Under the pieces are notes generated by a model. The model was not told the origin of the DNA. It was given only the letters and a program-made list of their open reading frames with translations, and ran no database searches. The translations under genes and the position numbers were made by a program. Shown piece by piece: positions 1 to 64,000 of a stretch of 64,000 nt of DNA. The DNA is from a virus. Lineage: Duplodnaviria; Heunggongvirae; Uroviricota; Caudoviricetes. The stretch is from IMG/VR virus record IMGVR_UViG_3300028591_000077; one strand, written 5' to 3'. How positions within the stretch are numbered: position 1 is the first letter of the stretch; every line of letters begins with the position of its first letter.

Positions 1-374
1 TCGAGTCTTTTCTTTTATAAAACTTGTACGAAATTTGTACTCGAATCGTACCCGTAACATTTGAAATTTTTCACTAAATAGTGGATTTTTGCGGAAAAAT
101 TCTCCGATGTTGGATCAAATTCATCATAAAATTTACAAAAAGTTATTGTATAATATAATGTGTTAAACAAGCTAACTCAAAAATAACACAATACTCCGAC
201 ACCACACACAACTCACAAATTCCTCCTTTCTTTCAATAATAATTTCCGTGAGCGTGGTGAAAAACTTATTACCTCCTTTCTACAGACAGGCTCGAAGTTC
301 GGTTATAGAGTCTGTCTTTTTTCATATCCGTCGATCCAGTACGATTCGGGGGTACCGCCGTACTGTACAATTAT

Positions 375-388
375 CACTAATTAGTGGG
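375..388. repeat. palindromic repeat CACTAATTAGTGGG, member of the CACTAAWTAGTRG family
   Basis: perfect 12-bp palindrome core; related copies at 72-84, 481-495, 3378-3390, 3514-3525, 3624-3636, 5191-5205, 6550-6564, 7116-7128, 7261-7273, about 7398-7420. Confidence 0.6.
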
Positions 389-634
389 ATTTACCGAATC
401 AAGCTGCCAAATTTATCAGTATCTGTCTACGATTTTAGGTCAGAGGAATCTGCGCGGGGATCCGATGCTTCGGCCCGAATCCACCAAATTAGTGGTTTTT
501 TGGAATCGTGCCGTACCCCCGCATGCATGTATCGCGTTTCCTTAACTATTATACGTGTGTGCACACGCATAAAAATTATTTACAAACATATGGAAATATG
601 ATATAATAATAGTATAAGAAAGAAGGAACTCACT

Positions 635-877
635 ATGAAGTACAGGAACAACGGAAAAACTTATGATGTTGAAGAAGTCAATCTCGCCGGAGCAATCATC
701 AATGTGAATGGAACTTCCATCACAGACTATAAGACTATGGAATACATTACTGGAGACAAGATGTATTCTGGTATGGGTTATTCAGTCTTCTGCGATTCCG
801 ACGAAATCTGCTTTGATACTTTTGAAGAAGCATATGACTTCGCGATGAATAAACAAAAGAATACTTTCAGGATTTAA
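635..877 (+). CDS. hypothetical early protein (80 aa)
   Basis: ORF with upstream TATAAT-like -10 and RBS; TAA stop. Confidence 0.45.
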   Translation: MKYRNNGKTYDVEEVNLAGAIINVNGTSITDYKTMEYITGDKMYSGMGYSVFCDSDEICFDTFEEAYDFAMNKQKNTFRI

Positions 878-943
878 TTTGTTTACTTTTTTATTAAAAC
901 GTGATATAATTATTATAGAGAAAAGATAAAGGGAGGAAAATTT

Positions 944-1567
944 ATGAAAGGTTATGTTATCTTATCTGGCTCTGTTGACGGAGCGACTTGTGAAGACGAT
1001 GGCTTCATCAATTGTGCAAACTTTGGAATGGTTGGTAGTCTTGCCTTAAAGACTAAGAAAGAAGCGATTGAAGTCAGAGACCAAACAATCGAGACTGACG
1101 TAGAGGACTTCAAAACATTATGGACTGAAGAAGATGGTTATTCCATTGAAGTCGGCTCTATGAACGAAGACGAGGAATTGGCTGACAAGTATGTCGACGT
1201 CTACTACAATGGAAGCGTCGTCAATGAGACAATCTATAAGATTGCTCCAGTCGAATTCAAAGAATCGAAGAGAATTCCTAATGAGTCCGATGCTTATAGA
1301 AACTTACTGTTATCTATGTTAAAGCACAATGGTTATTATGAGAACATCCGCAAATGGATGAAGCTTAAAGGAATCGACGTCGAGAAAGCGGCGAGTATGT
1401 TCAATACGGTTTGGGATAAGATTCCTGATGGTATGTCTGCTTACTATTTCTTAGATAGTGTGGAAGATGCGTTAACGAAACTAGACGAAGACAAATGGAA
1501 TCAATTCGACGACGGTTATGATTTCGTTGACTATCTATACGACAACGACGGTTGGAAAACATATTAA
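944..1567 (+). CDS. hypothetical acidic early protein (207 aa)
   Basis: ORF preceded by gatataat -10 and GGAGG RBS; all Trp encoded by TGG. Confidence 0.55.
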   Translation: MKGYVILSGSVDGATCEDDGFINCANFGMVGSLALKTKKEAIEVRDQTIETDVEDFKTLWTEEDGYSIEVGSMNEDEELADKYVDVYYNGSVVNETIYKIAPVEFKESKRIPNESDAYRNLLLSMLKHNGYYENIRKWMKLKGIDVEKAASMFNTVWDKIPDGMSAYYFLDSVEDALTKLDEDKWNQFDDGYDFVDYLYDNDGWKTY

Positions 1568-1636
1568 TTAAAAAAGGGGTTTACAAAAACCTCTTTTTAT
1601 GTTATAATATATGTAGAATAAAGAGAGGTAATTTAT

Positions 1637-1804
1637 ATGACTGATACGGAAATTAAAAAGAAACTAGAAGAACTCTATGATGTATTGGACGAACTTCAAG
1701 AGACTTCTACGGCACAAACCAATAGCACTTTAATGTGGGAAATCGGTGAAGCGATGGGTCATATCGATAATGCCATTGATTCAATAGATAAAGAGAGGAA
1801 ATAA
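1637..1804 (+). CDS. small hypothetical protein (55 aa)
   Basis: ATG after TTTACA-N17-TATAAT promoter and GAGAGG RBS; not in ORF track (<60 aa). Confidence 0.4.
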   Translation: MTDTEIKKKLEELYDVLDELQETSTAQTNSTLMWEIGEAMGHIDNAIDSIDKERK

Positions 1805-1807
1805 ATT

Positions 1808-2221
1808 ATGGGTTTTAGAAAGATTAGAACGATTCAAGTAAGCGAAAGAGTATTCGACTTAGTATGCGAAAACTTAGACAATGAAGCGACAGAAAGCCAT
1901 GTCAAGATCGCTGGTTATTTAGAGTGCTTTAACAATTGTCGTGAACAAGGATACGTCCTTCATGTCGATTCCGTCGATTGGGATAATCCTGAACACACTA
2001 AAGACTCACTAGTGATTTGGGCTTTCGAAGCTAGGAGCTCTGACGAGATCGTCGTGTCGTGGCAAACCGAATATCCGCATAATGGAATGTTCAGCGAAGA
2101 TACTTATAAGAATCGCAGAAAGTATTTCCATTACAACGAACTTCAAAAAGCCGCGGATTATATCATAAACTTAGTTAAAGAAAAGTTCATAAAAGAGTTT
2201 ACAAAGTCTAAGGGTATGTGA
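1808..2221 (+). CDS. hypothetical protein (137 aa); terminates at TGA lying inside the next gene's promoter
   Basis: ORF; stop TGA at 2219-2221 overlaps the gatataat -10 of the downstream gene. Confidence 0.5.
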   Translation: MGFRKIRTIQVSERVFDLVCENLDNEATESHVKIAGYLECFNNCREQGYVLHVDSVDWDNPEHTKDSLVIWAFEARSSDEIVVSWQTEYPHNGMFSEDTYKNRRKYFHYNELQKAADYIINLVKEKFIKEFTKSKGM

Positions 2222-2251
2222 TATAATATTTATAGAGAGTGAGGAACGATT

Positions 2252-2698
2252 ATGAACAAAAAGAATATCGTTAAAAAAGAAAACATTACGAAAATCGCGG
2301 ACTTCCTAGAAAAAGCCTGTGAACATTTCAAGAAAGACGGCGAAGGTTGTTATAACTATCCGTTGTCAGAAGACTTAGTGTTGGCGGTTGGCTGGTCTGA
2401 CGGATATGACATGGCCGACACCGACATCATCAAATCTAAAGAAGGCCAAAGACCACATGGTTCTTGGACTTGTGGTTATGCGGTTAATGCCGCGGTCAAA
2501 GTCAGAAACGACTGTGATTGTGCCGATTTCGATTTCTTAGACTATCCGTTCTACGAAGACGGCGAATGTTGGGATACTGGAGTATCTATGAAACCTGATT
2601 TGAAACGCAGAGATTACAAGAAATTGGCGAGATGGTTTTTAGAAGATTTCGTTGGAATGACGAATGCTCATGCAAAAGGAGAATTGAAATATGAATAA
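2252..2698 (+). CDS. hypothetical Cys-rich protein (148 aa)
   Basis: ORF with promoter and RBS gaggaa; TAA stop. Confidence 0.5.
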   Translation: MNKKNIVKKENITKIADFLEKACEHFKKDGEGCYNYPLSEDLVLAVGWSDGYDMADTDIIKSKEGQRPHGSWTCGYAVNAAVKVRNDCDCADFDFLDYPFYEDGECWDTGVSMKPDLKRRDYKKLARWFLEDFVGMTNAHAKGELKYE

Positions 2699-3008
2699 AG
2701 AATTAATCAAAGTAGAAGTCGAACAGCCTTGGTATGTTTGGCGAAAAGAAGGCGGCGCGGAAACCGGCAATAAGTTCAACCGTCCTACTGCCAAACGTAG
2801 GTATATCCGAATCTTGGCGTTGTGCCTTATCCCTCTTCCTGCCAAAGTCATTTTCCCTAACACCAAACATCCTATGATGGCTCAAGTCCGAGACATGTGC
2901 CGCGCAGGACTACTCGATAGGTATGAGGTCAAAGGCGAACGTGGCTACTACTACAAAACTACTCCTGCTGGTTTTGACCTCTTGGCCAAAGCCGTCAGCG
3001 CCAAATAA
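2691..3008 (+). CDS. hypothetical basic protein (105 aa)
   Basis: ORF overlapping previous stop (ATGAATAA). Confidence 0.45.
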   Translation: MNKELIKVEVEQPWYVWRKEGGAETGNKFNRPTAKRRYIRILALCLIPLPAKVIFPNTKHPMMAQVRDMCRAGLLDRYEVKGERGYYYKTTPAGFDLLAKAVSAK

Positions 3009-3027
3009 GGAAAGGAGGTAGGCTCAG

Positions 3028-3168
3028 ATGATATTCATGATATTCGTCATCATAGCGATTTGGATGGTTCCGCCTGGAACGATTCCGCTCTGGCTTCAAA
3101 TTTGTCTGACGATATTTGGCTCATTGCATGCCTTATTCCATCTTGTGGAAATCGGAAGTGATGATTAA
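3028..3168 (+). CDS. small hydrophobic membrane peptide (46 aa)
   Basis: GGAGG RBS + ATG; predicted TM helix; read by eye. Confidence 0.3.
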   Translation: MIFMIFVIIAIWMVPPGTIPLWLQICLTIFGSLHALFHLVEIGSDD

Positions 3169-3699
3169 GACTGTGAAAACAGTCTTTTTATTTTGCGGAA
3201 ATTGTCGAATCAGATTCCAACATCGTACCCGGAATTCGGGTAAATCCGACTATTTTAGTGGAATTTTACGTTTTTGGGTACCCACGATGCATGATTCGAC
3301 ATGAAAAAAGGGGTTTACAAACCGTCGGAAACATGTTGAAATGTACGTGGGGATGGCGCTGTCATCGTGGAAATATTCACTAATTAGTAGAATTTAGCTG
3401 TGTCATCTGATCAGCTGAATCAGATAGATTACCGAAAATACAGACAGGACTTATCGATATTGTAGCAGGACTGGCATCGGGGGATCGGATAAATTGTAAA
3501 TTTCCACTAAAAGCGAAAGCTTTGCAGCTCGGGGGATCCACCCACAAGACGTGAATGATTCGATTTTATGGGTTTACATCTATATATATAGATGTATGGG
3601 GCTGGATTCGGCAAAGCTATATTTACTAATTAGTGATTTTACCGGATACAGCTGATCCCCAAATTCGATTCGATGTTTACAAATCTTTGTTTTTATCGT

Positions 3700-3912
3700 A
3701 TAATATCTACAGTCAAGGTTAAGGTAAACACACCCTAGAGCCTTAGCGTTGTGGGTTCGACTCCTACCTGGAACATGGTGATAGCGCAAATAAGACCATG
3801 TGAAAGTCAGCCAGCGAACGGGATCTGGCATGAGAGCCAAGTGGTAAAAGTCCATGTTGTGTGTTGAGTGGCAGAGAAGACATTAGAAAGGTTTGCGACT
3901 TCTAATGTCTTT
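3700..3912 (+). ncRNA. candidate small RNA (about 200 nt) with tRNA-like T-arm motif GGGTTCGACTCC
   Basis: TTTACA-N17-TATAAT promoter at about 3670-3700; no ORF; strong terminator 3884-3912. Confidence 0.3.
3884..3912 (+). terminator. rho-independent terminator
   Basis: gacattagaa...ttctaatgtc stem followed by T7 run. Confidence 0.7.
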
Positions 3913-3985
3913 TTTTATTTTATTATTTACAATTATATTAAAGCGCGATATAATATTAATAGAGAGAAAGAGAAGGTAACCAATT

Positions 3986-4141
3986 ATGACAGTTAAAGAA
4001 AAGTTAATCCAAGAGTTTGGATGCGCGATTACCGCAGTGTTCGGCGATGAAGCGGACAAAGAAACCGAAGATGTTGAAATCAGCAAGTCAGACATCGAGG
4101 CCATAGCGAAGAAAGTTAAGTTCTACATGGACTTAGATTAA
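3986..4141 (+). CDS. small hypothetical protein (51 aa)
   Basis: gatataat -10, RBS agaagg, ATG; TAA stop. Confidence 0.35.
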   Translation: MTVKEKLIQEFGCAITAVFGDEADKETEDVEISKSDIEAIAKKVKFYMDLD

Positions 4142-4153
4142 GGAGAAGATAAC

Positions 4154-4672
4154 ATGGAAAAGAAAATTGTTACAGTATTTGGCAAGAAGAACTACTTACT
4201 TGGCCAAGATGCAGATAGAATAAACCATTATATTGAAGAGCCTAACTTCGATTGCGGTTGGTATTGGGGCGGACTTTATGTCGAGACCTTCACTAACAAC
4301 AGACAGCCAGAAAGATCGAAGGATATCAGTTCTCATTCCCACTTCGATTCTATGTTCTTGAAGTGCGACGGCGCGTTTGGACCTGAGGTGTTCAAGAGAA
4401 TCTTCAAGAAGACCGTGTTGAATTCCGACAAAGAGATGTGGAGACTCTTGGAATTAGCGAAGACCTTCTACACTCTTAGAAAGGCGGCTGACCTATTCCA
4501 CATCGGCGGAAGTCACATTACTACGAACGATTGCTACGACGTCATCAAAGACCAGAAGATGTATGAGGAAATAGTCAAAGTCAAACTTCCAGCCGTCATC
4601 TCTGAAATCATGAATCTCTTAGGCGGGGATACCAAGCCAGAAGATTTCGCCAAGAAAGTCGTGCTCGAATAA
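4154..4672 (+). CDS. hypothetical protein (172 aa)
   Basis: ORF with RBS aggagaag. Confidence 0.55.
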   Translation: MEKKIVTVFGKKNYLLGQDADRINHYIEEPNFDCGWYWGGLYVETFTNNRQPERSKDISSHSHFDSMFLKCDGAFGPEVFKRIFKKTVLNSDKEMWRLLELAKTFYTLRKAADLFHIGGSHITTNDCYDVIKDQKMYEEIVKVKLPAVISEIMNLLGGDTKPEDFAKKVVLE

Positions 4673-4873
4673 AAATATTAAAAAAGTATTTACAAAAAGT
4701 TAAATACATGATATAACGTTAATTGTGAGGTGAATGAATATGTCATATAAATCAAAAGCTAGAAAAGCGCGTAACTCATGGGTGTCAAAACACAAACGCC
4801 CATAAACGACATTCAAAAATAATATTAAAAAATTATAGGTGTATGTCGTATAGTATAATGGAGGCTAGATACA

Positions 4874-5077
4874 ATGGAAACTAAGAAACTTGTAGAAGCA
4901 TTCGAACAAGGCTACATCTATATCAAATCAAATCCTACAAAACAAGTTCCAGTCAAATCAATCGATTATAATGGTGTTGTTGTAGAAGTTAATCAAGCCG
5001 GTTATAAAACAACCGTTACATATACTGCCAATACTTATGGAACTTATTGGGGTAACAAACCAGAAGACATTTGTTAA
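4874..5077 (+). CDS. hypothetical protein (67 aa)
   Basis: ORF after tatagtataat -10 and ggagg RBS; terminator 5098-5135 downstream. Confidence 0.4.
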   Translation: METKKLVEAFEQGYIYIKSNPTKQVPVKSIDYNGVVVEVNQAGYKTTVTYTANTYGTYWGNKPEDIC

Positions 5078-5190
5078 AAAACTATACACTCTCTTCTTTC
5101 CTAGGACCTTGAGCAATCAAGGTCCCCTTTCTTTTTAGGCGTCAGAATCATAGACCTGAATCGGATGGGGGATCGAAAGCTTCGGCTATT

Positions 5191-5205
5191 TCCACTAATT
5201 AGTGG
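5191..5205. repeat. palindromic repeat CCACTAATTAGTGGG inside a GC-rich intergenic island
   Basis: flanked by GGGGATC motifs (5167, 5219) and enclosed by inverted repeat gtcagaatcat/atgattctg. Confidence 0.6.
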
Positions 5206-5333
5206 GATTTCGCCGATGTTGGGGATCCGCCGATGCACATGATTCTGGTCGCGGAATATAAAATTAAAAATAATATTTACAAAGTTAATTTAACATAGTA
5301 TAATATAAATAAAGAAAGAGAGAATTATATTTT

Positions 5334-5543
5334 ATGGACAACATCGAAATCGAAAACAGATATGGAAAGTTATATGTCAAAGTGCCAGCATTGGTTGCTC
5401 ATAACAATTCCGAAACATGGAGCACAAGTTATTCTACCGAAACCGTCGGAGTTCCATTAGAAAGCATCATCGGTATTCTACAATTGGTTGGGGTTCAAAT
5501 CAATCTCAACGACGACTTCTATAAGAAAGTAGGTAATCTATAA
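5334..5543 (+). CDS. hypothetical protein (69 aa)
   Basis: ORF; stop overlaps next start (TAATG). Confidence 0.4.
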   Translation: MDNIEIENRYGKLYVKVPALVAHNNSETWSTSYSTETVGVPLESIIGILQLVGVQINLNDDFYKKVGNL

Positions 5544-6094
5544 TGGAAACATTAATCTTCAACAAACCATTCAAAGACTTCTTGAAAAGAATTGGGTTCA
5601 AAAAAGAAAACCATTCTGCATGCGAACCAGACAACGAAATCTTCTATATCAAAGAATATGGAGATGAATATGGTGTATTTGGTCACATCTGCATTGAACA
5701 AAATTGGGATGGAAAAGATTTATCTCTTATAGTCGTTTGGCCGAAGGTAAGCGACTTCAATGGTTCATTCGATTTAGAGACCGTCACGCTTGAACAAGCA
5801 GAAGACCAAATCAAAAAGGTCGAAGAGATCATGGCGAAGATGAAAGTTGATTTACTTAAGTTAGTGAAGAAGGCGAGAGAGCTTCAAGCTGTAGACAATA
5901 AGTTCGAGTTCAAGTCTTACTCCGCTGAGATGAGGGAAGACGGTTATGCCGAAGTCTTCGGACATAACGTTAGAGGTCAAAGCATCAGTCTTGGCATCAC
6001 TACTAAAAAGATTAATGACTTCACCCCTGAAGATGTTAAACAAGAACTCTTACATGAGGTCATTCAAAACTTCTTCAAAAATAAGTTGGCATAA
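5543..6094 (+). CDS. hypothetical protein (183 aa)
   Basis: ORF translationally coupled to previous. Confidence 0.55.
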   Translation: METLIFNKPFKDFLKRIGFKKENHSACEPDNEIFYIKEYGDEYGVFGHICIEQNWDGKDLSLIVVWPKVSDFNGSFDLETVTLEQAEDQIKKVEEIMAKMKVDLLKLVKKARELQAVDNKFEFKSYSAEMREDGYAEVFGHNVRGQSISLGITTKKINDFTPEDVKQELLHEVIQNFFKNKLA

Positions 6095-6173
6095 AAACCA
6101 ACTTTTTATTTACAAAGTAATGTTATAATGATATAATATATATAGAGTTAAGAAAGAAAGGATATTAGAAATT

Positions 6174-6449
6174 ATGAACTTAACAAAAATTAATGGATGT
6201 TATTCAAAAGAATTAAGAGAGAATTGTTATAACATCAAACTTCTCGTCAAAGATAGAAATACTTCAGTCAAGACAATGAAACAATGGATTAATAATATCA
6301 TTGAGCCAGCTTTTATTGAGGCAAAAGCCAAAGCTAGATTTAGAACCAATCTATCTAATTGTCAAACAAAAGAAGAGATTGACCAATTATGTCAAGATGT
6401 CGTTCTTCATGGAATGTATTACACACCAAAGAAAAGACAAGTTCGATAA
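6174..6449 (+). CDS. hypothetical protein (91 aa)
   Basis: ORF after tttacaaa...gatataat promoter. Confidence 0.4.
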   Translation: MNLTKINGCYSKELRENCYNIKLLVKDRNTSVKTMKQWINNIIEPAFIEAKAKARFRTNLSNCQTKEEIDQLCQDVVLHGMYYTPKKRQVR

Positions 6450-6629
6450 GTCTTGAATAACTTGAGAGTTCGTAAGAACTCTTTTTTATTTACATTTCTC
6501 ACAGGACATGTTATCATGAGATCAGGGAGTACGGAAGCTTCGGAAAAAACCACTAAAGAAGTGGATAAGCCGAAGCCGGATGGTACCCCCCACGCCGAAT
6601 GGTTCTGAAAACTTTTTATAAAAAAACGT

Positions 6630-6665
6630 TTACAAAGTTCTAATATCTTGGTATAATATAAATGA
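6630..6665 (+). promoter_or_regulatory. sigma70-like early promoter TTTACA-N17-TATAAT (representative of about 15 in the first 12 kb)
   Basis: tttacaaagttctaatatcttggtataatat; same architecture before genes at 944, 1637, 2252, 4740, 6174, 7530, 9204, 11400. Confidence 0.55.
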
Positions 6666-6686
6666 AGATAAGAGAGGTAATTAAAA

Positions 6687-7037
6687 ATGAACGAAAACGA
6701 AAAACAATTGGTAAAACAATTCTTCGAACTTAAAGCCAAACAAATAATCTGCAAAGTATGGTTGATGATTAATCAGAAACCTGGATACACCAATGATGAA
6801 GTTGGGTTGATGATGAAGGTAATGGAAGTTCAATCCAAACTCGAAACAGTCGAATCGAACATCTTGGACTTACTCAAAGCAAACGAAACCTTCTTCATGA
6901 ATTCGGACTTAGAAGAGTTATCGAAGCAACAAGAGTTCAAAGTCTCGTTCGACAAACAAAAAGAATACTCAAAAGAATTGTTAGGTTACGAAACTACAAT
7001 CGAAGACTTGATTGAAAAACTTCCAAGACGTGGTTAA
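6687..7037 (+). CDS. hypothetical protein (116 aa)
   Basis: ORF after tttacaaa-N17-tggtataat promoter and gagagg RBS. Confidence 0.45.
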   Translation: MNENEKQLVKQFFELKAKQIICKVWLMINQKPGYTNDEVGLMMKVMEVQSKLETVESNILDLLKANETFFMNSDLEELSKQQEFKVSFDKQKEYSKELLGYETTIEDLIEKLPRRG

Positions 7038-7075
7038 TTCCATGTCTTTTTTATTTATGAAGTTCCGCACATAGG

Positions 7076-7109
7076 TCATGATGAATCTGGGAGATCGGAT
7101 TCATCATGA
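7076..7109. repeat. 12-bp perfect inverted repeat tcatgatgaatc / gattcatcatga (hairpin)
   Basis: seen directly; sits at the start of intergenic island 7040-7450. Confidence 0.6.
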
Positions 7110-7289
7110 TTTTTCACTAAATAGTGGATAAAGCTTTTTGGGATGGCCCCCCTCGGATTAGCATCAGGAGTATCTTGCAAAAAAGTATTTACAATTCCAA
7201 GAGAATATGTTACCATGAGGTTGGGAAAGAAATTGGGGATCGCCGAAGAATCAAATAAACCACTAAATAGTAGAATTTAGCTGTCATCC

Positions 7290-7312
7290 GTACGATTCGG
7301 CGGTACGATTCG
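7290..7312. repeat. tandem direct repeat GTACGATTCG x2 (a third copy at 333-342)
   Basis: seen directly. Confidence 0.55.
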
Positions 7313-7529
7313 ACCTGTTGGTAAGACATAATTAGGACGATTTGACCTATGCAGTATCCTGCGGGGATCCCGATGCGCCTAGAAGAACGACTATTTAGTA
7401 GAATTAGTGGTTTAAGAATCCGGATGTGGATCGCCCCAGACTATGTGGTTAGAACTTTTATTAAATAATTGTTTACAAATATATATTTATATGGTATAAT
7501 ATTTATAGAAGATAAGGAGAGACTAAGTT

Positions 7530-7730
7530 ATGAAATGTTGTATCTGCGGAATAGAAATTAATGGTTATGGCAATAATCCTCAAGGTGCTGTTTGGAAGAC
7601 TCCAGAAGGTGAAATCTTTGAAGCAGAGTTTGATGCTGATGCCAGATGCTGTGACGAATGTAATACTAGGTTCGTTATTCCTGGTAGAATCTATAGAATG
7701 AACAAGGGGCACAAACATGATTCTAACTAA
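7530..7730 (+). CDS. Cys4 zinc-ribbon protein (66 aa)
   Basis: CxxC...CxxC pattern; promoter and RBS upstream. Confidence 0.45.
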   Translation: MKCCICGIEINGYGNNPQGAVWKTPEGEIFEAEFDADARCCDECNTRFVIPGRIYRMNKGHKHDSN

Positions 7731-8010
7731 GAAACATAAATGGTTCCTCTTTGATAATAACTATGTCACTGCCAAAGTCTTGGACGCCGCTTATTTAGGT
7801 GCTTGGCAAGACTACTTCATCAACAACTTCAGATGGGAGTTAAGCGAGAATAAAGATGCCTATGGTTTCTATAGACTATATCTTAAGGACAAGAAGACCG
7901 ACGATATAGAATATACTATTGGAATTAATTGGCAAGGTGATGACTTCCACAAGATGCTAACTTATATGCAAGACCCTAATAGTCCTAAACTAACTGCACA
8001 AAGGAGATAA
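7717..8010 (+). CDS. hypothetical protein (97 aa)
   Basis: ORF overlapping previous. Confidence 0.45.
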   Translation: MILTKKHKWFLFDNNYVTAKVLDAAYLGAWQDYFINNFRWELSENKDAYGFYRLYLKDKKTDDIEYTIGINWQGDDFHKMLTYMQDPNSPKLTAQRR

Positions 8011-8015
8011 AGAAT

Positions 8016-8306
8016 ATGAAATACAAAGTAACTACTTCGTATCTAATCGGAGCCGGAGACATGAGTCACGACGACGAGTGGATATTCGACACCAGAGAAG
8101 AAGCTCAAGCGTTCGTAGACAAATTCCATAAGGCGTTTCCAGAAGAGACTAAGACTATGGATGACCCATACATCTACACAAGCAAATGGAAACCTGAGAT
8201 AGAAGAAATCAACGATACTCGTGCCGACCCATACGTTTGGTTGGACAAACAAATAAAAGAAAAAGAAGAGCGTGAAAGACGCCATAAAGAAAGGTGGGGC
8301 TACTAA
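8016..8306 (+). CDS. hypothetical acidic protein (96 aa)
   Basis: ORF with RBS aggagat. Confidence 0.45.
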   Translation: MKYKVTTSYLIGAGDMSHDDEWIFDTREEAQAFVDKFHKAFPEETKTMDDPYIYTSKWKPEIEEINDTRADPYVWLDKQIKEKEERERRHKERWGY

Positions 8307-8307
8307 T

Positions 8308-8679
8308 ATGAAAATGACCGCGATGTTAAATGGATTAACCATAAAGAATCCTAACTATTACGAGAAGAGAGACAACGCCGACGTATTGGTTTTGTCTGAT
8401 GGAACCGAAATCACTTTCGACGGAGACGAGAACTCCGGACCTAACGACTGCTATAACTACGCCGACTGGTCTGCATTAGAAGACACTGGATTCTTCGAGG
8501 ATAAAACTATCACTGCAGAAACCTTGAAGTTAGAATCAGTGGAACCTTACGGCTTCAGAATCAACGGCTACTTCGTTCCTTGCTATTCCTGTCAGAACGG
8601 TTGGTATACTTCTACCTTGACCATCACTGCAAAGAAAGACGGTAAGGTAATCGCCACCATCGACTGCGAAGGAGAATAA
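8308..8679 (+). CDS. hypothetical protein (123 aa)
   Basis: ATG after RBS aaggtgggg; start trimmed from track ORF 8272. Confidence 0.45.
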   Translation: MKMTAMLNGLTIKNPNYYEKRDNADVLVLSDGTEITFDGDENSGPNDCYNYADWSALEDTGFFEDKTITAETLKLESVEPYGFRINGYFVPCYSCQNGWYTSTLTITAKKDGKVIATIDCEGE

Positions 8680-8683
8680 TAGT

Positions 8684-9094
8684 ATGAGTGATTACGTTCA
8701 TAATAAAGCAGTGATGTATCCAATCGACTGCGCTAAGCTAGGAATCAAAGACGCATGGGACCTAGATGAAAAGATTCCAGAAGCATTAAAGAACAACTGG
8801 GATAAGAAGTATCCTTACTTCGAATTAGAAGCAATGGTTGATTATGCCGGTAACGGAGATTGTAATTACTACTTATCATTGGTATTGGACAGCACATACG
8901 GCAGAGAGTCTGGTGACTTCGGTAGGAATAGAACTTTAAGTCCAACCGAACAAGAAAAGTATAAGAAGATATTCGAACAAGTGATTCCTGATGTCGACCC
9001 TTCGAAGCTGAAGTATGTAGACTATTGCTATTACAACTGTTGTGAGAGCGAAGACTATTACGTAAAGGAAGACGAGTTCAATACGGAGATATAA
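8684..9094 (+). CDS. hypothetical protein (136 aa)
   Basis: ORF. Confidence 0.5.
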   Translation: MSDYVHNKAVMYPIDCAKLGIKDAWDLDEKIPEALKNNWDKKYPYFELEAMVDYAGNGDCNYYLSLVLDSTYGRESGDFGRNRTLSPTEQEKYKKIFEQVIPDVDPSKLKYVDYCYYNCCESEDYYVKEDEFNTEI

Positions 9095-9203
9095 ACGAAC
9101 TTAAATAATAATTAATATTAATGTTTACATTATGTGAAAAGTAATGTATAATAACAATAGAGTCGAGACAACCATACCTCGACTTTTATTGTGGAGAGAG
9201 AAT

Positions 9204-9647
9204 ATGGAACATCATCTGAACATTGTCAGGAAGCTCAAGACTGCGCTGCGGATAGCGAAAACCACTAGCAAGGTAAGCGATGTCCGCGAGTATCATCTTG
9301 GCGCCGTCATCTTCGACAAGCATAAGATTTACTGCTATGCCTGCAACACCGACAAAGAGATTCCGATGCAGAGATACTACAACAGGTTCAAAGCGCCTGA
9401 CGCCAATAAGTGGAGAAAGCATTCCGCCCACGCCGAGATGAACTGCATCCATAAACTACTACAGCAATACTACGACAAATTGCCGGACTACTCAAAGCTA
9501 TCGATATTGGTATACAGAGAACACCATGACGGAACGCTCGCCATGGCACGTCCCTGTAAGGCATGCTCTCAGGCGCTGAGGGATCTGGGATTCAGGCATG
9601 TCTACTATACTAGTGATAACGGCTTGTGCTACGAAGAATTCATCTGA
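9204..9647 (+). CDS. cytidine/dCMP deaminase-like zinc-binding protein
   Basis: HAE ... PCxxC zinc-binding motif pair (SAHAEMNCI ... ARPCKACSQA); GC about 50 percent; start set at RBS ggagagag + ATG. Confidence 0.5.
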   Translation: MEHHLNIVRKLKTALRIAKTTSKVSDVREYHLGAVIFDKHKIYCYACNTDKEIPMQRYYNRFKAPDANKWRKHSAHAEMNCIHKLLQQYYDKLPDYSKLSILVYREHHDGTLAMARPCKACSQALRDLGFRHVYYTSDNGLCYEEFI

Positions 9648-9664
9648 TAAGGAGAACATTGAAA

Positions 9665-9835
9665 ATGACATTCGAGGGTAACTACAAAATCTTCATCCAA
9701 GGCGACGACGATAAATACGACGTCTGCGTCCGCATGCCGGAGAACGGTATGATAGCGAGATTCGACTGCGTATACGCGGCCGACAAGTATGCCAAAGAGC
9801 ACGGCATAGTATCAGGGTATATAGTAAAGAAGTAA
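9665..9835 (+). CDS. small hypothetical protein (56 aa)
   Basis: RBS aaggagaa + ATG; GC-rich. Confidence 0.4.
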   Translation: MTFEGNYKIFIQGDDDKYDVCVRMPENGMIARFDCVYAADKYAKEHGIVSGYIVKK

Positions 9836-9857
9836 TATAATAAGTATACATAGGGCC

Positions 9858-9884
9858 TGGCGACAGGTCCTTTTTTCATATACG
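9858..9884 (+). terminator. rho-independent terminator
   Basis: gggcctggcgacaggtcc followed by T6. Confidence 0.55.
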
Positions 9885-10114
9885 TCAGGCCAGGATACTG
9901 GATCCGGGGCGTCTGTACGGGCTATAAAAGCCACTACTGGAATAGTGAAAATTTGCATTGAATTTTCGGCGGGGGCCCCTAAATTTTTCACACTTGCTGT
10001 GCGCGAGAAATTTGCCTTTCGATTTTTCCACGCGCGCACATACGCGTATATAAAGAGAGTAGCAAAAAGAGTAGTAATTTAAAAAATTTTATCGTATAAT
10101 ATAAAAAGAGGTAT

Positions 10115-10633
10115 ATGTATATGAACAAGACTTTAACGAACGCATCGCAACTTAATATCGACCTATCCGCCTTCCATGAGCCCGACCGCAAGTGGAAGCA
10201 GTATTATTATGAGGATATTGAACATAATCTATTGTTCCTCATTCCTTCTTATATGGCCTATGGTCCTATAGTCGTGGACCTTGACTGGGCTAAGACTGCC
10301 AGGTTTACTACCGGAGACAGTGCTATCCATATGTTTAAGGACTATGCTTGGAACATGACTTCTAATGTTCGTAGAACTAGCTATGTCAAGACGACTGTTA
10401 CTGATAGAAGCGTTAAGTGCGGAAGGAAGACTATCATTCTTGGTTTATTGGTGATGGACAAACTATATAATGAGCCTGATTCTATTGATAAGCTCGCCGT
10501 CAATTATCTTAATGGCAATACGCTTGATAATAGGAAAGTCAATCTATCTTATGGCGTCTTAAAGGAGAATAATGATAGTAAGTATTCTTCTGAGGTTCCT
10601 GCTGTCAATTATCCTTGTAAGATTTGGTGGTAA
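10115..10633 (+). CDS. hypothetical protein (172 aa)
   Basis: ORF after cgtataatat promoter. Confidence 0.5.
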   Translation: MYMNKTLTNASQLNIDLSAFHEPDRKWKQYYYEDIEHNLLFLIPSYMAYGPIVVDLDWAKTARFTTGDSAIHMFKDYAWNMTSNVRRTSYVKTTVTDRSVKCGRKTIILGLLVMDKLYNEPDSIDKLAVNYLNGNTLDNRKVNLSYGVLKENNDSKYSSEVPAVNYPCKIWW

Positions 10634-10699
10634 AAATATTAAAAAATTTCTATATTACTTTATATAGGATTGTATAATATATTAGACAGGAGAATATTT

Positions 10700-11347
10700 A
10701 TGTGTAAGACAGTTAAACAAAGTAAAAATGAATTAGTTATTATCGGTGAGATTGTTCATATCCGATTAGTAAATACTGGGCATTATACAAAGGCTACAAA
10801 GTCTACATTCTATAATTTACATGCCGACTACTATACTTGGTATGAATCACCTGACAGATATGCTTATGCTACCGTTAATGGCGAGACTATTAAATTACAC
10901 GAATATATCAAAGGTAAAAGACCTGGATTAATGGTAGACCATAAAGATAGAGATAGACTTAATAATACGGATGAAAATCTTAGAGTCTGTTTACCAGCAG
11001 AAAATGCTCGCAATACTAGCTTAGCAAGAAATAATAAGCTTGGTGTTAAAGGTATTAAGCAAGAGAAAGATGGCAAGTATACAATCCACTTATGGCCGGA
11101 TTCAGATGGTCGTTATATTGGTAGAACGGCAGACTTAATTGTAGCTCAATTAGTTTACAATGTTGCAAGTAAATGGTATTATGGTGATTTTGCTTATCAA
11201 CACGAAATTGCTGAGAGAGATATCACACAAGCGAGACTTAAAGATACTAGCACATTATTAGAACACTTTAAAGAAAAAGAAGAAAAACGCAATAGAGAAG
11301 TTCCTCACGTATTAGGTTCATTCTATGTTGCACAAGAAGCTATTTAA
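10700..11347 (+). CDS. HNH homing-endonuclease-like protein
   Basis: HEYIKGKRPGLMVDHKDRDRLNNTDENLRVCLPAENARN matches the HNH (H-N-N) core. Confidence 0.6.
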   Translation: MCKTVKQSKNELVIIGEIVHIRLVNTGHYTKATKSTFYNLHADYYTWYESPDRYAYATVNGETIKLHEYIKGKRPGLMVDHKDRDRLNNTDENLRVCLPAENARNTSLARNNKLGVKGIKQEKDGKYTIHLWPDSDGRYIGRTADLIVAQLVYNVASKWYYGDFAYQHEIAERDITQARLKDTSTLLEHFKEKEEKRNREVPHVLGSFYVAQEAI

Positions 11348-11399
11348 TAAGTAAAAAAATTTAAAAAAACTATTTACATTTAGAGAAATCTATTGTATA

Positions 11400-12295
11400 A
11401 TAATTATGTAGCTTGTAGAAGAACCCTATAAGAGAATATAAGAATACAATTATCGACGGATAATATGACTTAAAAGGTATTATAGGGACAGGTCTTGAAG
11501 TTATTGTAAGACGACGGCATCTAATAAGTCGACCAATGTTAGTTGAACAGTCTGAATGATGGAGTCAATTCGAATTATACGGCCTACAACGCTATACATG
11601 CCAAGTAAGTTATTGAGTTACCCAATGCACAAAGCGAAGGGTATTAAATGGCAATCGCTACCGACGTCGCAAGACCCAGGCAACAAACAGAGCTTAATAA
11701 CCCGTTCCTCAAAGCCAATTCAAAATGGAAAACGTTAGATAAACACTGACTTATTTGAGTTTCTGGCGGATTTCTGACAGTGAAAAAATAATTGGTTTTG
11801 AGGACCGGAAAAGCGGGTTCGACGCCCGTCGTAACGTCGTACGGCGTTATATGTAGTTCAGGTGTAGGTAGAACACCGGTGGCAAGTTCGCGAGGAGTTT
11901 GGCTAAGCATAACCCCGACGACATATCAGGTAGCGAAGTACAAGTGGCAAGGTGAGAGAGCCGATCTGATGTGCAATAACCTTCTTAGGTTATCTAAGCA
12001 TATTGTCAATCAGTATTCTTAGACAACCTGCAGAAGCTAAAAACCACGTTAAAAACCATAAGATAATCGGTTAAGTGGAGATGGAACCGATTGTGAGGAA
12101 TCAGGCGCAGACGACAAATCCCGAAGACACTGCGTGATCAAATGGGCGGAAGAATGGAGTAGCTAACCATTCCAAAATATGTTAAGTATCTCAGGAGTAA
12201 CTAACCTGAGTGGTAGAGGTGTGATGACTTCAGTCATCTCCAAATATAAAGAGTCTAGAAATGGGCTCTTTTTTCTTATTTTTATTGTATTATAT
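11400..12295 (+). ncRNA. candidate large structured non-coding RNA (about 0.9 kb, family undetermined)
   Basis: tttaca-N17-tgtataat promoter at 11376-11400; no credible ORF on either strand for about 900 nt; GC above flanks; many local hairpins; T-run terminator near 12265-12290. Confidence 0.35.
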
Positions 12296-12560
12296 ATTGA
12301 TAAGGTTGAGCCAAGAGGCTGGCTTAAAAGAAGACATCAACCTTATTACAGAAGAATGGCTCCGCATACAGGGCACGTAAAGTTCGACTGTGATTATTGT
12401 TTATTACTGAAATTCTAGATTATCTTGTATGCATGTTTGAAGCGATTGGCGCTTGACCGTGGAGAGCATTATTATATTGTGTAAAAAGCGTAATGGCACC
12501 GAGTCTAGAATCGTTGCCATTTTTTATATCTTCATTAATTGCTAAATTATACGATAGGAT

Positions 12561-13643
12561 GTGACGCTAATGAAGAATCTAGTTAAGACTGATTTCGATA
12601 CAACAGTAGAAGAACTTAATAGCTTAAATGAGCAGTATGCTGATACTGCTGATTTTAATGTTCACATTAATTTAAAAACTCCGTCTACGCAAGAGATAAA
12701 GAAAGCACAAGATGATTTTAAGAACAACGCTAATAATCTTATATTAGACTATCCTAATTTTCATCTTGGCTATGATTTAATGATGTTTGAAGCATTATTT
12801 AATTTTTATCTTAATGACCAAACAAATGCCAATAATAGTGCTTGGGCCGATGATCATGCAAGACAAATTATGAATGCTATGTTTGATGACAACGGACGCT
12901 GAAAAGGCAGAGGCTCTTATAATTACATAAAAAATATTATTGTTCCATTAGGCAATAAAGAATTAGAAAGAGCTATGAAGCTTGCTTGGGGCTTGATGTA
13001 TACCTCTGATAGTGCAAAGATAGCACATAAAGTTATTAAGATGAATGGTAGTACAATAACTACTACTTCTAATGTTGCTAATAATGTAACAAAAGACAGA
13101 GCTATTGCTTTTGTAAAAGAAAAATTATCAAAAGGGATTTTTATGTGGACAGGCGGTTTTAATGAAAATTCTTCGTTTGAAAATGCAACATTTGAAGAAA
13201 AGTTCTTAACATTCCTTTGCATGCAATTAAGCGTAGAACAAGAAATCAAAACCATACCAATGGCTATTAGAGGTGTAGCAGTAACAGATGAACAAAGAAC
13301 CTTATTCATAAGAGGTATGCAAACCATAAGAGATATTATTTATAGTAAGAACTATGATAGAGTCTTAGATATTTATACAACTATTGCAGAGGTGCACGGC
13401 GAGCTAGAAAAGGGTGGAGCATATTACACTGATTGGTTCCAAGTATTCTATAATAATAAGAAGATATTTGTTGACTTTGAAGTTATGGAAATGGGCTTAG
13501 CATTATTTATGAAGAAAATTGGTTGGCATTTAACGTATGATAAAATAGTAGACATTATCGGAATAGATAATCTTGAAAAACATTTTAAATATGGTGATAG
13601 CTTCTTATGTATGCTTAATAGAATAAAAGTAATAGAGGATTAG
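12561..13643 (+). CDS. hypothetical protein (360 aa if TGA at 12900 is read as Trp); N-terminus paralogous to next gene
   Basis: track ORFs 12561..12902 and 12975..13643 are in frame, separated only by TGA; fused length matches the 347-aa paralog. Confidence 0.45.
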
Positions 13644-13647
13644 TGTA

Positions 13648-14691
13648 ATGAAAAATTTAATTAAAACTGAATTTGATTTATTATTAGAAGAGCTAAATGA
13701 AGCAGCAGATAAAACAACTGCATCTTTTGACAATAGACTTTTTAAGTCAATTATTAATACTGTCAATAGTTGTCTAAGTAAATATGCGTTTAATAAAACT
13801 AACTTAGCTTATGCTGATGGTGAAGTTAAAGCTTATAAAGGCATTTCTAACTGGAGAGCAACTGTTACAACTAAAGATGCAAGCCTAGACCTTTTTGCAA
13901 TTAAGCGAGAAATTGATGCTAGTTTAGTTACTTATAATAATATTGTAGTTACAAGTGTAGATACAAATACTAGAAGTTTAACGATTAGAATAGTTGTATC
14001 TGGGCTTACTCAAAGTGAAGATGAAATTTTAGAAACATTAACCACTTTAGATGATGCAATTTCTACAGAAGTTAAATTTGATGATTTAAAGAGGGTATTT
14101 GATTTTTGGAATACATATAGAGCAGAGGACTTAGATGAAGATTGTTTAGCTTTATATAATTCTATTGACACTAAATTAAAAGCAATTATTGATTCTAAAC
14201 CAAAAGCATTAATTGATGCTATTGTGGAAGAACAAAAAGCAGATAAAGACTCAGCTTGGATAATTTGTTTACAATATTTTTATAATGCTTATATTGGTGA
14301 AAGTGCTGCAAAAGATTTATTTGATTTAAACTTTATAACTAATGAGCATGATATACTTTATTCTGGCGGTGCCATTGATACGTCTGATTTTACAGGAGCC
14401 TTCTTAAATAAAAATGCTAAGATAGAGTTTAAATGCTATGGTTCTATGGCTTCTGCACAAGATTGGATGAATAAAGAAGAAGCAGACCGTTCTAGTTATC
14501 ATGATGCACAATTTATTTTAATGTATATTATTGGAACTAATAAATGGTATATTGCACAAAATAAATCAAAACTTGAAAGTGAATACTGGATATATTTAGG
14601 ACAATACTTTGTTCCTGGTTTATATAAACTCCAACCAAATAGCAAAAATAGAACAAGCACAAATTTTGTTTCTTATGTAAAAAATAAATAG
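13648..14691 (+). CDS. hypothetical protein (347 aa), paralog of previous (shared MKNL[IV]KT[DE]FD..EELN N-terminus)
   Basis: ORF. Confidence 0.55.
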   Translation: MKNLIKTEFDLLLEELNEAADKTTASFDNRLFKSIINTVNSCLSKYAFNKTNLAYADGEVKAYKGISNWRATVTTKDASLDLFAIKREIDASLVTYNNIVVTSVDTNTRSLTIRIVVSGLTQSEDEILETLTTLDDAISTEVKFDDLKRVFDFWNTYRAEDLDEDCLALYNSIDTKLKAIIDSKPKALIDAIVEEQKADKDSAWIICLQYFYNAYIGESAAKDLFDLNFITNEHDILYSGGAIDTSDFTGAFLNKNAKIEFKCYGSMASAQDWMNKEEADRSSYHDAQFILMYIIGTNKWYIAQNKSKLESEYWIYLGQYFVPGLYKLQPNSKNRTSTNFVSYVKNK

Positions 14692-14702
14692 AGGTATTAT
14701 CT

Positions 14703-15101
14703 ATGAATTTTAAATTTGAACCAGGTGACGTTGTAAAAATTAGTAGTGGTTATTTAGATGTAGGCGAGAATCCTGATACTGAATATATTGTAAGAGATGA
14801 CTATGGCAATGGTAAAGTAGAAGTTTATTTGCCAAAAGAAAATGATATCAAAGCTTTTAGGGGTATTTGGACATGGCCAGATTATACAATGTATAAAGTA
14901 AGACATGTTAATATAATGCCAGATGGAATTGAGTATTATGACGTCGGTGACGTATTGGCCAATGATAAGACCACTGTTATCGTAGCTGAATATGATGCTC
15001 ATAATAGGATGTATGTTATTGAATTTACTGGTGCAGACGCCGGACAGCGTAGAGAAAGAACAAGATTTGAATTAGCAGAAGATGGGTTTAGGAGAGTATA
15101 G
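14703..15101 (+). CDS. hypothetical protein (132 aa)
   Basis: ORF with RBS. Confidence 0.5.
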   Translation: MNFKFEPGDVVKISSGYLDVGENPDTEYIVRDDYGNGKVEVYLPKENDIKAFRGIWTWPDYTMYKVRHVNIMPDGIEYYDVGDVLANDKTTVIVAEYDAHNRMYVIEFTGADAGQRRERTRFELAEDGFRRV

Positions 15102-15104
15102 AAT

Positions 15105-15395
15105 ATGAAATACTATGAACTTAGTTACATTACAGACAATAATGGTGAAACAGGTGCCTCCCATAGTTATAAAATCGCGCGTTCTACAAATAAAGCAGAG
15201 ATTGATAAAATTATTTCTGATAATAATTTAGAAGTAGTCACTGACTTAGAAAGAGGTCAAGATCATGTGTTTTTATACACAGAATTTGAGCCGACTTTTC
15301 CAGTATATTTTAACCAAGATTTATTAGCAGCGGCTATTAAGGAAGATAAAGAGTGGAAAGACAAACCAGTTTGGAATCCATTTGATATATTCTAA
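15105..15395 (+). CDS. hypothetical protein (96 aa)
   Basis: ORF. Confidence 0.5.
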   Translation: MKYYELSYITDNNGETGASHSYKIARSTNKAEIDKIISDNNLEVVTDLERGQDHVFLYTEFEPTFPVYFNQDLLAAAIKEDKEWKDKPVWNPFDIF

Positions 15396-15469
15396 TAACG
15401 TCAAATATAATTTACAAAAATGTGCATAATGTCAAATATAATTGACATTATTAATAAGGGAGAAGAATT

Positions 15470-15970
15470 ATGGAATATACTTATGGTATTGAAAAAGTCT
15501 ATAATATCGTCAAAAGAGTAAGAAGAAAGCTTATATTAAATGACAAGGTTATTGATTATCTTTATAATAAACTTTCTGATAAAAATAAAAGATATGTCTT
15601 AATGACAGGCTATTCTGAGTATAAAGAAATTACAAAAGATGTCATCAAAGATTTATTGCAGAAAGCCGAACAAGATGGCAGATATTGGAACAAAGATGTT
15701 TTTGCAGAATTAGCAGATTATCCGGAATATGATGGCGTGCCATTCGAGGTTACTCATGCAAGTCCATATGACCATCGTTGGCCAGGCGACTACGATGAAG
15801 ATGCTTATGATGATTGGAAAGTAGATGCATGCAGTCTTAGTGACTTATTATATGATGACACTTGAAATACAGAGCCTGTCTTTGCAGAACATCCAGAAAA
15901 CTTCGATTTTGAGGATGAAGAAGTTGAAATAGAACAAGAAAAACTAACAGATACACGTTATGGCTGGTAA
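15470..15970 (+). CDS. hypothetical protein (166 aa with TGA at 15863 read as Trp)
   Basis: ORF continues through TGA to TAA at 15968. Confidence 0.45.
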
Positions 15971-16048
15971 AGGTTATGATTAAATCATAATCTTTTTTTA
16001 TCTTTTCTTTATCAATGCCGTATAATATATAAGAATGGGTAGTGGCTT

Positions 16049-16240
16049 ATGAAAAATACATACATTATCTTAGTCATATTAAATGTTGTTATGGTATTCT
16101 TGTCTGGATATCTAAGTATACATTATTTTATGGATGGCACGCAATCTGGCATTATTTGTGGAATTCTTTGGACTATCGCTTGTGCTTGTTGGATTGGATG
16201 CACAATTTTTAATACCATAAATACAGTGAGGAATCGCTAA
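16049..16240 (+). CDS. small two-TM membrane protein (63 aa)
   Basis: hydrophobic ORF after cgtataatat promoter. Confidence 0.45.
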   Translation: MKNTYIILVILNVVMVFLSGYLSIHYFMDGTQSGIICGILWTIACACWIGCTIFNTINTVRNR

Positions 16241-16602
16241 TGGATATCGTAAATAAAGAGCTTAAAGGCTATACAGTCATTGTTAAAGACAAATACATTC
16301 TTTGTGGCACAAGTCGTTCATCTCATTGGAAACCCATTGATGATATTGGAACCAGTAAGGTAAGACAATATTATTCTTTGAAGATTCTATTCGCTAATTT
16401 AGGTGCACATTTTACAGCTTGGGGCAGCAGAGACTTTGAGCAAGAATTCAGAGAACTCTGTAGAGAATATAACTGCAGGCCATATTGGATTAGCAAAAAG
16501 TTATTGTCACATCTTGTAGAAACTGGCTGGCTAAAAGTCATCAAAGTAAATCAAATATTATCTTTTGAAGAAGTGCCTGATGTATTGAAGGAGCTTAAAT
16601 AG
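16240..16602 (+). CDS. hypothetical protein (120 aa)
   Basis: ORF. Confidence 0.5.
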   Translation: MDIVNKELKGYTVIVKDKYILCGTSRSSHWKPIDDIGTSKVRQYYSLKILFANLGAHFTAWGSRDFEQEFRELCREYNCRPYWISKKLLSHLVETGWLKVIKVNQILSFEEVPDVLKELK

Positions 16603-16603
16603 T

Positions 16604-16924
16604 ATGAAGAAAAAGAAAGAAACAGAGTCTGTCAGAAGCAAAAAGCTTGAAACGGTTCAAGGTGTTAATGTCAATAACCAATATCATAGTAGCCAAATAG
16701 ATGTTTTTAGCAAAATGATTTTAGGAACGTTTGGATCTAATGGAGAGCCGGTAAAACATAAATATTACGAGCTCGTCAGTAAAGATGGTAAAATAGTTCA
16801 AATGGTTACTTCTGATTCTGAAGTAGTCATCCAGTCAGCTGCATATCGCATGGGGCTTGATTATCGTTTAGTAGAGTTTAATGAAACCTTTGAGGATTTG
16901 GATAAACAAGCAGAGGATAAATAA
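16604..16924 (+). CDS. hypothetical protein (106 aa)
   Basis: ORF. Confidence 0.5.
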   Translation: MKKKKETESVRSKKLETVQGVNVNNQYHSSQIDVFSKMILGTFGSNGEPVKHKYYELVSKDGKIVQMVTSDSEVVIQSAAYRMGLDYRLVEFNETFEDLDKQAEDK

Positions 16925-17227
16925 ATGGGATATGATAAGGATGTAGATTTCAATATTGAATATAAGGGCAAAACATTTCATATTATCGGTGTAGAAATAA
17001 CTTATAGTAACTTTTATTTAGCTACAGAACTAACCGATGATAATGCAGAGCTCTATGATGAAATTGCTTACAAAGCTCGCAGAAACGAAACAGAATACAA
17101 AGAAAGCTATAAGGGCATGTCTGGCATTGTTCCGTTAGAATGCTGGGATAGAGTGAATAATATTGGGCTATTTAGACTGGACATGTGGATGCCTGATGAA
17201 AATAAAGAAAAATGGGGTATTTGCTAA
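16925..17227 (+). CDS. hypothetical protein (100 aa)
   Basis: ORF. Confidence 0.5.
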   Translation: MGYDKDVDFNIEYKGKTFHIIGVEITYSNFYLATELTDDNAELYDEIAYKARRNETEYKESYKGMSGIVPLECWDRVNNIGLFRLDMWMPDENKEKWGIC

Positions 17228-17397
17228 TGATTACCTACATACCATATTGTAACAGGGCTACAAGACGTGAAGTTGAAAGGTATATGAAAAAACATCCTAA
17301 GCTAACATTCACGCAAGCATATAACAAATTGTATCATACGGACTATGCCGAGCCATATTCTCCAGAAAATGATACATCTACGAAAGGAAATAACTAA
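17227..17397 (+). CDS. small hypothetical protein
   Basis: ATG overlapping upstream stop (TAATGA). Confidence 0.35.
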   Translation: MITYIPYCNRATRREVERYMKKHPKLTFTQAYNKLYHTDYAEPYSPENDTSTKGNN

Positions 17398-17398
17398 A

Positions 17399-17929
17399 AT
17401 GGAATTACAAGTTTTTAAAGACAAATTTATGCACACTACCTACAAGCTTGAAGAAAAGCTTGATAAGGTCAGAGATGTTTTATTAAGTGAGGGCGAAGAA
17501 GACGAGCCAGAAGAAAGCTGGGCAGAATATAATTGGCCTCAATTCAGCAGCACTGCACTAGAACATATCAGAGCTTTAGCAAAAGATGCTGCTAAAGTTT
17601 ATCATTTTGTTGTTGAAGACGAACGTCCTTGCGATTCAGATTCTGAACAGCTAGTTTATGATAGCGAAATGTTTAGAAATTTACACGATATTCTTGATTA
17701 TGTTGAAGATATTAGCCGTAGTTTTGGACATACCTATTTAAAACTTACTGGTGAGCATTTAGAAAGAGCTGAGAATCCACATAACCAAGACAGCATTGCA
17801 GGTCTTGCGGACTATATTATGGAAGAGTTTGATCTTTTAGTCGAGGATGCTAGTGAAATCTTAAGTTATCTTGCTAATAACAACTGCTGCGAATCAAATC
17901 CAGCGCCTAGAAAAGGGACTAGAAAATAA
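17399..17929 (+). CDS. hypothetical acidic protein (176 aa)
   Basis: ORF; start set at ATG 17399. Confidence 0.5.
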   Translation: MELQVFKDKFMHTTYKLEEKLDKVRDVLLSEGEEDEPEESWAEYNWPQFSSTALEHIRALAKDAAKVYHFVVEDERPCDSDSEQLVYDSEMFRNLHDILDYVEDISRSFGHTYLKLTGEHLERAENPHNQDSIAGLADYIMEEFDLLVEDASEILSYLANNNCCESNPAPRKGTRK

Positions 17930-18252
17930 TGAGGACCATAACTGGAACGAGAGGTTCTGGTAAAACAGTAACCTTAGCAAGAGAAGCTAATCTATTGCAC
18001 TCTTACGGCGAACGTTGTGTATTCATTGTTAAGACAAAAGACTTTGAAGATATTCTTAGACATGCTGGTCTTAATAGAGATATCCCAGTAATTACTTTGA
18101 CAGAATATAATAGAGATAAAGCAGAATATATTGATTATTATATTTTCATCGATGAAATTGAAATCTTGCTACATCAAATGTTTAGAGGCAAGAACATTGC
18201 TATTTCAACGGATAAAGAAAATATGGTAGAAGTTGATTGGAGGAAGAAATAG
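17929..18252 (+). CDS. small P-loop NTPase
   Basis: Walker A GTRGSGKT. Confidence 0.5.
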   Translation: MRTITGTRGSGKTVTLAREANLLHSYGERCVFIVKTKDFEDILRHAGLNRDIPVITLTEYNRDKAEYIDYYIFIDEIEILLHQMFRGKNIAISTDKENMVEVDWRKK

Positions 18253-18626
18253 TGAAATATAAAATCTTAGCAGACTACGCTGAAAGATTGGAAAAACCAG
18301 TTAATGAGCTTGCCGCTCAAGGATATACCATTTTCAAAGTTTTACAACAAGATGATTGCGGAACACATATTTGTATTATTATGTCTAAAGAAGAACAAGC
18401 GCAGCCATGCACAGTAAGAGAGCTTTTGAACCAAGCTTATAAAGACGGCGTTTGGAGCACTTGGGTTGACAAAGATGGTAAGACTACAATTCTTCATTCA
18501 ATAAGCCAATGCTTTACAAAAGAGGGTGAAGGTATTGTAGCAATCTATCAAGATGGTGATGAAAGAGTTCACTTGTTATCTGACTACGGTAATACTTGGG
18601 CTTTAACTGCAGACGAATTATATTAG
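18237..18626 (+). CDS. hypothetical protein (129 aa)
   Basis: ORF. Confidence 0.45.
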   Translation: MEEEIVKYKILADYAERLEKPVNELAAQGYTIFKVLQQDDCGTHICIIMSKEEQAQPCTVRELLNQAYKDGVWSTWVDKDGKTTILHSISQCFTKEGEGIVAIYQDGDERVHLLSDYGNTWALTADELY

Positions 18627-18627
18627 T

Positions 18628-18861
18628 ATGAAACCTGTAGAGGGCAAATATTACCCAGCCTATGCCTGGAGACATTTTGTGTCTTATAAAGATGCTATGC
18701 TTGATAGGCCTTGCGATACATATGAAGAAGCAAGAGAAAAAGCAATAGCAATGCTATGTGACGATGACAATTGCGGAGTATATTTATTCCATTGTAATCA
18801 TTGGTGGCATTTTGAGCCAGACTGGGATGTAGATGCTGTTATATTCAAGAAAGTAGACTAA
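18628..18861 (+). CDS. hypothetical protein (77 aa)
   Basis: ORF. Confidence 0.45.
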   Translation: MKPVEGKYYPAYAWRHFVSYKDAMLDRPCDTYEEAREKAIAMLCDDDNCGVYLFHCNHWWHFEPDWDVDAVIFKKVD

Positions 18862-18923
18862 AAAAGTAGGAATATTTATATAATAACTATCGTATATTAT
18901 AATATAAGGATAAGGAGAAGCTT

Positions 18924-19130
18924 ATGGATATGTATGATGTTAATAAAGAACCGCAATGTGAATTAGAATTTGATGAAGATTTTAAGAAAAAGCTAATAGA
19001 TATTATAGAGCGTTCTATGCATGGTTCGATTAATAATAATGCCGATGCGGCAGTATTGTTTCATTGGCTGCGTCATCAGGATGACCCGGCATATAGCTTC
19101 GTCCCAGAAAAATATAGAGGCACCAAATAG
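18924..19130 (+). CDS. hypothetical protein (68 aa)
   Basis: ORF after cgtatattataat promoter. Confidence 0.4.
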   Translation: MDMYDVNKEPQCELEFDEDFKKKLIDIIERSMHGSINNNADAAVLFHWLRHQDDPAYSFVPEKYRGTK

Positions 19131-19195
19131 TTGGTGCTTTTTATTTATTTTTTATTTGCTAAATTATGTGATAAATATCTATTGGAGGATACAAT

Positions 19196-20326
19196 ATGTA
19201 TAATGATTTTACAAGTGCTTTAGTGGAAGAATATTTAACTGAAGCTGCTTATATTGATTTTGCTACCTCAAAGTTATTTTGGAATGGCTTAAAAGCAAAT
19301 CCAGCTTATATCGACGTAGAATCTTTCCATAAAGCTTATGATAAAGCAATTGAAGCAGAGGGTCTAAGTGGATTATTCGATAAACAAACAGGTTTATTGA
19401 TGAATCGCGGAACTTATGGTAGCATTAAAAATTGCCAAAACCAAGACTTGGCTAGAGCTTTGAAAAGATTCTGGGCAGCACAATATTCAGACTATTTAAA
19501 AACAAAAGCTGAAATAGATAAAGCTGCTAATAGGGTAAATGAGTTACAAGCTGAACTAGATGCAAAAATTGCAGCAGTATTTCCAGCCATTCTTGACGGT
19601 GTTGCTATCAAGTGTGCAGATAAGGTTAAAGAATATTTAGAATTAGTTGGCAAGAATGATATTTCAGAAATTATAAGCTTGAAAGCAGTAGTAACTAAAT
19701 CAGAGTATAACAGCAGCACATTATATTATCATTTAGAATGCCGTTTAGAGGGCTATAATCAGTATTATACTATCAAGGATACTGAATTAAATAAGACTGA
19801 CTATATTGTAAGACTATATGATTCATTATTATCTAGTGCGCTTTTAGAACATATTTCAAAGAAAGTCAATGCTGAGATAGCAGACTTTATAAAGGGTTTC
19901 AATCTTGATGAACGTTCTTGGGATGGTTTATTTTTTGTAGATAAAGACAATGAATTTGTTTATAAAATTGAAAAAGAAAATGGTAAATATAATATATTTA
20001 AGTCAAAAGTCGGCGATATAAGCTTTGATGGCGTTTCACCAAGGGACTGTCCAGATCTTACGACATTAAAATTAGTTGCAGCTAATTATGAAGTAATGCA
20101 CTCCACAGGCAGATGTTATTACCATTATGTTTATAACTATTACTACAATCCAGAAATTGATCAAGCTATTGGTAAAACATGTCATATTGAGTATGAAGAA
20201 AGCGAAGGCGACTATTTTGACAATAGCACATCATTCTTAGCTGATGATGAGATCCCAGCCAGTATGAAGGCATTAGGATTGACAAAAGGCGAAAGACATT
20301 CTTCTGAATGTGATTCTAGCGACTAA
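19196..20326 (+). CDS. hypothetical protein (376 aa)
   Basis: ORF after TTGCTAAATTAT motif and ggagg RBS. Confidence 0.55.
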   Translation: MYNDFTSALVEEYLTEAAYIDFATSKLFWNGLKANPAYIDVESFHKAYDKAIEAEGLSGLFDKQTGLLMNRGTYGSIKNCQNQDLARALKRFWAAQYSDYLKTKAEIDKAANRVNELQAELDAKIAAVFPAILDGVAIKCADKVKEYLELVGKNDISEIISLKAVVTKSEYNSSTLYYHLECRLEGYNQYYTIKDTELNKTDYIVRLYDSLLSSALLEHISKKVNAEIADFIKGFNLDERSWDGLFFVDKDNEFVYKIEKENGKYNIFKSKVGDISFDGVSPRDCPDLTTLKLVAANYEVMHSTGRCYYHYVYNYYYNPEIDQAIGKTCHIEYEESEGDYFDNSTSFLADDEIPASMKALGLTKGERHSSECDSSD

Positions 20327-20348
20327 ATAAATTTAAATAATTATTAAA

Positions 20349-20372
20349 GGAACCTAAATAGGTTCTTTTTTT
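20349..20372 (+). terminator. rho-independent terminator
   Basis: ggaacctaaataggttcc followed by T7. Confidence 0.7.
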
Positions 20373-20387
20373 ATTGTATAATATATT

Positions 20388-20687
20388 ATGAAATACGGAT
20401 ATAATTTTATGGACTGGGGCTTATTTAATATAGATGAGCTTGAAGAGGTTACTGAGTTAACTGAGGATTACATAACTAAAGATTGCTTTGGTGAACATGT
20501 CTTTAAGAAAGAAGATTGGGTCATGGTAAAAGCAACTAAGAATATTTTCTTAAAACCATATTGGGATGGAAAGTATATTCAGCATACTGAGACTAATATT
20601 GGTCCATATTATAAGAAGCATATTTTTGATACAAAAGAAGAGGCTGAAAAATACGGCAGAGAGAACAGTTCATGTAATTTCTTTTAG
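20388..20687 (+). CDS. hypothetical protein (99 aa), apparently leaderless
   Basis: ATG 6-7 nt after ttgtataatat -10. Confidence 0.5.
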   Translation: MKYGYNFMDWGLFNIDELEEVTELTEDYITKDCFGEHVFKKEDWVMVKATKNIFLKPYWDGKYIQHTETNIGPYYKKHIFDTKEEAEKYGRENSSCNFF

Positions 20688-20698
20688 GAGGTAAGAAA

Positions 20699-21001
20699 AT
20701 GATATATTTTTATGAAAATCATTTAGGTGGTAATATTTATACTACCGATTATGAACAAGATTATGATGATTTATACTGTGATGAATGTGGAGATTCTGAT
20801 ACATTTATCGGAGCATATGAATCTTGGGAAGATTTTATTAAAGATTATGATCCAGAATATTGGCCATTTTGCAGTGGAGCCAGTCTTGCAGAAGATTCAG
20901 GCTTTACTATAGAAAAAGTTTATGAGCTTAATCCAAAAGTTAAGCATTATGATGAGCAATGCCTTGCCGGTTGGCCAGATGAAGAAGATGAAGGAGAATA
21001 A
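20699..21001 (+). CDS. small acidic protein (100 aa)
   Basis: ORF, very D/E-rich. Confidence 0.5.
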   Translation: MIYFYENHLGGNIYTTDYEQDYDDLYCDECGDSDTFIGAYESWEDFIKDYDPEYWPFCSGASLAEDSGFTIEKVYELNPKVKHYDEQCLAGWPDEEDEGE

Positions 21002-21003
21002 TT

Positions 21004-21444
21004 ATGGGTGGTTTATATAATATGATTCATGGCTACAATCCATCTTGTTTATGGATTATGCCAATGCTTGGTCGTAAAGAAAATGAATGGCCAAGATTTA
21101 GAGACTGCTATGTTGAGAAGAAGGGTGACGAATATTTAATCGTTATTTATACTCGTGTAGGCGGTAATAACAGAAATTGCGGTTATGGTGAGGAAGAGCT
21201 TTACAAAGATCCATTATTTGTTGAAACCATTGATGATGATTTTGATAATACTTATGCGGAGTATAAATTCAGAGTTCCAGAAAAATGGAAGGCTGATTTT
21301 GATAAAATTGTTGATGGTAAAATTTTAGAAACATCTGATGAGTATAAGACCATGATTAGAGAATTCTTCCCGCTTTTAAATGAAGCTGGTAAAATAGATG
21401 AATTCTTTGCAGCTATGAAAAAGGAACCAAAAGCAGATGACTAA
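21004..21444 (+). CDS. hypothetical protein (146 aa)
   Basis: ORF. Confidence 0.5.
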   Translation: MGGLYNMIHGYNPSCLWIMPMLGRKENEWPRFRDCYVEKKGDEYLIVIYTRVGGNNRNCGYGEEELYKDPLFVETIDDDFDNTYAEYKFRVPEKWKADFDKIVDGKILETSDEYKTMIREFFPLLNEAGKIDEFFAAMKKEPKADD

Positions 21445-21721
21445 TCTTGAAGCAGCTTTACAAGCATTAAAAGATGGTATTATTGTAAAACGTTATGATG
21501 GTGGCTTTAATGCCTTTTTTGGTAGTGAATTATATATCTTTTATGATAGAGAAATGTATCAAATTGGTGTTAAATCCAAAAGCGGATCATTATTCGTAAA
21601 TGACTATGGCAAAGTCTGGATGCTAAGACCAGAAAACGTCTATGAATTAACAGCGAATAAGACAGAATCAGAATCTGATGTTTTATTTAGAGAATTATTT
21701 GAGGAGAATTTTGGAGCATAA
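21437..21721 (+). CDS. hypothetical protein (94 aa)
   Basis: ORF. Confidence 0.5.
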   Translation: MTNLEAALQALKDGIIVKRYDGGFNAFFGSELYIFYDREMYQIGVKSKSGSLFVNDYGKVWMLRPENVYELTANKTESESDVLFRELFEENFGA

Positions 21722-21960
21722 TGGAAAGCAAATTTTTAGTTTTTGATAAATATACCGCACCAGATAGAAAAACTCCAATGTATGCTGTTAAAAATAAACA
21801 AAGCCTTATTACTTTAGGTGCTATTTATTTTTATCCAGCTTGGGGAAAATATGTTTTTGAAGCAGTTGATAATACTATTTTTGATGCTGGTTGTTTAACA
21901 GATATAGTTAATTTTATGCAGGAAATTCAAGCGGAGTGGAGAGCAAGTTTAAAGAAATAA
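21721..21960 (+). CDS. hypothetical protein (79 aa)
   Basis: ORF. Confidence 0.45.
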   Translation: MESKFLVFDKYTAPDRKTPMYAVKNKQSLITLGAIYFYPAWGKYVFEAVDNTIFDAGCLTDIVNFMQEIQAEWRASLKK

Positions 21961-22562
21961 TGGCGGATTTAGTATTTTATTATGGAGCCATGGGCTGCAG
22001 CAAAACTGCAAATGCTCTCATGACGAGATTTCAATATTTAGATAAGTGTTTAAAAGTTTGGCTAATCAAGCCTGCGACTGATAATAGAGATGATATTATT
22101 TCGGCAGGAAAGAAATTAGCCATTATTGGTTCACGTGTCGGAATTCAAGCAGTGGCCGATGCTGTTGTCGAAGCTGTTGACGATATCTATGACAGGTGGA
22201 CTGCAGAAGCAAGAGATACAAATTTAATTATTTGTGATGAGGCACAATTTTTAACAGAAGACCAGGTAGACCAACTTAAGTATATTGCTGAGAAATATAA
22301 TACGCCTGTTTATTGCTATGGATTAAGAACAGATTTTAAGACAAAGCTATTTCCCGGGTCAAAGCGTTTATTTGAAATTTGCAGTAAAACGGTTGAGTTA
22401 GAATCAATTTGTGAATGCGGTAAACCAGCAATTATTAATGCAAGGTTTAGTAGTGGCAAGTTAATGACTCGTGGTGCACAGGTTGATATTGGTGGCGACG
22501 AAAAATATAAGGCATTATGCTATAGCTGCTGGAAGAAGTTGGCGGGTGAATCAGATGTATAG
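21960..22562 (+). CDS. tdk: thymidine kinase
   Basis: P-loop YGAMGCSKT, LIICDEAQFL, C-terminal zinc ribbon CxCG...CxxCW typical of TK. Confidence 0.75.
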   Translation: MADLVFYYGAMGCSKTANALMTRFQYLDKCLKVWLIKPATDNRDDIISAGKKLAIIGSRVGIQAVADAVVEAVDDIYDRWTAEARDTNLIICDEAQFLTEDQVDQLKYIAEKYNTPVYCYGLRTDFKTKLFPGSKRLFEICSKTVELESICECGKPAIINARFSSGKLMTRGAQVDIGGDEKYKALCYSCWKKLAGESDV

Positions 22563-22899
22563 GATTGAAAAGTTTTTAATTGATAATGGAATGAGACTAA
22601 AACATAAATATCCAATAGGAACTCTAGTCTATCAAGATTATTGCGATGATGTTGAAGACGAAGGTTTTTATGGAGTAGATGAAGTAATCTTGTTTCCAAA
22701 TCATAAACCAGAACCTTGTTGGGAGATAAGTACAAGCTATCCATATTTGCTTATAATTCCAGGATATAAAGAGGTTGGGCAAGATTTTATTGAACGCGCA
22801 AAAGAAAATCTTGAAGAGCACCTAAAAGCACAAATTGAGTTTAATAAAAAAATGCTTGAAATTGAGAATCCTTGGGAGATTGTTGTTAACTTAGACTAA
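22554..22899 (+). CDS. hypothetical protein (115 aa)
   Basis: ORF overlapping tdk stop. Confidence 0.45.
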
Positions 22900-22950
22900 T
22901 TTGATGTAAAAGAGTCTCATATGCGAAGCTCTTTTTATTTACATAAACTT

Positions 22951-22962
22951 TTGCTAAATTAT
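22951..22962 (+). promoter_or_regulatory. conserved 12-mer TTGCTAAATTAT (extended -10-like TGcTAAATT), one of 7 copies
   Basis: identical or near-identical copies at 12539, 19156, 22951, 33172, 40193, 47119, 55821, each 2-40 nt upstream of a start codon on the + strand. Confidence 0.5.
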
Positions 22963-22992
22963 ATGATAATTCAGTGGAAGGAAGTATAAGTA

Positions 22993-23349
22993 ATGTTTAG
23001 AATAGCTGATAATGATATAATTACTTTAAATAGAGGTGATACAGTAGAAATTCCATTTGTAATAAATATAAGCAGTAAGTATGATACTAAAAAGTTTAGA
23101 TACTCTTTAAAATCTACTGATGCAATATATTTTGGAATTATGCTTCCGCATCAATATTTTGAAGACGCAATAATAAAGAAAAAATATACTATTGCTGATA
23201 AGGCAGATGATGGTAGTATCACTATTTTAATTTCATCTGGAGAAACCGCCGAGCTAGAGCCTGGAGTTTATTATTATGAAATTAAAATGAAATCAGCTAC
23301 AGGCGTTAAAACATTTATTTCAAAGAAAAAGTTTATTGTAGGAGAGTAA
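22993..23349 (+). CDS. hypothetical protein, possible tail component
   Basis: ORF immediately upstream of tail fibre; TTGCTAAATTAT motif upstream. Confidence 0.45.
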   Translation: MFRIADNDIITLNRGDTVEIPFVINISSKYDTKKFRYSLKSTDAIYFGIMLPHQYFEDAIIKKKYTIADKADDGSITILISSGETAELEPGVYYYEIKMKSATGVKTFISKKKFIVGE

Positions 23350-23352
23350 CAT

Positions 23353-26300
23353 ATGGCAAAAGACAGATTAGTTGGCAACTTAAACATGGATATGGTTGAA
23401 GTTGATTATCAAGGTGTAGAAACTGAAACAGCAGATACTATAGTTGATAACGACAATAGAACAATTGCAACTGAAGTTAAGAAAGTTCGTTTTCCATTAG
23501 TTTTTGCAATTAATGGCGAAAACATAAAATATGATGGAAGTGAAACGATTTTAATAAGCTATGACCATTTTGATTCAGACTTAGAAGCAGAAATTGCACA
23601 GCGTAAAGTTGCAGTTGGTAATGAAGAAGCAAGGGCAAGAGCTCGTGAAGATGCTCTTGAATCAGATTCCGCAAGCTTTTTAGATATTGAACAAAATGAA
23701 CAAACAGGTATTGTTACAATCAAGCTATTGAATGTTCGTAATGAGCTTTTGGACACTAAAACATTAGATTTAGAAACTGAAAAGATTATTAGAACAATTG
23801 CTCTTAACTATCCTGCAAAGAAATTAATATTTACATCCGTAGATGGAACAGCTATTGAATGCGATATTAAGGACATGATTAATGACTTTGAAGCAAAACT
23901 AGCTAATTTAGATACTTCTCTGACAAATATGTTGGCTACTGAGAGTTCTAGAGCTGTCAGCGAAGAAGGAAGAATAGAAGCTAAAGCAGAAGATTTAGTG
24001 GCTACAGAAAAAAATAGAGCTGAGGATGCAGAATCACAGCTTGCTGCTGATTTGACTGCTCATAAGGCTGACAAAGCCAATCCACACGGAGTTACTAAAG
24101 CTCAAGTTGGTTTGGGAAATGCAGATAATACAAGCGATATAGACAAACCCGTATCAACGGCGCAGCAAGCAGCTTTAGATTTAAAATTAGATAAAGACAA
24201 TTTTGGCTGGGCCATTGCAGATCATACCTATAATCCTGAATTTGGTTATACTGCCGGAGATACAGTTTATTATGTAGATGTAGATAATCCACATCGTGGC
24301 TATTTGTATGTAGCTAAGGAAGATATCGCAGCACCTGCTGGTGATTTCGATTACACTAAATGGAATACCACAACATTAGAAAGATTGATATGGTATAAGC
24401 AAGATAAAATCGACGACAATAATAAGCTTTTTGCTGATTATGTCGACGATTCTAATGCAGTTCATAAATTCGCAACAAGTGAGCAATTAACACAAATCGC
24501 CACAAATAAAACGGATATAAGCAATCATAAGGCAGATAATGCAAATCCGCACAATGTAACTAAAGCACAAGTGGGTTTGGGCGATGTTGTCAATACTGGT
24601 GATAGCGCAACTCCTGTAGAAAACGGAACAACAAAATTTACTACAGGTGGTGCTTATACATTAAAAACTGATTTAGAGGCAAGCATTTCTGATGAAGCAT
24701 CTGCAAGATCTCAAGCCGATACAAACCTACAAAACCAAATAAATACGATTGAAGCTAGAAGCGACGTAATCGACGTAGTTGCTTGCTATGATAACCACGG
24801 TGAGCAAAAATCTGATATTGTTCACTATGATATCACTTCCGGCAAAATTTCAAATAATGATGTTGTTAAGGTTTTAATCGACGAAACACATGATGATACT
24901 GTTGCTTATTATCGTTGAGTAGCTACAAGCGGTGTTGGTGTTTGGAATTATGTAGGTTCTGTTGAAGCTTATTATACAAAAGCTGAAACTGATGTCATTG
25001 AATTAGGATTACAAAATCAAATTGATAATGATATTGAGATTGTTCCTTATCAAACAACAACTACCTTAACAGATGCACAAGTTGAAAAAGCTAAAAACGG
25101 CAAGCTAGCAGTCTATTACAGTGGAGTTTTATTACGCCCAAGCAGTATTGCAGATAATTTTATTATTTTTGCTGCAACCAACTGAACTGCAACAGCTAAT
25201 GCTGATAATTTTATTACAAAAGAAAATTATAAACATACATATTGTTTCTTGTATTTAAGTACCAAAAAACTTGGTGATTATAATTCTTCTATAAAAGATG
25301 GTATTTCAGATAATACTAATAATGTTTTTAATAATACCACTATACCGGATACTTCTGGAAAACAAATAGTCCGTGCTCAAAACCTTCGCAGAACCCAAGA
25401 CATGATCTGCCAAGATTATTATAGCCCATCATCGACTTATTCAGTTGGAGACGTGGTAATCTACGAAAACAAATTATATGAATGTTCTACTGATATTTCT
25501 GTCGCAGAAGCTTGGGATTCTACACACTGGACTCAGATAAACTTTGTTGACTATGCTAAATATAGAACTCCGGATATTGGCTATTTTGAAATTACTAGCT
25601 ATACTGGAACTTTGACTGATGAACAATGGGCAGAATTGCATAAAAGTATCTGTTTTGTTCGTGTTATAACTACAAGTTCAGATACAAGAAATGGTATATA
25701 TGTATATAATCCTCTTAGTTCAGCAGGTTCAACAAGTAATCGAATCTATCTTCAACAAATGTTGTATATTGGCGCTAATACTATGCAGTTTGAGATTAGA
25801 TCAGGTTATATTGCTGTTACAATTGCAACAAAGGCATATGAGGTCAGTGGGCAGGATTATATTACTTATAATAAAAGCTATATTGATTATTTACTCAGTA
25901 ATAAGCTAGAAACTACTAAACTCGCTGCAAAATATTCTACAAATAATACTTACGCTGTCGGTGACGTCGTTATTTACCAAAATGATTTATATGAATGCAA
26001 TACGACAATTAGCACTGCTGAGGCCTGGACCGCGGCTCATTGGACAAAGACAAGCTTAAGCACTTTAATTGAAAAATATAAATTACGTGTTATAGAGCTG
26101 GCAAGTGATGCCGGTGATACATTTTCTGCAGATTTATTAGCAAAAATAAAAGAAAATCCAGTTATCTTTGTATTACATAATCCAGATGGTCGTTATTTTA
26201 GACTAGAATATCAAGATACTGATTTATTGTATTATTCTGTTTGAGTTTGTAGTGGTACTGGAAATGGCAGAGGTAGAGTTTATAAATATGGTTATACTGT

Positions 26301-28956
26301 TAATAAAACTACTGGTCAAGTCATACAACACGATATTGATGTTCTAAATGGTGGTAATTATCAAGGAAGCCTATATTGAAACCAAAATATACCGTCAGGC
26401 CACTCGACTGTAGAATTACAGAATATTTATGATTATTCAAAAGGGGTATATTATAAACCCTTAACGATAGACTTATTTTATCCAGCTTATAATTCATCAT
26501 ATACATATTCAATTGGCGATATTGTTTCTTATAAAGGAAAATTCTATATTTGTATTTCTGCTATTTCTACTGCAGAAGCTTGGACGGCCGCTCACTGGGC
26601 TGAGACAAATCCAGGCCAGCAAGTTATAGAATTAACAGCTGTAAGTGGAACACTTACTGATGTCGAATATGCTAAAGTAGCTAGTAAAAATGCACTTATT
26701 TTGTATAATAATTTTTACTATTTAAAATATAAAGAAACAAATGATAATTATAGATTTTCTGGCGTTTGTTTTGAATGGGATTGAGCTAATGGCAGACACG
26801 AAAAACCAGATATATTTATTAATAAAACTACTAAAGCATATAGCGTTTCAACTTATACTATAAAGAATATAACTGCAAATCCAACCTTAGCAGGAACAGA
26901 ATCTAACTTAAATAGCCTACAGGTTGGCAATACAAAATATGCATTGCCTTTTGACAGCAAGCAAGATATATTAGTTTCAGGAACTAATATCAAAACCATT
27001 AATAATACTTCTTTACTCGGCAGTGGTGATTTAGCTATCAATAAATCATCTGTAGGATTAGGTAATGTAGATAATACTAGTGATGCTGATAAACCTATAT
27101 CTACTGCTACTCAAACTGCTTTAGACTCTAAACAAGATATATTAGTTTCAGGTACAAATATTAAAACAATTAATAACACATCTATTTTAGGTTCAGGAGA
27201 TATTTCTGTTCAACCAGTACTGGTTGGTTCAGGAACAGGGCAAAACATTAAGACAATTAATAGTAATTCTATCTTAGGAGATGGAAATATTAATTTACAA
27301 GTACCTTTAGTCGGTTCTGGTACAGGACAAAATATTAAAACTATCAATAGTTCTAGTATTTTAGGAACTGGTGACCTTTCTTTACAACCAACACTTGTTA
27401 GTTCTGGAACAGGTCAAAACATTAAAACAATTAACAGCACATCAGTACTTGGCTCTGGAAATATTTCTGTTCAACCTGTATTAGTCAGCGGAACAAATAT
27501 TAAAACAATTAATAATGAATCATTACTGGGCAGTGGCAATATCAATACTAGTGCTATGCAAGAAATAACTTGATCAGAGCTAAAGAATAAGAAAGATAAT
27601 TCTCTATTAGTTCCTGGTCAACTTTATAGAATAACCGACTATATTTGTACCACTTTTCAAGAAAATACTACAACTGCTAGTAGACAATTTGATATCATAG
27701 TAAGAGCTTTAAGCAATAATGCGTTATCAGAAGAGGCATTTGCTGCACATTGCGCCGTTGAATCAGGAGCAGGAAGTGATTTTATGGCAGCTAAAATGCA
27801 AGCTTGGAAAATATGATATTGTATCGATAATGATGACACAAGATTTAAATGGGCTAAGGGAGGCACGGCTTATATGACACTTAGCTGTCGTTCTTTGCCT
27901 ACGGCTGCAACTTTTTACAGGGATTCGGCAAAAGATGCTAATGGATATTATGCATGGACAGGCACTTCTTACAGCAGTTCTCAAGCATATACAAAAACTT
28001 TTTACACTAATACATTAAATATAAGTACAACTGTCCAGCTATATGAGGATTCTGCTGGTACTATCTATACTGATTATAGCATCAGCGAAGCAGTTTCTAC
28101 TGTAACTTCGGCGTCATTTAGAGCCGCTGGAAGTTCTTTCCCGTCTGTATGGTTTTATAGAGATTATGCTAAGGATGCCAATGGTTATTATGCATGGAGC
28201 GGTAGTAATGGAAGTAGCTACTCCGGAACAAAATATACATCTACTTTAAGCATTTCAACTTCAATGACGCTTTATAGGGATACTAATGGTACAGCAGAAA
28301 CGAACTATAGTATATCCGCAGTTTCTAATTTTGAACCTGTTGTTTCATTTTGATCCAGTGCTTCTGGCTGGCCGAACACACAATTTACAAGAGACTCTAG
28401 CAAAGACACTAATGGTTTGATTGCTTGGAGCGGAACCAATGAGAGTTACTCGTACTCGGGTACGTTATACACTAAAACATTTGAAATAGCACCATCAACG
28501 CAAGTATACTCTGACAGTGGCACAGCAATTGCTCATAGCCAATACTCTATATCTGGTATATCCATAAAGGTAGGCAGAGGTGTTATATATAGAATGATCG
28601 ATGAATTTGGCAATGACGTTCCGTATGATTTTAAAAACATATTATTTAGTTTTAGCAGTCCGCAAATTTCTGATTTATTTACATTTAACTCAAGCAGCGG
28701 TAGTACAGATATTAGTTTAGATGGTTCTTGTCATGAAAATAAAATAGAAAAATATTGTGACGATTCTGGTAAACAAGAATTAAACTTCACAGTATTTAGC
28801 CCAACTAGTAGCTCTTATAAAATGTGTAAAAATAAAATAGGTTTGAATAACAAGAACAATGTCATTCGTCATAATTTTAAATGCAACCTTATTGGAGCTA
28901 ATTATCAAGGTAATATAATTACATCAGAATATAGTAATCATACTTATGATAACTAA
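23353..28956 (+). CDS. tail fibre / receptor-binding protein, 1,867 aa, with 8 in-frame TGA (Trp) codons
   Basis: five track ORFs (23353, 25249, 26944, 27874, 28417) share one frame and are separated only by TGA; tail-fibre motif H.VTKAQVGLGNxDNTSDxDKP twice; three CBM5/12-like YxVGDVVxYxNxLYECxTxISxAEAWxxxHW modules; 27-aa repeat array; three about 80-aa YRDxAKDANGYYAW[ST]G repeats. Confidence 0.75.
26944..27573 (+). repeat. in-gene tandem array of 27-aa (81-nt) repeats [QP][PV]LV.SGTGQNIKTINS.S.LGSG within the tail fibre
   Basis: at least 7 consecutive units readable in the translation. Confidence 0.65.
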
Positions 28957-28968
28957 AAATAAAAAATT

Positions 28969-28996
28969 ATAAGACGGCTGAAAAGTCGTCTTTTTA
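28969..28996 (+). terminator. rho-independent terminator
   Basis: agacggctgaaaagtcgtct + T-run. Confidence 0.7.
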
Positions 28997-29032
28997 TTTT
29001 GCTTTTATTGTATAATAATATAAGGTAATAGT

Positions 29033-29185
29033 ATGTCACCGAAAGAAAGATTAGTTAGATACTTCAAATTGTCTCATAGACAATCTACGCTAAGCGTAGA
29101 TGAATATCATGAAATGCTTCATTTAGAAGAAGCTCTGATTGACGATATGGATGATTTTGAAAAACTATTAGGAGGAAAACATGAA
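29033..29185 (+). CDS. small hypothetical protein (50 aa)
   Basis: ATG after ttgtataataat promoter; stop overlaps next ATG. Confidence 0.3.
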
Positions 29186-29657
29186 TAATATTTATATTGC
29201 AGCTTCATTCGCATATGAGGATAAAGCTAAGACAAGTCAAAAGAAAGACTTAATTGAGAAAACAGTTAAGCGCATTAAAAAATATTTGAAAGGCAATTAT
29301 TATCTGCCGCATCAATTAAAGATTCCTAATGCTTGGGATATTAGCCTAGAAGACTGGTCTAGAGCCGTTTATGAGCACGATATAGAAGCGCTAGAAAATG
29401 CTAATATTGTAATATTCTTAAGTTTTGGCAAAGAGAATAATGCGGGGTCAGCCTGGGAAATGGGATACGTGCATGGATTCAATATGCATGAACAAGTCCA
29501 CTTCACTAAAACGGTTATCGTAATAAAGATGACAGGTGAACCTGAAAGTCTTATGATTAGTAATTCAGTAGATAGAATTATTACAAGCACAGAAATTGAA
29601 ACCTATGATTGGAATACGTTTCCAAAGTATAAAACGAAATTAGAGAAGCTAAGTTAA
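29181..29657 (+). CDS. nucleoside 2-deoxyribosyltransferase-like (NDT/Rcl family)
   Basis: N-terminal IYIAASF and AGSAWEMGYVHG resemble the NDT D.G..FE.GY active-site region. Confidence 0.5.
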   Translation: MNNIYIAASFAYEDKAKTSQKKDLIEKTVKRIKKYLKGNYYLPHQLKIPNAWDISLEDWSRAVYEHDIEALENANIVIFLSFGKENNAGSAWEMGYVHGFNMHEQVHFTKTVIVIKMTGEPESLMISNSVDRIITSTEIETYDWNTFPKYKTKLEKLS

Positions 29658-29667
29658 GGAGAAAATT

Positions 29668-30288
29668 ATGGATGTTACAAAAACAATAAGTGTATCGCTT
29701 AAAGATGTATATCAGCTTTTAATTGATGAAATGCGCTATGGCTACAAAAGAAATAATCATCTTATGCCTAGTGGTGGTTATGATAAAGTTAATCATCTTG
29801 TTCCACAGATGTATGAGATTGATAAAGAATATGCCGTCTATACAATGAAGCAACTCTGTGAAGAGTGTATTTCTGATCAGCTTACTATGAATTTCTATGA
29901 TGGCGAAGACGATGAATTCGGCAACCGCACAGAAGCCATAGAGTTCGTTAAGAGCAGCTTGAAGTGGATTCACGAACATGAAACAGATAAGCGCTATGAG
30001 GGTAGTTTATGGTTTCCATATAACTATGATTTATTCTTAGACAATATAGCCAAAGACGATGAGCCTAGATACAATGTCTATGAAATAAATGGTGATAAGA
30101 AGATACTTCTCACAAAAGAACCAGTAAGTCAAAAGAAATATATGGATATCATTTTTGGTGATGCAACGAGCGGTACATTCAAATCAGAAGTACATAGGAT
30201 TTCTGAAGAATACAGAGATAGACGCAGAAATTATACATACCATGTTATTGAGCCATTCGTAAAAGATTTCTACGTAGAACATATTTAG
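29668..30288 (+). CDS. hypothetical protein (206 aa)
   Basis: ORF. Confidence 0.55.
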   Translation: MDVTKTISVSLKDVYQLLIDEMRYGYKRNNHLMPSGGYDKVNHLVPQMYEIDKEYAVYTMKQLCEECISDQLTMNFYDGEDDEFGNRTEAIEFVKSSLKWIHEHETDKRYEGSLWFPYNYDLFLDNIAKDDEPRYNVYEINGDKKILLTKEPVSQKKYMDIIFGDATSGTFKSEVHRISEEYRDRRRNYTYHVIEPFVKDFYVEHI

Positions 30289-30296
30289 GAGATATT

Positions 30297-30890
30297 ATGG
30301 GAAACTTAGCAAAACACTTAAAAGTAGTTCATAATCATAGAAAATATGTAAGAAGAATGTGTTGGAAAATGGGTTTATTCTGGCAAGGATTAACCCATGA
30401 TCTATCTAAATATTCTATTACAGAGTTAAAAATCGCAAAATATTATGGTGGAGACAGAAGCCCACATGCTGTTTGTAGAGATAAAATTGGCTATAGCCCA
30501 AGTTGGCAACATCATTATCATATAAACAAGCACCATTGGCAATTTTGGCTTGATATGGAAGATTGGCCAGATAAGGTTATTCCAGTAAAGATGCCATATA
30601 AATATGTTGTAGAAATGCTTTGTGACATGGCTGGTGCAAGTAAGGCTTATAATCCTAAAAATTGGGAACCAAAAATGCTTTGGGATTATTGGGAACAAAA
30701 ATGTAAAGGCAAACGCCTTATGCATAAAGACTCAGAATATTTAATTGAAAAGCTTCTTTGGAATTATTATCAATATGGGGAAAAGAAGTTCCTTAAATGG
30801 TATAAAGATTCGAAAAAATATCTAAAGAAAAATTATGAAGATGGCATATTGCCTAAAGAAGCATCTTTAACAGATATTGTTAAAAATTAA
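30297..30890 (+). CDS. His-rich putative metal-dependent (HD-like) protein, paralog 1 of 3
   Basis: HDLSK ... HHYHINKHHW motifs shared with 52064 and 60171 ORFs. Confidence 0.45.
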   Translation: MGNLAKHLKVVHNHRKYVRRMCWKMGLFWQGLTHDLSKYSITELKIAKYYGGDRSPHAVCRDKIGYSPSWQHHYHINKHHWQFWLDMEDWPDKVIPVKMPYKYVVEMLCDMAGASKAYNPKNWEPKMLWDYWEQKCKGKRLMHKDSEYLIEKLLWNYYQYGEKKFLKWYKDSKKYLKKNYEDGILPKEASLTDIVKN

Positions 30891-30953
30891 TAAATTAATA
30901 ATTTAATAAATCAATAAATTAATAATTTAATAAATTAATAAATGGAGGTTTTT

Positions 30954-31127
30954 ATGAGAGACCCAGCAAGAATTGAAAAAGTATTAAAAAGATTAGAAGA
31001 AGTTTGGAAGAAATATCCAGATATGCGTTTAGCACAATTACTTGGAAATATCTTTGATCATCTACCTTATTATATGGAAGATGAAGAGTTTATAAAGGTA
31101 ATTGAATCTTATTATTCTAACCTATAA
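30954..31127 (+). CDS. small hypothetical protein (57 aa)
   Basis: RBS aaatggagg + ATG. Confidence 0.4.
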   Translation: MRDPARIEKVLKRLEEVWKKYPDMRLAQLLGNIFDHLPYYMEDEEFIKVIESYYSNL

Positions 31128-31282
31128 TTTTTAAGAACAGAGCGTAAACTCTGTTTTATTTTTTGCAAAATTTTTGAAAACAGCGCAAAACTATCGTATA
31201 ATATTATAGAATTGTGCAATAAATATATAAAAAAGTTATAAGCACATTAAAATTTAAACTACATATGAAAGGAGTAAAAATT

Positions 31283-32782
31283 ATGTGGTGGATTTGGGTA
31301 ATTGTAGGCGTTGTTGCCGCTTTATTGATTGCTGCATTTATCGCAGCTGCTTACACAAAAGCTGGACCAGATGAAGCGATTCTCATCTCTGGCGCCGGTA
31401 AAAGAAAAATCTTACGTGGAAAGGCTGGTTGGAGAATTCCATTCTTACAAAGAAAAGATAGACTTTCTCTTAAAGCATTCCAAGTAGATATTAAAACTAG
31501 AGAATCAATTCCAACGACCGAATTTATCAACATCATGGTTGACGGTGTTGCAAACTTGAAGATTTCAAGTGATCCAACCCTCTTAGAAAGAGCTTTTGAA
31601 ACCATTCTTGGTATGGGTGAAGATGACCTTATTGAACAAGTTAAGCAAGTTCTTGAAGGTAATATGCGTGAAATCATTGGTACTGTTGGCATTAGACAGT
31701 TAGTTCAAGACCGTAAAGGTGTCGCGGAAGCCGTTAAAGAAAACGTTATTCCAGACATGGAAAAACTTGGATTAGAATTAGTCAACTTCAATATTCAAAA
31801 CTTCTCTGATGACAATAGCGTTATTATTAACTTAGGTATTGATAACGTTGCGCAAATTAAGAAAGATGCATCTATTGCGAAAGCCGTTGCTGAACGTGAC
31901 GTCGCTATCGCTACTGCCGCCGCTGAAGAAGCTGCCAATAAAGCAAAAGTTGAAGCTAACGCTAAAATCCTTCAACAAAACACTGATTTCAGCTTAAAGC
32001 AATCTGAATTAAAACAAGCTACCGATACTGCTAAAGCTCAAGCCGATGCTGCTTATGCGATTGAGGAACAAAAGAGAGCTAGACAAATCAATGAAGCTAA
32101 AGTCGATGCTGAAATCGCCAAGAGAACACGTGAAGTCGAACTTGGAGAACGCGAAGTCGAATTAACAGAAAGAAAACTTACAGCTGAAATTAACAAGAAA
32201 GCTGAAGCTGAAAAATTCGCTGCACAACAAGCCGCTGACGCAGAACTTTACAAGAGAACTAAAGCTGCTGAAGCTCAATTAGCCGAAGCTCAACGTCAAG
32301 CTGAAATGAAGAAAATTGCTGCTGAAGCTGAAAAGATCGCAAAACAAAATGCTGCTGAGGCATTAAAGATTGAAGCTGAAGCCAAGAAGACTGCTGCTAT
32401 CGCAGAAGCTGCTGGTATTGAAGCCAAAGGCGCTGCTGAAGCTGAAGCCATCTTAAAGAAAGCAGAAGCTATGAAACAATATGGCGAAGCTGCTACATTA
32501 CAACTTATCTTAGATAGTGGTGTGTTACCAGAAATCGTCAGAGCTTATGCTGAACCTCAAGCCGCTGCTCTTGGTAAGATTGATTCTATTACAATGTATG
32601 GCGAAGGCAATACTGCTAAACTTACAGAAGAAATCTCTAAGAATGGTATGCAAATCTTCAATGGTCTTGAAAAAGCAACTGGTCTTGACATCAAGTCCTT
32701 GCTTGCTGGGTTCTTAGGTGGCAAGCTTGTCTCTGCTCCTAAGACCGAAGTCACGGAAGTTGCTGATAAACCAAAGAAATAA
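31283..32782 (+). CDS. flotillin-like SPFH/band-7 membrane protein
   Basis: N-terminal TM helix, SPFH core, long Ala/Glu/Lys-rich coiled coil as in FloT/YqiK. Confidence 0.7.
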   Translation: MWWIWVIVGVVAALLIAAFIAAAYTKAGPDEAILISGAGKRKILRGKAGWRIPFLQRKDRLSLKAFQVDIKTRESIPTTEFINIMVDGVANLKISSDPTLLERAFETILGMGEDDLIEQVKQVLEGNMREIIGTVGIRQLVQDRKGVAEAVKENVIPDMEKLGLELVNFNIQNFSDDNSVIINLGIDNVAQIKKDASIAKAVAERDVAIATAAAEEAANKAKVEANAKILQQNTDFSLKQSELKQATDTAKAQADAAYAIEEQKRARQINEAKVDAEIAKRTREVELGEREVELTERKLTAEINKKAEAEKFAAQQAADAELYKRTKAAEAQLAEAQRQAEMKKIAAEAEKIAKQNAAEALKIEAEAKKTAAIAEAAGIEAKGAAEAEAILKKAEAMKQYGEAATLQLILDSGVLPEIVRAYAEPQAAALGKIDSITMYGEGNTAKLTEEISKNGMQIFNGLEKATGLDIKSLLAGFLGGKLVSAPKTEVTEVADKPKK

Positions 32783-32853
32783 TCAGCATTAAAAATTAAA
32801 CAAAATAACGCCCTATAAAGGCGTTATTTTTATTTCATATCGTATTATATATT

Positions 32854-33165
32854 ATGATATATAAACTTAGTGATGGAACCAATTTAGAATATGCTATTGT
32901 TGGAGATAATTGTAAAGTCTGCAATTCTTTTCTTATTATTAAAAAACATTTAAAGCTTGAGTTTATAAATTTTTTAAGAGAGACTTATTCATTATTTAAA
33001 CTAAGAGGCGTAAAGTCTTATTATCGTGAATGGAAAGCACATAATTTACTTTATAAATTGCATATTTTGCGTTGTAGTACACATGATACTGATTTATGTA
33101 TTCATGAATATAGATGACGTAGAGTTTGTTATTTTATCATATCATTGTTCCCAATAGATATTTAG
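32854..33165 (+). CDS. hypothetical protein (leaderless; extends through TGA at 33115)
   Basis: ATG immediately after cgtattatatatt -10. Confidence 0.3.
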
Positions 33166-33195
33166 CTTTATTTGGCTAAATTATATTGAGGACCT

Positions 33196-33435
33196 ATGAA
33201 CGGATTGTATAGCTATCACGACTATGAAGAGGCCTATTTTCATGGACGAGTATATGATTGTAAGAAGATAGGCTTATATCTCTTGGGCAAGCTTAAGGAT
33301 GATAGATCAAAGAAATTATATAAACAACTTGAATCTATTGAGTATGCCTGAAATTTGCCGCACAGAAAATTGGATAAGCTTGCAGAAACATTATTAAATG
33401 TTAAAATCTGACTTATGGTAAATCAAAATTATTAG
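33196..33435 (+). CDS. hypothetical protein (79 aa, two TGA-Trp codons)
   Basis: ORF missed by track because of TGA; TTGGCTAAATTAT motif upstream; terminator 33431-33458 downstream. Confidence 0.4.
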
Positions 33436-33479
33436 AGCTTTTAAAAGCTCTTTTTTATTTAAATACCGTATAATATAAT

Positions 33480-33932
33480 ATGAAGAAAACTTGTTATAAC
33501 TGTACATATTTTCATGGGTGCTTAAGTGAGGCGGAGCCTTCCCAGTATCATATTCATAACTATTGCGAAAAATTCAATAGGGTTTTAGACAAAGACCTTG
33601 AATCAGAAGTCAATAGTTTTTTAGAAGATAACTGGAATACGATGTGTAAAGCTTGCCCAGAAAATATTGGAGTTAGTGATGACTTTGAAACTGGTGAAGC
33701 ATGCTGCTGGATGTTTAGTGCAGCAGATAATGCTTTTTGGCCAGATGAAAAATACGAAGAAAATAAAAAGCATAATAGAGAATTAGCCATAAAAACTTTA
33801 GAGTATATGTTTAAAGAGCAAGAAGTTTATGATGAATTTGAAAATGCTTTTGTAGCACTTACTGATTATTACAGTGAAACAGAAATAAGTGGTCTTAAAG
33901 ACTTACTGACTAAACTAAAAGAGGAGAATTAA
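33480..33932 (+). CDS. hypothetical Cys-rich protein (150 aa), leaderless
   Basis: ATG directly after cgtataatataat. Confidence 0.5.
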   Translation: MKKTCYNCTYFHGCLSEAEPSQYHIHNYCEKFNRVLDKDLESEVNSFLEDNWNTMCKACPENIGVSDDFETGEACCWMFSAADNAFWPDEKYEENKKHNRELAIKTLEYMFKEQEVYDEFENAFVALTDYYSETEISGLKDLLTKLKEEN

Positions 33933-33934
33933 TA

Positions 33935-34453
33935 ATGGCAATTAAAATTATTAAACATGGTGCTAAAACATTTAAGGTTGTCTGCCCTGTTTGCGGTTGT
34001 GAATTCGAGTATGAGTATGAGGATTTAAAGAAAGAATATGGTTTTGTTAAATTCGTTCTTTGTCCAGATTGCGGAGAAATGATTCATCACAAAGAATATA
34101 AAGACTCTAACTTGCCAAAAAGCACAGACCCATATGAGCCTTTTATACCAAAAATTGATGAGCCTTGGAATCCAATTACAAAACCATACATAACTTGGGA
34201 GCATCCATATGTTGGCGGTTGGGATGGTGATCAACCATATGACTGCGAAAAATGCCCAAATAAACCAGATCCAAATAAAATCATAGCTGGCGATACCCCA
34301 TGCACATGGTGTCCAAAGAATCAGCCATATTGCACTGTGGGAAAAGATTTAAAAGACATCGCTATCAATGACCAAAAGTATGTTACAACAGCAACAAGCA
34401 CAGATGCTACTGCGCATTATTCAGTTGATTTAGGAGATAAGTCACATGACTAA
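33935..34453 (+). CDS. zinc-ribbon protein (172 aa)
   Basis: CPVCGC ... CPDCGE. Confidence 0.5.
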   Translation: MAIKIIKHGAKTFKVVCPVCGCEFEYEYEDLKKEYGFVKFVLCPDCGEMIHHKEYKDSNLPKSTDPYEPFIPKIDEPWNPITKPYITWEHPYVGGWDGDQPYDCEKCPNKPDPNKIIAGDTPCTWCPKNQPYCTVGKDLKDIAINDQKYVTTATSTDATAHYSVDLGDKSHD

Positions 34454-34781
34454 AGAAGAAATTGCCAATCAGCAAGATTTTGAGGCTTATGTTGCTGAAA
34501 AAGAAAAAGGATTCTGTGATTTAATCGATACCTGGATTAAAGATGGTCCGACATACAAGAGGGAAAGGCTTACTGAATTAGCAGACAGATTAAAGAAGTC
34601 TGAAGCCATTAATCAATCAGAATATGACTTATTGATGGAGTGCATTACATTTGTGCCAAAAGCCGGTGATGGTGCGCTAAATCTATCGTTTAGTTTAGCA
34701 CCTGCTGCAGAAGATCCAGAATACAAAGGCTATGTTGCAAAAGTGATGGCTATGATGTCATTTCTTGGGCATGTAGAATAA
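34446..34781 (+). CDS. hypothetical protein (111 aa)
   Basis: ORF. Confidence 0.5.
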   Translation: MTKEEIANQQDFEAYVAEKEKGFCDLIDTWIKDGPTYKRERLTELADRLKKSEAINQSEYDLLMECITFVPKAGDGALNLSFSLAPAAEDPEYKGYVAKVMAMMSFLGHVE

Positions 34782-34810
34782 AATAATAAAAGAAAGGAAT
34801 ACATCACACA

Positions 34811-34966
34811 ATGGAATTAATTCTTAAAGCATTGGATGGTCATATCAGAGTCAATGAAACTCTCGGCACCGTCGAAGTATTTGATGAATACGGAACAAAG
34901 ATGGTTCTTCGTGACCTTGATGAAGCTACATTAGCTGAATTCAAAAAGCACTATCCTGTTTTCTAA
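34811..34966 (+). CDS. small hypothetical protein (51 aa)
   Basis: RBS aaggaat + ATG; terminator follows. Confidence 0.3.
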   Translation: MELILKALDGHIRVNETLGTVEVFDEYGTKMVLRDLDEATLAEFKKHYPVF

Positions 34967-35037
34967 TCAAAGCATGAATATTAAAAAGTCCTCTTAAAGA
35001 GGTCTTTTTTATTGTATAATATAATAGAGGATTATTT

Positions 35038-35235
35038 ATGAACAATAAATGCATTTCTGGAAACGTTATTATAGAAAATAAGACCGTTTATATTCATGGC
35101 GAGAAATTGCCAGAGTGTCCAGCAAAAGGAAATAGTATAACAGTCATAAATGACAAAGTATTCATAGATGGCTATGAATTTAAAAAAGGAAAGTGGAGAA
35201 AGACATTTAGAGCTTGGTTCCATAAATATTTTTAA
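35038..35235 (+). CDS. hypothetical protein (65 aa)
   Basis: ORF after ttgtataatat promoter. Confidence 0.45.
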   Translation: MNNKCISGNVIIENKTVYIHGEKLPECPAKGNSITVINDKVFIDGYEFKKGKWRKTFRAWFHKYF

Positions 35236-35246
35236 GGAGAAAAGAT

Positions 35247-36197
35247 ATGATTAATGATAAATTAGGTGATAGAATGAAAAGATATGAAGCCGTTACCAAA
35301 ACTACCCTAACTAGTAGAATGCCGGTTATTATCAGATTAGATGGCTGTCATTTCCATACGTTCTGTAAGGGATTTAAAAAGCCTTTTGACCCTCTTATGT
35401 CTAAGACTATGCAAGCTACTATGAAGTATCTTTGTGAGAATATTCAAGGCTGTGTTTTAGGTTATACACAAAGCGATGAAATCACTCTTGTTTTAATTGA
35501 CTATAGAAAGCATAATTCATCTGCTTGGTTCGATAATGAGGTTCTTAAAATCACTTCTGTTTCTGCAGCACTTGCGACTTATGCATTCAATAAGTATTTC
35601 AATGAATTCTATCTTGAACAGCTTGCTGAAAAAGGCGAAGCAGACGAATATGATTTAGTCTATGATAGAAAGCGCAGACAAGGTGCTTATTTTGATGCAC
35701 GTCCGTTCAACGTCCCTCGTGAAGACGTTACTAACTGTATTCTTTGGAGACAGTTGGATGCCGAGCGTAATTCTATTAACTCTTTAGCTCAAAGTCTATT
35801 TAGTCACAAAGAACTTCAAGGTTTAAGCCTTAAAGACACTAAAGCTAAAATCGAGACTGAAAAAGGAATCATTTGGGGTGAATTGCCAACTACTCAAAAA
35901 CGTGGCTCATGCTGCGTTAAAGATTATTGGTATACTCTTGATGATGGCCAAATCGTTAAGAATGATTCGCATATCTGCTATAAAGACAAGACCGGTAGAT
36001 TCTACTTTGATAATGACGGATTCTACTTCTTTGCTACTGGTTTAAAGGATAATTTCAATTGTGCTTTCAGTGCGCAAGGCGTTAAGATGGATGTCAAAGA
36101 ACATTCAAGTTGGAGAATCGATGACAATATTCCGCGCTTTGTTGACGATGGTCGTGAATATATTGAAAAATTAATTTACCCAATTGATGAAGAATAA
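35247..36197 (+). CDS. Thg1-like protein (tRNA-His guanylyltransferase family, 3'-5' nucleotidyltransferase)
   Basis: GDRMKRYE, IIRLDGCHFHTF and GYTQSDEITLVL align with Thg1 motifs VVRLDGRNFHRF and AYGQSDEYSFVF. Confidence 0.8.
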   Translation: MINDKLGDRMKRYEAVTKTTLTSRMPVIIRLDGCHFHTFCKGFKKPFDPLMSKTMQATMKYLCENIQGCVLGYTQSDEITLVLIDYRKHNSSAWFDNEVLKITSVSAALATYAFNKYFNEFYLEQLAEKGEADEYDLVYDRKRRQGAYFDARPFNVPREDVTNCILWRQLDAERNSINSLAQSLFSHKELQGLSLKDTKAKIETEKGIIWGELPTTQKRGSCCVKDYWYTLDDGQIVKNDSHICYKDKTGRFYFDNDGFYFFATGLKDNFNCAFSAQGVKMDVKEHSSWRIDDNIPRFVDDGREYIEKLIYPIDEE

Positions 36198-36274
36198 AAA
36201 AATATCGCGTTTTTGCGCGGTATTTTTATTTTAAGCCGTATAATATTATATATTACTTTGGAGGTATACATCTC

Positions 36275-36805
36275 ATGAAAAACACATTAGTTGTTAATCT
36301 ACTCGGTGGTCCAGGAGTTGGAAAATCAACTCTTACCGCTGCTATTTTTGCAAAGTTGAAAGACTTAGACGTCGATTGTGAAATGGCTTCTGAGTTTGCG
36401 AAAGAGCTCGTCTGGGAGCAAAGAAATGAAACGTTCAAGGATGAACTATACATCTTTGCAAAACAAGCCCACAGGCTATTCAGATTGAACGGAAAGGTCG
36501 ATGTAGTCATCACTGACAGACCATTGATTCTTACTTGCTTCTATGCTAAGAATGATAAAGCATTAAGCAAATTCTGTTTAGACCGCTTCGAGCAATATAA
36601 TAACATGAATTATTTACTCATAAGAGAAAAAGCGTACAATACTAATGGTAGAAATCAAACAGAAGATGAAGCAAGATCCATTGACAGAGAGACTAAATAT
36701 CTGCTTGAAAGCTATGATATTCCTTATACGGAACTCCCTGGCAATATGGAAACTGCTGATATCATCGTTAAAGAAGTTTTAGAAAGGTTAAAGGAAATCA
36801 AATAA
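36275..36805 (+). CDS. P-loop kinase-like protein
   Basis: Walker A LGGPGVGKST; adjacent to Thg1-like and RNA ligase genes. Confidence 0.5.
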   Translation: MKNTLVVNLLGGPGVGKSTLTAAIFAKLKDLDVDCEMASEFAKELVWEQRNETFKDELYIFAKQAHRLFRLNGKVDVVITDRPLILTCFYAKNDKALSKFCLDRFEQYNNMNYLLIREKAYNTNGRNQTEDEARSIDRETKYLLESYDIPYTELPGNMETADIIVKEVLERLKEIK

Positions 36806-37992
36806 TGGCACAGGCAGATTATAAAGGTATTAAAATTTACGATAAAGTTATCATAGTTGAAAGAACATCCACGACTGATGGCGGATATAACTGGAGAGGT
36901 CGTACGGTCAATCAAGGATATGTTGTCGATGTTGGCAATAAGAAGATGCTAGAAAATGCCATGAATTGGGCTAGATGGACAAAGCATGATAACTCAATTT
37001 TAGGCGGTAAGTGGTATTGGCACAAAGAAGTCACAGACGCCATGCGAAAAGCGTATGATAATTCAGAAGAGACAGTTGAAGGCGTCGCTCATGAATACGA
37101 AAATGGTAATTTTAGCATTACGCTAGACGAAGCCGCCGGTGGATCTAGTCAAGGTGGTAAGCTATCTTTCTGGAACTGCATTATTACAGGCCCAGATGGC
37201 CACAATTTCTTAGTTGGAATCAATTCAGAACTATTATTGCATTTGATGATGTCAACTACTTTGGTCAAAGGAACTTGCCAAGAAAAGGTTTGGCTTGGTA
37301 GGGTTAAAGGAACCCAGGTTGGCGTATTTACTCCAGATATGGAAGACTTTGCGCAAGCTAAGAAAGATGAGGAAACAAGAAATCGCAAAAAGACTTCTAA
37401 CTATGAGCCAGGCGATATTGTTGAGACCGTAACCACAAAGGAATTATATTTAGGCGAAGTTTATTCTTATGCTAATAGATATGTGGAAAGTGGTAGATAT
37501 GGTTGGTACAATAGGCACAGTTATATTAAAGTTTATAAAAAGCCTAAGAAAATGTATGCGTATATCGATCTTAGCTACGAGTCAAGCGATGGTCATAGTA
37601 TTGAATTAAAGACTACTAAAACGGCTAGAACTGTTGTTGGTAAGAATGTTGAGCTTAAGGATAAAATGCTTGAACTTATTAAAAAATACCCAACAGAATA
37701 TATGAAGCTTAGAGCTTTAGCACATGACTACAAGCGTGACGGAGATACTTATCCATTCTCGCATTTCGTAGAGAACATGGCAATTAGGCTTTCAGATAGA
37801 TATAGTCAAGAAGAAATTAAAGCTGATATGCTACTTGCCATGAGCTATCAGCAAAGCGCAAATCCACAAGCGACCAATGATTGCTATAAAGAAGAAATTA
37901 GGCTTGAAGATAAGCCGGCTGAGGATGAAACCGTAGACAGATACAGCTACTTCCATTACTTCAGTAATTATTCAAAATACTATAAAAAATAG
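36805..37992 (+). CDS. hypothetical protein (395 aa)
   Basis: ORF between kinase and RNA ligase. Confidence 0.55.
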   Translation: MAQADYKGIKIYDKVIIVERTSTTDGGYNWRGRTVNQGYVVDVGNKKMLENAMNWARWTKHDNSILGGKWYWHKEVTDAMRKAYDNSEETVEGVAHEYENGNFSITLDEAAGGSSQGGKLSFWNCIITGPDGHNFLVGINSELLLHLMMSTTLVKGTCQEKVWLGRVKGTQVGVFTPDMEDFAQAKKDEETRNRKKTSNYEPGDIVETVTTKELYLGEVYSYANRYVESGRYGWYNRHSYIKVYKKPKKMYAYIDLSYESSDGHSIELKTTKTARTVVGKNVELKDKMLELIKKYPTEYMKLRALAHDYKRDGDTYPFSHFVENMAIRLSDRYSQEEIKADMLLAMSYQQSANPQATNDCYKEEIRLEDKPAEDETVDRYSYFHYFSNYSKYYKK

Positions 37993-38048
37993 TTTACAAA
38001 CCTCCGAATTTATCGTATAATATTATGGTAGATATCGGAGGTATTTTT

Positions 38049-38978
38049 ATGAATTACAAAGCATATCAACACATTGAAAAAATTGGAAGCGGAGAAGTCG
38101 AAGGAATTCTTAATGGAACCTGCTATCTTTTCTATAAGATTGACGGAACTAATTCTTGCATTTGGCTTAAGGATGATGGAACGTTAGGCTTTGGTTCTAG
38201 AAAAAGAGAGCTTACTACAGGCAAAGATGGCGATAACCAGGGATTTATGACTGCCATCACCACAAATGAGTCCTATAAGGCTGTTTTTGAAGATATTAAG
38301 GCATTTTTGATTAATAATCCTAATTGGATTCTTTATGGCGAATGGTTAGTTCCTGTCAATATCAAGAATTATAAGGATGATGCCTGGAGAAACTTCTACG
38401 TCTTTGATATTTATGATACTGTTGAAGACAAGTATCTCGATTTCGACCGATACAGCAAGCTTTTAGATAAGAAATATCCTAATATCAAATACATTCCTCT
38501 TTTGGCCAAACTTGAGAATCCGACTGAAGAAGATATCAAAGCTCTTCTCCCTAGAACTGGTGAATTCTTAATTAGCGAAGGCCTTGGTGAAGGTATTGTT
38601 ATCAAGAACTACGATTATGTTAATAAGTATGGCCGTAGAACTTGGGCTAAGATGCTTACTGAAGACTTCTTGTCAAAAAAGAAAGGTCTTCGCGAAGGTA
38701 AGAAAATTGCAGCCGAAGAAGGTACTTCTACTGAATATGAAATTGTTAAGCTTCTTACTGTTGAGCATATCGTCAAAGAGAAAACAAAGGTTATGGAAAG
38801 ACGCAATAGCCCAACTTTTGAAATGAACATGGTTGCAGAGCTTTTGAATCGTGTATTCGATGAGTTCTGGAGGGATAACTGGGAAATCATTCTCAAGAAA
38901 TTTCACAACCCAACCATTAACTTCAAGACTTTGAAAGCTCTTTGCAACAATAAAGTAAAGGAAACATTAGGTATTTAA
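38049..38978 (+). CDS. RNA ligase (Rnl2-like nucleotidyltransferase)
   Basis: motif I YKIDGTN (KxDG), motif IV EGIVIKN, motif V WAKM; start set at ATG after ggaggt RBS. Confidence 0.65.
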   Translation: MNYKAYQHIEKIGSGEVEGILNGTCYLFYKIDGTNSCIWLKDDGTLGFGSRKRELTTGKDGDNQGFMTAITTNESYKAVFEDIKAFLINNPNWILYGEWLVPVNIKNYKDDAWRNFYVFDIYDTVEDKYLDFDRYSKLLDKKYPNIKYIPLLAKLENPTEEDIKALLPRTGEFLISEGLGEGIVIKNYDYVNKYGRRTWAKMLTEDFLSKKKGLREGKKIAAEEGTSTEYEIVKLLTVEHIVKEKTKVMERRNSPTFEMNMVAELLNRVFDEFWRDNWEIILKKFHNPTINFKTLKALCNNKVKETLGI

Positions 38979-38979
38979 T

Positions 38980-39285
38980 ATGGATGAAAAAACAATTTTA
39001 TCAGAAATAGCTAGGATCCGTGAGCTTTTACAAAAAAGCGGTAGAACATTTTCTGATGCTTTATTAAAGACTGAAGAAGAACTAGGTGAGCTGATTTCAG
39101 CTCACTTTGGTTTACAGTCTTATAAAAAGAATACGCCAGAAGACTTACAAGAAGAAGTAGTTGACGTTTTACAATGTGCTATTTCTTTATATATTCTTGT
39201 TAATGAAAAATATCCATTTGATTTACTTGAAGTGCTAAAAGCAAAAAATGATAAATGGGAATCTAAATATACAGAGGTAAAGTAG
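38980..39285 (+). CDS. MazG-like nucleotide pyrophosphohydrolase
   Basis: EELGEL and EEVVDVL acidic helix pair typical of all-alpha NTP-PPase. Confidence 0.55.
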   Translation: MDEKTILSEIARIRELLQKSGRTFSDALLKTEEELGELISAHFGLQSYKKNTPEDLQEEVVDVLQCAISLYILVNEKYPFDLLEVLKAKNDKWESKYTEVK

Positions 39286-40175
39286 TGAGAATAATTAACG
39301 CTTTTACTATTCAAAGAATTGGTTTAGATGCCACATCTGGAATTTTAGATTGGCTACTTTCTCCTATTTATATGAAGCAAGCCAGACCAAATGATACTCT
39401 GGTTCTTTATACAAATAATGAAAGTGTAGAGTTATTAGGCGAACTTTGGCAGTATATTAAAAAGCATTATGATGAAGTTAATGTCACGCTTAAAAAGCCA
39501 ATGGGTGGCATATTCAGCATGCCAAAATTTGAAGCTATGGAAAATGAATTGAAAAACCATGGAACGGATTTCATTATGGTAGATAATGATCTTTATGCTT
39601 TTCCTGGTTTCTTAGTGACAGTGCCTGATTTTGGAATCTATTTTAAAGAGCCACATTTATTACCCTGGTATCGTGGCATCGTCGACGGGCACTATGATTT
39701 ATTAAACGCACCAAGTTGGGTTAAATGGAAATCTATTCCAGTTAATTGCGCAATTATTAGATTGAATAATGCAGAATTTTTGAAAGACTATTTTAAGTTG
39801 TTTTATAGAATTACTGCAACTAGACTTCCAAAAAAAATTCTCGAGGTTGCTGTTGTCAAAGAACAGTGGAGCTTAGCAGAGTTGTTTGCGAAGTATAAAA
39901 TAAATCCAGTGGAGATTGAAAAAGAATATACCTCATTTCATAAAGGCAGATTAAAAAATAAACTCAAACCATCACATGTAATTTGTTTACAGGAATATTT
40001 ATTATCCTGGTTAGATGCGCCGGCATTTAAAGCTTATAAACGAAGTAGCTATTATGATATAAATCTACCGCCGTATGATATTAATTGGTGCCTTGAACAG
40101 CTGGACCCACATGAAAAAGTTGGCCTTATGCATCCAATTAAAAAATTAATTAACAATAAAAATGGCATTGATTAG
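39285..40175 (+). CDS. hypothetical protein (296 aa), GTG start
   Basis: ORF; stop/start overlap TAGTG. Confidence 0.5.
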   Translation: MRIINAFTIQRIGLDATSGILDWLLSPIYMKQARPNDTLVLYTNNESVELLGELWQYIKKHYDEVNVTLKKPMGGIFSMPKFEAMENELKNHGTDFIMVDNDLYAFPGFLVTVPDFGIYFKEPHLLPWYRGIVDGHYDLLNAPSWVKWKSIPVNCAIIRLNNAEFLKDYFKLFYRITATRLPKKILEVAVVKEQWSLAELFAKYKINPVEIEKEYTSFHKGRLKNKLKPSHVICLQEYLLSWLDAPAFKAYKRSSYYDINLPPYDINWCLEQLDPHEKVGLMHPIKKLINNKNGID

Positions 40176-40231
40176 CAATGCCTTTTTATTATTTGCTAAA
40201 TTATTTAGAAATATTTTGGCAGGATAATCAT

Positions 40232-41881
40232 ATGGCAACAACTAAAAAACAATTTATAATCCCTAAAAGAAGCCATGAAAAACCAATTGACTTTGAGGTT
40301 GTAACTGGAACAGTTCTTTCCGATGATATTGGTCTTTTTGCTTATAATTCAAATTCAGCTTGGAGTAAATGGGTAATTTCAGACATTAAAAGCGGTTTAC
40401 AATTACAATGTAAATTTAATACATTAGCAGATTGTAAAGCTTTCGTAGAAACCATGCCTCAAGAGCTTGTTGATAAGATTAAAGCTCGTCAGCAAGATCA
40501 AGACTACTTAGAAATGTGTAATAAAATTAAGCAGCAAGCTTTAGAACTTTCTGTTTCTAATAAATACTATGAGGCTTTTAATGGAGATTTTAATGACCTT
40601 TATAGATTAAATGAAGAAGCAATTGGTCTATTCGAATCATTACATTTTAATACATTAGTTGAATCAGTTAAAATTGACTTTGCAAATGAAGTTGCAGAAC
40701 TTATTAAAAAGTATCCAGAGAGATTTAGCAATATTGATGCTGAAAATTTAGATAAACCTAAATATATTTCAATTGACTATTTAGATGGCTGCACAGATAT
40801 TACTTTTGATACCGGATTAGGCAATGATGACCCAATTGCAGACTTGACAGGCAATTCTACAAACCTTCTTGCTTTATCTGAGTATGATGATTTAATGAGA
40901 GAAGTTTTTAAAGGTAAAATTGATAAGTGATTAAAGAAGCATAATTTATCTCATGAGGATATCTGTTGGCTTAAATATGATCCTGATATTGACCAAGTAT
41001 TCTTAGAATTTAATACAGAACCAATTCATGATGAAAAAGAAGAAAGCTTAACGGAATCAAAAGAAGATTGAATTAACTTTGAGACCTGGGCTGGAAAAGA
41101 TAATGTTGAATTATTTAAGAAATTACAACCAAGATTACAAGGTCAAGAGCGTGACATGTATTATTGGATGGAACAAGGCTTAGATGCTCTTGAAGCAAGA
41201 TTGGCGGAATTACAAGCAACTCCTACAAAGGCTGAAAAGAATGCCGAAGCCGCTGGAAGTGCTGAATTAGTATACACGGATAATAATTGGTTGGTTTATC
41301 ATATTGATTCAGTAGAAGCCGCAAGAAAATATGGTAAAGGCACAAAATGGTGCATTTCAGCTGAACATGAGACAGCAGACGGTCAAACAGCTGAATCACA
41401 TTGGGAAAGTTATGTTTTGCGCGGTGCCGATAGTTTCTTTATTGTTATTAATAGACGAAACAGTAGAGATAAATATTGCGTAGTCCATTATGTAGATGGC
41501 ACAAAAGAGTTCTGGTCTGCGAATGATACTGTCATTAGTGAAATTCCTAATGGCCCTGCATTTGAGCCGGTTATGCTTACTGACACAATTCCAAATGTTA
41601 TTATAAAATCAGCTTATATCATTGCAGAAGCATTAGTTGACCGTATGGCTTCAAAGCTTGAATTATTTAGAAAGCCAAAAGGTTTTAGATTCTTTTTAAC
41701 TTCAAGATATGGTAGCGATACAAATGATAAAGTATTAAGATTATTTGCAAATATTGCTGCAGGTTTTAGACAATTTGGCACATCAGATGAGCTATTTAAC
41801 TTATATAGCTCTAAAGAATCCTATCGTGAAGCTATTGTAGAAGAAGTAGCAAAGCAAGTTCAAATTTTGGCAGGTAAATAA
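40232..41881 (+). CDS. hypothetical protein (549 aa, two TGA-Trp codons)
   Basis: track ORFs 40178.. and 41156.. are in frame, joined through TGA at 40928 and 41068; start set after TTGCTAAATTAT motif. Confidence 0.5.
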
Positions 41882-41884
41882 ATT

Positions 41885-42616
41885 ATGGATGAAAAGCTAG
41901 ATTTAAAATTAAGCAATTTGTTTTATAATTGTGCTCATACTATTAAGTATAAAACCGCAGGGCATGATGTTAATTATGCTTTTGTAGAAGAGCATGATAT
42001 TCTTTATATTTATTTTCAAGGCAGCGCCTCTGTAACCGACTGGATTAGAAACTTCTTATTTGGAAAACGCCCATACAAAGATATGGCTATCCCTTATAAG
42101 GTTCATAGAGGTTTTTTAGAAGCTTGAAAAGAAGTAGAAGATATTGTCATTGAAAAAGTTCAAGAAAAGAAAAAGAAGCGCTTCTATAATTCTTTTGAAG
42201 ATTCTTATTACTTTAAACAAGTTTATAAATGGAAAAAGATTATAGTAGTTGGATATTCTCACGGCGGTGCTCTTGCTGCATTCTGTCATGAGTGCGTTTG
42301 GTTCTGGCGTCCAGACCTTAGAGACGATGGTTTAGTTGGCTACGGCTTTGAGGCCCCAAGAATGTATGCTGAATATAGAGTTAAACCAGAATTAGGAAAA
42401 AGATGGGCAAATTTCACCGTTATTAGAACAAATAACGATTTAGTCACTCATTGCCCACCGGTGATCTTTAAATATCGTCATGTTGGTAAAATATTAAAAG
42501 TTAAGGGTGATGCCTCTTTAGTTAAGAAATGGTATATACCAAAATGTATTAAATCACATTTTCCAGAAGTCGTCTATGATGCTTTGGTAAAAATGGAGAA
42601 TGAAAAAAGAGCTTAA
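41885..42616 (+). CDS. class-3 (fungal-type) lipase-like alpha/beta hydrolase
   Basis: GYSHGGALA nucleophile elbow; ORFs 41885 and 42362 joined through TGA 42125. Confidence 0.5.
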
Positions 42617-42630
42617 TTAAGCTCTTTTTT
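42603..42630. terminator. bidirectional terminator
   Basis: perfect palindrome aaaaagagcttaattaagctcttttttt between convergent genes. Confidence 0.7.
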
Positions 42631-44530
42631 AATAGTCTTTCTCAGTCATGTTATTAATGACTTGTTTTACGTTATCTTGCAGACGTTTATTTTCTGGCTC
42701 AAACTGTAATGCTTTATAAGCGCAGCCAAGGCTTTCTAATTTTTGTCCATTATAGTAGTAAGCTAGACATAATAAATCATAGGGTTCATATGACCAAGAA
42801 ATATCGCGTTCTAGCCAAGTATAATGTCGATAACTTTTAGCAAGGCCCTGTTTGATTATATCGATGGCCATTTGATACTGCTTAAGCTCAAGAAAAGTTT
42901 TTGCTAAGTTAAGATACAACTCACGGTATGTAGGCTCAATTTCAATACCTTTAAAATAACTTGCGATTGCTTTGTCATATTGCTTAAGGTCTTGGTAATC
43001 ATCACCAATGAATAAATAACAACTTGCTCTTTCTAATGAGGCTATTTCTTTGTCATAAACAGTCAATACCTTATTTAGCTTTTCGATAGACTTTTCTAAG
43101 AAGCCTCTATAGCGATATTCATGTGCCAAATAAATTAATCCATACATATCTTCAGGATAATCTTTTTCCCTAAGCTCTAATAAACCTAAATAAGAACCAC
43201 GAGATTTTGTCTTATCTGGATAATGCTGTAATGTTATATCATTGAATAAATATAATGACTTTTCGGCTGGATAATTTTCTGTATGTTCTGTTTTATGCCA
43301 TAATAACTCGTGGACAGGGTAACGCCATTCCCAGTTTTTATCATGGATTTTATTGTAGTTGAATATACGACCTGGCTCACCGTTGTCTAAATGCGACCAA
43401 ACATATTTATAGGTTGCTCTTGTATGAACTCCTGGAATCCATTTTTCACGAAGTGGCTTTGCCCAACCTGCGTCTAATAATTCATCTAAATCGGTGCAAA
43501 TATAAATTTCTGTATCTTCTGGCACTAACTTTAGAGATTCGTTTCTTGCGACATCGAATCTCCAAGGCGTAATTACTTTTTGGGCAACTCTAAATTGAGC
43601 TGGATACTGTTTTTGATATTCTAATAATTTTTCATAAGTGCCATCTGTTGAGCCAGTATCTAATACACAAATATAATTTGCTTCTGACATAGATTTTACC
43701 CAAGCGTCTACGAATTTTAATTCATTTTTACAAATTGCATAAACTGCTATTTTCTTTTCTGCTGACATTTTATATAACTCCCATTGTTTATCTATTCAAG
43801 CGCCATTCCATCCTAATTTTCTACTTACTTCTGGCGGAGTGGCTTGGTATATTTGTTTAGCTAGCTGCATATATTTTCAAGCTTCAGTATAGTTGTGCAA
43901 AAGATAGTTTTGATATGCTAGCATAATATATATTCCGCCGCTATCTTCTGGATATAGCTCACAGCGTTTTTCAAGTAGCTGATTATATCATTGTCACTTT
44001 GTTGAATTATTGTCTTCATAATGCTCAACATATATTGGAATATTTGGACAATCTACATTTATACCGGTATTTATATCACCTAATGTTTCATGAACTGGAT
44101 AATACCATTTTGTTTTTCCGTTATTTCTGAAAATACGAAGCATTGGCACATATTGGCCGACATAATTCTTAGTAACATCTCTGCGATAAAAATTAAAAAT
44201 ATTAATTTTTGGGTCAAGATTCATTAATGCTTGTCGCCAATTTACCATGATACGCTCATCTAAATCCACACAAATTATAATATCAGTATCCGCAGGCACG
44301 AGCTCAATTGCTTTATTACGTGCTTCATCAAAATAAAAAGGCGTAAATATCTGTTGTTTAATAAAAAACTTATTTGGAGATTTTTGATTTAATTCCTGTA
44401 ATTTTTCTCATGTGCCATCTGTAGATCCAGTATCTAAAACAGTGATATAGTCGGCGTCTGAAAAATTAGCCACTCATTCATTTATGTTGGCAATTTCATC
44501 TTTACAAATAGCATTAATGCAAATTTTCAT
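42629..44530 (-). CDS. tandem-duplicated family-2 glycosyltransferase with C-terminal TPR repeats (about 630 aa; possible frameshift at extreme 5' end)
   Basis: two VLDTGSTDGT[YW]EKL GT2 cores (second W is TGA); no TAA/TAG between track ORFs 43994..44299 and 42629..43768; ATG at 44530 is out of frame by 1 nt in an A4T4 run. Confidence 0.55.
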
Positions 44531-44606
44531 AATAATTTTTCTAATATATTATACAATATATTATTAAATTTAGCTATTTAGCATTATATTTGTTGTATAA
44601 TATTAT

Positions 44607-45071
44607 ATGAACATTATTAAGTACCCAGACGAAAGGCTTAGAGAAATTTCCAACAAAGTCAGTCTCCCGCTTTCTGCAAAAGACAGAGCAACTTTAGATG
44701 AAATGTATTCATGGCTAAAAGATAATAGCGATGCTGCCGTTGGCTTATCAGCTATTCAAATTGGCATTGCAAAAAGAATGTGTGTCATTAGAATTAAAGA
44801 CGAAAAGACCATTGGTTACAAGCTGGTTAATCCGAAGATTATTAAGCACTCTAATAGACAAATATTTATGTCAGAAGGATGCTTGTCTGTGTTAGAAGAT
44901 CATGAAGAGGCCATCCCAAGATGGGAATCTGTTGTGGTAATGGCTTATGATGCCATCTCAAATAAAAATATTGTAGTTGAAGCGACTGGCTTTCTAGCGA
45001 GAGTTTTTCAGCATGAAATTGATCATATGGATGGCAAACTTTATATTGATTATATTAAGGAGGAAATGTAA
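44607..45071 (+). CDS. def: peptide deformylase
   Basis: GLSAIQIG, EGCLS and QHEIDH match PDF motifs 1-3; leaderless ATG right after ttgtataatat. Confidence 0.85.
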   Translation: MNIIKYPDERLREISNKVSLPLSAKDRATLDEMYSWLKDNSDAAVGLSAIQIGIAKRMCVIRIKDEKTIGYKLVNPKIIKHSNRQIFMSEGCLSVLEDHEEAIPRWESVVVMAYDAISNKNIVVEATGFLARVFQHEIDHMDGKLYIDYIKEEM

Positions 45072-45487
45072 TGATTGATAAATTCGATGAAGAATATAGT
45101 TTTTTAAGTAATTATTATCCATGTAAAGTTGTTTATAATGGTTATACATTTTTAAGTTCAGAAGCTGCATATCAATCTCAGAAAGACCCAAGCCGCGTGG
45201 AAGAATTCATTAATTTAGAAGCGGATGATTCAAAACACTTGGCCAGAAAAGTTAACATTAGGCCAGATTGGGAAGAAGTTAAATTACCAATTATGGAAGA
45301 AATTGTTAGAGCTAAATTTGAGCAAAATAAAGACCTTGCTGAAAAATTAATTGCAACAGGCGATGAAGAACTTGTTGAGGGTAATTATTGGCGCGATTGT
45401 TTCTGGGGTGTCTGCAATGGTCAAGGTGAAAATCATTTAGGCAAAATACTTATGCAGATAAGAGCTGAACTTGGTGGTAATAAATAA
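45071..45487 (+). CDS. NADAR (YbiA-like, DUF1768) domain protein
   Basis: FLSNYY, SEAAYQSQK, RAKFEQN..L...L.ATG...LVE, WG...G.G.N.LG align with E. coli YbiA. Confidence 0.75.
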   Translation: MIDKFDEEYSFLSNYYPCKVVYNGYTFLSSEAAYQSQKDPSRVEEFINLEADDSKHLARKVNIRPDWEEVKLPIMEEIVRAKFEQNKDLAEKLIATGDEELVEGNYWRDCFWGVCNGQGENHLGKILMQIRAELGGNK

Positions 45488-45765
45488 TGGAATTTAAACC
45501 AAATTATAGAACCGAAGACGGCTTATTTGAAATAATGCTCGATAAGAGCGCCTTAACTTTAGAGCATCCAGAAGCAAGAGCAAATTGGGTATCTAAAGAT
45601 ATCACTTCTTCTGCAAAAATAACTGTCTATAATACTGAAACTAAAGCTTTAAGCCAAAAATCAATTTATTACAGCAAAACAAAAGGTTTTTATTTTAAGG
45701 GACATTATGGCTATTGGAATAACTATAGCTATAGTATCAGCGAATTAGTACCTATAGAGGAGTAG
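45487..45765 (+). CDS. hypothetical protein (92 aa)
   Basis: ORF. Confidence 0.45.
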   Translation: MEFKPNYRTEDGLFEIMLDKSALTLEHPEARANWVSKDITSSAKITVYNTETKALSQKSIYYSKTKGFYFKGHYGYWNNYSYSISELVPIEE

Positions 45766-45769
45766 AACA

Positions 45770-47107
45770 ATGTTGTCAAAATTTAGTCAATTTGTCAATG
45801 AGATTTTAGCTGATAATTCAAGATTGGCTAAAATTGCTGTTTTAGAAAAATATAAGGATGATGAATCCGTTAGGTATTTTTTACAGTTTGTTTATGACCC
45901 ATATGTTACAACCGGATTATCCGATAAGAAATTAAATAAAGATGTCGAGATCTTTAGCTATAGCTTATTTGATGCCGACGGTAATTTTAATGAAGATTGT
46001 GATACTATTTTTCAGCTTGACTGCTCAGAGGATGAGGATAAGGCAATCTTTGAATATATTAAAGAACATAATACCGGTAGGGATAGTGATATTAGAACTG
46101 TTCAGAATTTCAAGAAAAGTCATTTTAATAAATGCCCCGAAATGCTTGATTTGTTTGATAGAATAATTACTAAGAATCTTCAATTAGGTATTGATGCGAA
46201 AACTATTAATAAAGTTATTCCAGGTCTTATTCCTGAATTTAATGTTATGCTTGCAAATAAATATTTCGATAAACCAGAAGTTATTGATGGTAGAGAGTTT
46301 GTTATCACAACAAAAATTGATGGTTCAAGAATTATCGCAATGAAGGATAATGGCCAAGTTAGTTTTTGGACTCGTCAAGGACAAAAATACGAAGGCCTTA
46401 TTGACTTAGAAGAAGCTCTTAAAAATATTAGTGAAGATAATTTTGTACTAGATGGCGAAATCGTTGCCATGAATACAGATAAAGAAGACACTTATAAAAA
46501 TACCATGAAGCTTAGTAGAACAAAAGAGCAAGCTAAGCATGGTCTTAAAATGTTAGTCTTCGATTATATGCCAATTGCTAATTTCAAGCTTCAGTGTTGC
46601 CCAATGACTTATAGTGCAAGAAGAAGTACTTTATCTGCAATATTTGACCTTAATGGACAACATCTTGCACCTTATTTTGAATTATTGCCAATGCTTTATA
46701 GAGGCACAGATACTAATAAAATAATCGAACTTTTAAACGAGCAAACAGCCAAAGGTGAAGAAGGAATCATGATTAACATCTGTGATGCCCCTTATGATTT
46801 CAAAAGAAGCAACAATCTTCTTAAAGTAAAGAAATTCCAGGATACTGAAGTTAAGATTGTTGGATATGAAGAAGGTGTTAATAAATTAGCTGGAACATTG
46901 GGCGCATTTATATGCGAATATAAAGATAATATTGTGCGTGTAGGCTCCGGATTAAGCGATGAAGATAGAGCTTATTTCTGGGCTAATCAAGATAAATATC
47001 TAAATAAATATATCACGGTCAAATATTTTGAAGAAAGCTATGATTCTAAGACAAATCTTCCTTCATTAAGATTCCCAATTTATATGAGGGTTAGAGAAGA
47101 CATTTAA
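45770..47107 (+). CDS. ATP-dependent DNA ligase
   Basis: motif I KIDGSR, motif III LDGEIVAM, motif IV EGIMINI, motif V LLKVKKF. Confidence 0.75.
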   Translation: MLSKFSQFVNEILADNSRLAKIAVLEKYKDDESVRYFLQFVYDPYVTTGLSDKKLNKDVEIFSYSLFDADGNFNEDCDTIFQLDCSEDEDKAIFEYIKEHNTGRDSDIRTVQNFKKSHFNKCPEMLDLFDRIITKNLQLGIDAKTINKVIPGLIPEFNVMLANKYFDKPEVIDGREFVITTKIDGSRIIAMKDNGQVSFWTRQGQKYEGLIDLEEALKNISEDNFVLDGEIVAMNTDKEDTYKNTMKLSRTKEQAKHGLKMLVFDYMPIANFKLQCCPMTYSARRSTLSAIFDLNGQHLAPYFELLPMLYRGTDTNKIIELLNEQTAKGEEGIMINICDAPYDFKRSNNLLKVKKFQDTEVKIVGYEEGVNKLAGTLGAFICEYKDNIVRVGSGLSDEDRAYFWANQDKYLNKYITVKYFEESYDSKTNLPSLRFPIYMRVREDI

Positions 47108-47158
47108 TTAAAATATTATTGCTAAATTATATTAGTTACTGGTAAAGGAGAATATAAT

Positions 47159-47419
47159 ATGGCAAAAGGTAAAGGCAGTAAATCAAGTGGTGGTCCACAT
47201 AAAAGTCATGGTCCTAAGAGACACATGTTTAGATGGGCTGGCCCAATGAAACATGAGTTTGCTAAATCTGGTCTTCTAAGCAAATACTATGATTTTGAAT
47301 CTTGGCAATTAGCTATGGCAGCAAGAGGCTGTAAAAAAGCTGATTACAATGAGTTTAAGACATTCGTATTGCTAAGCATGGAAGAAAAGAGAGCATACTT
47401 CGCAAATCTTAAAAAATAA
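47159..47419 (+). CDS. small basic protein (86 aa)
   Basis: ORF after TTGCTAAATTAT motif; terminator 47405-47437 follows. Confidence 0.45.
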   Translation: MAKGKGSKSSGGPHKSHGPKRHMFRWAGPMKHEFAKSGLLSKYYDFESWQLAMAARGCKKADYNEFKTFVLLSMEEKRAYFANLKK

Positions 47420-47527
47420 GGCTCAAATTGAGCCTTTTTATTTATAAAAATAAAAATCGTATAATACTATGTTGGGTTCCCGGAATGGTCCATAGCATTC
47501 TAGCCCGTAAGTGGAGAAAGAGAAAAT

Positions 47528-47794
47528 ATGGATAAGAAAAGCACAAAGGGGCTGACTGCTGTTGAGGCAAGAGCGCTCGCAGACAAGGCTGAAGTTCTTT
47601 TAGGAAGAATTTATAAAGGCATCAAAGAACAAGCAAGAGAAAGCATGACTACGCTTAATTATTATCTCTCTGATGCAAGTGCGATAGCTGTTGAAACGGT
47701 AGTAAATACTCTAAAGATTGAAGGCTATCAGGTAGAAGCTGTTACGAACAAGACGGATGATGTTGTTGAAACAGTAATCAAAATTGCTTGGTAA
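47528..47794 (+). CDS. hypothetical protein (88 aa)
   Basis: ORF with 70-nt structured leader. Confidence 0.45.
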   Translation: MDKKSTKGLTAVEARALADKAEVLLGRIYKGIKEQARESMTTLNYYLSDASAIAVETVVNTLKIEGYQVEAVTNKTDDVVETVIKIAW

Positions 47795-47862
47795 TCAGGA
47801 AAAGAATTATAATTAGAGGGTTTATTGTTTACAAACCCTCTTTTTTATTGTATAATAATAGT

Positions 47863-48255
47863 ATGAGATATTTCATTTCTGGCCATGGTTGGCTTTCACA
47901 AGAACAATTCAATCAATACTACGTCCCAGTCTTAGAGCGAATCTTAGAATACGATTTAAGTAATTCAGAATTCGTTGTTGGAGATTTCAAAGGCGTAGAT
48001 ATTATAGCGCAGCAATGGCTTGTCGATCACGGTAAGGCAGAACAGCTTACAGTATATCACATGTTTGATAAGCCAAGAAACCTTGCGACTGGTTGTGAGC
48101 ATTATTGTGAAATCAAGACAGTTGGCGGATTCAAGACTGATGAAGAAAGAGATGCAGCCATGACGGCTAATTCGGACTTCGATATCGCATTCGTGTTTAG
48201 AAAGAATTCAGGCACAGAGAGAAATATCAAAAGACGACATATGAAAGGAGCCTAG
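47863..48255 (+). CDS. hypothetical protein (130 aa), leaderless
   Basis: ATG right after ttgtataataatagt. Confidence 0.45.
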   Translation: MRYFISGHGWLSQEQFNQYYVPVLERILEYDLSNSEFVVGDFKGVDIIAQQWLVDHGKAEQLTVYHMFDKPRNLATGCEHYCEIKTVGGFKTDEERDAAMTANSDFDIAFVFRKNSGTERNIKRRHMKGA

Positions 48256-48258
48256 AAG

Positions 48259-49683
48259 ATGTTTGTTAAAAAAGTAGAATTTAATTGGACAGATACAAAT
48301 CTATTAAGTAGCTTACTTGGCCTATTTAATGCTTTTAAGCACGCAGATAAAGAATTATATCTTGTTGGCGGTTGCGTTCGAGATTTACTTCTAGGCAAAA
48401 CTCCAAAAGATTATGATTTATGCACAAACGCCACCCCTGATGAAGTTAAGGCTATTTGTGAAAAGACCGAATTAAAGACTTTTGATTCCGGTATTAAGCA
48501 TGGAACATTAACTGTTATTGATGATTTATATCATCAAAGCTTTGAGATTACAACCTACCGTATCGATGGAAAATATTCAGACGGTCGTCATCCTGATGAA
48601 GTTGTTTTTACTCCTTCATTAGAAGAAGACTTAAAACGTCGCGACTTCACAATCAACTCTTTCGCTTATGCTTTATCAAAACAAGAATTAATTGCTTTAG
48701 ATGAGTCTTATTTCAAAGACTTAGAATATGGCATTATTCGAACTGTTGGAAATCCAGAAGAAAGATTTAAAGAAGATGCTTTGAGAATGCTTAGAGCGTT
48801 CAGATTCATGGCGCAACTTAATTTCAGCCTTGATGCCAATACATTTAATGCTATTAAGGCTTTAAATTCACTTCTTGTAAATGTTTCTAAGGAAAGAATT
48901 AGAGATGAGCTTACAAAGATTGTTATGAGCGATAATCCACAAGTTTTAGAGCTTATTGTTATTGCTAAGCTAGAGATATATATTTTTGATGGTAAAACTC
49001 CATTAACAGATTGCGTCAATTGCCAACATGATAATCCATGGCATTATACTGACGTATTTCATCACACAATGGATGTCATTAAAAGAGTGCCTAAAAAGTT
49101 TGAGCTAAGATGGGCTGCATTGTTCCATGATTTTGGAAAACCAGCAACAAAGCAACTAAAAGAGGGAACTACAAATCATTACAATTATCACGGCCATCCA
49201 GACGTTTCTGCTGAAATGGCCCTGGTTTTGATGGATATTTTGAAGTTTTCAAATGACCAAAAAGACTTAATTTATAAGTTTGTTAAATATCATGATACTG
49301 ATTTAGTGTCTTGCAGAAATGCAACGTTCAAAAATGTTCTTGTTGAGATTGGTGTTGAACATTTTCCTGACTTTATTAAATTAAAGCTAGCAGACGCAAT
49401 GGCACATCAAATCACAAAAGATACAAAGTGGGCTATCGATGCAATTAGCAAACTTTATGAAAGATTTGATAAAACAGTCGTCGAATCACAAGCCTTGACA
49501 GTTAAGGATTTAGCAATCAACGGTTATGATATAATCAATGATGGATTTTTACAAGGTAAAGAAATCGGCGATTGCCTAAGATGGATGCTTGATATCGTGT
49601 TAGAGCACCCAGAATATAACACACGAGAAAAATTGCTTGAGCTTCTTCAAACGTTCAAGGAGATGTCTTTTCAGGCAAGCTAA
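48259..49683 (+). CDS. cca: CCA-adding tRNA nucleotidyltransferase with HD domain
   Basis: LVGGCVRDLLLGKTPKDYDL pol-beta head motif; downstream HD motifs HHTMDV / FHDFGKP. Confidence 0.8.
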   Translation: MFVKKVEFNWTDTNLLSSLLGLFNAFKHADKELYLVGGCVRDLLLGKTPKDYDLCTNATPDEVKAICEKTELKTFDSGIKHGTLTVIDDLYHQSFEITTYRIDGKYSDGRHPDEVVFTPSLEEDLKRRDFTINSFAYALSKQELIALDESYFKDLEYGIIRTVGNPEERFKEDALRMLRAFRFMAQLNFSLDANTFNAIKALNSLLVNVSKERIRDELTKIVMSDNPQVLELIVIAKLEIYIFDGKTPLTDCVNCQHDNPWHYTDVFHHTMDVIKRVPKKFELRWAALFHDFGKPATKQLKEGTTNHYNYHGHPDVSAEMALVLMDILKFSNDQKDLIYKFVKYHDTDLVSCRNATFKNVLVEIGVEHFPDFIKLKLADAMAHQITKDTKWAIDAISKLYERFDKTVVESQALTVKDLAINGYDIINDGFLQGKEIGDCLRWMLDIVLEHPEYNTREKLLELLQTFKEMSFQAS

Positions 49684-49695
49684 GAGGACAAAACA

Positions 49696-50256
49696 ATGAA
49701 AGTGATATTCTTAGACATAGATGGCGTTATGAATGACGAGCTCGCATACAGGGCTTGGAAGGAAAACCCAGACAAAGAGACCTTTGAAGATTCTGACGTT
49801 CCTACGGATCAGCATATGGCTCAATTAAAGAGAATTGTTGATGCGACTGGCGCGGAGATTGTTTTGTCCTCAGCCTGGAGATGCTCTATTTGGGGCATGA
49901 GGACTGTTCTGGAGCGCCTTAATGACTATGGCTTAAAGTTATTAAGCGTTACTGATGAAGGTGTCCCAGAATCAGTTTTAGACGCCTCTGGCTTTGGTGA
50001 TTTAGAACCAAGAAGTGTGTCTAAGCGTTCTTGGGACGGTTCCAACACCATGATTGTTAATGATCGTGGTGCAGAAATTGCCGGTTGGATGCTAAGACAA
50101 AAGAATAAAGGAGTCAATATTGAATCATTCGTTATCTTAGATGATGAGGATGTCGATATTGTTCAATACTATCCGAAAAATCTTATCAAAACAAGCTATA
50201 TGGCTGGCTTGACTGATGAAGATGTTGAAAAATGTATCAGTATACTAAATAATTAA
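49696..50256 (+). CDS. HAD-superfamily phosphatase (paralog A)
   Basis: FLDIDGVMN motif I, VLSSAWR; paralogous to 55165 ORF. Confidence 0.55.
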   Translation: MKVIFLDIDGVMNDELAYRAWKENPDKETFEDSDVPTDQHMAQLKRIVDATGAEIVLSSAWRCSIWGMRTVLERLNDYGLKLLSVTDEGVPESVLDASGFGDLEPRSVSKRSWDGSNTMIVNDRGAEIAGWMLRQKNKGVNIESFVILDDEDVDIVQYYPKNLIKTSYMAGLTDEDVEKCISILNN

Positions 50257-50257
50257 A

Positions 50258-51235
50258 TTGTATTATATAAAGGAGGTGCTGCTTATGAGAGACACAAATT
50301 TACCAATGTACCAAATGATTGCAGATGTCAATGAACTTAAATGGTTTTTTGATCATGTCATTCAAAAGCCACAAGTTAATGAATCTTATTCTGCTGTCTT
50401 TGTAAGCAGACATAAAAAGCTTACAAAAGAAGAACAAGAAGAAGTCGGTCTAACCCGTAAAGAAGCAGAATTTTTAGCTACACAAACTTTTAGACTTGGC
50501 AGCTTTAAAGACGCTTTATATATTGATGAGGCAAATAACTGGACTTTTGATAGGTTTTTACAAAGGGTTAGACGTTTTAATGTCGATAAATATTCTTATA
50601 CGACTTCTAAAGGTCAACCTATCCCAACGAAAACTTTGGCTGTTATTTTCTATGTCAACCCATGTGATGACATCAAAGTCGTCAGGGAATTCATCAATCA
50701 ATATTTAGACGTCAGTCAGGCTATTTCAAAAGCTATGCTTGGTGGCAAAACGACTGTTGACAATCTTCAAAGCTATCAATGGTTTGGCAATGCTGAAAGC
50801 AATCTTAAGCATTTAAAAGCAAATCAAAAAGGCACTAGATATTGGATGGACTTCGATATCGACGTTCCTAAATGGTTTAAAACAAATAGCTACAAAGACC
50901 ATAACGAAAAAACAGTTACCTATTTCGAAGCTTTAAAAGAACAACTTACTTTGAGGTTTGGAAAAGGCAATTATGTAGTGGTTGATACTAGCGGCGGATA
51001 TCACGTGCTAGTAAAAACAACTTCTATAAAAGAAGATCCACATAAATTCTGCACTGCCGTAAAGCTTATCTATCAACTTGGCATTATGGCCGGTGAGGAA
51101 GAATACTTAGATGAAAAAGGCACATGTAAGTTTGAGTGCATTATCAATGATTCTCAAATTCCTGGTTTACCTCTTCCTGGCACCTATCAATATGATAGAC
51201 CTGTCACGGTTCTAAATAAGGAGGACTTTGACTAA
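50258..51235 (+). CDS. hypothetical protein (325 aa)
   Basis: ORF. Confidence 0.5.
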   Translation: MYYIKEVLLMRDTNLPMYQMIADVNELKWFFDHVIQKPQVNESYSAVFVSRHKKLTKEEQEEVGLTRKEAEFLATQTFRLGSFKDALYIDEANNWTFDRFLQRVRRFNVDKYSYTTSKGQPIPTKTLAVIFYVNPCDDIKVVREFINQYLDVSQAISKAMLGGKTTVDNLQSYQWFGNAESNLKHLKANQKGTRYWMDFDIDVPKWFKTNSYKDHNEKTVTYFEALKEQLTLRFGKGNYVVVDTSGGYHVLVKTTSIKEDPHKFCTAVKLIYQLGIMAGEEEYLDEKGTCKFECIINDSQIPGLPLPGTYQYDRPVTVLNKEDFD

Positions 51236-51513
51236 TGTTCGAGAGAATAGTGGAGCTCATGGACCTAAACCGTGAGCTCCATATTGAAGTAAATAAAACT
51301 ATTGCTGATATTAGAGCTAAATATCCTAATATTTACAAAAGACAAAAAGGAATCAGAGTTCCTTATACTTATACTAAGTATGATACTAAATATCTCATCT
51401 TTGATTATGATACAGGATTTTTCTGTATAAAGTTTGGAGATGGTAAGGCGGCAGGTTTTGATTTGAGAAAATATAAGAAAACTTGGGCCTTTAGCAAGGA
51501 GGACTTCGAATAA
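51235..51513 (+). CDS. hypothetical protein (92 aa)
   Basis: ORF. Confidence 0.45.
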   Translation: MFERIVELMDLNRELHIEVNKTIADIRAKYPNIYKRQKGIRVPYTYTKYDTKYLIFDYDTGFFCIKFGDGKAAGFDLRKYKKTWAFSKEDFE

Positions 51514-51629
51514 TGGGAGTATTTACAGTAATCGGCATTATCACAGTTTCAACGATAGCAGGATGTCTTGTTGGAGTGCCAGTCGGAACCATGCTTGGCC
51601 GTTTAATTGAAAATTATTTAAATAAATAG
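51513..51629 (+). CDS. small TM peptide (38 aa)
   Basis: ATG overlapping TAATG; hydrophobic. Confidence 0.3.
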   Translation: MGVFTVIGIITVSTIAGCLVGVPVGTMLGRLIENYLNK

Positions 51630-51639
51630 GAGATACATT

Positions 51640-52062
51640 ATGTTAATAGATGAAATCAAAAAAGCGAACATAGATGCTATGAAGGCACGCGACGCAGATG
51701 CACGTGCGGTATTATCTATTGTAATTAATAAATACACAACTGCTAATATAGAAGCAAAAGCTGCTGGAAAAGAACTAACAGATGCCGATATGTTAGCAAT
51801 TATCCAAAAGACTCTAAAAGAACTTCAAGATGAGGGTGAGGGTTATTGGAAAACAGGCAATGCTGAAAGATATGATTCTATTACTCACCAAAAAAGAGCT
51901 ATTTCTGTATTCTTACCAAAGCAGCTTACGGAAGCCGAGATTAGGGCTGAGATAGATAAATTAGAAGACAAGTCAATTCCAAGCGTTATGAAGCACTTTA
52001 AAGCCAATTTCGCAGGTCAGGTTGATATGTCTGTAGTTAGCAGAATTGTGAGAGGAGCTTAA
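51640..52062 (+). CDS. GatB/YqeY domain protein
   Basis: N-terminal helix pattern EIKKANIDAMKARDADARAVLSIVINK resembles YqeY. Confidence 0.55.
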   Translation: MLIDEIKKANIDAMKARDADARAVLSIVINKYTTANIEAKAAGKELTDADMLAIIQKTLKELQDEGEGYWKTGNAERYDSITHQKRAISVFLPKQLTEAEIRAEIDKLEDKSIPSVMKHFKANFAGQVDMSVVSRIVRGA

Positions 52063-52063
52063 T

Positions 52064-52564
52064 ATGGCAGAAATTAAAGAGTTAACTCTTGATGAGTGCA
52101 GAACTCAAACTCAAAAACATATTGATTTAGTTAATAAACTAGGTCGTATTTATATCAACGAGCTTAATACTAGACTTGCCAACCACGATAAGTCTAAGCT
52201 AGAAAGTCCTGAAGTCGAAGAATTTGCCAAGGTTACAAATGGCCTTGCTACTACGACCTATGGCAGTGAGGAATACATGAAGTTCTTAAAAGAAGACTTA
52301 GCTCTTGCTCTTGAGCATCACTATGCTCACAATCGTCACCATCCAGAGCACTTCGGCGAACGTGGCGTCGACGCTATGAATCTGTTTGATTTAGTTGAGA
52401 TGTTCTTAGACTGGCTAGCTGCCTCTAAGAGACAAAACAACGGCAATCTTATGGTTAGCATTGATAAGTCTTGTGAAAGATTCAACATTACTGGCACGCT
52501 TGCCAATATCCTTAGAAATACTGTGGATTACTTTGATGCAATATTAAGTGCGGAGGATAAATAA
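52064..52564 (+). CDS. His-rich putative metal-dependent (HD-like) protein, paralog 2 of 3
   Basis: NHDKSK ... HHYAHNRHHPEHF. Confidence 0.45.
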   Translation: MAEIKELTLDECRTQTQKHIDLVNKLGRIYINELNTRLANHDKSKLESPEVEEFAKVTNGLATTTYGSEEYMKFLKEDLALALEHHYAHNRHHPEHFGERGVDAMNLFDLVEMFLDWLAASKRQNNGNLMVSIDKSCERFNITGTLANILRNTVDYFDAILSAEDK

Positions 52565-52899
52565 TGTTTATTGAAATTAGAGACATCAATTCAGAAACCA
52601 ATGGATTAGATCTTGCAATTGTTGATACAGAGTCCATTCAAGAAATCTTATGCAAGGATGGGGACACAGAACAAATAAGACATGATGAAGACGGTAAAGT
52701 TTATACTTATTATCGCATTGTGATATCTTATAAAAATGATAGCGGTAATACAACATTTTGTTTTAGGTCAGCAGAACAAAGAAAAGCTACTTATAATGCT
52801 TTAATGAAGGTATTAGAAGTTAAACCGCTGATTCCTGAAGCTATTGAGCCAATATTCTCTACGGAATCATCAATATTAAAGCCATTGTCAGATTATTAA
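52564..52899 (+). CDS. hypothetical protein (111 aa)
   Basis: ORF; terminator 52906-52935. Confidence 0.45.
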   Translation: MFIEIRDINSETNGLDLAIVDTESIQEILCKDGDTEQIRHDEDGKVYTYYRIVISYKNDSGNTTFCFRSAEQRKATYNALMKVLEVKPLIPEAIEPIFSTESSILKPLSDY

Positions 52900-52990
52900 T
52901 TTAAAAAATCAGCAAAATTGCTGATTTTTTATTATTTTAACCGTATAATATAATGCAGTTAAGTTAAACATTATTCGGAGGAGCAATTAA

Positions 52991-54079
52991 ATGAAAGTAG
53001 TTTGCACAGGTTCAACGTATAAGATTTATGATAATAATTTAAAGACCTATGATCAGCTACCGCCAGCCACATATCTTGTTGGCTGTGGTCAATTTACCGG
53101 TTTTTATTTAGAAAAACAAGAAGATGTCGTCGTCAATGAAAAGATTTATGGTGTGCATCAGGCAAAAGTTGATAAGATTTTAGCATCTTTTAAAGATTTT
53201 GAAAGAAACCTTGGCGTTATCTTATCTGGTGATAAAGGCATTGGTAAATCATTATCAGCAAAGCTTTTAGCTCGGGATGCTATTGCCGCAGGTTATCCTA
53301 TTATTCTTGTCAATAGCTACTTCGAAGGTATTTCTGAGTTCATCGACAGCATTACGCAAGAAGTTGTTGTTGTCTTTGATGAATTCGATAAGACTTATTC
53401 TGAAAAAGGCGCGCAAACTCAGTTACTTACACTTTTAGATGGTTTCGGTTCTGGCAAAAAGCTATTCGTCATTACTTGTAATAATTTAAGCAATGTTAGC
53501 GAATTCTTAGTCAATCGTCCAGGACGTTTCCATTATCACCTTAGATTCGGCTATCCAACTCATGAGGAAATTCGTGAATATCTACAAGATAAGCTCGATA
53601 AGAAATATTGGGGTGAAATTGATTCTGTCATTGTTTTCAGCGGCAAAGTCGAATTGAACTATGACTGCTTACGCGCTATCGCTTTCGAGCTAAATCGTGG
53701 AAGCACATTTAAAGAAGCAATCAGCGACCTTAACATCGTCAATTACAATAAGTCTACTGAGGCTTACGTCGCAACGCTTATTTGCGAAGACGGCACACAA
53801 ATGGTCTTGAAGCAATGCTATGTCGATTTCAGCGACTATGACGAATACTTCTCTATTACATTCCGTGGTAACGACTTACGTTGCTATGTTGAATTCAATC
53901 CATTTGAAGCTGGCTATTATGACAGTTCTAGAATGCTTACTGTTGTCCAAGGTAAAGATGTTGAAGCACAATGGACTGACAGGGTTGGTAATGACCTTAA
54001 GAAAAACGTTAAGACTCCAGTCATTAAAGAAATTCTCTTCAAGCGTAAATACGATTATAATATCCATTATGCTGTATAA
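52991..54079 (+). CDS. AAA+ ATPase
   Basis: Walker A GDKGIGKS, Walker B VVVFDEFD. Confidence 0.6.
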   Translation: MKVVCTGSTYKIYDNNLKTYDQLPPATYLVGCGQFTGFYLEKQEDVVVNEKIYGVHQAKVDKILASFKDFERNLGVILSGDKGIGKSLSAKLLARDAIAAGYPIILVNSYFEGISEFIDSITQEVVVVFDEFDKTYSEKGAQTQLLTLLDGFGSGKKLFVITCNNLSNVSEFLVNRPGRFHYHLRFGYPTHEEIREYLQDKLDKKYWGEIDSVIVFSGKVELNYDCLRAIAFELNRGSTFKEAISDLNIVNYNKSTEAYVATLICEDGTQMVLKQCYVDFSDYDEYFSITFRGNDLRCYVEFNPFEAGYYDSSRMLTVVQGKDVEAQWTDRVGNDLKKNVKTPVIKEILFKRKYDYNIHYAV

Positions 54080-54130
54080 AAAGCCGGTTATTCCGGCCTT
54101 TTTTATTGTATAATAAAATGAGGTATTTTT

Positions 54131-54976
54131 ATGAGCAGAGAAGAAAACGTTAGGATTTTTCAAGACACAATGAATTTTATTCATGATAATAAAATCTTGT
54201 CAGAAGCTGTAAGAAGCACAATTCAAAATACAAAGCTTTATAAGACTTCACAAGAGCCCACAAATTTAGCTACTAAATGTTTTTTAAATAATGTCTTTGT
54301 GACAAACCATAAGACTTTTGAAGCAGTTTTTGAGTTACGTAAGACATATCTTAACTCTAAGATTGCAGTTCTCAACTTCGCTTCGGCAACAAAACCTGGC
54401 GGTGGAGTGACAAGTGGTGCTTCTGCACAAGAAGAGGCTTTATGTAGATGCTCTACATTATTTCCGTGTCTATCAACCAAAAGACTTTATGAAGGATTCT
54501 ATGGTCCGCACAGGGTAGATGGCAATCCACTTCATAATGATGATATTATTTATACACCAGATGTTATTATTTGCAAGACAGACGATGGTAGGTTTAATAG
54601 ACTATCCGATGATAAGTTTATTAAAGTAGATGTCATTACTTGTGCTGCTCCAAATCTAAGACATAACCCAAATCATCCTTTTAGCGATTATGATAGGGTT
54701 GTGGATGATGCAGTTATTTCTGCCACTGACTTAGAAGAGCTCCATTATAGAAGGGCGAAACAAATTCTTAATGTAGCTATTGAAAATGGTGTTAAAGTTT
54801 TAGTTCTTGGTGCATTTGGCTGTGGCGCTTTTAAAAATAGCCCAACTGTTGTAGCAAGAGCCTATAAAAGAGCTTTAGAGCAATATGCATCTAAGTTTGA
54901 TGAAATTGAATTTGCAATTTATTGCAGGGATTATGAAACTCAGAATTATGATGCATTTAAACGAGAATTAGAATAA
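54131..54976 (+). CDS. PARG-like macrodomain protein (DUF2263-type ADP-ribose glycohydrolase)
   Basis: PGGGVTSGASAQEE fits the PARG signature GGG-X6-8-QEE. Confidence 0.6.
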   Translation: MSREENVRIFQDTMNFIHDNKILSEAVRSTIQNTKLYKTSQEPTNLATKCFLNNVFVTNHKTFEAVFELRKTYLNSKIAVLNFASATKPGGGVTSGASAQEEALCRCSTLFPCLSTKRLYEGFYGPHRVDGNPLHNDDIIYTPDVIICKTDDGRFNRLSDDKFIKVDVITCAAPNLRHNPNHPFSDYDRVVDDAVISATDLEELHYRRAKQILNVAIENGVKVLVLGAFGCGAFKNSPTVVARAYKRALEQYASKFDEIEFAIYCRDYETQNYDAFKRELE

Positions 54977-54982
54977 GGAGGA

Positions 54983-55162
54983 ATGATTGTGGAATTAGAA
55001 ATCGCATTAAAAAGTGGACAATTAATTATTACTTTTCCAACTAAGGTTGAATATACTGGTTGGCCAAGACAAATCTTAAAAGTCTATCATGGAACAAAAG
55101 TAGATGAATATCCAATGGTCGATATTCAAAACTTTACAATTAAAGAAGGAATTAGCGAGTAA
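54983..55162 (+). CDS. small hypothetical protein (59 aa)
   Basis: RBS aaggagg + ATG. Confidence 0.3.
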   Translation: MIVELEIALKSGQLIITFPTKVEYTGWPRQILKVYHGTKVDEYPMVDIQNFTIKEGISE

Positions 55163-55164
55163 TC

Positions 55165-55809
55165 ATGTGCATTATATTTTTAGATATAGATGGTGTATTA
55201 AATGCTGCTAATGATTTTGGTGGTCGTAAAAAGCCAAATCCAATTGTAACGTCAGATTCTGGCATTAGGTATTGTGGCATTAGCAAAACAAAAGCTAAAG
55301 AGCTTAAGTGGATAGTCGATAAAACTGACGCCAAAATTGTTTTAGTATCTTCTTGGAAAAGTGATTATGCAGAATATTTAAGAAATAAAACGAATAAAAC
55401 AGGCAAATATCTGTATAATAAGCTTAGAAAAGTTGGCTTATCAATTTATGACCATACTAACGATTTAGCCGTTGGTTTTCATTCTCATCGCGGGCACGAG
55501 ATAGTTACTTGGCTTGCTAACCAACCTGAGCCAATAGATGCTTGGGTAGTGCTCGATGATGAAGTATTCAGCGACTACGGCGATAGTATTAAGCAAAATC
55601 TTATTTTAACCTCTGAACATGATGGTTTAACACATGAGCTGGCAAAGCTTGCTGCATGCAAACTATTGGGACTTCCCGAGGGTTCATTCGATACTGAGTT
55701 TGAAAAGCTAGCAAAAGAGATGACTGCAGCGGCAATTCCAGCAGTTGAAGAAAAAGAACTGGTTATTATTAAACCAAATGGTCCTGCAAAACAAATAAAC
55801 AATAAATAA
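55165..55809 (+). CDS. HAD-superfamily phosphatase (paralog B)
   Basis: FLDIDGVLN, VLVSSWK. Confidence 0.55.
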   Translation: MCIIFLDIDGVLNAANDFGGRKKPNPIVTSDSGIRYCGISKTKAKELKWIVDKTDAKIVLVSSWKSDYAEYLRNKTNKTGKYLYNKLRKVGLSIYDHTNDLAVGFHSHRGHEIVTWLANQPEPIDAWVVLDDEVFSDYGDSIKQNLILTSEHDGLTHELAKLAACKLLGLPEGSFDTEFEKLAKEMTAAAIPAVEEKELVIIKPNGPAKQINNK

Positions 55810-55830
55810 TTAATAAATTTCTGCTAAATT

Positions 55831-56490
55831 ATGTGTATGAATTTATTAGAAACCTATGATGAATTAAGTGCATTAAATGAATCGCCTATATATTCAGCAT
55901 ATGAACCAATAAATTTAGAAGCATTCGAGAATGGCACAAATAATGTGCTATATATTGTAGGCATGCCAGGAAGTGGAAAGTCTACCTTGGCTGATATGTT
56001 AGCAGAACAATATGGCGCTAAAATTATCAACCTTGATAATGGCTGACTCGGTGGCATAGTTAACGTTACTGACGAAGAGCTTGAGATTTCTTGGTTTGAT
56101 GAAGAATTTTGGCGTCATTTTCCTAAATACAGAACAACATTTGACAATGTTTGCAAGTATGTGAACGAGCATCCAGAGGACCCGTATGCTGCTGAAAATT
56201 GTCCTGACACAGATTCTGTATTAGGCGGCACCTATTATACCGATTATATTAAATATGCAATAGAATACGCTAATAGTCATAAACAAGAAAAGTTTATAAT
56301 TGAAGGCGTTCAACTATTAGATAGAGATTCTGCTGGATATTTACATAGAGCTCTTATGGGACCAGACCCTTCTATATTATTCATGAGAACTAAATCAAAA
56401 AGAGTTACAAGAAATATTAGAGCAAGGGATAAAGCTTGGGGATTAAAGCCAAGAGACCCAAAAGAGTTACACAAACAAAACATGAAATGA
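55831..56490 (+). CDS. P-loop NTPase/kinase-like (one TGA-Trp)
   Basis: Walker A GMPGSGKST; ORFs 55831 and 56161 joined via TGA 56044. Confidence 0.5.
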
Positions 56491-56538
56491 AAGAAAGAAA
56501 TCGATGATTTCAGAAAAGAATTCAAAGGAGAATAAAAT

Positions 56539-58788
56539 ATGGTAGCTTACAAGTATGTTGTTTGCAGTGATACAGAGCCTAGCATCTACGACGAATTTGA
56601 AATTGCAGATGAGGCTATTGCTTATGCAAGTGAGCACAAGGATGCTGCAACTTATGTAAAGAAAATCGAAGTAGAATTAAATGACTTTGGTGAAGTTACG
56701 CAAGAATATGGCAGTGAGATTATTTGGTCTGCTAATGACGAGCTTTCAGTACAAGCCAAAGATAATTTCATGACGCCTGAGGATGAAGAAGAATGGCTTA
56801 AACAAATGGAGCAAGAAGAGGAAGATAGAAAATATGTTGATCCATTTGAAGCCGATGAATTTGGTGATTTCTACACAAATAGACATGAAAGTTTAGACGC
56901 CGATAAAATGGTTGAAGCAATGGAAGAAAATGAATCTGAAGTAGAATGCAAACGTTGCTTTGAATTATTTCCAAAAGAGGATTGTATTAAAACCGAGCAC
57001 GGCTATTTATGCAAAGAATGTGCAAGTCAGCATGAATCTTTAGAAAATACTGTTGAAATTGACTTAAACGATGATAGAACACCACATACAGAAACATCTG
57101 TAGAAATGGAAGAACCGTTTGTAGCAAATGATATGCGTAAGCATGAGCATGCTATTAAAGATGATGATTCTCATGAGTTTAAATTCTTCTATTTAGAGGA
57201 TTGGGATGTCGAGCCAAAAGCCGAATCCAATGCCGAAGCTCGTGTTACAGATTTCTTTGGCGATTTAGAATCTATTGAAGAACATGTTCAAGATAGACCA
57301 GCACCTGTTGAGTCAGAACAAGAATTACAAGGCACAGATAATGCAGTTGTTGATTGTCAAACAGACCATAAAGTTATTGCTCATAGCGAAGATGAGAAAC
57401 CATTAGATTGCAAAATGAAAAAACCAGCTCTTGAGAAGCCTTTAGCCGGTGAAGAAGTTGGTATTAAAATTAATGAAGATACTGATATTAAGGATCTCTC
57501 CAGCCAACAAAAAAATGATGTTATTACAGATGTTGCCAAATCACTTGCTAGTAAAGATGTTAATACTGTTAAAGCCGGCATCACAAGAGAGCAGGGTGGT
57601 ATTGCATATGAAAATGAAAAGGTGCAAAATATTAAAAAAGCTATTTTTGAAGAGAACTTAACTGAAGAATTAGATGAAAAAGAAATTCCTTGGATTTTGC
57701 AACAAGGTGAAGATGGTGAACCAGAATTTATTGGTTGGGCTAAATCAGAGAATGATTTAATCTCTCAAATGGTTGCAAATCATACATCAGATGTTATCTA
57801 TGAAAATACTTATATTGATGAGCTAGATAAAGATACCTATGAATATATGAAAAAAGATGGTGATTTATCTGAAGATGAAATTGAGGAATTAGATAAATAT
57901 TTTGGTATTGCTGAAAATTTAGAAGAGGCCAAGAAAGATGATGAATTACCAGTTGATCCAGAAGCCGCTAAACTTGAAGTTCATACTATGCTAAATGATT
58001 TAGTGGCCGATGAGATTGAAGCAATCAATGGTTATGAAGAAGCTAAAGCTGAAATCATGGATACTCCAATTGCTCATAAAGATAATATCTTAGATACTAT
58101 TGACCACGTTGAAGATGAAGAAAAAGAACATGTTGACGAATTAATCGATGCTACTACTGAAATTCCATTTGATAAAGAAGAGGCTCCTGCTGCCAAAGAG
58201 CAAAAAGTGGAAGAGACACCAGCTGAAGAGCCAATTGATGCTGATCCATTTGATCAAGAGTTCCCAGAAGTAGCAGAAACTACAGAAGAAGCAGAGGTCA
58301 AAACTGAATCCTATCCAGATATTCCATTTGATTCAGAAGTTAAAGAAGGTGATAAGATTAGAATTATCCATTTAGCTGATGAAGATTCTGAATATGATGG
58401 TAAAGAAGGAACAGTTGAACATATTGACAGTATTGGTCAACTTCATGGAACTTGGGGTGGCTTAGCCGTTATTCCAGGTGTTGATGAATTTGAAATAATC
58501 GCTAATGAATCTTTTAACGAAGGGGTCAGTCTCGATAACCCCTCACTAAAAAAGGGGCTTGGATATTTAAGCAGATACCCAAATAAAAATGCTTATGTGT
58601 GTAGCTATAGAGATATGAGAACACATCAAGTAGTTACAGTTGATAGAGGTTTTGATACTTATGAAGACCTCATGAAATATATTAGAGCAATGGAAGCTGC
58701 AAATAAAAATATAGGCAGCTTCGAAGTATTATATTCCAATGATCTTGAAAAATACTATGATGCTCTAAATCAAAAAATAATTAAATAA
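56539..58788 (+). CDS. very acidic 749-aa protein with Cys4 zinc ribbon
   Basis: long D/E-rich ORF; CKRC ... CKEC. Confidence 0.55.
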   Translation: MVAYKYVVCSDTEPSIYDEFEIADEAIAYASEHKDAATYVKKIEVELNDFGEVTQEYGSEIIWSANDELSVQAKDNFMTPEDEEEWLKQMEQEEEDRKYVDPFEADEFGDFYTNRHESLDADKMVEAMEENESEVECKRCFELFPKEDCIKTEHGYLCKECASQHESLENTVEIDLNDDRTPHTETSVEMEEPFVANDMRKHEHAIKDDDSHEFKFFYLEDWDVEPKAESNAEARVTDFFGDLESIEEHVQDRPAPVESEQELQGTDNAVVDCQTDHKVIAHSEDEKPLDCKMKKPALEKPLAGEEVGIKINEDTDIKDLSSQQKNDVITDVAKSLASKDVNTVKAGITREQGGIAYENEKVQNIKKAIFEENLTEELDEKEIPWILQQGEDGEPEFIGWAKSENDLISQMVANHTSDVIYENTYIDELDKDTYEYMKKDGDLSEDEIEELDKYFGIAENLEEAKKDDELPVDPEAAKLEVHTMLNDLVADEIEAINGYEEAKAEIMDTPIAHKDNILDTIDHVEDEEKEHVDELIDATTEIPFDKEEAPAAKEQKVEETPAEEPIDADPFDQEFPEVAETTEEAEVKTESYPDIPFDSEVKEGDKIRIIHLADEDSEYDGKEGTVEHIDSIGQLHGTWGGLAVIPGVDEFEIIANESFNEGVSLDNPSLKKGLGYLSRYPNKNAYVCSYRDMRTHQVVTVDRGFDTYEDLMKYIRAMEAANKNIGSFEVLYSNDLEKYYDALNQKIIK

Positions 58789-58936
58789 ATCGTATATTAT
58801 AACGAGCGAACATAAGCATTAAGGAGAAGCCCCAGCTTGATACTTAATGCAAACTCATTTTAATAGAGGTATCCAAGAGCTAGATAGAAATAGTGGAGGA
58901 TACAAAAAACTAATATAGAATTAGGAGAAATTAAAA

Positions 58937-59401
58937 ATGAAGTATTACTCAGAAAAACTCGATAAGATTTTCGAGACAGAAAAAGAATTAGCTGCTGCTG
59001 AAAAGGAGCAGGCTGAAGCGGAAGCCAAGAAAGCTGAAGCAAAAGAACTTGTTAAGAAAGAATCTGAAACAGTTCAAGAAGCATTCAAGAAAATGAATGC
59101 TGCAAAACGCGATTACAATAAAGCAGTGATCGAAGCCCGTAAGGTTTACAATGCCGCTGTTATCGCTGCAAGAGATACCTATGCAAAAGCAATCTCAAGT
59201 GCGGATGAAAACAGAGTTGCTGCAGAAAAAGATTATGATGCAGCTTTAAAAGCTTTCCAAAGCAAGCATCCTGAAGGATATCGTCTTTGCCTTAAAGATG
59301 GCGATAATGTCGTCACCCTTTCCAGCGAATCATTTGAAGATAAGACCGATAGCTTTGATTTATTGGACATGTTTATTTCTAATCTAGCAAAGCATTGGTA
59401 A
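58937..59401 (+). CDS. coiled-coil protein (154 aa)
   Basis: A/E/K-rich heptad-like ORF with about 130-nt leader. Confidence 0.5.
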   Translation: MKYYSEKLDKIFETEKELAAAEKEQAEAEAKKAEAKELVKKESETVQEAFKKMNAAKRDYNKAVIEARKVYNAAVIAARDTYAKAISSADENRVAAEKDYDAALKAFQSKHPEGYRLCLKDGDNVVTLSSESFEDKTDSFDLLDMFISNLAKHW

Positions 59402-59522
59402 TCCTATCTTATCTGGGGCTAATAATTTATAAAAATATTGTATAATATTGTGAGTATAAGTTAGCTCACAAATATAGATGCTCTGACTTATATGTCAGAG
59501 CTTTATTTTTTAGGAGAACTTA

Positions 59523-59936
59523 ATGGACTATAGTAAAGAAGAGGTTATTGAAGCCTTATTGAACAGGGTAAAAAATAATGAGCATAGTTCTTTCGCATTT
59601 ATTAGGTCAATGCAAGAAAGAGCTGCTGCGAAAGAATATTATAATGTCGCTGTAAAAACAGCAGAGCATTTTAATATTTTAAAGCAAGCAATTTTACGTG
59701 GATACTGCAAAGATATTCTTACAGATAAAACAGACATTGAAGGGCTTGTAGCAGTTAGACATTTAGATGAGGCTGTTAAATTCTATTATAATGAAGCTAA
59801 TATAGCTTTAGATGCTTTAAAAGAATATAAAGCTTATTTATTTGGTGGCCATTTATTTGGCAGCATTGTTCTAAACAATTATAGACCAGATGAAGACTGT
59901 ATTGATTATAGAAAATTGCCTTGGAGATTCTTTTAA
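59523..59936 (+). CDS. hypothetical protein (137 aa)
   Basis: ORF; leader has two hairpins. Confidence 0.5.
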   Translation: MDYSKEEVIEALLNRVKNNEHSSFAFIRSMQERAAAKEYYNVAVKTAEHFNILKQAILRGYCKDILTDKTDIEGLVAVRHLDEAVKFYYNEANIALDALKEYKAYLFGGHLFGSIVLNNYRPDEDCIDYRKLPWRFF

Positions 59937-60166
59937 TGGAAAATAACACAAGTTTAGTTCAGCTTTTCAAGGTTTATGCTGAACAGCCAGAGCCACCCAT
60001 TATCGAATTGCAAGATTGCAATCATAAACCAATTGGTGCTTTATATTTAAAAACATTAAGGTATGATAAGTTAGCTATAAGTGAAACCAATAATACTGAG
60101 AAATATTTCTTATATATTGATGGTATCGGAATCTATTTCTCATTTTATAAAAAAGTAAAAGGATAA
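59921..60166 (+). CDS. hypothetical protein (81 aa)
   Basis: ORF. Confidence 0.4.
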   Translation: MEILLMENNTSLVQLFKVYAEQPEPPIIELQDCNHKPIGALYLKTLRYDKLAISETNNTEKYFLYIDGIGIYFSFYKKVKG

Positions 60167-60170
60167 AATT

Positions 60171-60629
60171 ATGCAAGAAAAAATTAAATTAAAACACGAT
60201 CCACATGGTGATTCAAGGCATGCTCCAAAAGACACAACTTTTGAGCAATTTCACGAGGCTAATGTGTCTCATATCCATGATGTTCAATCAGTAATGAATT
60301 GACTTTCTGCGTTGGTTAAGAATCAAGGTAAGATTCATGACTGGACTAAGATTAGGTATGAAAAAGAATTCTGAGATGATTTCTGGAGTGATGATTTCGT
60401 AAATGGCAAATGGTATCAAAGACACATTCATGCTGAAAAGCATCATCCAACATCATTCTGTCACGAGGATATAGACCTTATAGATATCCTAGAAATGATT
60501 GTGGATTGCGTTTGTGCTGGTAAGGCAAGAAGCGGTGAAGTTAGACCAATTGAAATCAATGACGAGATTTTAAAGAAGGCCGTGGCTAATACTGTAAAAT
60601 TAATAGACGAAAATACAGAAGTTGAATAA
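60171..60629 (+). CDS. His-rich putative metal-dependent (HD-like) protein, paralog 3 of 3 (two TGA-Trp)
   Basis: RHIHAEKHHPTSF; TGA at 60300 and 60372 in frame; missed by track. Confidence 0.45.
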
Positions 60630-60639
60630 AAGAGGTTAC

Positions 60640-60665
60640 AGAAACCTCTTTTTTATTGTATAATA
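60640..60665 (+). promoter_or_regulatory. terminator-promoter cassette: hairpin + T-run fused to TTATTGTATAATA extended -10 (representative of at least 12 in the late region)
   Basis: same cassette at 20349, 28969, 34985, 47813, 54078; -35 element absent. Confidence 0.55.
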
Positions 60666-60682
60666 ATTAGAGGTGATTTTTT

Positions 60683-62962
60683 ATGAGAACATTATTGATA
60701 TTAAGAGGAGCCCCAGGTGCTGGCAAATCAACTTGGGTAGAAAATATGGGATTAAAGAGCTATACTCTTTGTCCAGATGACATCCGTGTCTTGTGCGCTT
60801 CACGCGATTTACAAGCCGATGGTTCTTTTGCTATTGCTAGAAATCATAATGTCGAACAAGAAACCTGGAAAATCATTTTAGACCTTTTAGAATATAGAAT
60901 GTCTCGTGGCGAATTAACTGTTTTAGATGCAACAGCTTCTAAAACAAAAGATATTTTACAATACCGTGAATTAGCTGAACAATACCGTTATAGAATGTAT
61001 TGTGTTGATTTTACAGATGTTCCTATTGAAGTATGCAAAGCGCAAAATCTACAAAGACCTGAAGACAAAATTGTTCCAGAATCTGGCATTGATAACATTT
61101 ATGCACGTTTTGCTACACAACCTGTTCCTTCTCGTGTGGAAGTCATCAAACCAGATGAAGTTGAAAAGATTTTAGAAAAACCAATGGATTTATCTACTTA
61201 TAGAAAGGTAGTCTTTATTGGTGATATTCATGGTTGTTACGATACTTTAATGCAATATCCAGATTTTAAAGATGGATTAAAAGATGATGTTGAATACATC
61301 TTTTTAGGTGACTATATTGACCGTGGAAATCAAAACGCTGAAGTTATGAACTGGTTATATTCTATCATGAACAGACCAAACGTTTGTTTATTAGAAGGGA
61401 ACCATGAAAAATATTTAAGAGACTATGGAGCTTCTGTTCCTGCAAAGTCTTCTGAATTTGAAGATAAAACAAAACCACAGTTAATCGCTGGCGGTTTTGA
61501 TGAAAAGAAAGCCAGAATGTTTTATCGTAAAGTTCGCCAAATGTCACACTTTACTTGGAACGGCCTTGAAGTATTAGCCTGCCATGGCGGAATTCCATGC
61601 ATGCGCGCAAACCTTACTTATATTCCTACATGTGCGTTTATCAATGGTGTCGGTGAATATAAAGACTATCAAGTTATTGCCGATACTTGGATGAAAGAAA
61701 CTAAAGAAAACCAATATTTAGTTCACGGTCATAGAAACACTGCGCAAGACCCAGTTCAATTGGCTGATAGAGTTTTTAACTTAGAAGGCGAAGTTGAATA
61801 TGGTGGAAAATTACGTATTGTTGAATTAGAAACTAAAGGTCAATATCCAGAGTATGGTGTCACTGAAAATGGCGACAGAATCCCAGTTGGATTTAATACT
61901 TTATTTAATTGGAATGTTGTTGAATTAGACGACTGCCAACCTGTTACTGAGGAGACACAAACAGAACAACGTAGAGTCGATACTGTTGAGCAAGCAGTCG
62001 ATTATTTAAGAAACAATAAGTTCGTCAAAGAAAAGAAATTAGGTAATGGTATCTCATCTTTTAACTTTACTCGTGAAGCTTTCTATTCTGCTAACTGGAC
62101 AAGACAAACAGTCTTAGCTCGCGGATTATTTATTGATACAGATAATAATAAGATTATGGCGCGTTCATATGAGAAGTTCTTCCGTATTAATGAAGTTCGC
62201 GAAACTGAAATGATTGCTTTAAAGAACAGACTACAATTCCCAGTCAAAGCTTATATCAAAGAAAATGGTTTCTTAGGAATCGTTTCTTATAACTACAAAA
62301 CTGATGATTTATTTATCGCTACAAAGTCATCTGATAAGGGTGATTGCGCGGATTATTTCACAGCAATGCTTGAACCTTATAGAGCAAAAATCCTATTTAC
62401 ATTAAAGACATATTATGAAGCTGGAAATCCAATTTCATTAGTCTTCGAATGTGTTGATCAAGAACATGACCCACATATTATTAGATATGATTCAAGCAAA
62501 GTAATTTTACTTGATGGCGTCAAAAACACTCTTACTTATGACACAATTTCATATACTGAGCTAAAAGCTTGTGCACTTGGAATTGGTTGTGCTGTTAAAG
62601 AGTTGGCTTATACTATCAAAGATTGGGATGAATTCAGAACCTTGGTTATGGCTGCTGATGATGAAGACTATAAATATCAAGGAAGATATATTGAAGGATA
62701 TGTCTTCGTAGACTCTTCAGGATTCATGACTAAGCTAAAAACTGGTTATTATAATTTCTGGAAGTTCATGAGGGGCGTCGCTGACGCGACACTTCGCTGT
62801 GGATACTACCGTAGACTTGGCGCGCTAAATACTGCTGCCGCAAATCAATTCTATGGATTCTGCAAAAAGTGCTTCAATGAAGACAGAATTGTAGAAACAA
62901 AGAGTTACCCATATAAAACAGACATTATTTCATTAAGAGAAAAATTCATCGGAGGTAAATAA
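60683..62962 (+). CDS. pnkp: polynucleotide kinase-phosphatase (bacterial Pnkp-like: P-loop kinase + calcineurin-type phosphoesterase + C-terminal ligase-like domain)
   Basis: Walker A GAPGAGKST; GDIHGC / GDYIDRG / GNHE metallophosphatase triad; C-terminal KENGFLG (KxNG lysine motif). Confidence 0.7.
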   Translation: MRTLLILRGAPGAGKSTWVENMGLKSYTLCPDDIRVLCASRDLQADGSFAIARNHNVEQETWKIILDLLEYRMSRGELTVLDATASKTKDILQYRELAEQYRYRMYCVDFTDVPIEVCKAQNLQRPEDKIVPESGIDNIYARFATQPVPSRVEVIKPDEVEKILEKPMDLSTYRKVVFIGDIHGCYDTLMQYPDFKDGLKDDVEYIFLGDYIDRGNQNAEVMNWLYSIMNRPNVCLLEGNHEKYLRDYGASVPAKSSEFEDKTKPQLIAGGFDEKKARMFYRKVRQMSHFTWNGLEVLACHGGIPCMRANLTYIPTCAFINGVGEYKDYQVIADTWMKETKENQYLVHGHRNTAQDPVQLADRVFNLEGEVEYGGKLRIVELETKGQYPEYGVTENGDRIPVGFNTLFNWNVVELDDCQPVTEETQTEQRRVDTVEQAVDYLRNNKFVKEKKLGNGISSFNFTREAFYSANWTRQTVLARGLFIDTDNNKIMARSYEKFFRINEVRETEMIALKNRLQFPVKAYIKENGFLGIVSYNYKTDDLFIATKSSDKGDCADYFTAMLEPYRAKILFTLKTYYEAGNPISLVFECVDQEHDPHIIRYDSSKVILLDGVKNTLTYDTISYTELKACALGIGCAVKELAYTIKDWDEFRTLVMAADDEDYKYQGRYIEGYVFVDSSGFMTKLKTGYYNFWKFMRGVADATLRCGYYRRLGALNTAAANQFYGFCKKCFNEDRIVETKSYPYKTDIISLREKFIGGK

Positions 62963-62963
62963 T

Positions 62964-63311
62964 ATGGCTGATATACCACAAAATAAAAAGATTTCGTTAG
63001 AGACCTTTCTAAGCTACTTCGTATTCAAAGATTTGGTTATGGATAAGACTGGATTGACAAGACAGTCTGCACAAACAGTTAGAATCTTCTATGATGCTAC
63101 TGATCCAAATCATTGGTTCGATTTTGGAATGTCTGACTTTGGGGACCACCCCGACAAGTTCAGCGCAGTTCTCAGAGAAGATATACTCGATAGAATGGTC
63201 GTTGGATTCTATGTCGCTGGCGGTAAGCTCTGTATTTCAGTGTCGGATGAGCATCTATATGATGATTTAGAAGACCTATCAGACTTTGGCAATAGTAAAA
63301 ATGCTGCATAA
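62964..63311 (+). CDS. hypothetical protein (115 aa)
   Basis: ORF; terminator 63325-63365. Confidence 0.45.
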   Translation: MADIPQNKKISLETFLSYFVFKDLVMDKTGLTRQSAQTVRIFYDATDPNHWFDFGMSDFGDHPDKFSAVLREDILDRMVVGFYVAGGKLCISVSDEHLYDDLEDLSDFGNSKNAA

Positions 63312-63420
63312 TTAAATTTACTCAAAAAGGTTAGGGTTTTGCAGAGAAATTCTAACCTTTTAATTTTTATTTTATAAACAATTATTGTATATTATAATAA
63401 GTTGTAATAAGGAGGTGTGT

Positions 63421-63624
63421 ATGTTTGACGTAGAAGTTTTGTCAAAACGTCTCGCGGAAGTGCATGAAATTGAGTTGTTAGGCAAAACCTATACAATTAA
63501 AAATTGTGTTCGAATACTTGAGAAAGATATCATAAAACTTTGTGCCGTCTTAGAGGCAGATAATTCAGAAATAACAGTATTTATTGATGCGAGAGAATAT
63601 CCACAAGGAGCAAAAAATGAATAG
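63421..63624 (+). CDS. hypothetical protein (67 aa)
   Basis: RBS aaggaggtg + ATG. Confidence 0.4.
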   Translation: MFDVEVLSKRLAEVHEIELLGKTYTIKNCVRILEKDIIKLCAVLEADNSEITVFIDAREYPQGAKNE

Positions 63625-63835
63625 ACTTTCAGAGCAAGAGACTAAAGAATTTATAGCTAAATTAATAGAGGTTGTTTGTGAAGAACAAACCCTTCACAAA
63701 GAAGCTGATGAGGGTGTAATAACGCTTATTAACAAAATTGGCATACCGGTATTTGTGTATGATTCTAATACTACATATACTGTTACCTCATTTATCAAAT
63801 GTTTCAGCGAAGCGCTGCAGGAGAACTTATTGTAG
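63617..63835 (+). CDS. hypothetical protein (72 aa)
   Basis: ATG overlapping previous stop. Confidence 0.4.
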   Translation: MNRLSEQETKEFIAKLIEVVCEEQTLHKEADEGVITLINKIGIPVFVYDSNTTYTVTSFIKCFSEALQENLL

Positions 63836-63838
63836 TAT

Positions 63839-64000
63839 ATGGACGATATTTATGAAAACTATTGTGAATTATTAAAACGATACCAAAACGAAGAAGATGA
63901 TTTAGATAGATGCATAAATACATTATTACGATTAAAAGAAACAAAACTTAATTCTTTGGATGCTGATATCTTAATGGGCATTATCAATAAGCTTAGAGAA
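63839..64000 (+). CDS. hypothetical protein, 3'-truncated by window end
   Basis: ATG after TAG; open to window end. Confidence 0.3.
   Translation, partial: MDDIYENYCELLKRYQNEEDDLDRCINTLLRLKETKLNSLDADILMGIINKLRE

What the first reader, a model, noticed from the sequence alone, without database searches (positions are those of the whole stretch)
23353..28956. TGA is read as tryptophan: 1,867-aa tail fibre interrupted by eight in-frame TGA codons
Five six-frame ORFs (23353, 25249, 26944, 27874, 28417) lie in one frame and are separated only by TGA; no TAA/TAG intervenes and the translation reads sensibly across every junction. Independent support: in the duplicated glycosyltransferase (42629-44530, minus strand) the paralogous blocks align TGA opposite aromatic residues (VLDTGSTDGT-Y-EKL vs VLDTGSTDGT-TGA-EKL; FVDAWV vs INE-TGA-V), which points to Trp rather than Gly (code 25). 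More than 20 other in-frame TGA codons occur in the window (12900, 15863, 33115, 33238, 33409, 40928, 41068, 42125, 56044, 60300, 60372 and others). This fits genetic code 4 (Mollicutes) or a TGA-recoded phage.
Basis: seen in the sequence. Interest (0 to 1): 0.7.

Follow-up and report, generated by a model that had tools for sequence, protein, structure and literature searches.

The report
Phage reads TGA stop as tryptophan

Summary
Window 23353-28956 is one reading frame with eight in-frame TGA codons, no TAA or TAG inside, and a TAA stop at the end.

TGA here encodes tryptophan:
- In orthologous genes of related phage contigs, TGA and TGG exchange at 13 well-aligned positions. Three of these are inside the tail fibre. 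No other codon exchanges with TGA at such positions.
- Distant homologues carry W or Y opposite four TGA sites that could be tested.
- Pfam domains run straight through TGA positions.

The usage is sparse and clustered. About 23 TGA codons stand against 275 TGG codons, and they sit in 9 of 89 genes. The promoter-rich early region has none. There, TGA still closes three genes, two of them backed up by TAA within two codons.

This fits a TGA-recoded phage infecting a standard-code host, as described by Borges et al., better than a Mollicutes-type code 4 genome.

The window comes from a 131-kb metagenome contig of a jumbo-phage lineage whose relatives are 200-237 kb. No tRNA with a UCA anticodon was found in the 82 kb I could read. 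The phage's tRNA array runs off the end of that sequence.

Verdict: a new member of a known kind, of moderate-to-low interest.

The parts
23353..28956 (+). Tail-fibre gene of 1,867 codons, read through eight TGA codons and ending in TAA. It has three CBM_5_12 carbohydrate-binding modules, tail-fibre collar motifs, GxNIKTINxxSxLGxG repeats and a widespread C-terminal domain.
24916..24918 (+). In-frame TGA, fibre codon 522
   Evidence: Well-aligned homologues have VxYYRW(V/I): W in three, Y in one
25183..25185 (+). In-frame TGA, fibre codon 611
   Evidence: It aligns with TGG in L143, but in a poorly conserved stretch.
26242..26244 (+). In-frame TGA, fibre codon 964
   Evidence: It lies in a variable cassette and no reliable homologue column was found.
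26377..26379 (+). In-frame TGA, fibre codon 1009
   Evidence: It lies in a variable cassette and no reliable homologue column was found.
26782..26784 (+). In-frame TGA, fibre codon 1144
   Evidence: The TGA is conserved in the strain-variant fibre L143, with 21/21 flanking residues identical. The table-11 gene call for that fibre (P0354) stops exactly here.
27571..27573 (+). In-frame TGA, fibre codon 1407
   Evidence: The TGA is conserved in L143. The 150 best distant homologues have Y (91) or W (44).
27814..27816 (+). In-frame TGA, fibre codon 1488, in the motif AWKIWY
   Evidence: L143 has TGG here, and conversely has TGA where the window has TGG at 27805 and 27850. Distant homologues have W in 82 and K in 45.
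28351..28353 (+). In-frame TGA, fibre codon 1667
   Evidence: No homologous column was available.
42629..44530 (-). Duplicated GT2 glycosyltransferase with TPR repeats, 633 codons. It has six TGA codons (44476, 44410, 43996, 43990, 43879, 43798), all in the N-terminal copy.
40178..41881 (+). Gene of unknown function, 567 codons, with TGA at 40928 and 41069
41885..42616 (+). Lipase_3 gene with TGA at 42125. L001 has TGG there, and L001 has TGA where the window has TGG at 42041.
12570..13643 (+). Gene with TGA at 12900; 246 further codons follow in frame
15470..15970 (+). Gene with TGA at 15863; the TGA is conserved in L143
32854..33165 (+). Gene with TGA at 33115. L143 has TGG there, and L143 has TGA where the window has TGG at 33031.
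33196..33435 (+). Small gene with probable sense TGA codons at 33349 and 33409. The frame ends at a TAG that abuts a terminator hairpin.
55831..56535 (+). P-loop kinase-like gene with TGA at 56044 (sense) and 56488 (probable sense)
60171..60629 (+). DUF5662 gene with TGA at 60300 and 60372. Both are TGG in the strains L016 and L018.
2219..2221 (+). TGA that ends early gene 1808-2221. It is also the TG of an extended -10 promoter (TGATATAATATTTATAGAG), which is followed by a ribosome-binding site and ATG 2252.
9645..9650 (+). TGA-TAA tandem at the end of the dCMP deaminase gene. It terminates under either code.
599..11411 (+). Early region with clustered promoter motifs (TGNTATAAT and TATAATATTTATAGAG) and no sense TGA

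Best explanation
The window is part of an uncultured jumbo phage, on the 131-kb contig ENA ERZ27256846 k141_3714765; related IMG/VR contigs are 201-237 kb. In this phage UGA has been reassigned to tryptophan in a subset of genes. The tail fibre is one 1,867-residue protein whose eight UGA codons are decoded as Trp. The most likely mechanism is the one proposed for TGA-recoded phages of standard-code hosts. Early genes avoid in-frame TGA, so they can be translated by the unmodified host apparatus. Later, a UGA-reading tRNA charged by TrpRS, possibly helped by a shift in release-factor balance, lets the TGA-containing genes be translated. Those genes are the tail fibre, the glycosyltransferase, the lipase and a few others. 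What is shown: TGA is a sense codon and it stands for Trp. Also shown: the usage is sparse, clustered, and absent from the promoter-rich early region. What is inferred: the host uses the standard code, the switch is temporal, and a suppressor tRNA exists. That tRNA was not found in the 82 kb I could read.
For: One frame with eight TGA codons and no TAA or TAG. TGA and TGG exchange at 13 aligned orthologous positions in five genes. These are the glycosyltransferase (44239, 43996, 43810, 43702) and the lipase (42041, 42125). They also include DUF5662 (60300, 60372), the tail fibre (27805, 27814, 27850) and gene 32854 (33031, 33115). No other codon is paired with TGA in well-aligned regions. In distant homologues, glycosyltransferase residue 19 is W in 67 of 84, and residue 41 is Y in 39, W in 8 and F in 7. 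Fibre site 27571 is Y in 91 and W in 44; 27814 is W in 82 of 150. The query for that search excluded the TGA sites. Site 24916 is W in three well-aligned homologues. Pfam domains GT2, Lipase_3, DUF5662 and AAA_18 span TGA positions. Usage is 22-23 TGA against 275 TGG, in 8-9 of 89 genes (permutation P < 1e-4). The fibre plus glycosyltransferase have 14 of 47 Trp codons as TGA, against 8 of 250 elsewhere (Fisher 1e-7). The early region has 0 TGA among 80 Trp codons, against 23 of 255 elsewhere (P = 0.002). Its promoter motifs are enriched: 14 matches against 4 expected. TGA closes only 3 of 41 early genes, and two of those have TAA within 0-2 codons. Window genes end in TAA (68) or TAG (20). 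High-GC relatives (L008, L013) use TGA as an ordinary stop, while low-GC relatives (L012, L015, L001) also have in-frame TGA. All of this matches the published description of TGA-recoded phages. They show TGA depleted as a stop and TGA accumulating in structural genes. Suppressor tRNAs were detectable in only 35% of such genomes (bioRxiv 10.1101/2021.08.26.457843).
Against: No tRNA with a UCA anticodon was found in the window, L003 or L004 (ARAGORN, Rfam and my own anticodon-arm scan). No RF1 or TrpRS gene appeared among the proteins scanned. The host is unknown, so a code-4 host is not excluded. Not all TGA-containing genes are obviously late. The P-loop kinase and DUF5662 genes lie among RNA-repair genes, and the fibre sits between a thymidine kinase gene and a nucleoside deoxyribosyltransferase gene. 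Timing was inferred from promoter motifs only. Four of the eight fibre TGA sites lie in variable cassettes and could not be checked against homologues.
Confidence: 0.75

Rival explanations
1. The phage infects a host that already uses genetic code 4 (Mycoplasmatales or Entomoplasmatales type, UGA = Trp, no RF2) and simply shares its host's code. No phage-borne recoding machinery or temporal switch is involved.
For: TGA = Trp is established. No suppressor tRNA, RF1 or TrpRS was found in the accessible 82 kb. The DNA is AT-rich, 35% GC. All three apparent TGA stops could also be read as sense, giving W plus 0-2 residues or a fusion of genes 1808 and 2252, which happen to be in frame.
Against: TGA is only about 7% of Trp codons and is confined to 9 of 89 genes. 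From background knowledge, code-4 Mollicutes use TGA as the major Trp codon. There is no sense TGA in 41 early genes with 80 TGG codons. Gene 1808-2221 ends at a TGA followed at once by a recurrent promoter motif, a ribosome-binding site and an ATG. Two TGA ends are backed up by TAA, which only makes sense if TGA sometimes terminates. Close relatives in the same phage family use TGA as an ordinary stop. From background knowledge, a phage of more than 130 kb (relatives over 200 kb) with at least 29 tRNAs is unlike known Mollicutes phages. The nearest cultured-phage homologues are from Bacillus, Staphylococcus, Enterococcus and Lactobacillus phages.
Confidence: 0.15
2. TGA encodes glycine (code 25, as in Absconditabacteria and Gracilibacteria and their phages) or another amino acid such as Cys or Sec.
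For: One poorly aligned glycosyltransferase column (residue 179) has G in 16 of 84 homologues. TGA is one mutation away from GGA, TGT and TGC.
Against: All 13 orthologous exchanges are with TGG, and none is with GGN, TGY or CGA/AGA in well-aligned positions. Conserved columns show W, Y or F. Eight Sec codons in a tail fibre with no selenoprotein context is implausible, and no tRNA-Sec reached threshold.
Confidence: 0.02
3. The TGA codons are real stops. The fibre and glycosyltransferase would then be decaying pseudogenes, or sets of separate small genes, or they would be made only by rare leaky readthrough.
For: Public gene calls made with table 11 split these genes into fragments. One internal fragment (27874) has an ATG preceded by GGAGG.
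Against: There is no TAA, TAG or frameshift in 5.6 kb. Protein sequence is conserved downstream of the TGA codons between strains and relatives: 82% for the glycosyltransferase after TGA at codons 19 and 41, and mostly synonymous differences across DUF5662. TGA positions are conserved or swapped with TGG. Homologues are single long proteins across the junctions. Three of the four internal fragments start at TTG with no ribosome-binding site. Leaky readthrough of a few percent per site would give essentially no full-length product after eight sites (arithmetic).
Confidence: 0.02

Closest known systems
TGA-recoded (code 4) phages of standard-code gut and rumen bacteria: Agate, Jade and related clades (Borges et al., bioRxiv 10.1101/2021.08.26.457843, read)
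   Same: Large uncultured phages from animal gut metagenomes. In-frame TGA aligns with Trp. TGA is nearly abandoned as a stop; a standard-code Agate relative has 2.7% TGA stops, and here 3 of 41 early-region genes end in TGA. TGA accumulates in tail and structural genes but not in early or replication genes. Close relatives use the standard code. A suppressor tRNA is often not detectable.
   Different: I could not place this phage in any named clade, because no terminase was available in the window. Recoding here is sparse: 7% of Trp codons, and coding density rises only from 82% to 87%. Some recoded genes are not structural or lysis genes. No suppressor tRNA, RF1 or TrpRS was seen in the 82 kb read.
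Alternative genetic codes in jumbo phages (Anim Microbiome 2026, PMC13037316, read)
   Same: Jumbo phages from the rumen and gut with TAG or TGA recoding restricted to part of the genome. They carry large tRNA sets, and some tRNAs have unusual inserts.
   Different: That survey calls a genome recoded only if coding density rises by 10%. This window rises by about 5 points, so it would probably be missed.
Genetic code 4 of Mycoplasma, Spiroplasma and their phages
   Same: UGA is read as Trp.
   Different: From background knowledge, in those genomes UGA is the predominant Trp codon, used genome-wide, and never a stop. Here it is a minority codon, clustered, and TGA still closes a few early genes.
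Genetic code 25 (Absconditabacteria and Gracilibacteria and their phages)
   Same: TGA is a sense codon.
   Different: There TGA encodes Gly. Here every informative comparison gives Trp or an aromatic residue.

Membership tests
TGA-to-Trp recoded phage (phage code 4) | In-frame TGA in intact, conserved protein-coding genes | tested here: met
   Eight in the tail fibre, six in the glycosyltransferase, and nine or more elsewhere. Pfam domains span them.
TGA-to-Trp recoded phage (phage code 4) | TGA aligns with Trp in homologues | tested here: met
   There are 13 TGA/TGG exchanges between orthologues. W, Y or F stands opposite TGA in distant homologues.
TGA-to-Trp recoded phage (phage code 4) | TGA largely abandoned as a terminator | tested here: met
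   Window genes end in TAA (68) or TAG (20). Early region L004 has 37 TAA, 1 TAG and 3 TGA.
TGA-to-Trp recoded phage (phage code 4) | Phage-encoded UGA suppressor tRNA (anticodon UCA) | tested here: inconclusive
   None was found in the window, L003 or L004. The tRNA array runs off the end of L003, and 49 kb of the contig could not be read. Published surveys find one in only 35-60% of such genomes.
TGA-to-Trp recoded phage (phage code 4) | Host uses the standard code | not testable with these tools
   The evidence is indirect only. The early region is TGA-free, some TGA stops have TAA back-ups, relatives use the standard code, and homologues come from phages of Bacillota.
TGA-to-Trp recoded phage (phage code 4) | Recoded codons concentrated in late (structural or lysis) genes | tested here: inconclusive
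   Clustering is strong, and the tail fibre is the most recoded gene. Other recoded genes (kinase-like, DUF5662, lipase, glycosyltransferase) have no known timing.
Mollicutes-type code 4 genome | TGA is the main Trp codon, used throughout the genome | tested here: not met
   23 TGA against 275 TGG. 80 of 89 genes have none.
Mollicutes-type code 4 genome | TGA never functions as a stop | tested here: inconclusive
   Three early genes end at TGA, one directly before a promoter, ribosome-binding site and ATG. Termination itself was not measured.
Code 25 (TGA = Gly) | TGA aligns with Gly in homologues | tested here: not met

The most novel reading that the evidence does not exclude
TGA may have two meanings within one phage genome. 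It would act as a working stop (with TAA back-ups) in early genes, and as Trp in about 9 later genes. That would make this phage an early intermediate of code change that density-based detection pipelines miss. The UGA decoder might not be a canonical tRNA gene. The phage encodes an unusually rich RNA-repair and tRNA-maturation set: two RNA ligases, a kinase/phosphatase, a Thg1-like enzyme, a CCA-adding enzyme and HAD 'Swiss-army-knife' domains. It also carries permuted tRNA-like genes in its tRNA array, so the decoder could be assembled or edited after transcription.
Probability: 0.07. Interest if true: 0.8.

Novelty: new member of a known kind. Interest (0 to 1): 0.3.

Why it matters
Annotation is the practical issue. 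With table 11 the tail fibre, the glycosyltransferase and seven other genes are split into fragments, and public gene calls for this contig are split in exactly this way. Host-range and function predictions for this phage lineage would therefore be wrong.

The biological point is modest. This is a clear case of sparse recoding: 7% of Trp codons, with no sense TGA in the early region and TAA back-ups behind two of the three residual TGA stops. That pattern fits the published idea that loss of TGA as a stop precedes its return as a sense codon, and that recoding can gate non-early genes.

It also shows that pipelines requiring a 10% gain in coding density would probably overlook such genomes. 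It does not reveal a new principle.

Tried and rejected
**Search for the UGA decoder**
- ARAGORN on the window and 20 loci found no tRNA(UCA).
- Rfam at a permissive threshold found none either.
- My own scan for a TCA anticodon arm followed by a T-loop found nothing.
- The three extra tRNA-like hits in L003 are Cys(GCA), a Tyr-like tRNA (GUA) and His(GUG).

**Attempts to read beyond the end of the tRNA array**
- An exact-pattern scan of IMG/VR found nothing, and the same pattern in JGI metagenomes found nothing.
- Look-ups of the neighbouring 651-residue protein and its relatives returned other contigs that were shorter or had no tRNAs.
- Two pattern scans for Trp-like tRNA(UCA) in IMG/VR failed. 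One gave 120 or more chance hits. The other gave 2 unrelated hits.

**Other dead ends**
- No close relative exists in GenBank phages.
- No relative of the fibre was found in IMG/VR by peptide patterns.
- Aligning the four internal fibre repeats, to see whether their TGA codons share a column, was not usable because the repeats are too diverged.
- The DUF5662 paralogues were uninformative at the TGA columns.
- I first took the 'permuted tRNA halves' downstream of the window for split or intron-bearing tRNA genes. Weak Rfam YrlA hits and the predicted fold make Y-RNA-like RNAs the simpler reading.
- Several apparent in-frame TGA codons in my naive table-4 gene map were rejected as promoter, ribosome-binding-site or start-site artefacts: 599, 2219, 2240, 2685, 9135, 16586, 20980 and 20989.


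Full report
**1. The observation**

Window 23353-28956 (+ strand) is a single reading frame of 1,867 codons. It starts at an ATG preceded by AGGAG and ends in TAA. It contains eight in-frame TGA codons (24916, 25183, 26242, 26377, 26782, 27571, 27814, 28351) and no TAA or TAG.

Three of the four internal ones begin at TTG with no Shine-Dalgarno motif. From base composition I estimate the chance of a 5.6-kb frame free of TAA and TAG in 35% GC DNA at about e^-100.

**2. What the sequence is**

The window has 35% GC, almost all its genes lie on the + strand, and it has no tRNA gene and no Rfam match.

Pieces of the long protein match PHROG tail-fibre families. The whole protein has three CBM_5_12 modules.

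The neighbouring genes point to a large phage:
- thymidine kinase, nucleoside deoxyribosyltransferase, dCMP deaminase and DNA ligase;
- two RNA ligases, one fused to a kinase and a phosphatase;
- a Thg1-like enzyme and a CCA-adding enzyme;
- HAD 'Swiss-army-knife' RNA-repair domains, PARG, NADAR, peptide deformylase and an SPFH protein.

Exact-protein look-ups place the window at 31096-95095 of ENA contig ERZ27256846 k141_3714765, which is 131,032 bp. An array of at least 29 tRNA genes starts about 3 kb past the window end.

IMG/VR relatives, found through the 651-residue protein next to that array, are contigs of 201-237 kb. No close relative is in GenBank phages. The best protein matches (35-40% identity) are to phages of Alicyclobacillus, Bacillus and Staphylococcus. 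This is therefore an uncultured jumbo phage, probably of a Bacillota host. The host is an inference.

**3. TGA is a sense codon and means Trp**

(a) Orthologue comparisons, restricted to real genes. TGA pairs only with TGA or TGG in well-aligned regions.
- Glycosyltransferase against L001 and L002: window TGA / relative TGG at 43996; window TGG / relative TGA at 44239, 43810 and 43702. Four TGA codons are conserved.
- Lipase_3 gene: exchanges at 42125 and 42041.
- DUF5662 gene: 60300 and 60372 are TGG in two strains. Most of the 60-odd other codon differences are synonymous, so the whole frame is under purifying selection.
- Gene 32854: exchanges at 33115 and 33031.
- The tail fibre itself, against a strain-variant fibre on L143 (1,796 codons, five TGA). 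TGA is conserved at 26782 and 27571. There are reciprocal exchanges at 27805, 27814 and 27850. The motif AWK(I/L)WY uses TGG-TGA in one strain and TGA-TGG in the other.

That makes 13 exchange positions, with no TGA paired to any other codon in well-aligned regions.

(b) Distant homologues.
- With X placed at the TGA sites, glycosyltransferase residue 19 aligns with W in 67 of 84 homologues. Residue 41 aligns with Y in 39, W in 8 and F in 7.
- A library-wide HMMER search used only the 80 residues between TGA 27571 and 27814, so the query contained neither site. In the 150 best hits the flanking residues are Y in 91 and W in 44 on one side, and W in 82 and K in 45 on the other.
- Site 24916 aligns with W in three well-aligned homologues and Y in one.
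- One homologue gene call ends exactly at the 26782 position, as expected for a table-11 call on a recoded relative.

(c) Pfam matches for GT2, Lipase_3, DUF5662 and AAA_18 run across TGA positions.

Four fibre TGA codons (25183, 26242, 26377, 28351) lie in variable cassettes. For these I have only the intact frame as evidence.

**4. Pattern of use**

I count 22-23 confident sense TGA codons against 275 TGG, about 7% of Trp codons, in 8-9 of 89 genes.
- The clustering is far from random: 8 genes observed against about 18 expected (permutation P < 1e-4).
- The fibre plus glycosyltransferase hold 14 of their 47 Trp codons as TGA, against 8 of 250 elsewhere (Fisher 1e-7).
- Coding density rises only from about 82% to 87% on switching from table 11 to table 4.

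The first roughly 21 kb that I could read (L004 and window 1-12000) carries many small genes. These are preceded by an enriched promoter motif, TG-N-TATAAT followed by ATTTATAGAG: 14 matches against 4 expected, 11 of them between 905 and 11411. This region has no sense TGA among 80 Trp codons, against 23 of 255 in the rest (P = 0.002).

In that region TGA closes three genes:
- one is followed directly by TAA (9645);
- one is followed by TAA after two codons;
- one (2219) is itself the TG of the next gene's extended -10 box, which is followed by a ribosome-binding site and an ATG.

Elsewhere genes end in TAA (68) or TAG (20).

Among relatives, the high-GC ones (L008, L013) use TGA as an ordinary stop. 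The low-GC ones (L001, L012, L015) also show in-frame TGA.

**5. Mechanism**

The data fit the published model for TGA-recoded phages of standard-code hosts (Borges et al.).
- First the lineage stops using TGA as a terminator.
- Then TGA reappears as a Trp codon in genes that need not be translated at once.
- A phage-supplied UGA-reading tRNA, charged by TrpRS, makes those genes translatable.

I could not find that tRNA. Nothing with a UCA anticodon is present in the 82 kb I could read. The tRNA array is cut by the end of the retrievable sequence, and several attempts to extend it failed. Published surveys also detect suppressor tRNAs in only 35-60% of recoded genomes. The decoder, the host's code and the timing therefore remain inferences.

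The code-4-host alternative is weakened by four things: the low and clustered use of TGA, the TGA-free early region, the TGA stops with TAA back-ups, and standard-code relatives. It is not excluded, and I give it about 0.15. Glycine, selenocysteine, pseudogene and leaky-readthrough readings are contradicted by the alignments.

**6. Comparison and novelty**

This is the phenomenon described by Borges et al. and surveyed in jumbo phages (PMC13037316). From memory rather than from papers read here, it was also reported earlier for gut phages and crAss-like phages.

The phage meets the sequence-level criteria of a TGA-to-Trp recoded phage. The suppressor-tRNA and host-code criteria could not be settled. 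What is slightly unusual is how sparse the recoding is, and that residual TGA stops co-exist with sense TGA codons. That makes it look like an early stage of code change, and one that a 10% coding-density threshold would probably miss.

It is a new member of a known kind.

Noticed in passing
L003 16348-22229 (about 3-9 kb past the window end; contig record about 98,100-104,000): A dense array of at least 29 tRNA genes: 26 from ARAGORN plus Cys(GCA), His(GUG) and a second Tyr-like tRNA from Rfam. It runs to the end of the retrievable sequence. Trp, Ser, Lys and Asn tRNAs had not yet appeared.
   Followed up: partly
L003 21064-21649: A full-length ROOL RNA (Rfam RF03087, 210 bits) sits inside the phage tRNA array. 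This large ornate non-coding RNA was first found in cow rumen data and is known to lie near tRNAs and in prophages (PMC5737381).
   Followed up: partly
L003 18255-18345, 20230-20425, 20868-20965, 21950-22072: Repeated modules, each with a promoter-like TATAAT and a leader ending in CTTATTTC. A T-arm, an acceptor-stem hairpin and sometimes a D-arm follow in permuted order, and the module ends in TAATAGTT(A/G)GCC. Rfam gives weak YrlA (Y-RNA-like) hits, and the fold shows a closing stem with a tRNA-like multiloop. In one module an entire tRNA-Ile gene sits between the two acceptor strands. No Ro/TROVE protein was identified.
   Followed up: partly
window 35247-36197, 38025-38978, 48259-49683, 49696-50256, 55165-55809, 60683-62962: An unusually complete RNA-repair and tRNA-maturation set. 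It includes a Thg1-like 3'-5' polymerase, an RNA_ligase-family (PF09414) ligase and a CCA-adding enzyme. It also has two HAD_SAK_2 proteins and a kinase-phosphatase-Rnl1 fusion. PARG, NADAR, peptide deformylase and a YqeY-domain protein lie nearby.
   Followed up: partly
window 23353-28956 compared with L143 8001-13391: The tail fibre is mosaic between strains that are otherwise about 97% identical. The N-terminal 450 residues and residues of about 1200-1350 are 86-99% identical. The middle and the C-terminus are only 11-40% identical. This looks like cassette exchange for host range. The fibre also has a much lower GC skew (0.05-0.06) than the sequence just upstream (0.24-0.28).
   Followed up: partly
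window 27052-27107: A 56-bp stretch in the GxNIKTIN repeat region is 94.6% identical to a gene of crAss-like phages cr4_1 and cr114_1 from human faeces. It was the only megablast match to GenBank phages.
   Followed up: no
window 42629-44530 (- strand): The only clearly real minus-strand gene is a tandemly duplicated GT2 glycosyltransferase with a TPR tail. All six of its TGA codons are in the N-terminal copy and none is in the C-terminal copy. The same is true in relative L001.
   Followed up: partly
window 599-11411 (+ strand): An enriched, strand-specific motif, TG-N-TATAAT-ATTTATAGAG, lies upstream of many small genes: 14 matches against 4 expected, in 0 of 100 shuffles. It is probably the early promoter plus transcription-start region. 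The same 16-mer precedes a Y-RNA-like module in L003.
   Followed up: partly
window 12570-13643, 13648-14691; 30297-30890, 52064-52564, 60171-60629: There are paralogous gene families. Two adjacent genes of about 350 codons share an N-terminal MKNL(V/I)KT(D/E)FD motif. There are three DUF5662 genes.
   Followed up: no
L013 17486-17561: A relative that uses TGA as a stop (49% GC) carries a tRNA-like gene with a 6-nt anticodon loop, C-UCA-AC, which ARAGORN could not assign. It might be a UGA-reading tRNA in a genome that has not been recoded.
   Followed up: no
L003 13839-15794: A conserved 651-residue protein with no Pfam match lies directly upstream of the tRNA array. It has more than 500 homologues in metagenomes, many on contigs of over 200 kb, so it is a useful marker for this jumbo-phage group.
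   Followed up: partly

Follow-up and report, generated by a model that had tools for sequence, protein, structure and literature searches.

The five genes between positions 35247 and 39285 of the 64,000-nucleotide stretch analyzed here (hereafter the window; IMG/VR record IMGVR_UViG_3300028591_000077) are a shuffled stretch of the known phage RNA-repair gene set and not a new fixed repair machine. We put at roughly 65% the probability that they form a mosaic piece of an accessory region, divided into three predicted cassettes, in which a Thg1-like protein (TLP) and an RNA ligase contribute to a dispersed tRNA-repair repertoire and do not act as parts of one machine. The stretch would belong to the accessory-gene region of an uncultured phage of ~239 kb, and the repertoire would serve to mend tRNAs that host tRNA-targeting defenses have cut or trimmed. 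An earlier sequence-only reading had proposed a contiguous tRNA/RNA-repair module consisting of a Thg1-like polymerase, a P-loop kinase, a 395-aa protein, an Rnl2-like ligase and MazG. The five plus-strand ORFs all lie where it placed them, and their motifs and the TLP, ligase and MazG families are as it described, whereas the polynucleotide kinase (Pnk) role and the single repair module found little support.

Gene order is not conserved. No relative examined carries all five genes, and in relatives at 65-83% identity the ligase-MazG pair is missing at this position. The combination is absent from loci L057, L058, L011 and L014-L019: L014-L017, whose Thg1 proteins are 65-75% identical, and L019, whose ligase is 65% identical, lack the other cluster genes; L057, whose 395-aa protein is 83% identical, shows the arrangement kinase-Thg1-395aa with neither ligase nor MazG; and L058 and L011 retain only the kinase and the 395-aa gene. 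This last pair alone recurs across relatives, with Thg1 doing so less often. Since adjacency of the TLP, kinase and 395-aa genes is found in three permutations (the window, L057 and L025/L156), functional coupling may nonetheless exceed a purely mosaic reading.

From a recurrent promoter-like motif and hairpins, three transcription units are predicted in the cluster, namely orf65-Thg1, kinase-395aa and ligase-MazG-orf296, the promoters and terminators being consensus-level predictions only. The motif, yGTATAATATwAT, occurs more often than chance predicts (25 matches, 6.1 expected); 14 of its 17 plus-strand copies are intergenic, 11-172 nt 5' of a gene, and copies are often preceded by a hairpin and a T-run. 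The plus-strand copy TGTATAATATAAT (35013..35025), which has a hairpin and T-run ahead of it, is the predicted start of the first unit, and two exact copies on the same strand, CGTATAATATTAT at 36237..36249 and again at 38014..38026, are predicted to start the second and third. Downstream of the former come GGAGG and then ATG, and the latter also reads TTTACA-17-TATAAT, with agreement at 11 of 12 positions. A terminator-like hairpin lies immediately 3' of the Thg1 stop codon (36198..36227, plus strand; 13-bp stem, -15.4 kcal/mol, z=-4.4, equally stable shuffles 0/200), followed by a T-rich tract, and a further terminator-like site is found at 40164-40182.

The first predicted cassette would pair orf65 with a 316-aa protein of the bacterial TLP type (35247..36197, plus strand). 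This protein matches Thg1 PF04446 over profile positions 2-130 of 130 (E=9e-30, 103.7 bits against a cut-off of 29.2) and phrog_4717 (5e-82), and its translation contains the hallmark motifs IIRLDGCHFHTF and GYTQSDE. Its best solved relative is the Bacillus thuringiensis enzyme BtTLP (4kgk, E=3e-58), compared with 5e-7 for human THG1 and 6e-5 for Candida Thg1. The sequence points to the bacterial/archaeal TLP clade and not to the eukaryotic Thg1 enzymes that add G-1 to tRNA-His; by homology, the protein is predicted to be a templated 3'-5' nucleotidyltransferase that would rebuild the missing nucleotides of truncated tRNA 5' ends. Compared with BtTLP (PDB 4kgk/4kgm; PMC3701042), the catalytic core is collinear and RxDG and QSDE are kept, the phage IIRLDG and QSDEIT aligning at the metal-binding carboxylates with RIDG and QSDEIS of 4kgk, but the phage protein has two insertions, at about residues 125-146 and 230-285. 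Phage relatives L016 and L017, which are 75% identical, lack the second of these. Elsewhere, Thg1-like genes occur in variable RNA-repair islands, as in L014 (Rnl1, kinase-HD, RlaP, Thg1, CCA) and L018 (Thg1, metallophosphatase, kinase-HD).

The third predicted cassette would combine an Rnl2-type ligase, a MazG pyrophosphohydrolase and the 296-aa product of orf296, the last gene of its unit. The ORF at 38025..38978 (plus strand, 317 aa) matches RNA_ligase PF09414 (2e-21, 77.2 bits, cut-off 27) and, over its full length, phrog_548 (6e-40), whereas its match to DNA_ligase_A_M (4e-4, 20.6 bits) is under the cut-off of 26.2; a true DNA ligase, which has an OB domain, is encoded elsewhere, at 45770-47107. 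The translation contains YKIDGTN and GEGIVIK and keeps the motif set I (KxDG), III, IIIa, IV (EGxxxK) and V, and K38/D40/G41, G105-E106, F124...D128, E189-G190...K194 and K209 do not vary among six family members, the most divergent of which is 24% identical. KxDG and EGxVxK are retained, the assignment as an ATP-dependent RNA ligase, probably of the Rnl2 type, holds, and by homology the enzyme would seal nicks (3'-OH/5'-PO4) in duplex RNA. In a search of the PDB with a six-sequence profile, T4 Rnl2 (2hvq, 1s68), which has the same motif set, was the sole solved ligase aligning over both the nucleotidyltransferase (NTase) and C-terminal domains (profile 21-296, Rnl2 27-327 in 2hvq), although the relationship is very distant (E=1.5e-5) and, taken by itself, the NTase domain finds higher-scoring matches in Naegleria Rnl5 and Pyrococcus Rnl3; NgrRnl and Pab1020 match the profile in the NTase domain only. 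Because all relatives start at Met9 (38049), with GGAGG 8 nt upstream, this is most likely the true start, and not 38025. The nearest phage relatives are the ligase of Cellulophaga phi19:3 and Herelleviridae 'RNA ligases'; the A511 homolog sits among tRNAs, RtcB and phosphoesterases, in an RNA-repair island that contains no member of the 395-aa family. The neighboring 101-aa ORF (38980..39285, plus strand) is a MazG-like nucleotide pyrophosphohydrolase, as first proposed, by a marginal match to PF03819 (1e-4, 22.8 bits against a cut-off of 22) and a match to phrog_1247 (2e-11), and belongs to nucleotide metabolism and not to RNA repair.

Farther downstream on the plus strand, the window encodes a nucleotidyltransferase of the CCA-adding enzyme type, associated with tRNA 3'-end repair, with an HD domain (48259..49683; PolyA_pol 1.6e-35, PolyA_pol_RNAbd, HD, tRNA_NucTran2_2), two stand-alone HAD_SAK_2 phosphatases, the first described as of the RNA 3'-phosphate healing type (49696..50256, PF18143 2.4e-23; 55165..55809, PF18143 3.5e-24), and, 21 kb downstream of the cluster, a 759-aa kinase-metallophosphoesterase-Rnl1 fusion (60683..62962; AAA_33 3.8e-17, Metallophos 1.4e-14, RNA_lig_T4_1 2.1e-32) with full-length homologs in 112 phage records. 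The P-loop of this fusion is of the polynucleotide-kinase type, AAA_33, and residues 3-379 match TIGR04075 (bacterial Pnkp) under its cut-off. With Clostridium thermocellum Pnkp and T4 Pnkp the fusion shares a kinase-metallophosphatase arrangement followed by a ligase domain, but the latter is Rnl1-type and not of the type proper to bacterial Pnkp. The fusion is most plausibly the heal-and-seal enzyme of this genome, and end healing would fall to it and to the HAD phosphatases, not to the cluster kinase; the TLP and the cluster ligase would join these proteins and the CCA-adding enzyme in the dispersed repertoire. The window contains no tRNA genes and no Rfam matches, and therefore no evident phage substrate. 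Thymidine kinase, dCMP deaminase, nucleoside deoxyribosyltransferase, NADAR and PARG are also encoded in it.

The second predicted cassette would consist of a small-molecule kinase translationally coupled to the 395-aa protein. The 176-aa product of 36275..36805 (plus strand) is a P-loop kinase, AAA_28/NadR-RNK/thymidylate-kinase-like; it carries the Walker-A motif GGPGVGKST, and its significant Pfam match is AAA_28 (PF13521, 4e-15). The T4-type Pnk role once suggested for it fell away. A profile search of the PDB led to deoxyguanosine, adenylate and UMP-CMP kinases, with no Pnk among the matches; by structure, too, the kinase lies closest to the NadR RNK domain and not to polynucleotide kinases. 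In other phages, the commonest neighbors of the kinase family are dUTPase and ThyX, and an RNA-repair gene lies within two genes of the kinase in only 1 of 37 dereplicated kinase-anchored groups. A polynucleotide 5'-kinase of the T4 Pnk, Clp1 or bacterial Pnkp kind was rejected, as the domain is AAA_28 and not AAA_33 and both structure and gene neighbors disagree. For this protein, nucleosides or (d)NMPs are the most likely substrates, and its homologs are annotated at source as deoxyadenosine/deoxycytidine kinase or nicotinamide riboside kinase.

The 395-aa protein (36805..37992, plus strand), the start of which shares 1 nt with the kinase stop, proved to be as uncharacterized as had been claimed, with no Pfam, PHROG, NCBIfam or credible PADLOC match. 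Across its family, PADLOC/NCBIfam returned only MTase_II, at a non-credible 15 bits in one member, and PHROGs returned only unnamed families for all 67 alignment members. Grouped at 50% identity, this phage-restricted family forms at least 467 clusters, and it was seen in uncultured large phages only; there was no sequence-level match in 50,697 GenBank phage records, and tblastn with three members found no cultured-phage homolog. Foldseek candidates, Listeria P100 Gp62 among others, were discarded, P100 gp62 being without profile similarity and located in a replication region. The structure prediction proposed for this ORF gave a confident, beta-rich model with no solved-fold match and 0 predicted TM segments, and the longest family members contain no Pfam domains and hence offer no domain-fusion clue to function. 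A first impression from single-sequence tblastn (six contigs), that the gene has no repair-gene neighbors, was overturned by profile-based detection across 106 loci. The kinase lies within three genes of the 395-aa gene in 11 of 69 dereplicated groups (OR 31), a strong link; Thg1-like and RlaP genes are linked more weakly, KptA genes are likewise placed non-randomly nearby, and the ligase adjoins the family in 1 of the 69 groups. An obligate pair was rejected when the reciprocal test failed: 0 of 54 kinase-anchored loci carry the 395-aa family, so the link is one-sided and patchy.

Among the alternatives to the mosaic reading, the one that survives best, though we think it unlikely, has the kinase and the 395-aa protein supply dTMP or dNTPs, or salvage nicotinamide riboside, as part of nucleotide or NAD+ metabolism, in an accessory region merely shared with RNA-repair genes. 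The NadR-RNK match, the homolog annotations and the dUTPase and ThyX neighbors of the kinase all favor it, as do MazG and the five further metabolic genes named above and an NMNAT-like HIGH nucleotidyltransferase that adjoins the 395-aa family in L027 and lies nearby in L026; phage nicotinamide-riboside salvage is, moreover, an established counter-defense (NARP3, PMC13464706; gut jumbo phages, PMC11662467). However, the 395-aa protein, soluble and beta-rich, is neither a PnuC-type membrane protein nor a Rossmann-type adenylyltransferase, NMNAT-like neighbors occur in only 2 of the 69 groups, and dUTPase and ThyX are absent from the recurrent neighbors of its family. Quite unlikely, in our judgment, is a two-protein RNA-end repair unit, often accompanied by a TLP, in which the 395-aa protein would, for example, act as a tRNA-binding factor that brings the kinase to 5'-OH ends for TLP extension, or would work in a Tpt1-dependent pathway as a cyclic phosphodiesterase outside the 2H class. 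That the pair forms an unrecognized RNA-end healing step feeding Thg1-like/RlaP enzymes, with the 395-aa protein as a tRNA-binding subunit that makes a 5'-OH tRNA kinase or as a new cyclic phosphodiesterase of the Tpt1 pathway, we regard as very doubtful. One integrated heal-and-seal module on the T4 Pnk/Rnl paradigm, in which 5'-OH RNA is phosphorylated by the kinase and sealed by the ligase, with Thg1 restoring 5' ends and the 395-aa protein as an extra part, is highly improbable. In its favor, the genes are co-directional and tightly packed, the TLP and ligase identities are confirmed, and the 5'-phosphate that TLP chemistry requires under the established Thg1/TLP mechanism (PMC4820378) would give a kinase partner a biochemical rationale.

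Host defenses that cleave tRNAs are widespread, and phage counter-measures have been catalogued only in part. In the mosaic reading, the window is a clear, confirmatory example of how richly an uncultured jumbo phage of gut or rumen type can be equipped for repair, with predicted functions for rebuilding 5' ends and 3'-CCA ends, for healing, and for sealing by two types of ligase. The useful new lead of the locus, a moderately interesting one, is the 395-aa family: should it turn out to act in the repair of RNA ends, a pathway whose parts list is regarded as largely complete would gain a member; should it not, the case would show adjacency in phage accessory regions to be weak evidence for a shared pathway.

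Compared with known systems, the cluster kinase is of another class altogether than the Pnkp healing enzymes. NARP3 couples a PnuC-like transporter with a bifunctional NMNAT+RNK NadR-like enzyme (PMC13464706), and its NadR-related kinase activity recalls the structural match of the cluster kinase to the NadR RNK domain, but the cluster kinase is a lone 176-aa domain whose partner has no TM segments; the NARP3 NAD+ reconstitution pathway itself was rejected, with no PnuC or NMNAT match among the window ORFs scanned. The closest precedent is provided by the RNA-repair repertoires of jumbo phages (Iyer, Anantharaman, Krishnan, Burroughs, Aravind 2021, Viruses 13:63, PMC7824862). In the portion of that survey available to us, neither the local gene order of this locus nor the 395-aa family and its AAA_28 kinase linkage is described. 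The same portion lists Rnl1/Rnl2 ligases, polynucleotide kinase, calcineurin-like and SAK-HAD phosphatases, CCA-adding enzyme and, sporadically, Thg1, and interprets them as counter-measures against host tRNA-cleaving immunity; RlaP excepted, the whole of that parts list is present in the window.

The five co-directional ORFs of the cluster, all on the + strand, lie exactly where the sequence-only reading had placed them, and the motifs it quoted are present in the translations. We read this stretch, with a probability of about 0.65, as a mosaic accessory region in which the Thg1-like protein (TLP) and the Rnl2-type ligase would be part of a dispersed tRNA-repair repertoire, nucleotide metabolism would account for the kinase and MazG genes, and the 395-aa protein would be an uncharacterised factor linked to the kinase. 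Enzymatic activities are throughout those predicted by homology. The window derives from a large uncultured phage, since a 238,828-bp contig encodes an identical 395-aa protein and the phage-type genes present include tail-fibre-like, thymidine kinase and dCMP deaminase genes. The related contigs were found in IMG/VR as well as in metagenomes and MAG bins of gut or rumen type; no near-identical DNA was found among 50,697 phage records, and no tRNA genes or Rfam matches were found in the window.

The Thg1 identity of the first gene (35247-36197) was confirmed by Pfam and PHROGs profiles (PF04446, E=9e-30; phrog_4717, 5e-82) and by its best solved relative, the Bacillus thuringiensis TLP (BtTLP; PDB 4kgk, E=3e-58; human Thg1, 5e-7), with whose active site the RxDG and QSDE motifs align; judged by sequence, the gene product belongs with the bacterial TLPs. 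It differs from BtTLP by two insertions, one of ~22 aa (residues 125-146) and one of ~55 aa near the C-terminus (residues about 226-282). The latter is missing in BtTLP and in two comparison loci with TLPs 75% identical to that of the window (L016, L017), and is present in three others (L014, L015, L057). As 164 GenBank phage records carry Thg1-like genes, the phage TLP is in itself not new. Such genes are often located in RNA-repair islands, whose composition is fluid, as in L014 (Rnl1, kinase-HD, RlaP, Thg1, CCA) and L018 (Thg1, metallophosphatase, kinase-HD).

The proposed RNA ligase (38025-38978) likewise held up, matching PF09414 (2e-21) and, over its full length, phrog_548 (6e-40), with a DNA-ligase domain scoring under its Pfam threshold. 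In the family alignment, nucleotidyltransferase motifs I, III, IIIa, IV and V show no change even at 24% identity. A profile built from that alignment finds Naegleria Rnl5 and Pyrococcus Rnl3 through their nucleotidyltransferase domains; T4 Rnl2 alone aligns over both domains (profile 21-296, Rnl2 27-327, E=1.5e-5), so that the label 'Rnl2-like' is reasonable, though distant. Homologues are known from Herelleviridae and Cellulophaga phages, and that of Listeria phage A511 lies amid a tRNA array, RtcB and phosphoesterases.

The arrangement of the cluster was examined through its predicted transcription signals. The motif yGTATAATATwAT occurs 25 times in the window against 6.1 expected, and 14 of its 17 + strand copies are intergenic, 11-172 nt 5' of a gene and often right after a hairpin plus T-run: at 147, 4847, 10093, 18891, 29009, 31195, 33467, 35013 (before orf65 and the Thg1-like gene), 36237 (before the kinase gene), 38014 (before the ligase gene), 44594, 47458, 52942 and 59439. 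No conserved -35 element was evident in association with it. The motif is probably a promoter of the phage, or of host sigma-A type, and probably marks many short terminator-promoter cassettes. Together with a stable hairpin (-15.4 kcal/mol, z=-4.4) that comes after the stop codon of the Thg1-like gene and a terminator-like site 3' of orf296 (40164-40182), these copies delimit three predicted cassettes, orf65-Thg1, kinase-395aa and ligase-MazG-orf296; the kinase stop and 395-aa start overlap by 1 nt.

Comparative loci agree with this three-way split. The other cluster genes are lacking in L014-L017, whose Thg1-like proteins are 65-75% identical, and in L019, whose ligase is 65% identical; L057 (395-aa protein 83% identical) encodes SPFH, kinase, Thg1 and the 395-aa protein in that order, followed by unrelated genes, and L058 and L011 retain the kinase and 395-aa gene alone. 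In the window, 31265-32782 (+) encodes an SPFH/Band-7 (flotillin-like) protein of 505 aa that includes a long coiled region rich in Ala, Glu and Lys. Its gene lies directly 5' of kinase-Thg1 or Thg1 in relatives (L057, L015), and the six small ORFs that part it from the cluster here are consistent with cassette insertion.

The 395-aa ORF (36805-37992) has no Pfam or PHROG match. Its family comprises 425 matches in the 90% database and at least 467 among 50% representatives, all unnamed proteins of 160-473 aa without Pfam domains or informative fusions; no member was detectable by tblastn in GenBank phages, and only six MAG contigs carry one (185,579 species' genomes). Grouping at 80% identity reduced 106 pooled loci to 69 groups, whose neighbours we detected by profiles within flanks of only ±10 kb; the groups are phylogenetically non-independent. 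The AAA_28 kinase lay within 3 genes in 11 groups (8 directly adjacent) and at rank 6 or beyond in 1 (OR 31, p 4e-6), compared with 9 and 7 groups for Thg1-like genes (OR 3.6, p 0.012), 6 and 3 for RlaP (OR 5.5, p 0.014), and 29/350 and 43/949 slots for all RNA-repair genes (OR 1.9, p 0.008); the window-type ligase adjoins the family in 1/69 groups. Unbiased nearest-neighbour clustering also ranked the kinase first (10 near vs 1 far, p=2e-7) and added KptA/Tpt1, seen in L129, L130 and L156. In L156 this RNA 2'-phosphotransferase (8632-9189; PF01885, 1e-46) adjoins Thg1-395aa-kinase, implying for those phages a Trl1-style repair route that would leave a 2'-phosphate junction. The trio of Thg1, kinase and 395-aa genes occurs in three permutations (the window, L057, L025/L156). 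Among groups with full flanks, roughly half lack both partner genes within 3 genes. Compared with a kinase-anchored control, the surroundings of the 395-aa family have a fivefold higher density of repair genes (39/786 vs 10/1024, p=2e-7). The suggestion that the 395-aa protein is a candidate repair component is reasonable but unproven.

Many loci carry, just 5' of the 395-aa family member, 1-3 tandem copies of ~130-aa proteins with a Cys-rich N-terminus and no Pfam match (L034 8231-9375, L044 7910-9618, L043, L045, L047, L029), located within 2 genes in 6 groups vs farther in 2 (p=5e-4); the window ORF at 33480-33932 has a similar CxxC start, yet clusters apart. A DUF5662 gene (30297-30890, +) lies no more than a few kb from the 395-aa gene, as in the otherwise different L005, L007, L009 and L013; this could reflect either synteny within a lineage or one more association.

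In the most novel view, which we consider unlikely, the kinase would join the 395-aa protein in a new unit that heals RNA ends for TLP and RlaP. The default role of the kinase is nucleotide metabolism. The kinase gene (36275-36805) matches AAA_28 PF13521 (4e-15) and phrog_2107, 'thymidylate kinase'; sequence profiles match deoxyguanosine, adenylate and UMP-CMP kinases, with Pnk absent from the matches, and homologues are named deoxyadenosine/deoxycytidine kinase or nicotinamide riboside kinase. Its commonest direct neighbours in 54 kinase-anchored viral loci are dUTPase (9) and ThyX (4), an RNA-repair gene lies within 2 genes in only 1/37 dereplicated groups, and the 395-aa family is near in 0/54. 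The claim that this 176-aa protein is a polynucleotide kinase after the T4 paradigm is contradicted by these profiles, names and neighbours. MazG (38980-39285), barely over the Pfam cut-off (phrog_1247, 2e-11), would by default also serve nucleotide metabolism.

Elsewhere in the window, a NADAR-domain protein (45071-45487, +), whose domain recurs near the 395-aa family in further loci, and a microbial-type PARG (54131-54976, +) both reverse ADP-ribosylation, which suggests counter-defence against ADP-ribosylating host systems. Directly 5' of the NADAR gene is a phage-encoded peptide deformylase (44607-45071, +; PF01327, 1.5e-38). Large tail-fibre-like proteins with CBM5/12 modules (23353-27573, +) include a highly repetitive GTNIKTINNxSxLGSG-type segment (26944-27573). 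A small ORF and a gene for a glycosyltransferase-2 plus TPR protein make up the sole sizeable minus-strand block (42629-44299). GC and AT skew dip only once in the window, at this block, suggesting an inserted or inverted cassette.

The dispersed repertoire itself includes a CCA-adding enzyme with an HD domain (48259-49683, +) directly upstream of a stand-alone 'Swiss-army-knife' HAD phosphatase gene (HAD_SAK_2; 49696-50256, +), whose stand-alone paralogue lies 5 kb downstream (55165-55809, +). At 60683-62962 (+) a 759-aa protein fuses an AAA_33 P-loop kinase, a calcineurin-type metallophosphoesterase and a T4 Rnl1-type RNA ligase; the fusion is common, with full-length homologues in 112 GenBank phage records, mostly labelled 'hypothetical' or 'RNA ligase'. 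This fusion is the far more plausible enzyme for healing and sealing cleaved tRNA than the cluster kinase. Residues 3-379 match bacterial Pnkp (TIGR04075, score under the model cut-off), and the domain order is Pnkp-like, but the ligase domain is Rnl1. The interpretation given by the sequence-only reading finds partial support: its Thg1 and ligase calls stand, but its contiguous, possibly undescribed module gives way to three predicted cassettes, to relatives without the combination and to a known parts list, which Iyer et al. 2021 (PMC7824862) report for jumbo phages and in which Thg1 appears sporadically.

Follow-up and report, generated by a model that had tools for sequence, protein, structure and literature searches.

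tRNA-repair toolkits have already been described for big phages, and the locus analysed here is a good new example of a kind of system that is not in itself new. For jumbo phages, a model joining counter-defence with the supply of phage tRNAs has been published by Iyer, Anantharaman, Krishnan, Burroughs, and Aravind (2021; PMC7824862, section 3.4.9), who list Rnl1/Rnl2, PNK, standalone 'Swiss-army-knife' HAD and calcineurin-like phosphatases, the CCA enzyme, Thg1, Macro, and NADAR. The bacterial Pnkp of Clostridium thermocellum (CthPnkp) has a GDxHG histidine that gives 2'-OH products (PMC1920235), and in the ligase domain of fungal Trl1 (Trl1-LIG) a 2'-phosphate-binding triad, His227/Arg334/Arg337, enforces a requirement for 2'-PO4 (PMC11404444). 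Gut phages that have recoded TGA (code 4) were described by Borges et al. (bioRxiv 10.1101/2021.08.26.457843).

The DNA that we analysed (the window, 64,000 nucleotides in all) comes from a large uncultivated phage represented by a 131 kb contig, with a strain variant on a 237 kb scaffold. The initial annotation had grouped genes between 44,607 and 62,962 as a dispersed second layer of RNA-end healing and translation-support functions and had read them as a counter-defence against host ribotoxins. The unusual concentration of RNA-end-processing enzymes was borne out, and together with the Thg1 homolog and the Rnl2-type ligase at 35-39 kb it spans both the 5' and the 3' end of tRNA as well as internal breaks. 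We think it probable that the region is the tRNA-end repair enzyme set of a large TGA-recoded phage, placed upstream of its tRNA array. The genes are listed below, with the evidence for each in brackets.

35247..36197, + strand, Thg1-like 3'-5' nucleotidyltransferase (Pfam PF04446, 9e-30; phrog_4717, 5e-82)
38025..38978, + strand, second RNA ligase, Rnl2-type nucleotidyltransferase domain (PF09414, 2.2e-21)
44607..45071, + strand, peptide deformylase (PF01327, 3e-40; TIGR00079, 139 bits against a cut-off of 104)
45071..45487, + strand, NADAR-domain protein, ADP-ribose processing (PF08719, 6.7e-27; phrog_1017, 3e-42)
48259..49683, + strand, class II CCA-type tRNA nucleotidyltransferase with C-terminal HD domain (Pfam; NCBIfam; phrog_2244, 2e-67)
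49696..50256, + strand, standalone HAD phosphatase, HAD_SAK_2, paralog 1 (PF18143, 2.4e-23; phrog_1818)
50285..51235, + strand, conserved protein, function unassigned (55-73% homologs adjoin the CCA gene in the closest relatives, L006, L059, and L007)
51640..52062, + strand, YqeY/GatB-C-terminal-like protein (PF09424, 1.7e-18; phrog_1460, 3e-23)
52064..52564, + strand, DUF5662 paralog a, His-rich, HD-like by eye (PF18907, 9e-34)
54131..54976, + strand, microbial-type PARG (macrodomain-like) protein (PF10021, 1.4e-36)
55165..55809, + strand, standalone HAD phosphatase, HAD_SAK_2, paralog 2 (PF18143, 3.5e-24)
55831..56535, + strand, P-loop NTPase, a single gene only if its TGAs are Trp (sequence, Walker A)
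60171..60629, + strand, DUF5662 paralog b, in-frame TGA at 60300 and 60372 (PF18907, 2.5e-9 on the code-4 translation)
60683..62962, + strand, trifunctional RNA healing-and-sealing enzyme, 759 aa (Pfam, NCBIfam, PHROG, and PDB searches, AlphaFold, Foldseek)

The 759-aa protein was resolved into a polynucleotide-kinase-like P-loop domain (approximately residues 1-160), a lambda/PPP-type metallophosphoesterase (approximately 175-390), and an Rnl1/Trl1-type ATP-dependent RNA ligase (approximately 440-759), with Pfam matches to AAA_33 (3.8e-17), Metallophos (1.4e-14), and RNA_lig_T4_1 (PF09511; E 2e-32, 113 bits against a cut-off of 28). It was covered over its full length by phrog_8238 (2e-190), a family labelled 'RNA ligase' by PHROGs. 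The motifs GDIHG, GDYIDRG, GNHE, and KENG were invariant across 21 full-length homologs, each domain's catalytic residues were invariant in these and in 16 divergent homologs, and the ligase motifs KFF, KENG, FE, EG, and K-x-K were likewise unchanged in the homologs. The family numbers 2869 proteins and is overwhelmingly phage-borne, with many members on contigs of 100-270 kb; three full-length matches were present in 185,579 species genomes. The gene identities, the intact catalytic motifs, and the fold of this enzyme (AlphaFold model, pLDDT 79.5) are established.

The initial annotation had called this protein a trifunctional bacterial-type Pnkp. The three domains and the GDxHG, GDxxDRG, GNHE, and KxNG motifs held up, but the ligase was of the Rnl1/Trl1 type and not that of Pnkp. 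A bacterial-type Pnkp/Hen1 system, with its Hen1 encoded elsewhere in the genome, could draw on the kinase-phosphatase-ligase order, which is as in bacterial Pnkp, and on the homology of the kinase and phosphatase halves; however, the corresponding model, TIGR04075, scored only 69 bits, far short of its cut-off of 750, and matched at model positions 9-400 only, true bacterial Pnkp genes aligned to residues 4-410 only with approximately 22% identity, and a profile of the ligase domain matched Trl1 and T4 Rnl1 but no Pnkp (Rnl4) ligase chain, even at E <= 10. Judged by these alignments, the resemblance to Pnkp is limited to the kinase-phosphatase half, residues 1-400 or so. The kinase domain was nearest to the C. 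thermocellum Pnk kinase (top PDB sequence match 4gp7/4mde; Foldseek target TM 0.70-0.74). The initial annotation had seen no Hen1 partner in the window, and no methyltransferase of any family was found among the window ORFs scanned or the Pfam calls in the flanks (approximately 84 kb in total, from a genome of 131 kb or more). The absence of Hen1 is expected, since the ligase is of the Rnl1/fungal-Trl1 type, and the idea that Hen1 should be the partner came from a wrong family assignment. The Pnkp/Hen1 reading is already contradicted by the TIGR04075 score and the ligase profile, and we regard it as extremely unlikely.

Among ligases of known structure, profile searches with the ligase domain placed fungal Trl1-LIG closest and T4 Rnl1 next (E 4e-26, 7e-20, and 7e-10, the last for T4 Rnl1). 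Trl1-LIG and T4 Rnl1 also occupied Foldseek ranks 1-10 (target TM 0.60-0.67 versus 0.48-0.51), and the superposition on T4 Rnl1, with an rmsd of 8-11 Å, was poorer than that on Trl1-LIG. An Rnl1-type adenylyltransferase domain was recognisable, from its N-terminal subdomain and from motifs I, III, IV, and V. The T4 Rnl1 equivalog model TIGR02308 scored 33 bits where 242 are required, and the tRNA-specific C-terminal domain of T4 Rnl1 was not recovered. Approximately 355 columns were aligned by Foldseek to LIG structures of 383-395 residues, while the HMM alignment extended to residue 351 of 384 in the C. glabrata LIG and ended at motif IV-V in the Chaetomium LIG. The Trl1 triad His227/Arg334/Arg337 aligned with an invariant His, Lys, and Arg in the 759-aa family. 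T4 Rnl1 likewise has basic residues near the triad positions, so the triad may not discriminate between the two. That the phage enzyme works like fungal tRNA ligase, as a Trl1-like enzyme that requires or at least accepts a 2'-phosphate at the break and seals it into a 2'-PO4 junction, is, in our judgement, quite unlikely. Tpt1 was not found in the approximately 84 kb of phage DNA examined. If the 2'-PO4 reading were true, the phages that encode this very large family would naturally supply bacteria with 2'-phosphorylated RNA, a substrate for the widespread, unexplained bacterial Tpt1/KptA enzymes, and the NADAR and PARG-like hydrolases would be tied to clearing the ADP-ribose cyclic-phosphate by-product.

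The other repair enzymes were assigned with similar searches. For the CCA enzyme, described in the initial annotation as complete and with an HD domain, Pfam recognised the PolyA_pol head (1.6e-35), PolyA_pol_RNAbd (8e-12), and HD (3.6e-5), the last marginally (24.5 against a cut-off of 22). The motifs GGCVRD, DYD, RRD, and EDALR were read in the translation, and the CCA models scored above the poly(A) polymerase model PcnB (241 and 233 bits against 150), a combination that defines the protein as class II, although the equivalog cut-offs of 290 and 439 were not reached. The two HAD phosphatases are indeed paralogs (31% identity, E 3e-13); both carry a DIDGV nucleophile motif and scored 83.5 and 86.2 bits against the HAD_SAK_2 cut-off of 27.5. 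The name of that family, which is RNA-repair-associated, derives from prediction. The peptide deformylase and the YqeY/GatB-domain protein were also correctly named from the sequence, the former with EGCLS and HEIDH motifs and zero in-frame TGA. The 50285..51235 protein had no match in Pfam, PHROG, or PDB, and a primase-polymerase resemblance (DFDID, SGGYHV) was noticed in it by eye only.

TGA is read as Trp by this phage, in a minority of its genes. One frame of 1867 codons contained 8 TGA and zero TAA or TAG, three TGA sites in the window were TGG in relatives and three TGG sites were TGA, all 20 genes of relative L090 stopped at TAA or TAG, and a UGA-reading tRNA(UCA) derived from tRNA-Trp was present. 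The in-frame TGA in conserved genes, the TGA/TGG interchange, and the UGA-reading tRNA together identify code 4. In-frame TGA occurred in the tail fibre and lipase genes and was absent from the repair and translation genes. DUF5662 paralog b, which like the tRNA-array context had been missed in the first reading, has two such codons. Strain variants L087 and L088 have TGG at both positions, and these changes are part of 75 differences, most of them synonymous.

Past the end of the window lie approximately 40 tRNA genes, a tmRNA, a ROOL RNA, and the UGA-reading tRNA-Trp(UCA), with 3.7 kb between the 759-aa ligase gene (60683-62962) and the start of the tRNA array. An extra arm of the suppressor tRNA, also outside the window, copies the Trp anticodon loop. 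The 3' CCA was encoded in 23 of the 26 phage tRNA calls, and the true tRNA-His(GUG) had its G-1 encoded, opposite C73. Since CCA and G-1 are already present in the tRNA genes, repair is favoured over maturation as the role of the CCA enzyme and the Thg1 homolog.

In the tRNA-repair reading that we prefer, the kinase of the 759-aa protein would phosphorylate the 5'-OH at an RNA break, its binuclear metallophosphatase would strip the 2',3'-phosphate, and its Rnl1/Trl1-type ligase would be adenylylated and then seal the break, so that the protein would amount to the T4 Pnkp and Rnl1 pathway fused in a single protein. Trimmed 3' ends of tRNAs would be rebuilt by the CCA enzyme and 5' ends by the Thg1 homolog at 35 kb, while the two HAD_SAK_2 proteins may serve as additional 2'/3'-phosphatases and the NADAR and PARG-like macrodomain proteins may clear ADP-ribose adducts or by-products. 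We infer a tRNA substrate, joint action of the enzymes, and host defence nucleases as the source of the damage; counter-defence is a plausible purpose.

The same enzymes might instead maintain the phage's own translation system, alongside the tmRNA and the peptide deformylase. The array of approximately 40 tRNAs with the tmRNA and tRNA-Trp(UCA) directly downstream and the phage's use of TGA as Trp are consistent with such upkeep, and the lack of TGA in the genes for repair and translation agrees with their being expressed ahead of the code switch, a timing proposed for recoded phages. Yet the encoded CCA and G-1 leave no evident need for maturation, and ligase homologs are common in phages that use the standard code and have few tRNAs (such as SPbeta-like and Staphylococcus Herelleviridae phages). 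We hold upkeep in place of counter-defence to be possible but on the unlikely side, and the two are not mutually exclusive. A different objection is that there is no functional unit at all, only accessory genes that were acquired independently and share an early/middle region, the 'second layer' being the reader's own grouping. Across 80 IMG/VR loci with a ligase homolog, counted within 10 kb of the ligase, YqeY, peptide deformylase, the P-loop protein, MazG, and Rnl2 recurred in none, CCA in 6, HAD_SAK_2 in 4, and NADAR and PARG in 2 each, and many unrelated small ORFs are interspersed among the repair genes. Nevertheless, the activities are biochemically complementary, the whole set adjoins the tRNA array, and Thg1, the sole gene recurring broadly near the ligase, lay less than 10 kb from it in 22 of the 80 loci. 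Gene order is also conserved in the closest relatives, running from DNA ligase through CCA, the unknown protein, HAD, and DUF5662 to the ligase and then 17 tRNAs. Conservation as one set is weak except for Thg1 and these closest relatives, and we consider a merely accidental assembly unlikely. The peptide deformylase, YqeY, P-loop, and DUF5662 proteins are neighbours without a demonstrated role in repair.

The P-loop protein had been read as a kinase forming, with the second HAD, a T4-Pnkp-like pair in inverted order, that is, a split kinase and phosphatase. The HAD and P-loop genes lie side by side (55165-55809 and 55831-56535), the HAD belongs to the RNA-repair-associated SAK_2 family, and phrog_505 'polynucleotide kinase' matched weakly (E 8e-4), at the P-loop only. 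The Walker A motif was confirmed, but support for the pairing stops there: matches in Pfam, PHROG, and NCBIfam covered residues 33-70 or so, and none of these profiles gave a kinase family match beyond that region. No homologs were found in phage records and only two clusters among 5.8 billion proteins, the 63% homolog has other neighbours without a HAD, and the structure model was unusable (pLDDT 48.7). The frame first given, 55831-56490, was the one ORF of the initial annotation that could not be found as described; it is not open in the standard code, with in-frame TGA at 56044-56046 and again at 56488, and the gene runs to 56535 with TGA as Trp. Comparison with its homologs in L090 and L092 shows TGA and TGG replacing each other. 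A split pair is, on this evidence, very unlikely.

The phage resembles the code 4 phages of Borges et al. in its genome of approximately 200 kb, in carrying a suppressor tRNA(UCA), and in having in-frame TGA mainly in structural genes and the standard code elsewhere; it differs in that neither TrpRS nor RF1 was seen within the approximately 84 kb examined (the genome being 131 kb or larger). Like bacterial Pnkp, the 759-aa enzyme has homologous kinase and lambda-phosphatase-like domains in the same order and keeps the GDxHG histidine, but its ligase is not Rnl4, it is without Hen1, and its family is overwhelmingly phage-borne. The ligase domain of fungal Trl1 (Rnl6 clade) is the best match in sequence, profile, and fold, and the alignment to the Candida glabrata LIG, unlike that to the Chaetomium LIG, appears to extend through the C-terminal module. 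The domain order of the phage enzyme is, however, reversed relative to Trl1, and healing is by a Pnkp-type kinase and a metallophosphatase in place of the GTP-dependent kinase and 2H cyclic phosphodiesterase of Trl1. With the Pnkp and Rnl1 of T4, which answer the PrrC anticodon nuclease, it shares a phage-encoded 5' kinase, 2',3' phosphatase, and ATP-dependent sealing activity with an Rnl1-type adenylyltransferase domain; unlike them, it has the three activities on one polypeptide, its phosphatase is a binuclear metallophosphoesterase where T4 has a DxDxT HAD, and its ligase is nearer to fungal Trl1-LIG. Finally, the jumbo-phage complement (PMC7824862) offers the same inventory, many tRNAs, and the same counter-defence reading, whereas the present phage is distinguished by TGA recoding and by having a tmRNA, a ROOL RNA, and a suppressor tRNA next to its repair genes.

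Almost every gene of the window is encoded on the + strand; the DNA is AT-rich (32-40% G+C) and carries no tRNA gene, and no near-identical DNA was found among GenBank phages. All of the ORFs named in the initial annotation were present where it had placed them, and profile searches agreed with it on the YqeY protein, the peptide deformylase and the two paralogous HAD phosphatases (31% mutual identity). The gene it had described as a full CCA-adding enzyme with an HD domain did contain the head and RNA-binding domains, and CCA models scored above PcnB, but the HD domain was marginal and the equivalog cut-offs were not reached.

Genes of the region, followed by accessory genes elsewhere in the window
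44607-45071, peptide deformylase (Pfam 3e-40; TIGR00079 score above cut-off)
45071-45487, NADAR (profile search)
45770-47107, ATP-dependent DNA ligase (profile search)
48259-49683, class II CCA-type nucleotidyltransferase (CCA models 241 and 233 bits, PcnB 150 bits)
49696-50256, HAD_SAK_2 phosphatase 1 (profile search)
51640-52062, YqeY (profile search)
52064-52564, DUF5662 (profile search)
52991-54079, AAA ATPase (profile search)
54131-54976, microbial-type PARG (profile search)
55165-55809, HAD_SAK_2 phosphatase 2 (profile search)
55831-56535 with TGA as Trp, P-loop gene (Walker A only)
60171-60629, DUF5662 paralog, 152 aa (seen only when TGA is read as sense)
60683-62962, + strand, 759-aa protein (AAA_33, Metallophos, RNA_lig_T4_1)
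9144-9647, dCMP/cytidine deaminase
21936-22562, thymidine kinase
31265-32782, SPFH/Band-7 protein
42629-43768, opposite (-) strand, glycosyltransferase-2 fused to TPR repeats

The upstream module at 35-39 kb encodes a Thg1 homolog, an AAA_28 P-loop protein and a PF09414 RNA ligase, along with a MazG protein. A by-eye likeness of 50285-51235 to a primase-polymerase had no backing from Pfam, PHROGs or PDB and was rejected. DUF5662 is a His-rich family with three paralogs in the window (30297-30890, 52064-52564 and 60171-60629) and no solved structural relative that we could find; one paralog lies directly upstream of the RNA ligase gene, a position kept in the closest relatives and strain variants (loci L006, L059, L087 and L088). 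An extremely acidic protein of 749 aa with long Glu/Asp-rich stretches is encoded at 56539-58788, downstream of the P-loop gene and ahead of the ligase gene; profiles matched it only at a DUF4314 domain close to its C-terminus.

The 759-aa protein had been read as a trifunctional bacterial-type Pnkp, and while kinase, phosphatase and ligase domains were all found, with catalytic residues invariant in each, the bacterial assignment did not extend to the ligase half. The bacterial Pnkp family model (TIGR04075) scored 69 bits where its cut-off is 750, with coverage limited to the first 400 model positions, and true bacterial Pnkp genes align, at about 22% identity, with no more than residues 4-410. 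Among solved structures the kinase is closest to the Clostridium thermocellum Pnk domain, and the phosphatase is of the PPP/lambda type. In contrast, a ligase-domain profile built from 16 divergent homologs (alignment A2) matched the ligase domain of Candida glabrata Trl1 (E 4e-26) most closely, followed by Chaetomium Trl1 (7e-20) and then T4 Rnl1 (7e-10), and did not recover any Pnkp (Rnl4) ligase with the threshold relaxed to E <= 10. Foldseek searches with an AlphaFold model (pLDDT 79.5) returned the same order, with Trl1-LIG at ranks 1-7 (target TM 0.60-0.67) and T4 Rnl1 at ranks 8-10 (0.48-0.51), after which came the CthPnk kinase (0.70-0.74) and then PP5, PP1 and lambda phosphatase. The enzyme is predicted to combine a healing half of bacterial Pnkp type with a sealing domain of fungal Trl1 type. 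No Tpt1/KptA, TrpRS or release factor turned up when most window ORFs of 120 aa or more were scanned with Pfam, nor did the Hen1 methyltransferase whose absence had been remarked upon earlier; the lack of Hen1 calls for no explanation, because Rnl1- and Trl1-type ligases function without Hen1.

The fungal ligase needs a 2'-phosphate, a requirement enforced by His227, Arg334 and Arg337 (PMC11404444), and mutation of the GDxHG histidine of CthPnkp switches its products from 2'-OH to 2'-PO4 (PMC1920235). In the alignment, the fungal triad positions fall on His, Lys and Arg residues that never vary within the phage family, which would suit a Trl1-like ligase using the 2'-phosphate pathway, but the GDxHG histidine is retained in the phosphatase of the 759-aa enzyme and Tpt1 was not seen in the window scans. 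Moreover, T4 Rnl1 presumably also has basic residues near the aligned triad positions. For these reasons we favour a T4-like sealing of 2'-OH ends and regard the Trl1-like pathway as quite unlikely. The point reaches beyond this phage, as the enzyme belongs to a very large, unnamed, phage-borne family. phrog_8238 ("RNA ligase") matched the protein across its full length, the family numbers 2869 proteins at E <= 1e-10, and homologs occur in 233 GenBank phage records (including SPbeta-like, Staphylococcus, Enterococcus and Lactobacillus phages) and in at least 80 IMG/VR contigs, many of 100-250 kb. Only three full-length matches were found in 185,579 species genomes, on MAG contigs which may themselves be phage.

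A P-loop kinase had been placed at 55831-56490, but under the standard code this interval is two ORFs in one frame divided by a TGA at 56044, and the real span of the gene is 55831-56535. Homologs of 98% and 63% identity carry TGG in place of the TGA at 56044 and, conversely, TGA at three codons that are TGG in the window; the TGA at 56488 stays TGA. At the locus of the 63% relative, 20/20 genes end in TAA or TAG, each with up to five in-frame TGA. Reading TGA as sense also fills a 516-bp "empty" stretch ahead of the 759-aa gene with the third DUF5662 paralog. Over its 459 bases, two strain variants depart from the window at 75, mostly by synonymous changes, and have TGG where the window has its two TGA codons. 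A tail-fibre-like gene in frame 1 (23353-28956) has 1867 codons with eight in-frame TGA and zero TAA or TAG. The exchange of TGA and TGG among relatives shows that TGA is translated as Trp in this phage (genetic code 4). Standard-code gene calling fragments or loses the P-loop gene, this DUF5662 paralog and the tail fibre, and code 4 annotation is therefore necessary for this phage.

The P-loop protein is no better placed as the kinase partner of the second HAD in a T4-Pnkp-like pair, an earlier proposal left without support because all profile matches are limited to the Walker A region, no homolog was found in phage records, the AlphaFold model from a 2-sequence alignment is unusable (pLDDT 48.7), and the gene in the 63% relative has other neighbours with no HAD among them. 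The protein forms just two clusters in the protein collection.

Real TGA sense codons number roughly 25-30 against 279 TGG, and the genes containing them include 12561-13643, 23353-28956, 40178-41881, 41885-42616, 55831-56535 and 60171-60629; a class-3 lipase gene has one. Within the region they are present only in the P-loop gene and the 60171-60629 paralog and are absent from the peptide deformylase, NADAR, CCA enzyme, both HADs, YqeY, PARG and the 759-aa gene. This pattern fits a model in which TGA-free genes are expressed before a code switch.

The window belongs to a 131,032-bp contig (ENA ERZ27256846 k141_3714765), and a 237,135-bp scaffold (ENA ERZ28612947 SHIW14-1 scaffold_44) carries a strain variant. 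The analysis covered about 84 kb of the contig, the window included. At window-equivalent 67030, 3.7 kb past the 759-aa gene, begins an array of about 40 tRNA genes.

RNA features of the flanks, by locus (window-equivalent positions in brackets)
L086 18130-18715 (about 71746-72331), full-length ROOL RNA inside the tRNA array (Rfam RF03087, 210 bits, E 5e-47)
L173 11520-11910 (about 74871-75261), tmRNA between two tRNA-Leu genes (Rfam RF00023, 78 bits)
L173 12340-12436 (about 75691-75787), tRNA with UCA anticodon, 97 nt; variant at L174 12340-12435

The tag peptide of the tmRNA is DKTLNPAFIASNRFVGARA according to ARAGORN. A c-di-GMP-I-UAU riboswitch aptamer match at L173 13834-13910, upstream of a 205-aa gene, fell below threshold (50 bits where the gathering score is 65.9; E 1.5e-8). 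About 700 nt ahead of the ROOL RNA (L086 17423-18130) and about 100 nt between two tRNA-Asp genes (L086 15114-15212) have no called gene and no Rfam match; the latter is the 99-nt ARAGORN "tRNA-His(atg)" which, like one "tRNA-Val(tac)", lacks an encoded CCA or Rfam tRNA match and is a miscall. CCA is encoded at the end of 23/26 tRNA calls, and in the genuine tRNA-His(GUG) the gene itself supplies G-1, opposite C73. These tRNAs thus need neither the CCA enzyme nor Thg1 for their maturation, which favours a repair role for both.

The tRNA(UCA) shares with the phage tRNA-Trp(CCA) an AGGGG/CCCCU acceptor stem, G73 and the anticodon arm GGUCU-NCA-AAACC, and clearly derives from tRNA-Trp. These Trp-type features, together with the TGA/TGG interchange, ruled out selenocysteine for TGA. 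The long variable arm of the tRNA(UCA) folds into a hairpin of 5 bp with a 7-nt loop that copies the Trp anticodon loop (CU-CCA-AA) and reads CUCCAAC, or in the strain variant CUCCAAA; the stems of the two variants differ with compensating changes. Further tRNAs come from IMG/VR loci L176-L259. A scan of viral contigs for Trp-like tRNA(UCA) that did not require the loop gave 58 distinct long variable regions, 35-38 of them with the 7-nt hairpin loop N-U-CCA-A-N. When 15 loop-bearing tRNAs were aligned, 13 of them from an initial scan in which the search pattern prescribed the loop and anticodon arm but not the stems, compensatory changes were found at 4/5 extra-arm pairs and 98.5% of cells were paired. 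We found no description of such a copy in the literature searched. The extra arm would present TrpRS with its CCA anticodon while the true anticodon UCA reads UGA, and it is possibly a decoy that keeps TrpRS recognition.

In the closest relatives (78% identity) the order is DNA ligase, CCA enzyme, a protein of unknown function, HAD, DUF5662 and ligase, followed by 17 tRNAs, in a more compact arrangement. Within 10 kb of the ligase homolog at 80 related loci, Thg1 occurs in 22, DNA ligase in 10, the CCA enzyme in 6, DUF5662 in 5 and HAD_SAK_2 in 4, with YqeY, peptide deformylase, Rnl2, MazG and the P-loop protein in none; at least three tRNAs are nearby in 15 loci. These counts support a ligase-Thg1-tRNA association and do not support a fixed multi-gene module.

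Our best reading of the region is a phage tRNA repair and maintenance toolkit, in which internal breaks would be sealed by the autonomous healing-and-sealing enzyme, 3' ends restored by the CCA enzyme and 5' ends by Thg1, with the extra HAD phosphatases adding to the set; ADP-ribose hydrolases (NADAR, PARG) lie close to the repair genes. The damage may come from host defence nucleases, as the initial annotation proposed in its counter-defence view, or the enzymes may chiefly keep the phage's own translation running through the code switch, with which the use of TGA in tail fibre, lipase and a few other genes, and its absence from repair genes, would agree. Because the phage housing the repair genes also switches its code and brings tRNAs, a tmRNA and a suppressor of its own, RNA repair and recoding may both belong to a single translation takeover. 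A matching complement of tRNAs and RNA-end repair enzymes has been described in jumbo-phage comparative genomics (PMC7824862), and our finding thus adds one large phage to that published pattern.

Follow-up and report, generated by a model that had tools for sequence, protein, structure and literature searches.

All NADAR subtypes tested hydrolyze guanine-linked ADP-ribose on DNA and RNA (PMC11125620, PMC11833690), and RNA guanine ADP-ribosylation is reversed by NADARs that include T4 NADAR and Escherichia coli YbiA (PMC11833690). Phage NADARs (AdfN) neutralize DarTG1, with T4, Bas32, and Bas60 representing three unrelated NADAR lineages (PMC11825919). Despite its in vitro activity, E. coli YbiA did not protect cells against DarT1, and T4 NADAR expressed alone likewise failed to neutralize this toxin (PMC11125620). 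Bacterial PARGs remove ADP-ribose from 2′-OH groups and phosphate ends of RNA and are most active on 5′-phosphate ADP-ribosylated RNA; they alone undo the ADP-ribosylation that RhsP2 places on RNA 2′-OH groups, and they protect cells from RhsP2 (PMC11833690). Glu- or Ser-linked mono-ADP-ribose on protein is not removed by Deinococcus radiodurans PARG (DrPARG) (PMC6445106). The D. radiodurans operon encodes a ligase (DRB0100), the PARG (DRB0099), and an HD-phosphatase/PNK (DRB0098) (PMC11833690). Phage ADP-ribosyltransferases (ARTs) are common, and jumbo phages fuse or pair NAD+-utilizing domains with Macro or NADAR domains as "toggles" (PMC7824862).

We analyzed a 64,000-nucleotide stretch (the window) of a gut-metagenome jumbo phage replicon of at least 237 kb, in which a NADAR gene (45071..45487, 138 aa) and a PARG gene (54131..54976, 281 aa) lie in a co-directional accessory gene array. 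Both reading frames were found on the + strand where the preliminary description had placed them. Pfam and PHROG searches showed that they are embedded in an RNA-repair island at ~29 to 63 kb of the window, carried entirely on the + strand, whose genes include two RNA ligases, a DNA ligase, two HAD_SAK_2 proteins, and two DUF5662 proteins. Also within it are one DUF5662 paralog (30297-30890; PF18907) and an SPFH/Band-7 protein (31265..32782; PF01145, 79 bits). The upstream half of the island (35247..38978) encodes a Thg1-like 3′-5′ polymerase (35247-36197), an AAA_28 kinase (36275-36805), a 395-aa unknown protein, and an RNA ligase of family PF09414 (38025-38978). Peptide deformylase (PDF; 44607..45071; PF01327, 138 bits) precedes NADAR, which is followed by a 92-aa reading frame with no family match in Pfam and PHROG searches (45487..45765) and an ATP-dependent DNA ligase (45770..47107; PF01068 and PF14743, phrog_114). 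Between the ligase and PARG lie a CCA-adding tRNA nucleotidyltransferase with an HD domain (48259..49683; PF01743, PF12627, PF01966, phrog_2244), the first HAD_SAK_2 phosphatase-like protein (49696..50256; PF18143, 83.5 bits), a conserved 316-aa protein (50285..51235), a YqeY-like protein (51640..52062; PF09424, 67.5 bits), the other DUF5662 protein (52064..52564; PF18907), and, immediately 5′ of PARG, an AAA ATPase (52991..54079; phrog_2376). A SLOG resemblance of the reading frame at 47863-48255 was not significant. Homologs of the 316-aa protein (66 to 85% identical) are widespread; Pfam, PHROG, and NCBIfam searches returned no family match, its AF2 model was of low confidence, and Foldseek found nothing significant. 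Its DFDID and SGGYH motifs tentatively suggest an AEP/prim-pol-like protein. The second HAD_SAK_2 copy (55165..55809; PF18143, 86 bits) lies two genes 3′ of PARG and shares 31% identity with the first; this HAD domain is known from RNA-repair proteins. It is followed by a P-loop kinase-like reading frame (55831..56490) that is broken by one in-frame TGA (56044-56046). This phosphatase and kinase-like pair 3′ of PARG parallels the DRB0100-DRB0099-DRB0098 operon. Farther downstream, a polynucleotide kinase, a metallophosphoesterase, and a T4 Rnl1-type RNA ligase are fused in a Pnkp-like architecture (60683..62962; PF13671, PF00149, PF09511) with a partial match to TIGR04075.

The NADAR product matched PF08719 over residues 6 to 134 of 138 (95.2 bits, E = 6.7e-27; cutoff, 35.1 bits) and phrog_1017 (E = 3e-42), far beyond chance. 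As first proposed, its full length aligned with E. coli YbiA (2B3W, E = 8e-15), and also with a Phytophthora NADAR (PnNADAR; 8BAU, E = 4e-10); the motifs originally quoted are visible in the alignment as FLSNYY, SSEAAYQSQK, RAKFEQ, and FWGV.CNGQGENHLG. All eight ADP-ribose-contacting residues of PnNADAR, mapped from the list in PMC11543638, are kept (E31, K38, R59, W67, K71, E103, D109, and W112). Glu103 is a marker of the YbiA subfamily, the DarG1 type having Asp and the T4 AdfN type His at this position. The protein is a minimal form that begins 6 residues ahead of the core and has no N-terminal extension. Its best NCBIfam match, TIGR02464 (riboflavin biosynthesis intermediates N-glycosidase), scored 72.8 bits, just below the cutoff of 73.7. 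From its sequence, the protein is thus predicted to be a catalytically intact NADAR of the YbiA subfamily.

The PARG product matched PF10021 (PARG_cat_microb; 126.5 bits, E = 1.4e-36; cutoff, 23.5 bits), again far beyond chance, as well as TIGR02452 (198 bits; cutoff, 50), and aligned over nearly its full length with the PARGs of D. radiodurans (E = 1.3e-28) and T. curvata (E = 8e-24). The GGG-X7-QEE signature that had been reported is present as the catalytic loop P89-GGG-VTSGASA-QEE102 (G90-G92 and Q100-E101-E102), and the diphosphate loop is intact (G227-AFGCGAF-234; GxGxxF). GGG, QEE, and GxGxxF are invariant across the PARG clade and align with Q110/E111/E112 and G224-F228 of DrPARG. N272, a small uncharged residue, occupies the "ribose cap" position held by T267 in DrPARG and by the cap Arg in TcPARG. 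AlphaFold (AF2) predicted a PARG-type macrodomain fold with high confidence (pLDDT 90.3, pTM 0.91), and the top Foldseek matches of the model were PARGs (TM, 0.78 to 0.83 to 3SIG and 0.70 to 0.82 to 5ZDB). Sequence and model together indicate an intact bacterial-type PARG macrodomain of known family. This family has no PHROG and occurred in 20 of 50,697 phage records, nearly all of them megaphages.

NADAR and PARG are independent genes that do not form a module. The 8.6 kb that separate them contain terminator-like hairpins (detected by consensus scan only), and the two genes probably belong to different transcription units. The PDF stop overlaps the NADAR start, and the NADAR stop the start of the 92-aa frame (TAATG in both cases); the DNA ligase is the last large gene of this unit, which likely ends at a hairpin followed by a T-run (47418..47436, + strand; consensus scan only). 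Before PARG (54083..54114, + strand), the scan detected a second hairpin, GCCGG-TTATT-CCGGC plus T6 (54083-54104), and reading of the sequence identified an extended −10-like element, TGTATAAT (54107-54114), directly 5′ of the gene; this pair suggests that PARG may open its own transcription unit. A NADAR of this clade lies within 10 kb of PARG in only 1 of 61 viral PARG lineages, and the adjacency of NADAR or PARG to PDF and the AAA ATPase is not conserved in relatives. Since roughly one medium or jumbo phage in two carries a NADAR (PMC9503650), finding both enzymes in one jumbo phage is expected.

Because both genes lie inside an island for RNA end healing, sealing, and tRNA restoration, reversal of nucleic acid damage is their most likely role: two independent ADP-ribose hydrolases may reverse adducts on RNA or DNA in a manner coupled to RNA repair, a reading to which we assign about an even chance. 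NADAR would act as an N-glycosidase that removes ADP-ribose from the guanine N2 of DNA or RNA. PARG would act as an O-glycosidase that cleaves the ribose(1″→2′)ribose bond of poly-ADP-ribose and of 2′-O-ADP-ribosylated RNA and would also free ADP-ribose-capped 5′ and 3′ phosphate ends. Adducts made by host ART toxins or by NAD-dependent end processing would be stripped from RNA (chiefly tRNA) and perhaps from the phage's DNA, after which the neighboring kinases, phosphatases, nucleotidyltransferases, and ligases could restore function. Several independent PARG lineages also neighbor RNA-repair genes: a CCA-adding enzyme, DUF5662, and a kinase-like frame (L016 and L017), HAD_SAK_2 (L030 and L040), and Thg1 with YqeY (L070). 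Against damage reversal, the subfamily prototype YbiA does not protect from DarT1 in vivo, gene order in jumbo-phage accessory regions can be fortuitous, NADAR and PARG probably lie in separate transcription units, their adjacency to PDF and the AAA ATPase is not kept elsewhere, and the conserved neighbors of both clades in relatives are NAD+ salvage genes, not RNA-repair genes, a setting that a role on soluble ADP-ribose derivatives would fit no less well.

The salvage neighbors favor a second reading, possible but on the unlikely side, in which the two enzymes process small molecules from host TIR, SIR2, or ART NADase immunity. PARG would open the 1″-2′ bond between riboses in glycocyclic ADPR-type signals or in oligomers of ADP-ribose, and NADAR would cut N-glycosidic cADPR-type linkages, so that the signal would be destroyed and ADP-ribose freed for recycling. 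The closest PARG homolog (60% identity), on a phage contig, sits in an NAD+ salvage cassette arranged as NAPRTase–Nudix–PncA–PRPP synthetase–PARG–NAD synthase, and 7 of 61 viral lineages have salvage genes no more than 10 kb from PARG. The closest NADAR relatives occupy two such cassettes (PncA, PRS, NAMPT, Macro, NADAR, and NadE; PRS, NAMPT, KptA, Macro, SLOG, NADAR, NadE, and NMNAT), NadE or PncA accompanies 7 of 37 NADAR lineages, and PARG takes the slot held elsewhere by Macro plus NADAR. However, the window and the 10 kb to either side yielded no NAD salvage gene, hydrolysis of a cADPR isomer is reported for no NADAR or PARG, and we found no paper naming both gcADPR and PARG. The demonstrated activities of both families all concern macromolecule-linked ADP-ribose or riboflavin intermediates.

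The preliminary description had argued from the carriage of both enzymes to anti-defense against ART-based immunity. In a specific version of this reading, NADAR would be an orphan DarG1-like antitoxin (AdfN) that clears DarT1-modified phage DNA, and PARG would be directed at other ARTs. We consider this specific version unlikely, while anti-ART activity as such is plausible but only partly supported, by family biochemistry and the AdfN precedent. T4, Bas32, and Bas60 AdfN all reverse DarTG1 defense, the activity on guanine-ADP-ribose in DNA extends to every NADAR subtype tested, the catalytic residues are intact here, and translational coupling places NADAR in a unit that ends in an ATP-dependent DNA ligase. 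However, Glu103 is the YbiA signature rather than His or Asp, PF08010 (gp30.3) was not matched by the NADAR reading frame, the extension proposed for single-stranded DNA binding in DarG1 is missing, YbiA and T4 NADAR each failed alone against DarT1, and PARG is not known to act on DarT products. The enzymatic part of the earlier proposal stood for guanine-linked (NADAR) and nucleic acid-linked (PARG) ADP-ribose; protein-linked ADP-ribose is not an expected PARG substrate, given the inactivity of DrPARG on such linkages (PMC6445106). The separateness of the two genes, the RNA-repair island here, and NAD+ salvage in relatives weaken the step from joint carriage to anti-ART defense; this context points to ADP-ribose cleaning of RNA, DNA, or small NAD-derived molecules over a dedicated anti-DarT module. 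Our leading idea is counter-defense that may act on DNA, RNA, or soluble ADP-ribose derivatives.

It is improbable that the hydrolases limit or reverse the phage's own ARTs (Alt/ModA/ModB-like or PARP-like PARTs) as self-immunity or a timing device. The jumbo-phage toggles favor this idea, as does the antitoxin-like setting of bacterial PARG homologs, which adjoin SIR2 or carry a fused Epsilon-antitoxin domain, but Pfam searches (E ≤ 1e-3) of the window plus 10 kb on each side revealed no ART, SIR2, or PARP-like domain. Least probable, at a very slight chance, is housekeeping, with NADAR destroying reactive riboflavin-pathway intermediates as YbiA does and PARG a Firmicute-host passenger without a conflict role: the near-cutoff TIGR02464 match, GTP cyclohydrolase II annotated beside some phage NADAR homologs, and the abundance of ~50%-identity PARG homologs in bacterial contigs are set against a window without riboflavin genes, active sites strongly conserved within both phage-borne clades, 754 phage records with the NADAR family, and hydrolysis of guanine-ADP-ribose by YbiA itself.

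Compared with YbiA-subfamily NADARs (2B3W, PnNADAR 8BAU, and the myxobacterial YarT-associated YbiA antitoxin), the phage protein has the same fold family, full-length alignment, single-domain form, and ADP-ribose contacts (E103 corresponds to E125 of PnNADAR). It differs in being phage-encoded, ~20 residues shorter than YbiA, outside any LexA operon, without an adjoining ART toxin, and below the TIGR02464 equivalog cutoff. Like AdfN (T4 gp30.3, Bas32, and Bas60; PMC11825919), it is an orphan stand-alone phage NADAR, and the 7-residue spacing of catalytic E31/K38 equals that of E36/K43 in T4. It belongs, however, to another subfamily, its closest relatives reside in NAD salvage cassettes, and it is a candidate anti-DarTG1 factor only. 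A DNA ligase gene lies near NADAR here, as one does near gene 30.3 in T4. In DarTG1 and DarTG2, a NADAR (DarG1) or macrodomain (DarG2) reverses DNA-base ADP-ribosylation; in contrast, no ART, DarT, or KptA gene was found near either phage gene, the macrodomain is PARG-type and not DarG-type, and the NADAR lacks the Asp signature and N-terminal extension of DarG1.

The phage PARG shares PF10021/TIGR02452 membership, both signature loops, and a macrodomain with an N-terminal helical extension with bacterial PARGs (DRB0099 5ZDB, T. curvata 3SIG, and Streptomyces coelicolor SCO0909), and ligase, phosphatase, and kinase genes surround both it and DRB0099; identity is only 26 to 31%, and its activity is putative. 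Iyer, Burroughs, and Aravind have described a phage NAD+-ADPr network and NAD-dependent RNA repair (PMC9503650, PMC7824862). Relative to these, the Macro member here is of the rare PARG type, and the window lacks KptA, 2H, Nudix, and NAD salvage genes. Otherwise the locus resembles that network: stand-alone Macro-type and NADAR proteins in a jumbo-phage early or accessory region, with RNA ligases, kinases, phosphatases, a CCA-adding enzyme, and Thg1 alongside, and Macro, SLOG, NADAR, KptA, and NAMPT cassettes in relatives.

The preliminary description of this DNA had assigned two plus-strand ORFs to families that reverse ADP-ribosylation, and both assignments held up in profile searches and structure prediction: the NADAR match was significant and the PARG-like ORF had a predicted macrodomain fold, so neither of the outcomes named in that description as refuting it was seen. 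The 281-aa ORF at 54131-54976 (+) matched the microbial-type PARG catalytic domain PF10021 (126.5 bits against a cutoff of 23.5) and TIGR02452 (198.3 bits against 50), as well as the solved PARGs of Deinococcus radiodurans (DrPARG; DRB0099, PDB 5ZDB; E 1.3e-28) and Thermomonospora curvata (TcPARG; PDB 3SIG; E 8e-24). The GGG-X7-QEE signature read in the ORF from the sequence is present as P89-GGG-VTSGASA-QEE102. Its three glycines (G90-G92), seven intervening residues, and Q100-E101-E102 conform to the family pattern GGG-X6-8-QEE with two catalytic glutamates, and Q100-E101-E102 align with the catalytic Q110-E111-E112 of DrPARG. Glycines and QEE alike are invariant in 20 relatives. Also invariant in these relatives is the diphosphate-binding loop G230-C-G232-A233-F234, which aligns with G224-F228 of DrPARG (G224, G226, V227, F228). 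The predicted structure (AF2; pLDDT 90.3, pTM 0.91) has a macrodomain fold, with helices at residues 3-33 forming an N-terminal helical extension ahead of the alpha/beta core. Its best Foldseek matches were 3SIG (TM 0.78-0.83) and 5ZDB (TM 0.70-0.82), with ordinary macrodomains well behind them. In TcPARG, an Arg at the position of DrPARG T267 forms a "ribose cap" that blocks the 2'-OH of the adenosine ribose and enforces exo-only cleavage. The window PARG lacks this basic residue, the mark of a TcPARG-like obligate exo-glycohydrolase, and has at that position Asn272, which is invariant in the PARG clade. Because Asn272 stands at the T267 position, we class the protein as DrPARG-like; it appears to resemble the open DrPARG type, from which the consequence for activity can only be inferred. 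Together, all sequence and structure features tested are those of a bacterial-type PARG (PF10021/TIGR02452/DUF2263).

The second ORF, at 45071-45487 (+), matched the NADAR profile PF08719 over residues 6-134 of 138 (95.2 bits, E 6.7e-27, cutoff 35.1) and phrog_1017 among the PHROGs. It aligned end to end with Escherichia coli YbiA (2B3W; E 8e-15), as had been claimed from the sequence alone, and likewise with the Phytophthora enzyme PnNADAR (8BAU; E 4e-10). We used HMMER alignments to transfer the ADP-ribose contacts of the PnNADAR crystal structure, namely E43, K50, R79, W89, R93, E125, D130, and W133 (PMC11543638), to the window protein, where the equivalents are E31, K38, R59, W67, K71, E103, D109, and W112. 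Seven of the eight are identical, and the exception (R93 to K71) is a substitution shared with YbiA. Across 24 members of the NADAR clade, K38, W67, K71, E103, D109, and W112 are invariant, conservation of E31 reaches at least 90%, and the R59 position holds either Arg or Lys.

The window is a dense plus-strand array of phage-like genes with 34% GC. Its proteins recur on metagenomic contigs of 131, 237, and 239 kb, and the phage is therefore a jumbo phage. The AAA ATPase (start 52991, +) was closest to proteins of Herelleviridae of Bacillus and Enterococcus and of human fecal contigs; these protein matches point to Herelleviridae-like phages of Firmicutes. Megablast of an 11-kb region against 50,697 phage records returned no match, and in that collection the phage is without a close sequenced relative.

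Between 29181 and 62962, on one strand, we found an unusually complete set of RNA-repair and tRNA-restoration genes in which the classes ligase, nucleotidyltransferase, end-modifying kinase/phosphatase, and scaffold are all co-located. The ligases are a PF09414 RNA ligase (start 38025) and a Pnkp-like fusion of kinase, metallophosphoesterase, and Rnl1 ligase (start 60683); the nucleotidyltransferases are a CCA-adding enzyme (48259) and a Thg1-like 3'-5' polymerase (35247). End modification is represented by an AAA_28 kinase (36275-36805), two HAD_SAK_2 paralogs that are 31% identical (49696 and 55165), and the kinase and phosphatase domains of the 60683 fusion, and the scaffold by an SPFH/Band-7 protein (31265). 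The same plus-strand array holds genes for a nucleoside deoxyribosyltransferase-like protein (29181), two DUF5662 paralogs (30297 and 52064), a MazG-like protein (38980), peptide deformylase (44607), NADAR (45071), an ATP-dependent DNA ligase (45770), YqeY (51640), PARG (54131), and a P-loop kinase-like ORF (55831). Searches of the window for tRNA genes (ARAGORN) and RNA families (Rfam) found none. The sole sizeable minus-strand block (42629-44299) splits the island into two halves; it encodes a TPR-containing family 2 glycosyltransferase of 379 aa and also has a 101-aa ORF, apparently a fragment of a similar protein, and both GC and AT skew dip there.

Three further plus-strand ORFs lie near the two genes. 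The P-loop kinase-like frame (55831-56490; 219 codons; Walker A GMPGSGKST) is interrupted by one TGA in frame (56044-56046). Independent assemblies show the same truncated gene, called at 71 aa, so the TGA is not a read error, and the frame could be a pseudogene, be read through, or have its stop codon recoded. The 316-aa protein encoded at 50285-51235 (+) has no match in Pfam, PHROGs, NCBIfam, or PADLOC, and its homologs, 66 to 85% identical, fall into more than 100 protein clusters on gut-phage contigs; at loci L049-L053 a homolog lies 0.8 kb downstream of PARG. Its WMDFDID and SGGYHVLV segments resemble AEP/prim-pol motifs. A search of its profile against PDB sequences gave nothing relevant, AF2 confidence was low except for residues 185-290, and Foldseek found nothing below E 0.1; the AEP/prim-pol assignment thus remains a motif-based guess. 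The third, a 130-aa ORF at 47863-48255 (+) between the DNA ligase and the CCA-adding enzyme, showed a collinear but nonsignificant resemblance (BLASTP E 0.095) to the YAcAr/SLOG protein that neighbors NADAR on another phage contig (L134). A SLOG identity would complete a Macro-SLOG-NADAR triad; it is not established, as no Pfam match appeared even at E ≤ 1.

We read promoters and terminators as pattern matches, and the resulting unit signals are at the level of consensus and are not proof. TAATG junctions mark the overlaps of peptide deformylase (44607..45071), NADAR, and a 92-aa ORF (45487..45765) in a run that continues into the DNA ligase, after which a terminator-like hairpin lies at 47418-47436. 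Upstream of PARG, a GC hairpin with a T6 run (54083-54104) is followed by TGTATAAT (54107-54114) and GAGG; judged by these sequence signals, PARG is probably the first gene of a separate unit that also includes a 59-aa ORF and HAD_SAK_2. NADAR and PARG therefore do not appear to form one unit. Nor are they a conserved pair, the window's NADAR clade lying within 10 kb of PARG in just 1 of 61 PARG lineages, and neither the peptide deformylase-NADAR nor the AAA ATPase-PARG adjacency had matches near homologs.

The reading best supported by these data, to which we give about an even chance, is that NADAR and PARG both reverse ADP-ribose damage. Published activities cover both families. DarT1-associated NADARs remove guanine-linked ADP-ribose from DNA (PMC11543638), an activity that the four subtypes from E. 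coli and T4 all show in vitro (PMC11125620), and NADARs also reverse guanine ADP-ribosylation of RNA (PMC11833690). The 2'-O-ADP-ribosylation of RNA made by RhsP2 is reversed only by PARG-type macrodomains (Streptomyces coelicolor SCO0909, DRB0099, and human PARG), which are also the most active enzymes on 5'-phosphate ADP-ribosylated RNA and protect cells from RhsP2 (PMC11833690). On protein, DrPARG left Glu- and Ser-linked mono-ADP-ribose in place (PMC6445106). DRB0099 itself lies between an RNA/DNA ligase gene and an HD-phosphatase/PNK gene (PMC11833690). In this phage, the local context and the parallel with the DRB0098-0100 operon favor nucleic-acid substrates, RNA above all. The source of the adducts might be host ADP-ribosyltransferase toxins or NAD-dependent end processing, and the two hydrolases would act together with the end-healing and sealing enzymes encoded around them; that they participate in the RNA-repair system at all is something we infer.

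In a stronger form of the damage-reversal reading, which we hold to be doubtful, both hydrolases would belong to a phage pathway for tRNA/RNA repair and serve it as dedicated RNA de-ADP-ribosylases. The PARG-type macrodomain would take off 2'-O-linked and phosphate-end ADP-ribose and the YbiA-type NADAR guanine-N2 ADP-ribose, after which the flanking HAD proteins and metallophosphatases, kinases, CCA-adding enzyme, Thg1, and ligases would complete the repair. In a variant of this scheme, PARG may open the 1''-2' glycosidic bond of Thoeris-type gcADPR signals; a literature search found no paper on PARG acting on gcADPR.

To place the two proteins among relatives, we compared distributions and gene neighborhoods. 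NADAR homologs occurred in 754 of 50,697 phage records and PARG homologs in just 20, nearly all of them megaphages (Lak, phage G, and two uncultured phages of 600 kb); the PARG family has no PHROG. In Bacillus phage G (56154-76966), the PARG homolog gp114 lies 5.5 to 7.6 kb downstream of an array of nine tRNA genes; another macrodomain, gp122, whose annotation is Appr-1-p processing domain, follows gp114 at a distance of 3.4 kb. We clustered 80 IMG/VR PARG loci into 61 lineages at 90% identity and searched 10 kb on each side of the homologs with the window's proteins and the NAD genes of a relative. Because BLASTP was run with this fixed query set at E ≤ 1e-5, the counts are lower bounds: at least 7 of 61 lineages have NAD salvage genes (PncA, NadE, NAPRT) near PARG, and at least 5 to 6 have RNA-repair genes. 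Among the latter, a CCA-adding enzyme lies directly upstream of PARG in two loci (L016 and L017), with DUF5662 and a kinase-like ORF further upstream; HAD_SAK_2 is near PARG in two others (L030 and L040), and Thg1 and YqeY in another (L070). Two clusters of metallophosphoesterase-like genes, called from motifs read by eye, occur with PARG in 10 lineages and 9 lineages, respectively, and in L030 (8759-11864) and L037 (8674-11863) such genes flank PARG on both sides. These flanked loci look like other mobile elements, with ParB-like and PIN/AbrB-like genes. In bacteria the family has other partners. One homolog (52% identical; L007, 10001-11564) on a chromosome lies immediately upstream of SIR2, forming a PARG-sirtuin pair, and six bacterial homologs of about 50% identity (P0050, P0062, P0069, P0080, P0113, and P0114) are fused to the Epsilon-antitoxin domain PF08998, which suggests that some members serve as antitoxins.

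The closest PARG homolog (60% identity) is part of the gene order NAPRTase, Nudix, PncA, PRPP synthetase, PARG, and NAD synthase (contig L004, 6715-11604), on a contig that also carries a T4 gp13-like gene. Among 80 loci of the NADAR clade, representing 37 lineages, the recurrent neighbors, with counts that are likewise minima, were NadE (7), PncA (7), PRS (6), Thg1 (6), CCA-adding enzyme (6), DNA ligase (4), and SIR2 (2). Two Pfam-confirmed cassettes read PncA, PRS, NAMPT, Macro, NADAR, NadE (L144, 6726-11165) and PRS, NAMPT, KptA, Macro, SLOG (YAcAr), x, NADAR, x, NadE, NMNAT-like (L134, 3722-12358). From these orders, PARG in L004 fills the slot that Macro plus NADAR occupy elsewhere. The three cassettes, all on related phage contigs, combine Preiss-Handler-type NAD+ salvage with an ADP-ribose hydrolase, and their compositions differ from NARP1, NARP2, and NARP3 as defined in PMC13464706. 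Such NAD salvage neighborhoods of the closest relatives suggest that NADAR and PARG instead process soluble ADP-ribose derivatives, serving phage NAD+ economy or signal quenching. Earlier comparative genomics assigned Macro, NADAR, SLOG, and Nudix genes to NAD+/ADP-ribose and RNA-repair neighborhoods of jumbo phages and argued that many of them act on soluble derivatives (PMC9503650, PMC7824862). At the window's own locus, no NAD salvage enzyme, KptA, 2H, or Nudix gene was found in the 84 kb inspected (the window with a 10-kb flank at each end), out of a genome of at least 237 kb. We consider the soluble-derivative explanation the main rival to damage reversal, possible but rather unlikely.

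A narrower alternative, itself a subset of damage reversal, gives NADAR a role against DarT1. T4 AdfN (anti-DarT factor NADAR) and the unrelated NADARs of Bas32 and Bas60 counter DarTG1 during infection (PMC11825919), and the latter two show that a NADAR not of the T4 type can act in this way. The residues mutated in T4 AdfN, E36 and K43, have the same seven-residue spacing as E31 and K38 here. Subfamily features weaken this explanation. The residue at the PnNADAR E125 position separates NADARs into YbiA type (Glu), the DarT1-associated DarG1/BC4488 type (Asp), and T4-type phage NADARs (His) (PMC11543638). E103 of the window protein aligns with E125 of PnNADAR and with E125 of YbiA, and the protein is therefore YbiA type. 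Membership in the T4 type is further contradicted by the lack of a PF08010 (gp30.3) match at E ≤ 0.01, and the N-terminal extension of DarG1 that is proposed to bind ssDNA is absent. By its profile match, ADP-ribose contacts, and Glu103, the ORF is a predicted NADAR of the YbiA subfamily; its TIGR02464 equivalog-domain score (72.8 bits) lies just under the 73.7 cutoff. Neither YbiA nor T4 NADAR, when expressed by itself, protected cells from DarT1 (PMC11125620), and we judge an anti-DarT1 role unlikely.

Partner genes that would define a known module were not found. No window ORF of at least 90 aa had a Pfam match to ART, DarT, or SIR2, and none appeared in the precomputed annotation of 10 kb on either side. 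Since neither these nor KptA, 2H, Nudix, or NAD salvage partners were found over that span, we reject the idea that the locus is a toxin-antitoxin or NARP-type module: no ADP-ribosyltransferase toxin gene adjoins either hydrolase as in a DarTG-type pair, and of the gene sets defining NARP1, NARP2, and NARP3 (Adps and Namat, Nampt and Nmnat, and PnuC and NadR; PMC13464706) the window has none, only the AAA_28 kinase at 36275-36805. In PADLOC, NADAR matched only weakly the candidate-system model PDC-M42C (46 bits) and PARG had no match, leaving a defense-system reading unsupported. Self-regulation of the phage's own ADP-ribosyltransferases and riboflavin housekeeping are both minor and very improbable explanations. 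The damage-reversal, soluble-derivative, anti-DarT1, self-regulation, and riboflavin explanations are not mutually exclusive.

Phage NADARs and their anti-DarT role are already published, as is the association of Macro/NADAR genes with RNA repair and NAD in jumbo phages. Modestly new are a PARG-type macrodomain inside a phage RNA-repair island and the positional equivalence of PARG to Macro plus NADAR in NAD salvage cassettes, the latter a handle on the function of widespread unassigned phage genes. If neither a role of PARG in undoing RNA ADP-ribosylation nor this positional clue holds, the finding is an ordinary instance of the catalogued jumbo-phage NAD+/ADP-ribose gene set. Among the arms of bacterial immunity now emerging is ADP-ribosylation of DNA (DarTG) and of RNA (CmdTAC and RhsP2-like toxins). 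Of the ADP-ribose-removing families considered here, those with a demonstrated part in phage counterdefense to date are NADARs (AdfN) and DarG-type macrodomains. Should dedicated RNA de-ADP-ribosylation by NADAR and PARG prove true, RNA ADP-ribosylation would be a common antiphage weapon in gut Firmicutes that phages repair enzymatically, and a PARG would gain its first anti-defense role. With its phosphatase, kinase, and ligase gene neighbors, the window PARG mirrors the ligase-PARG-PNK operon of D. radiodurans, and this placement makes it a testable case that phages also undo O- and phosphate-linked ADP-ribosylation of RNA.
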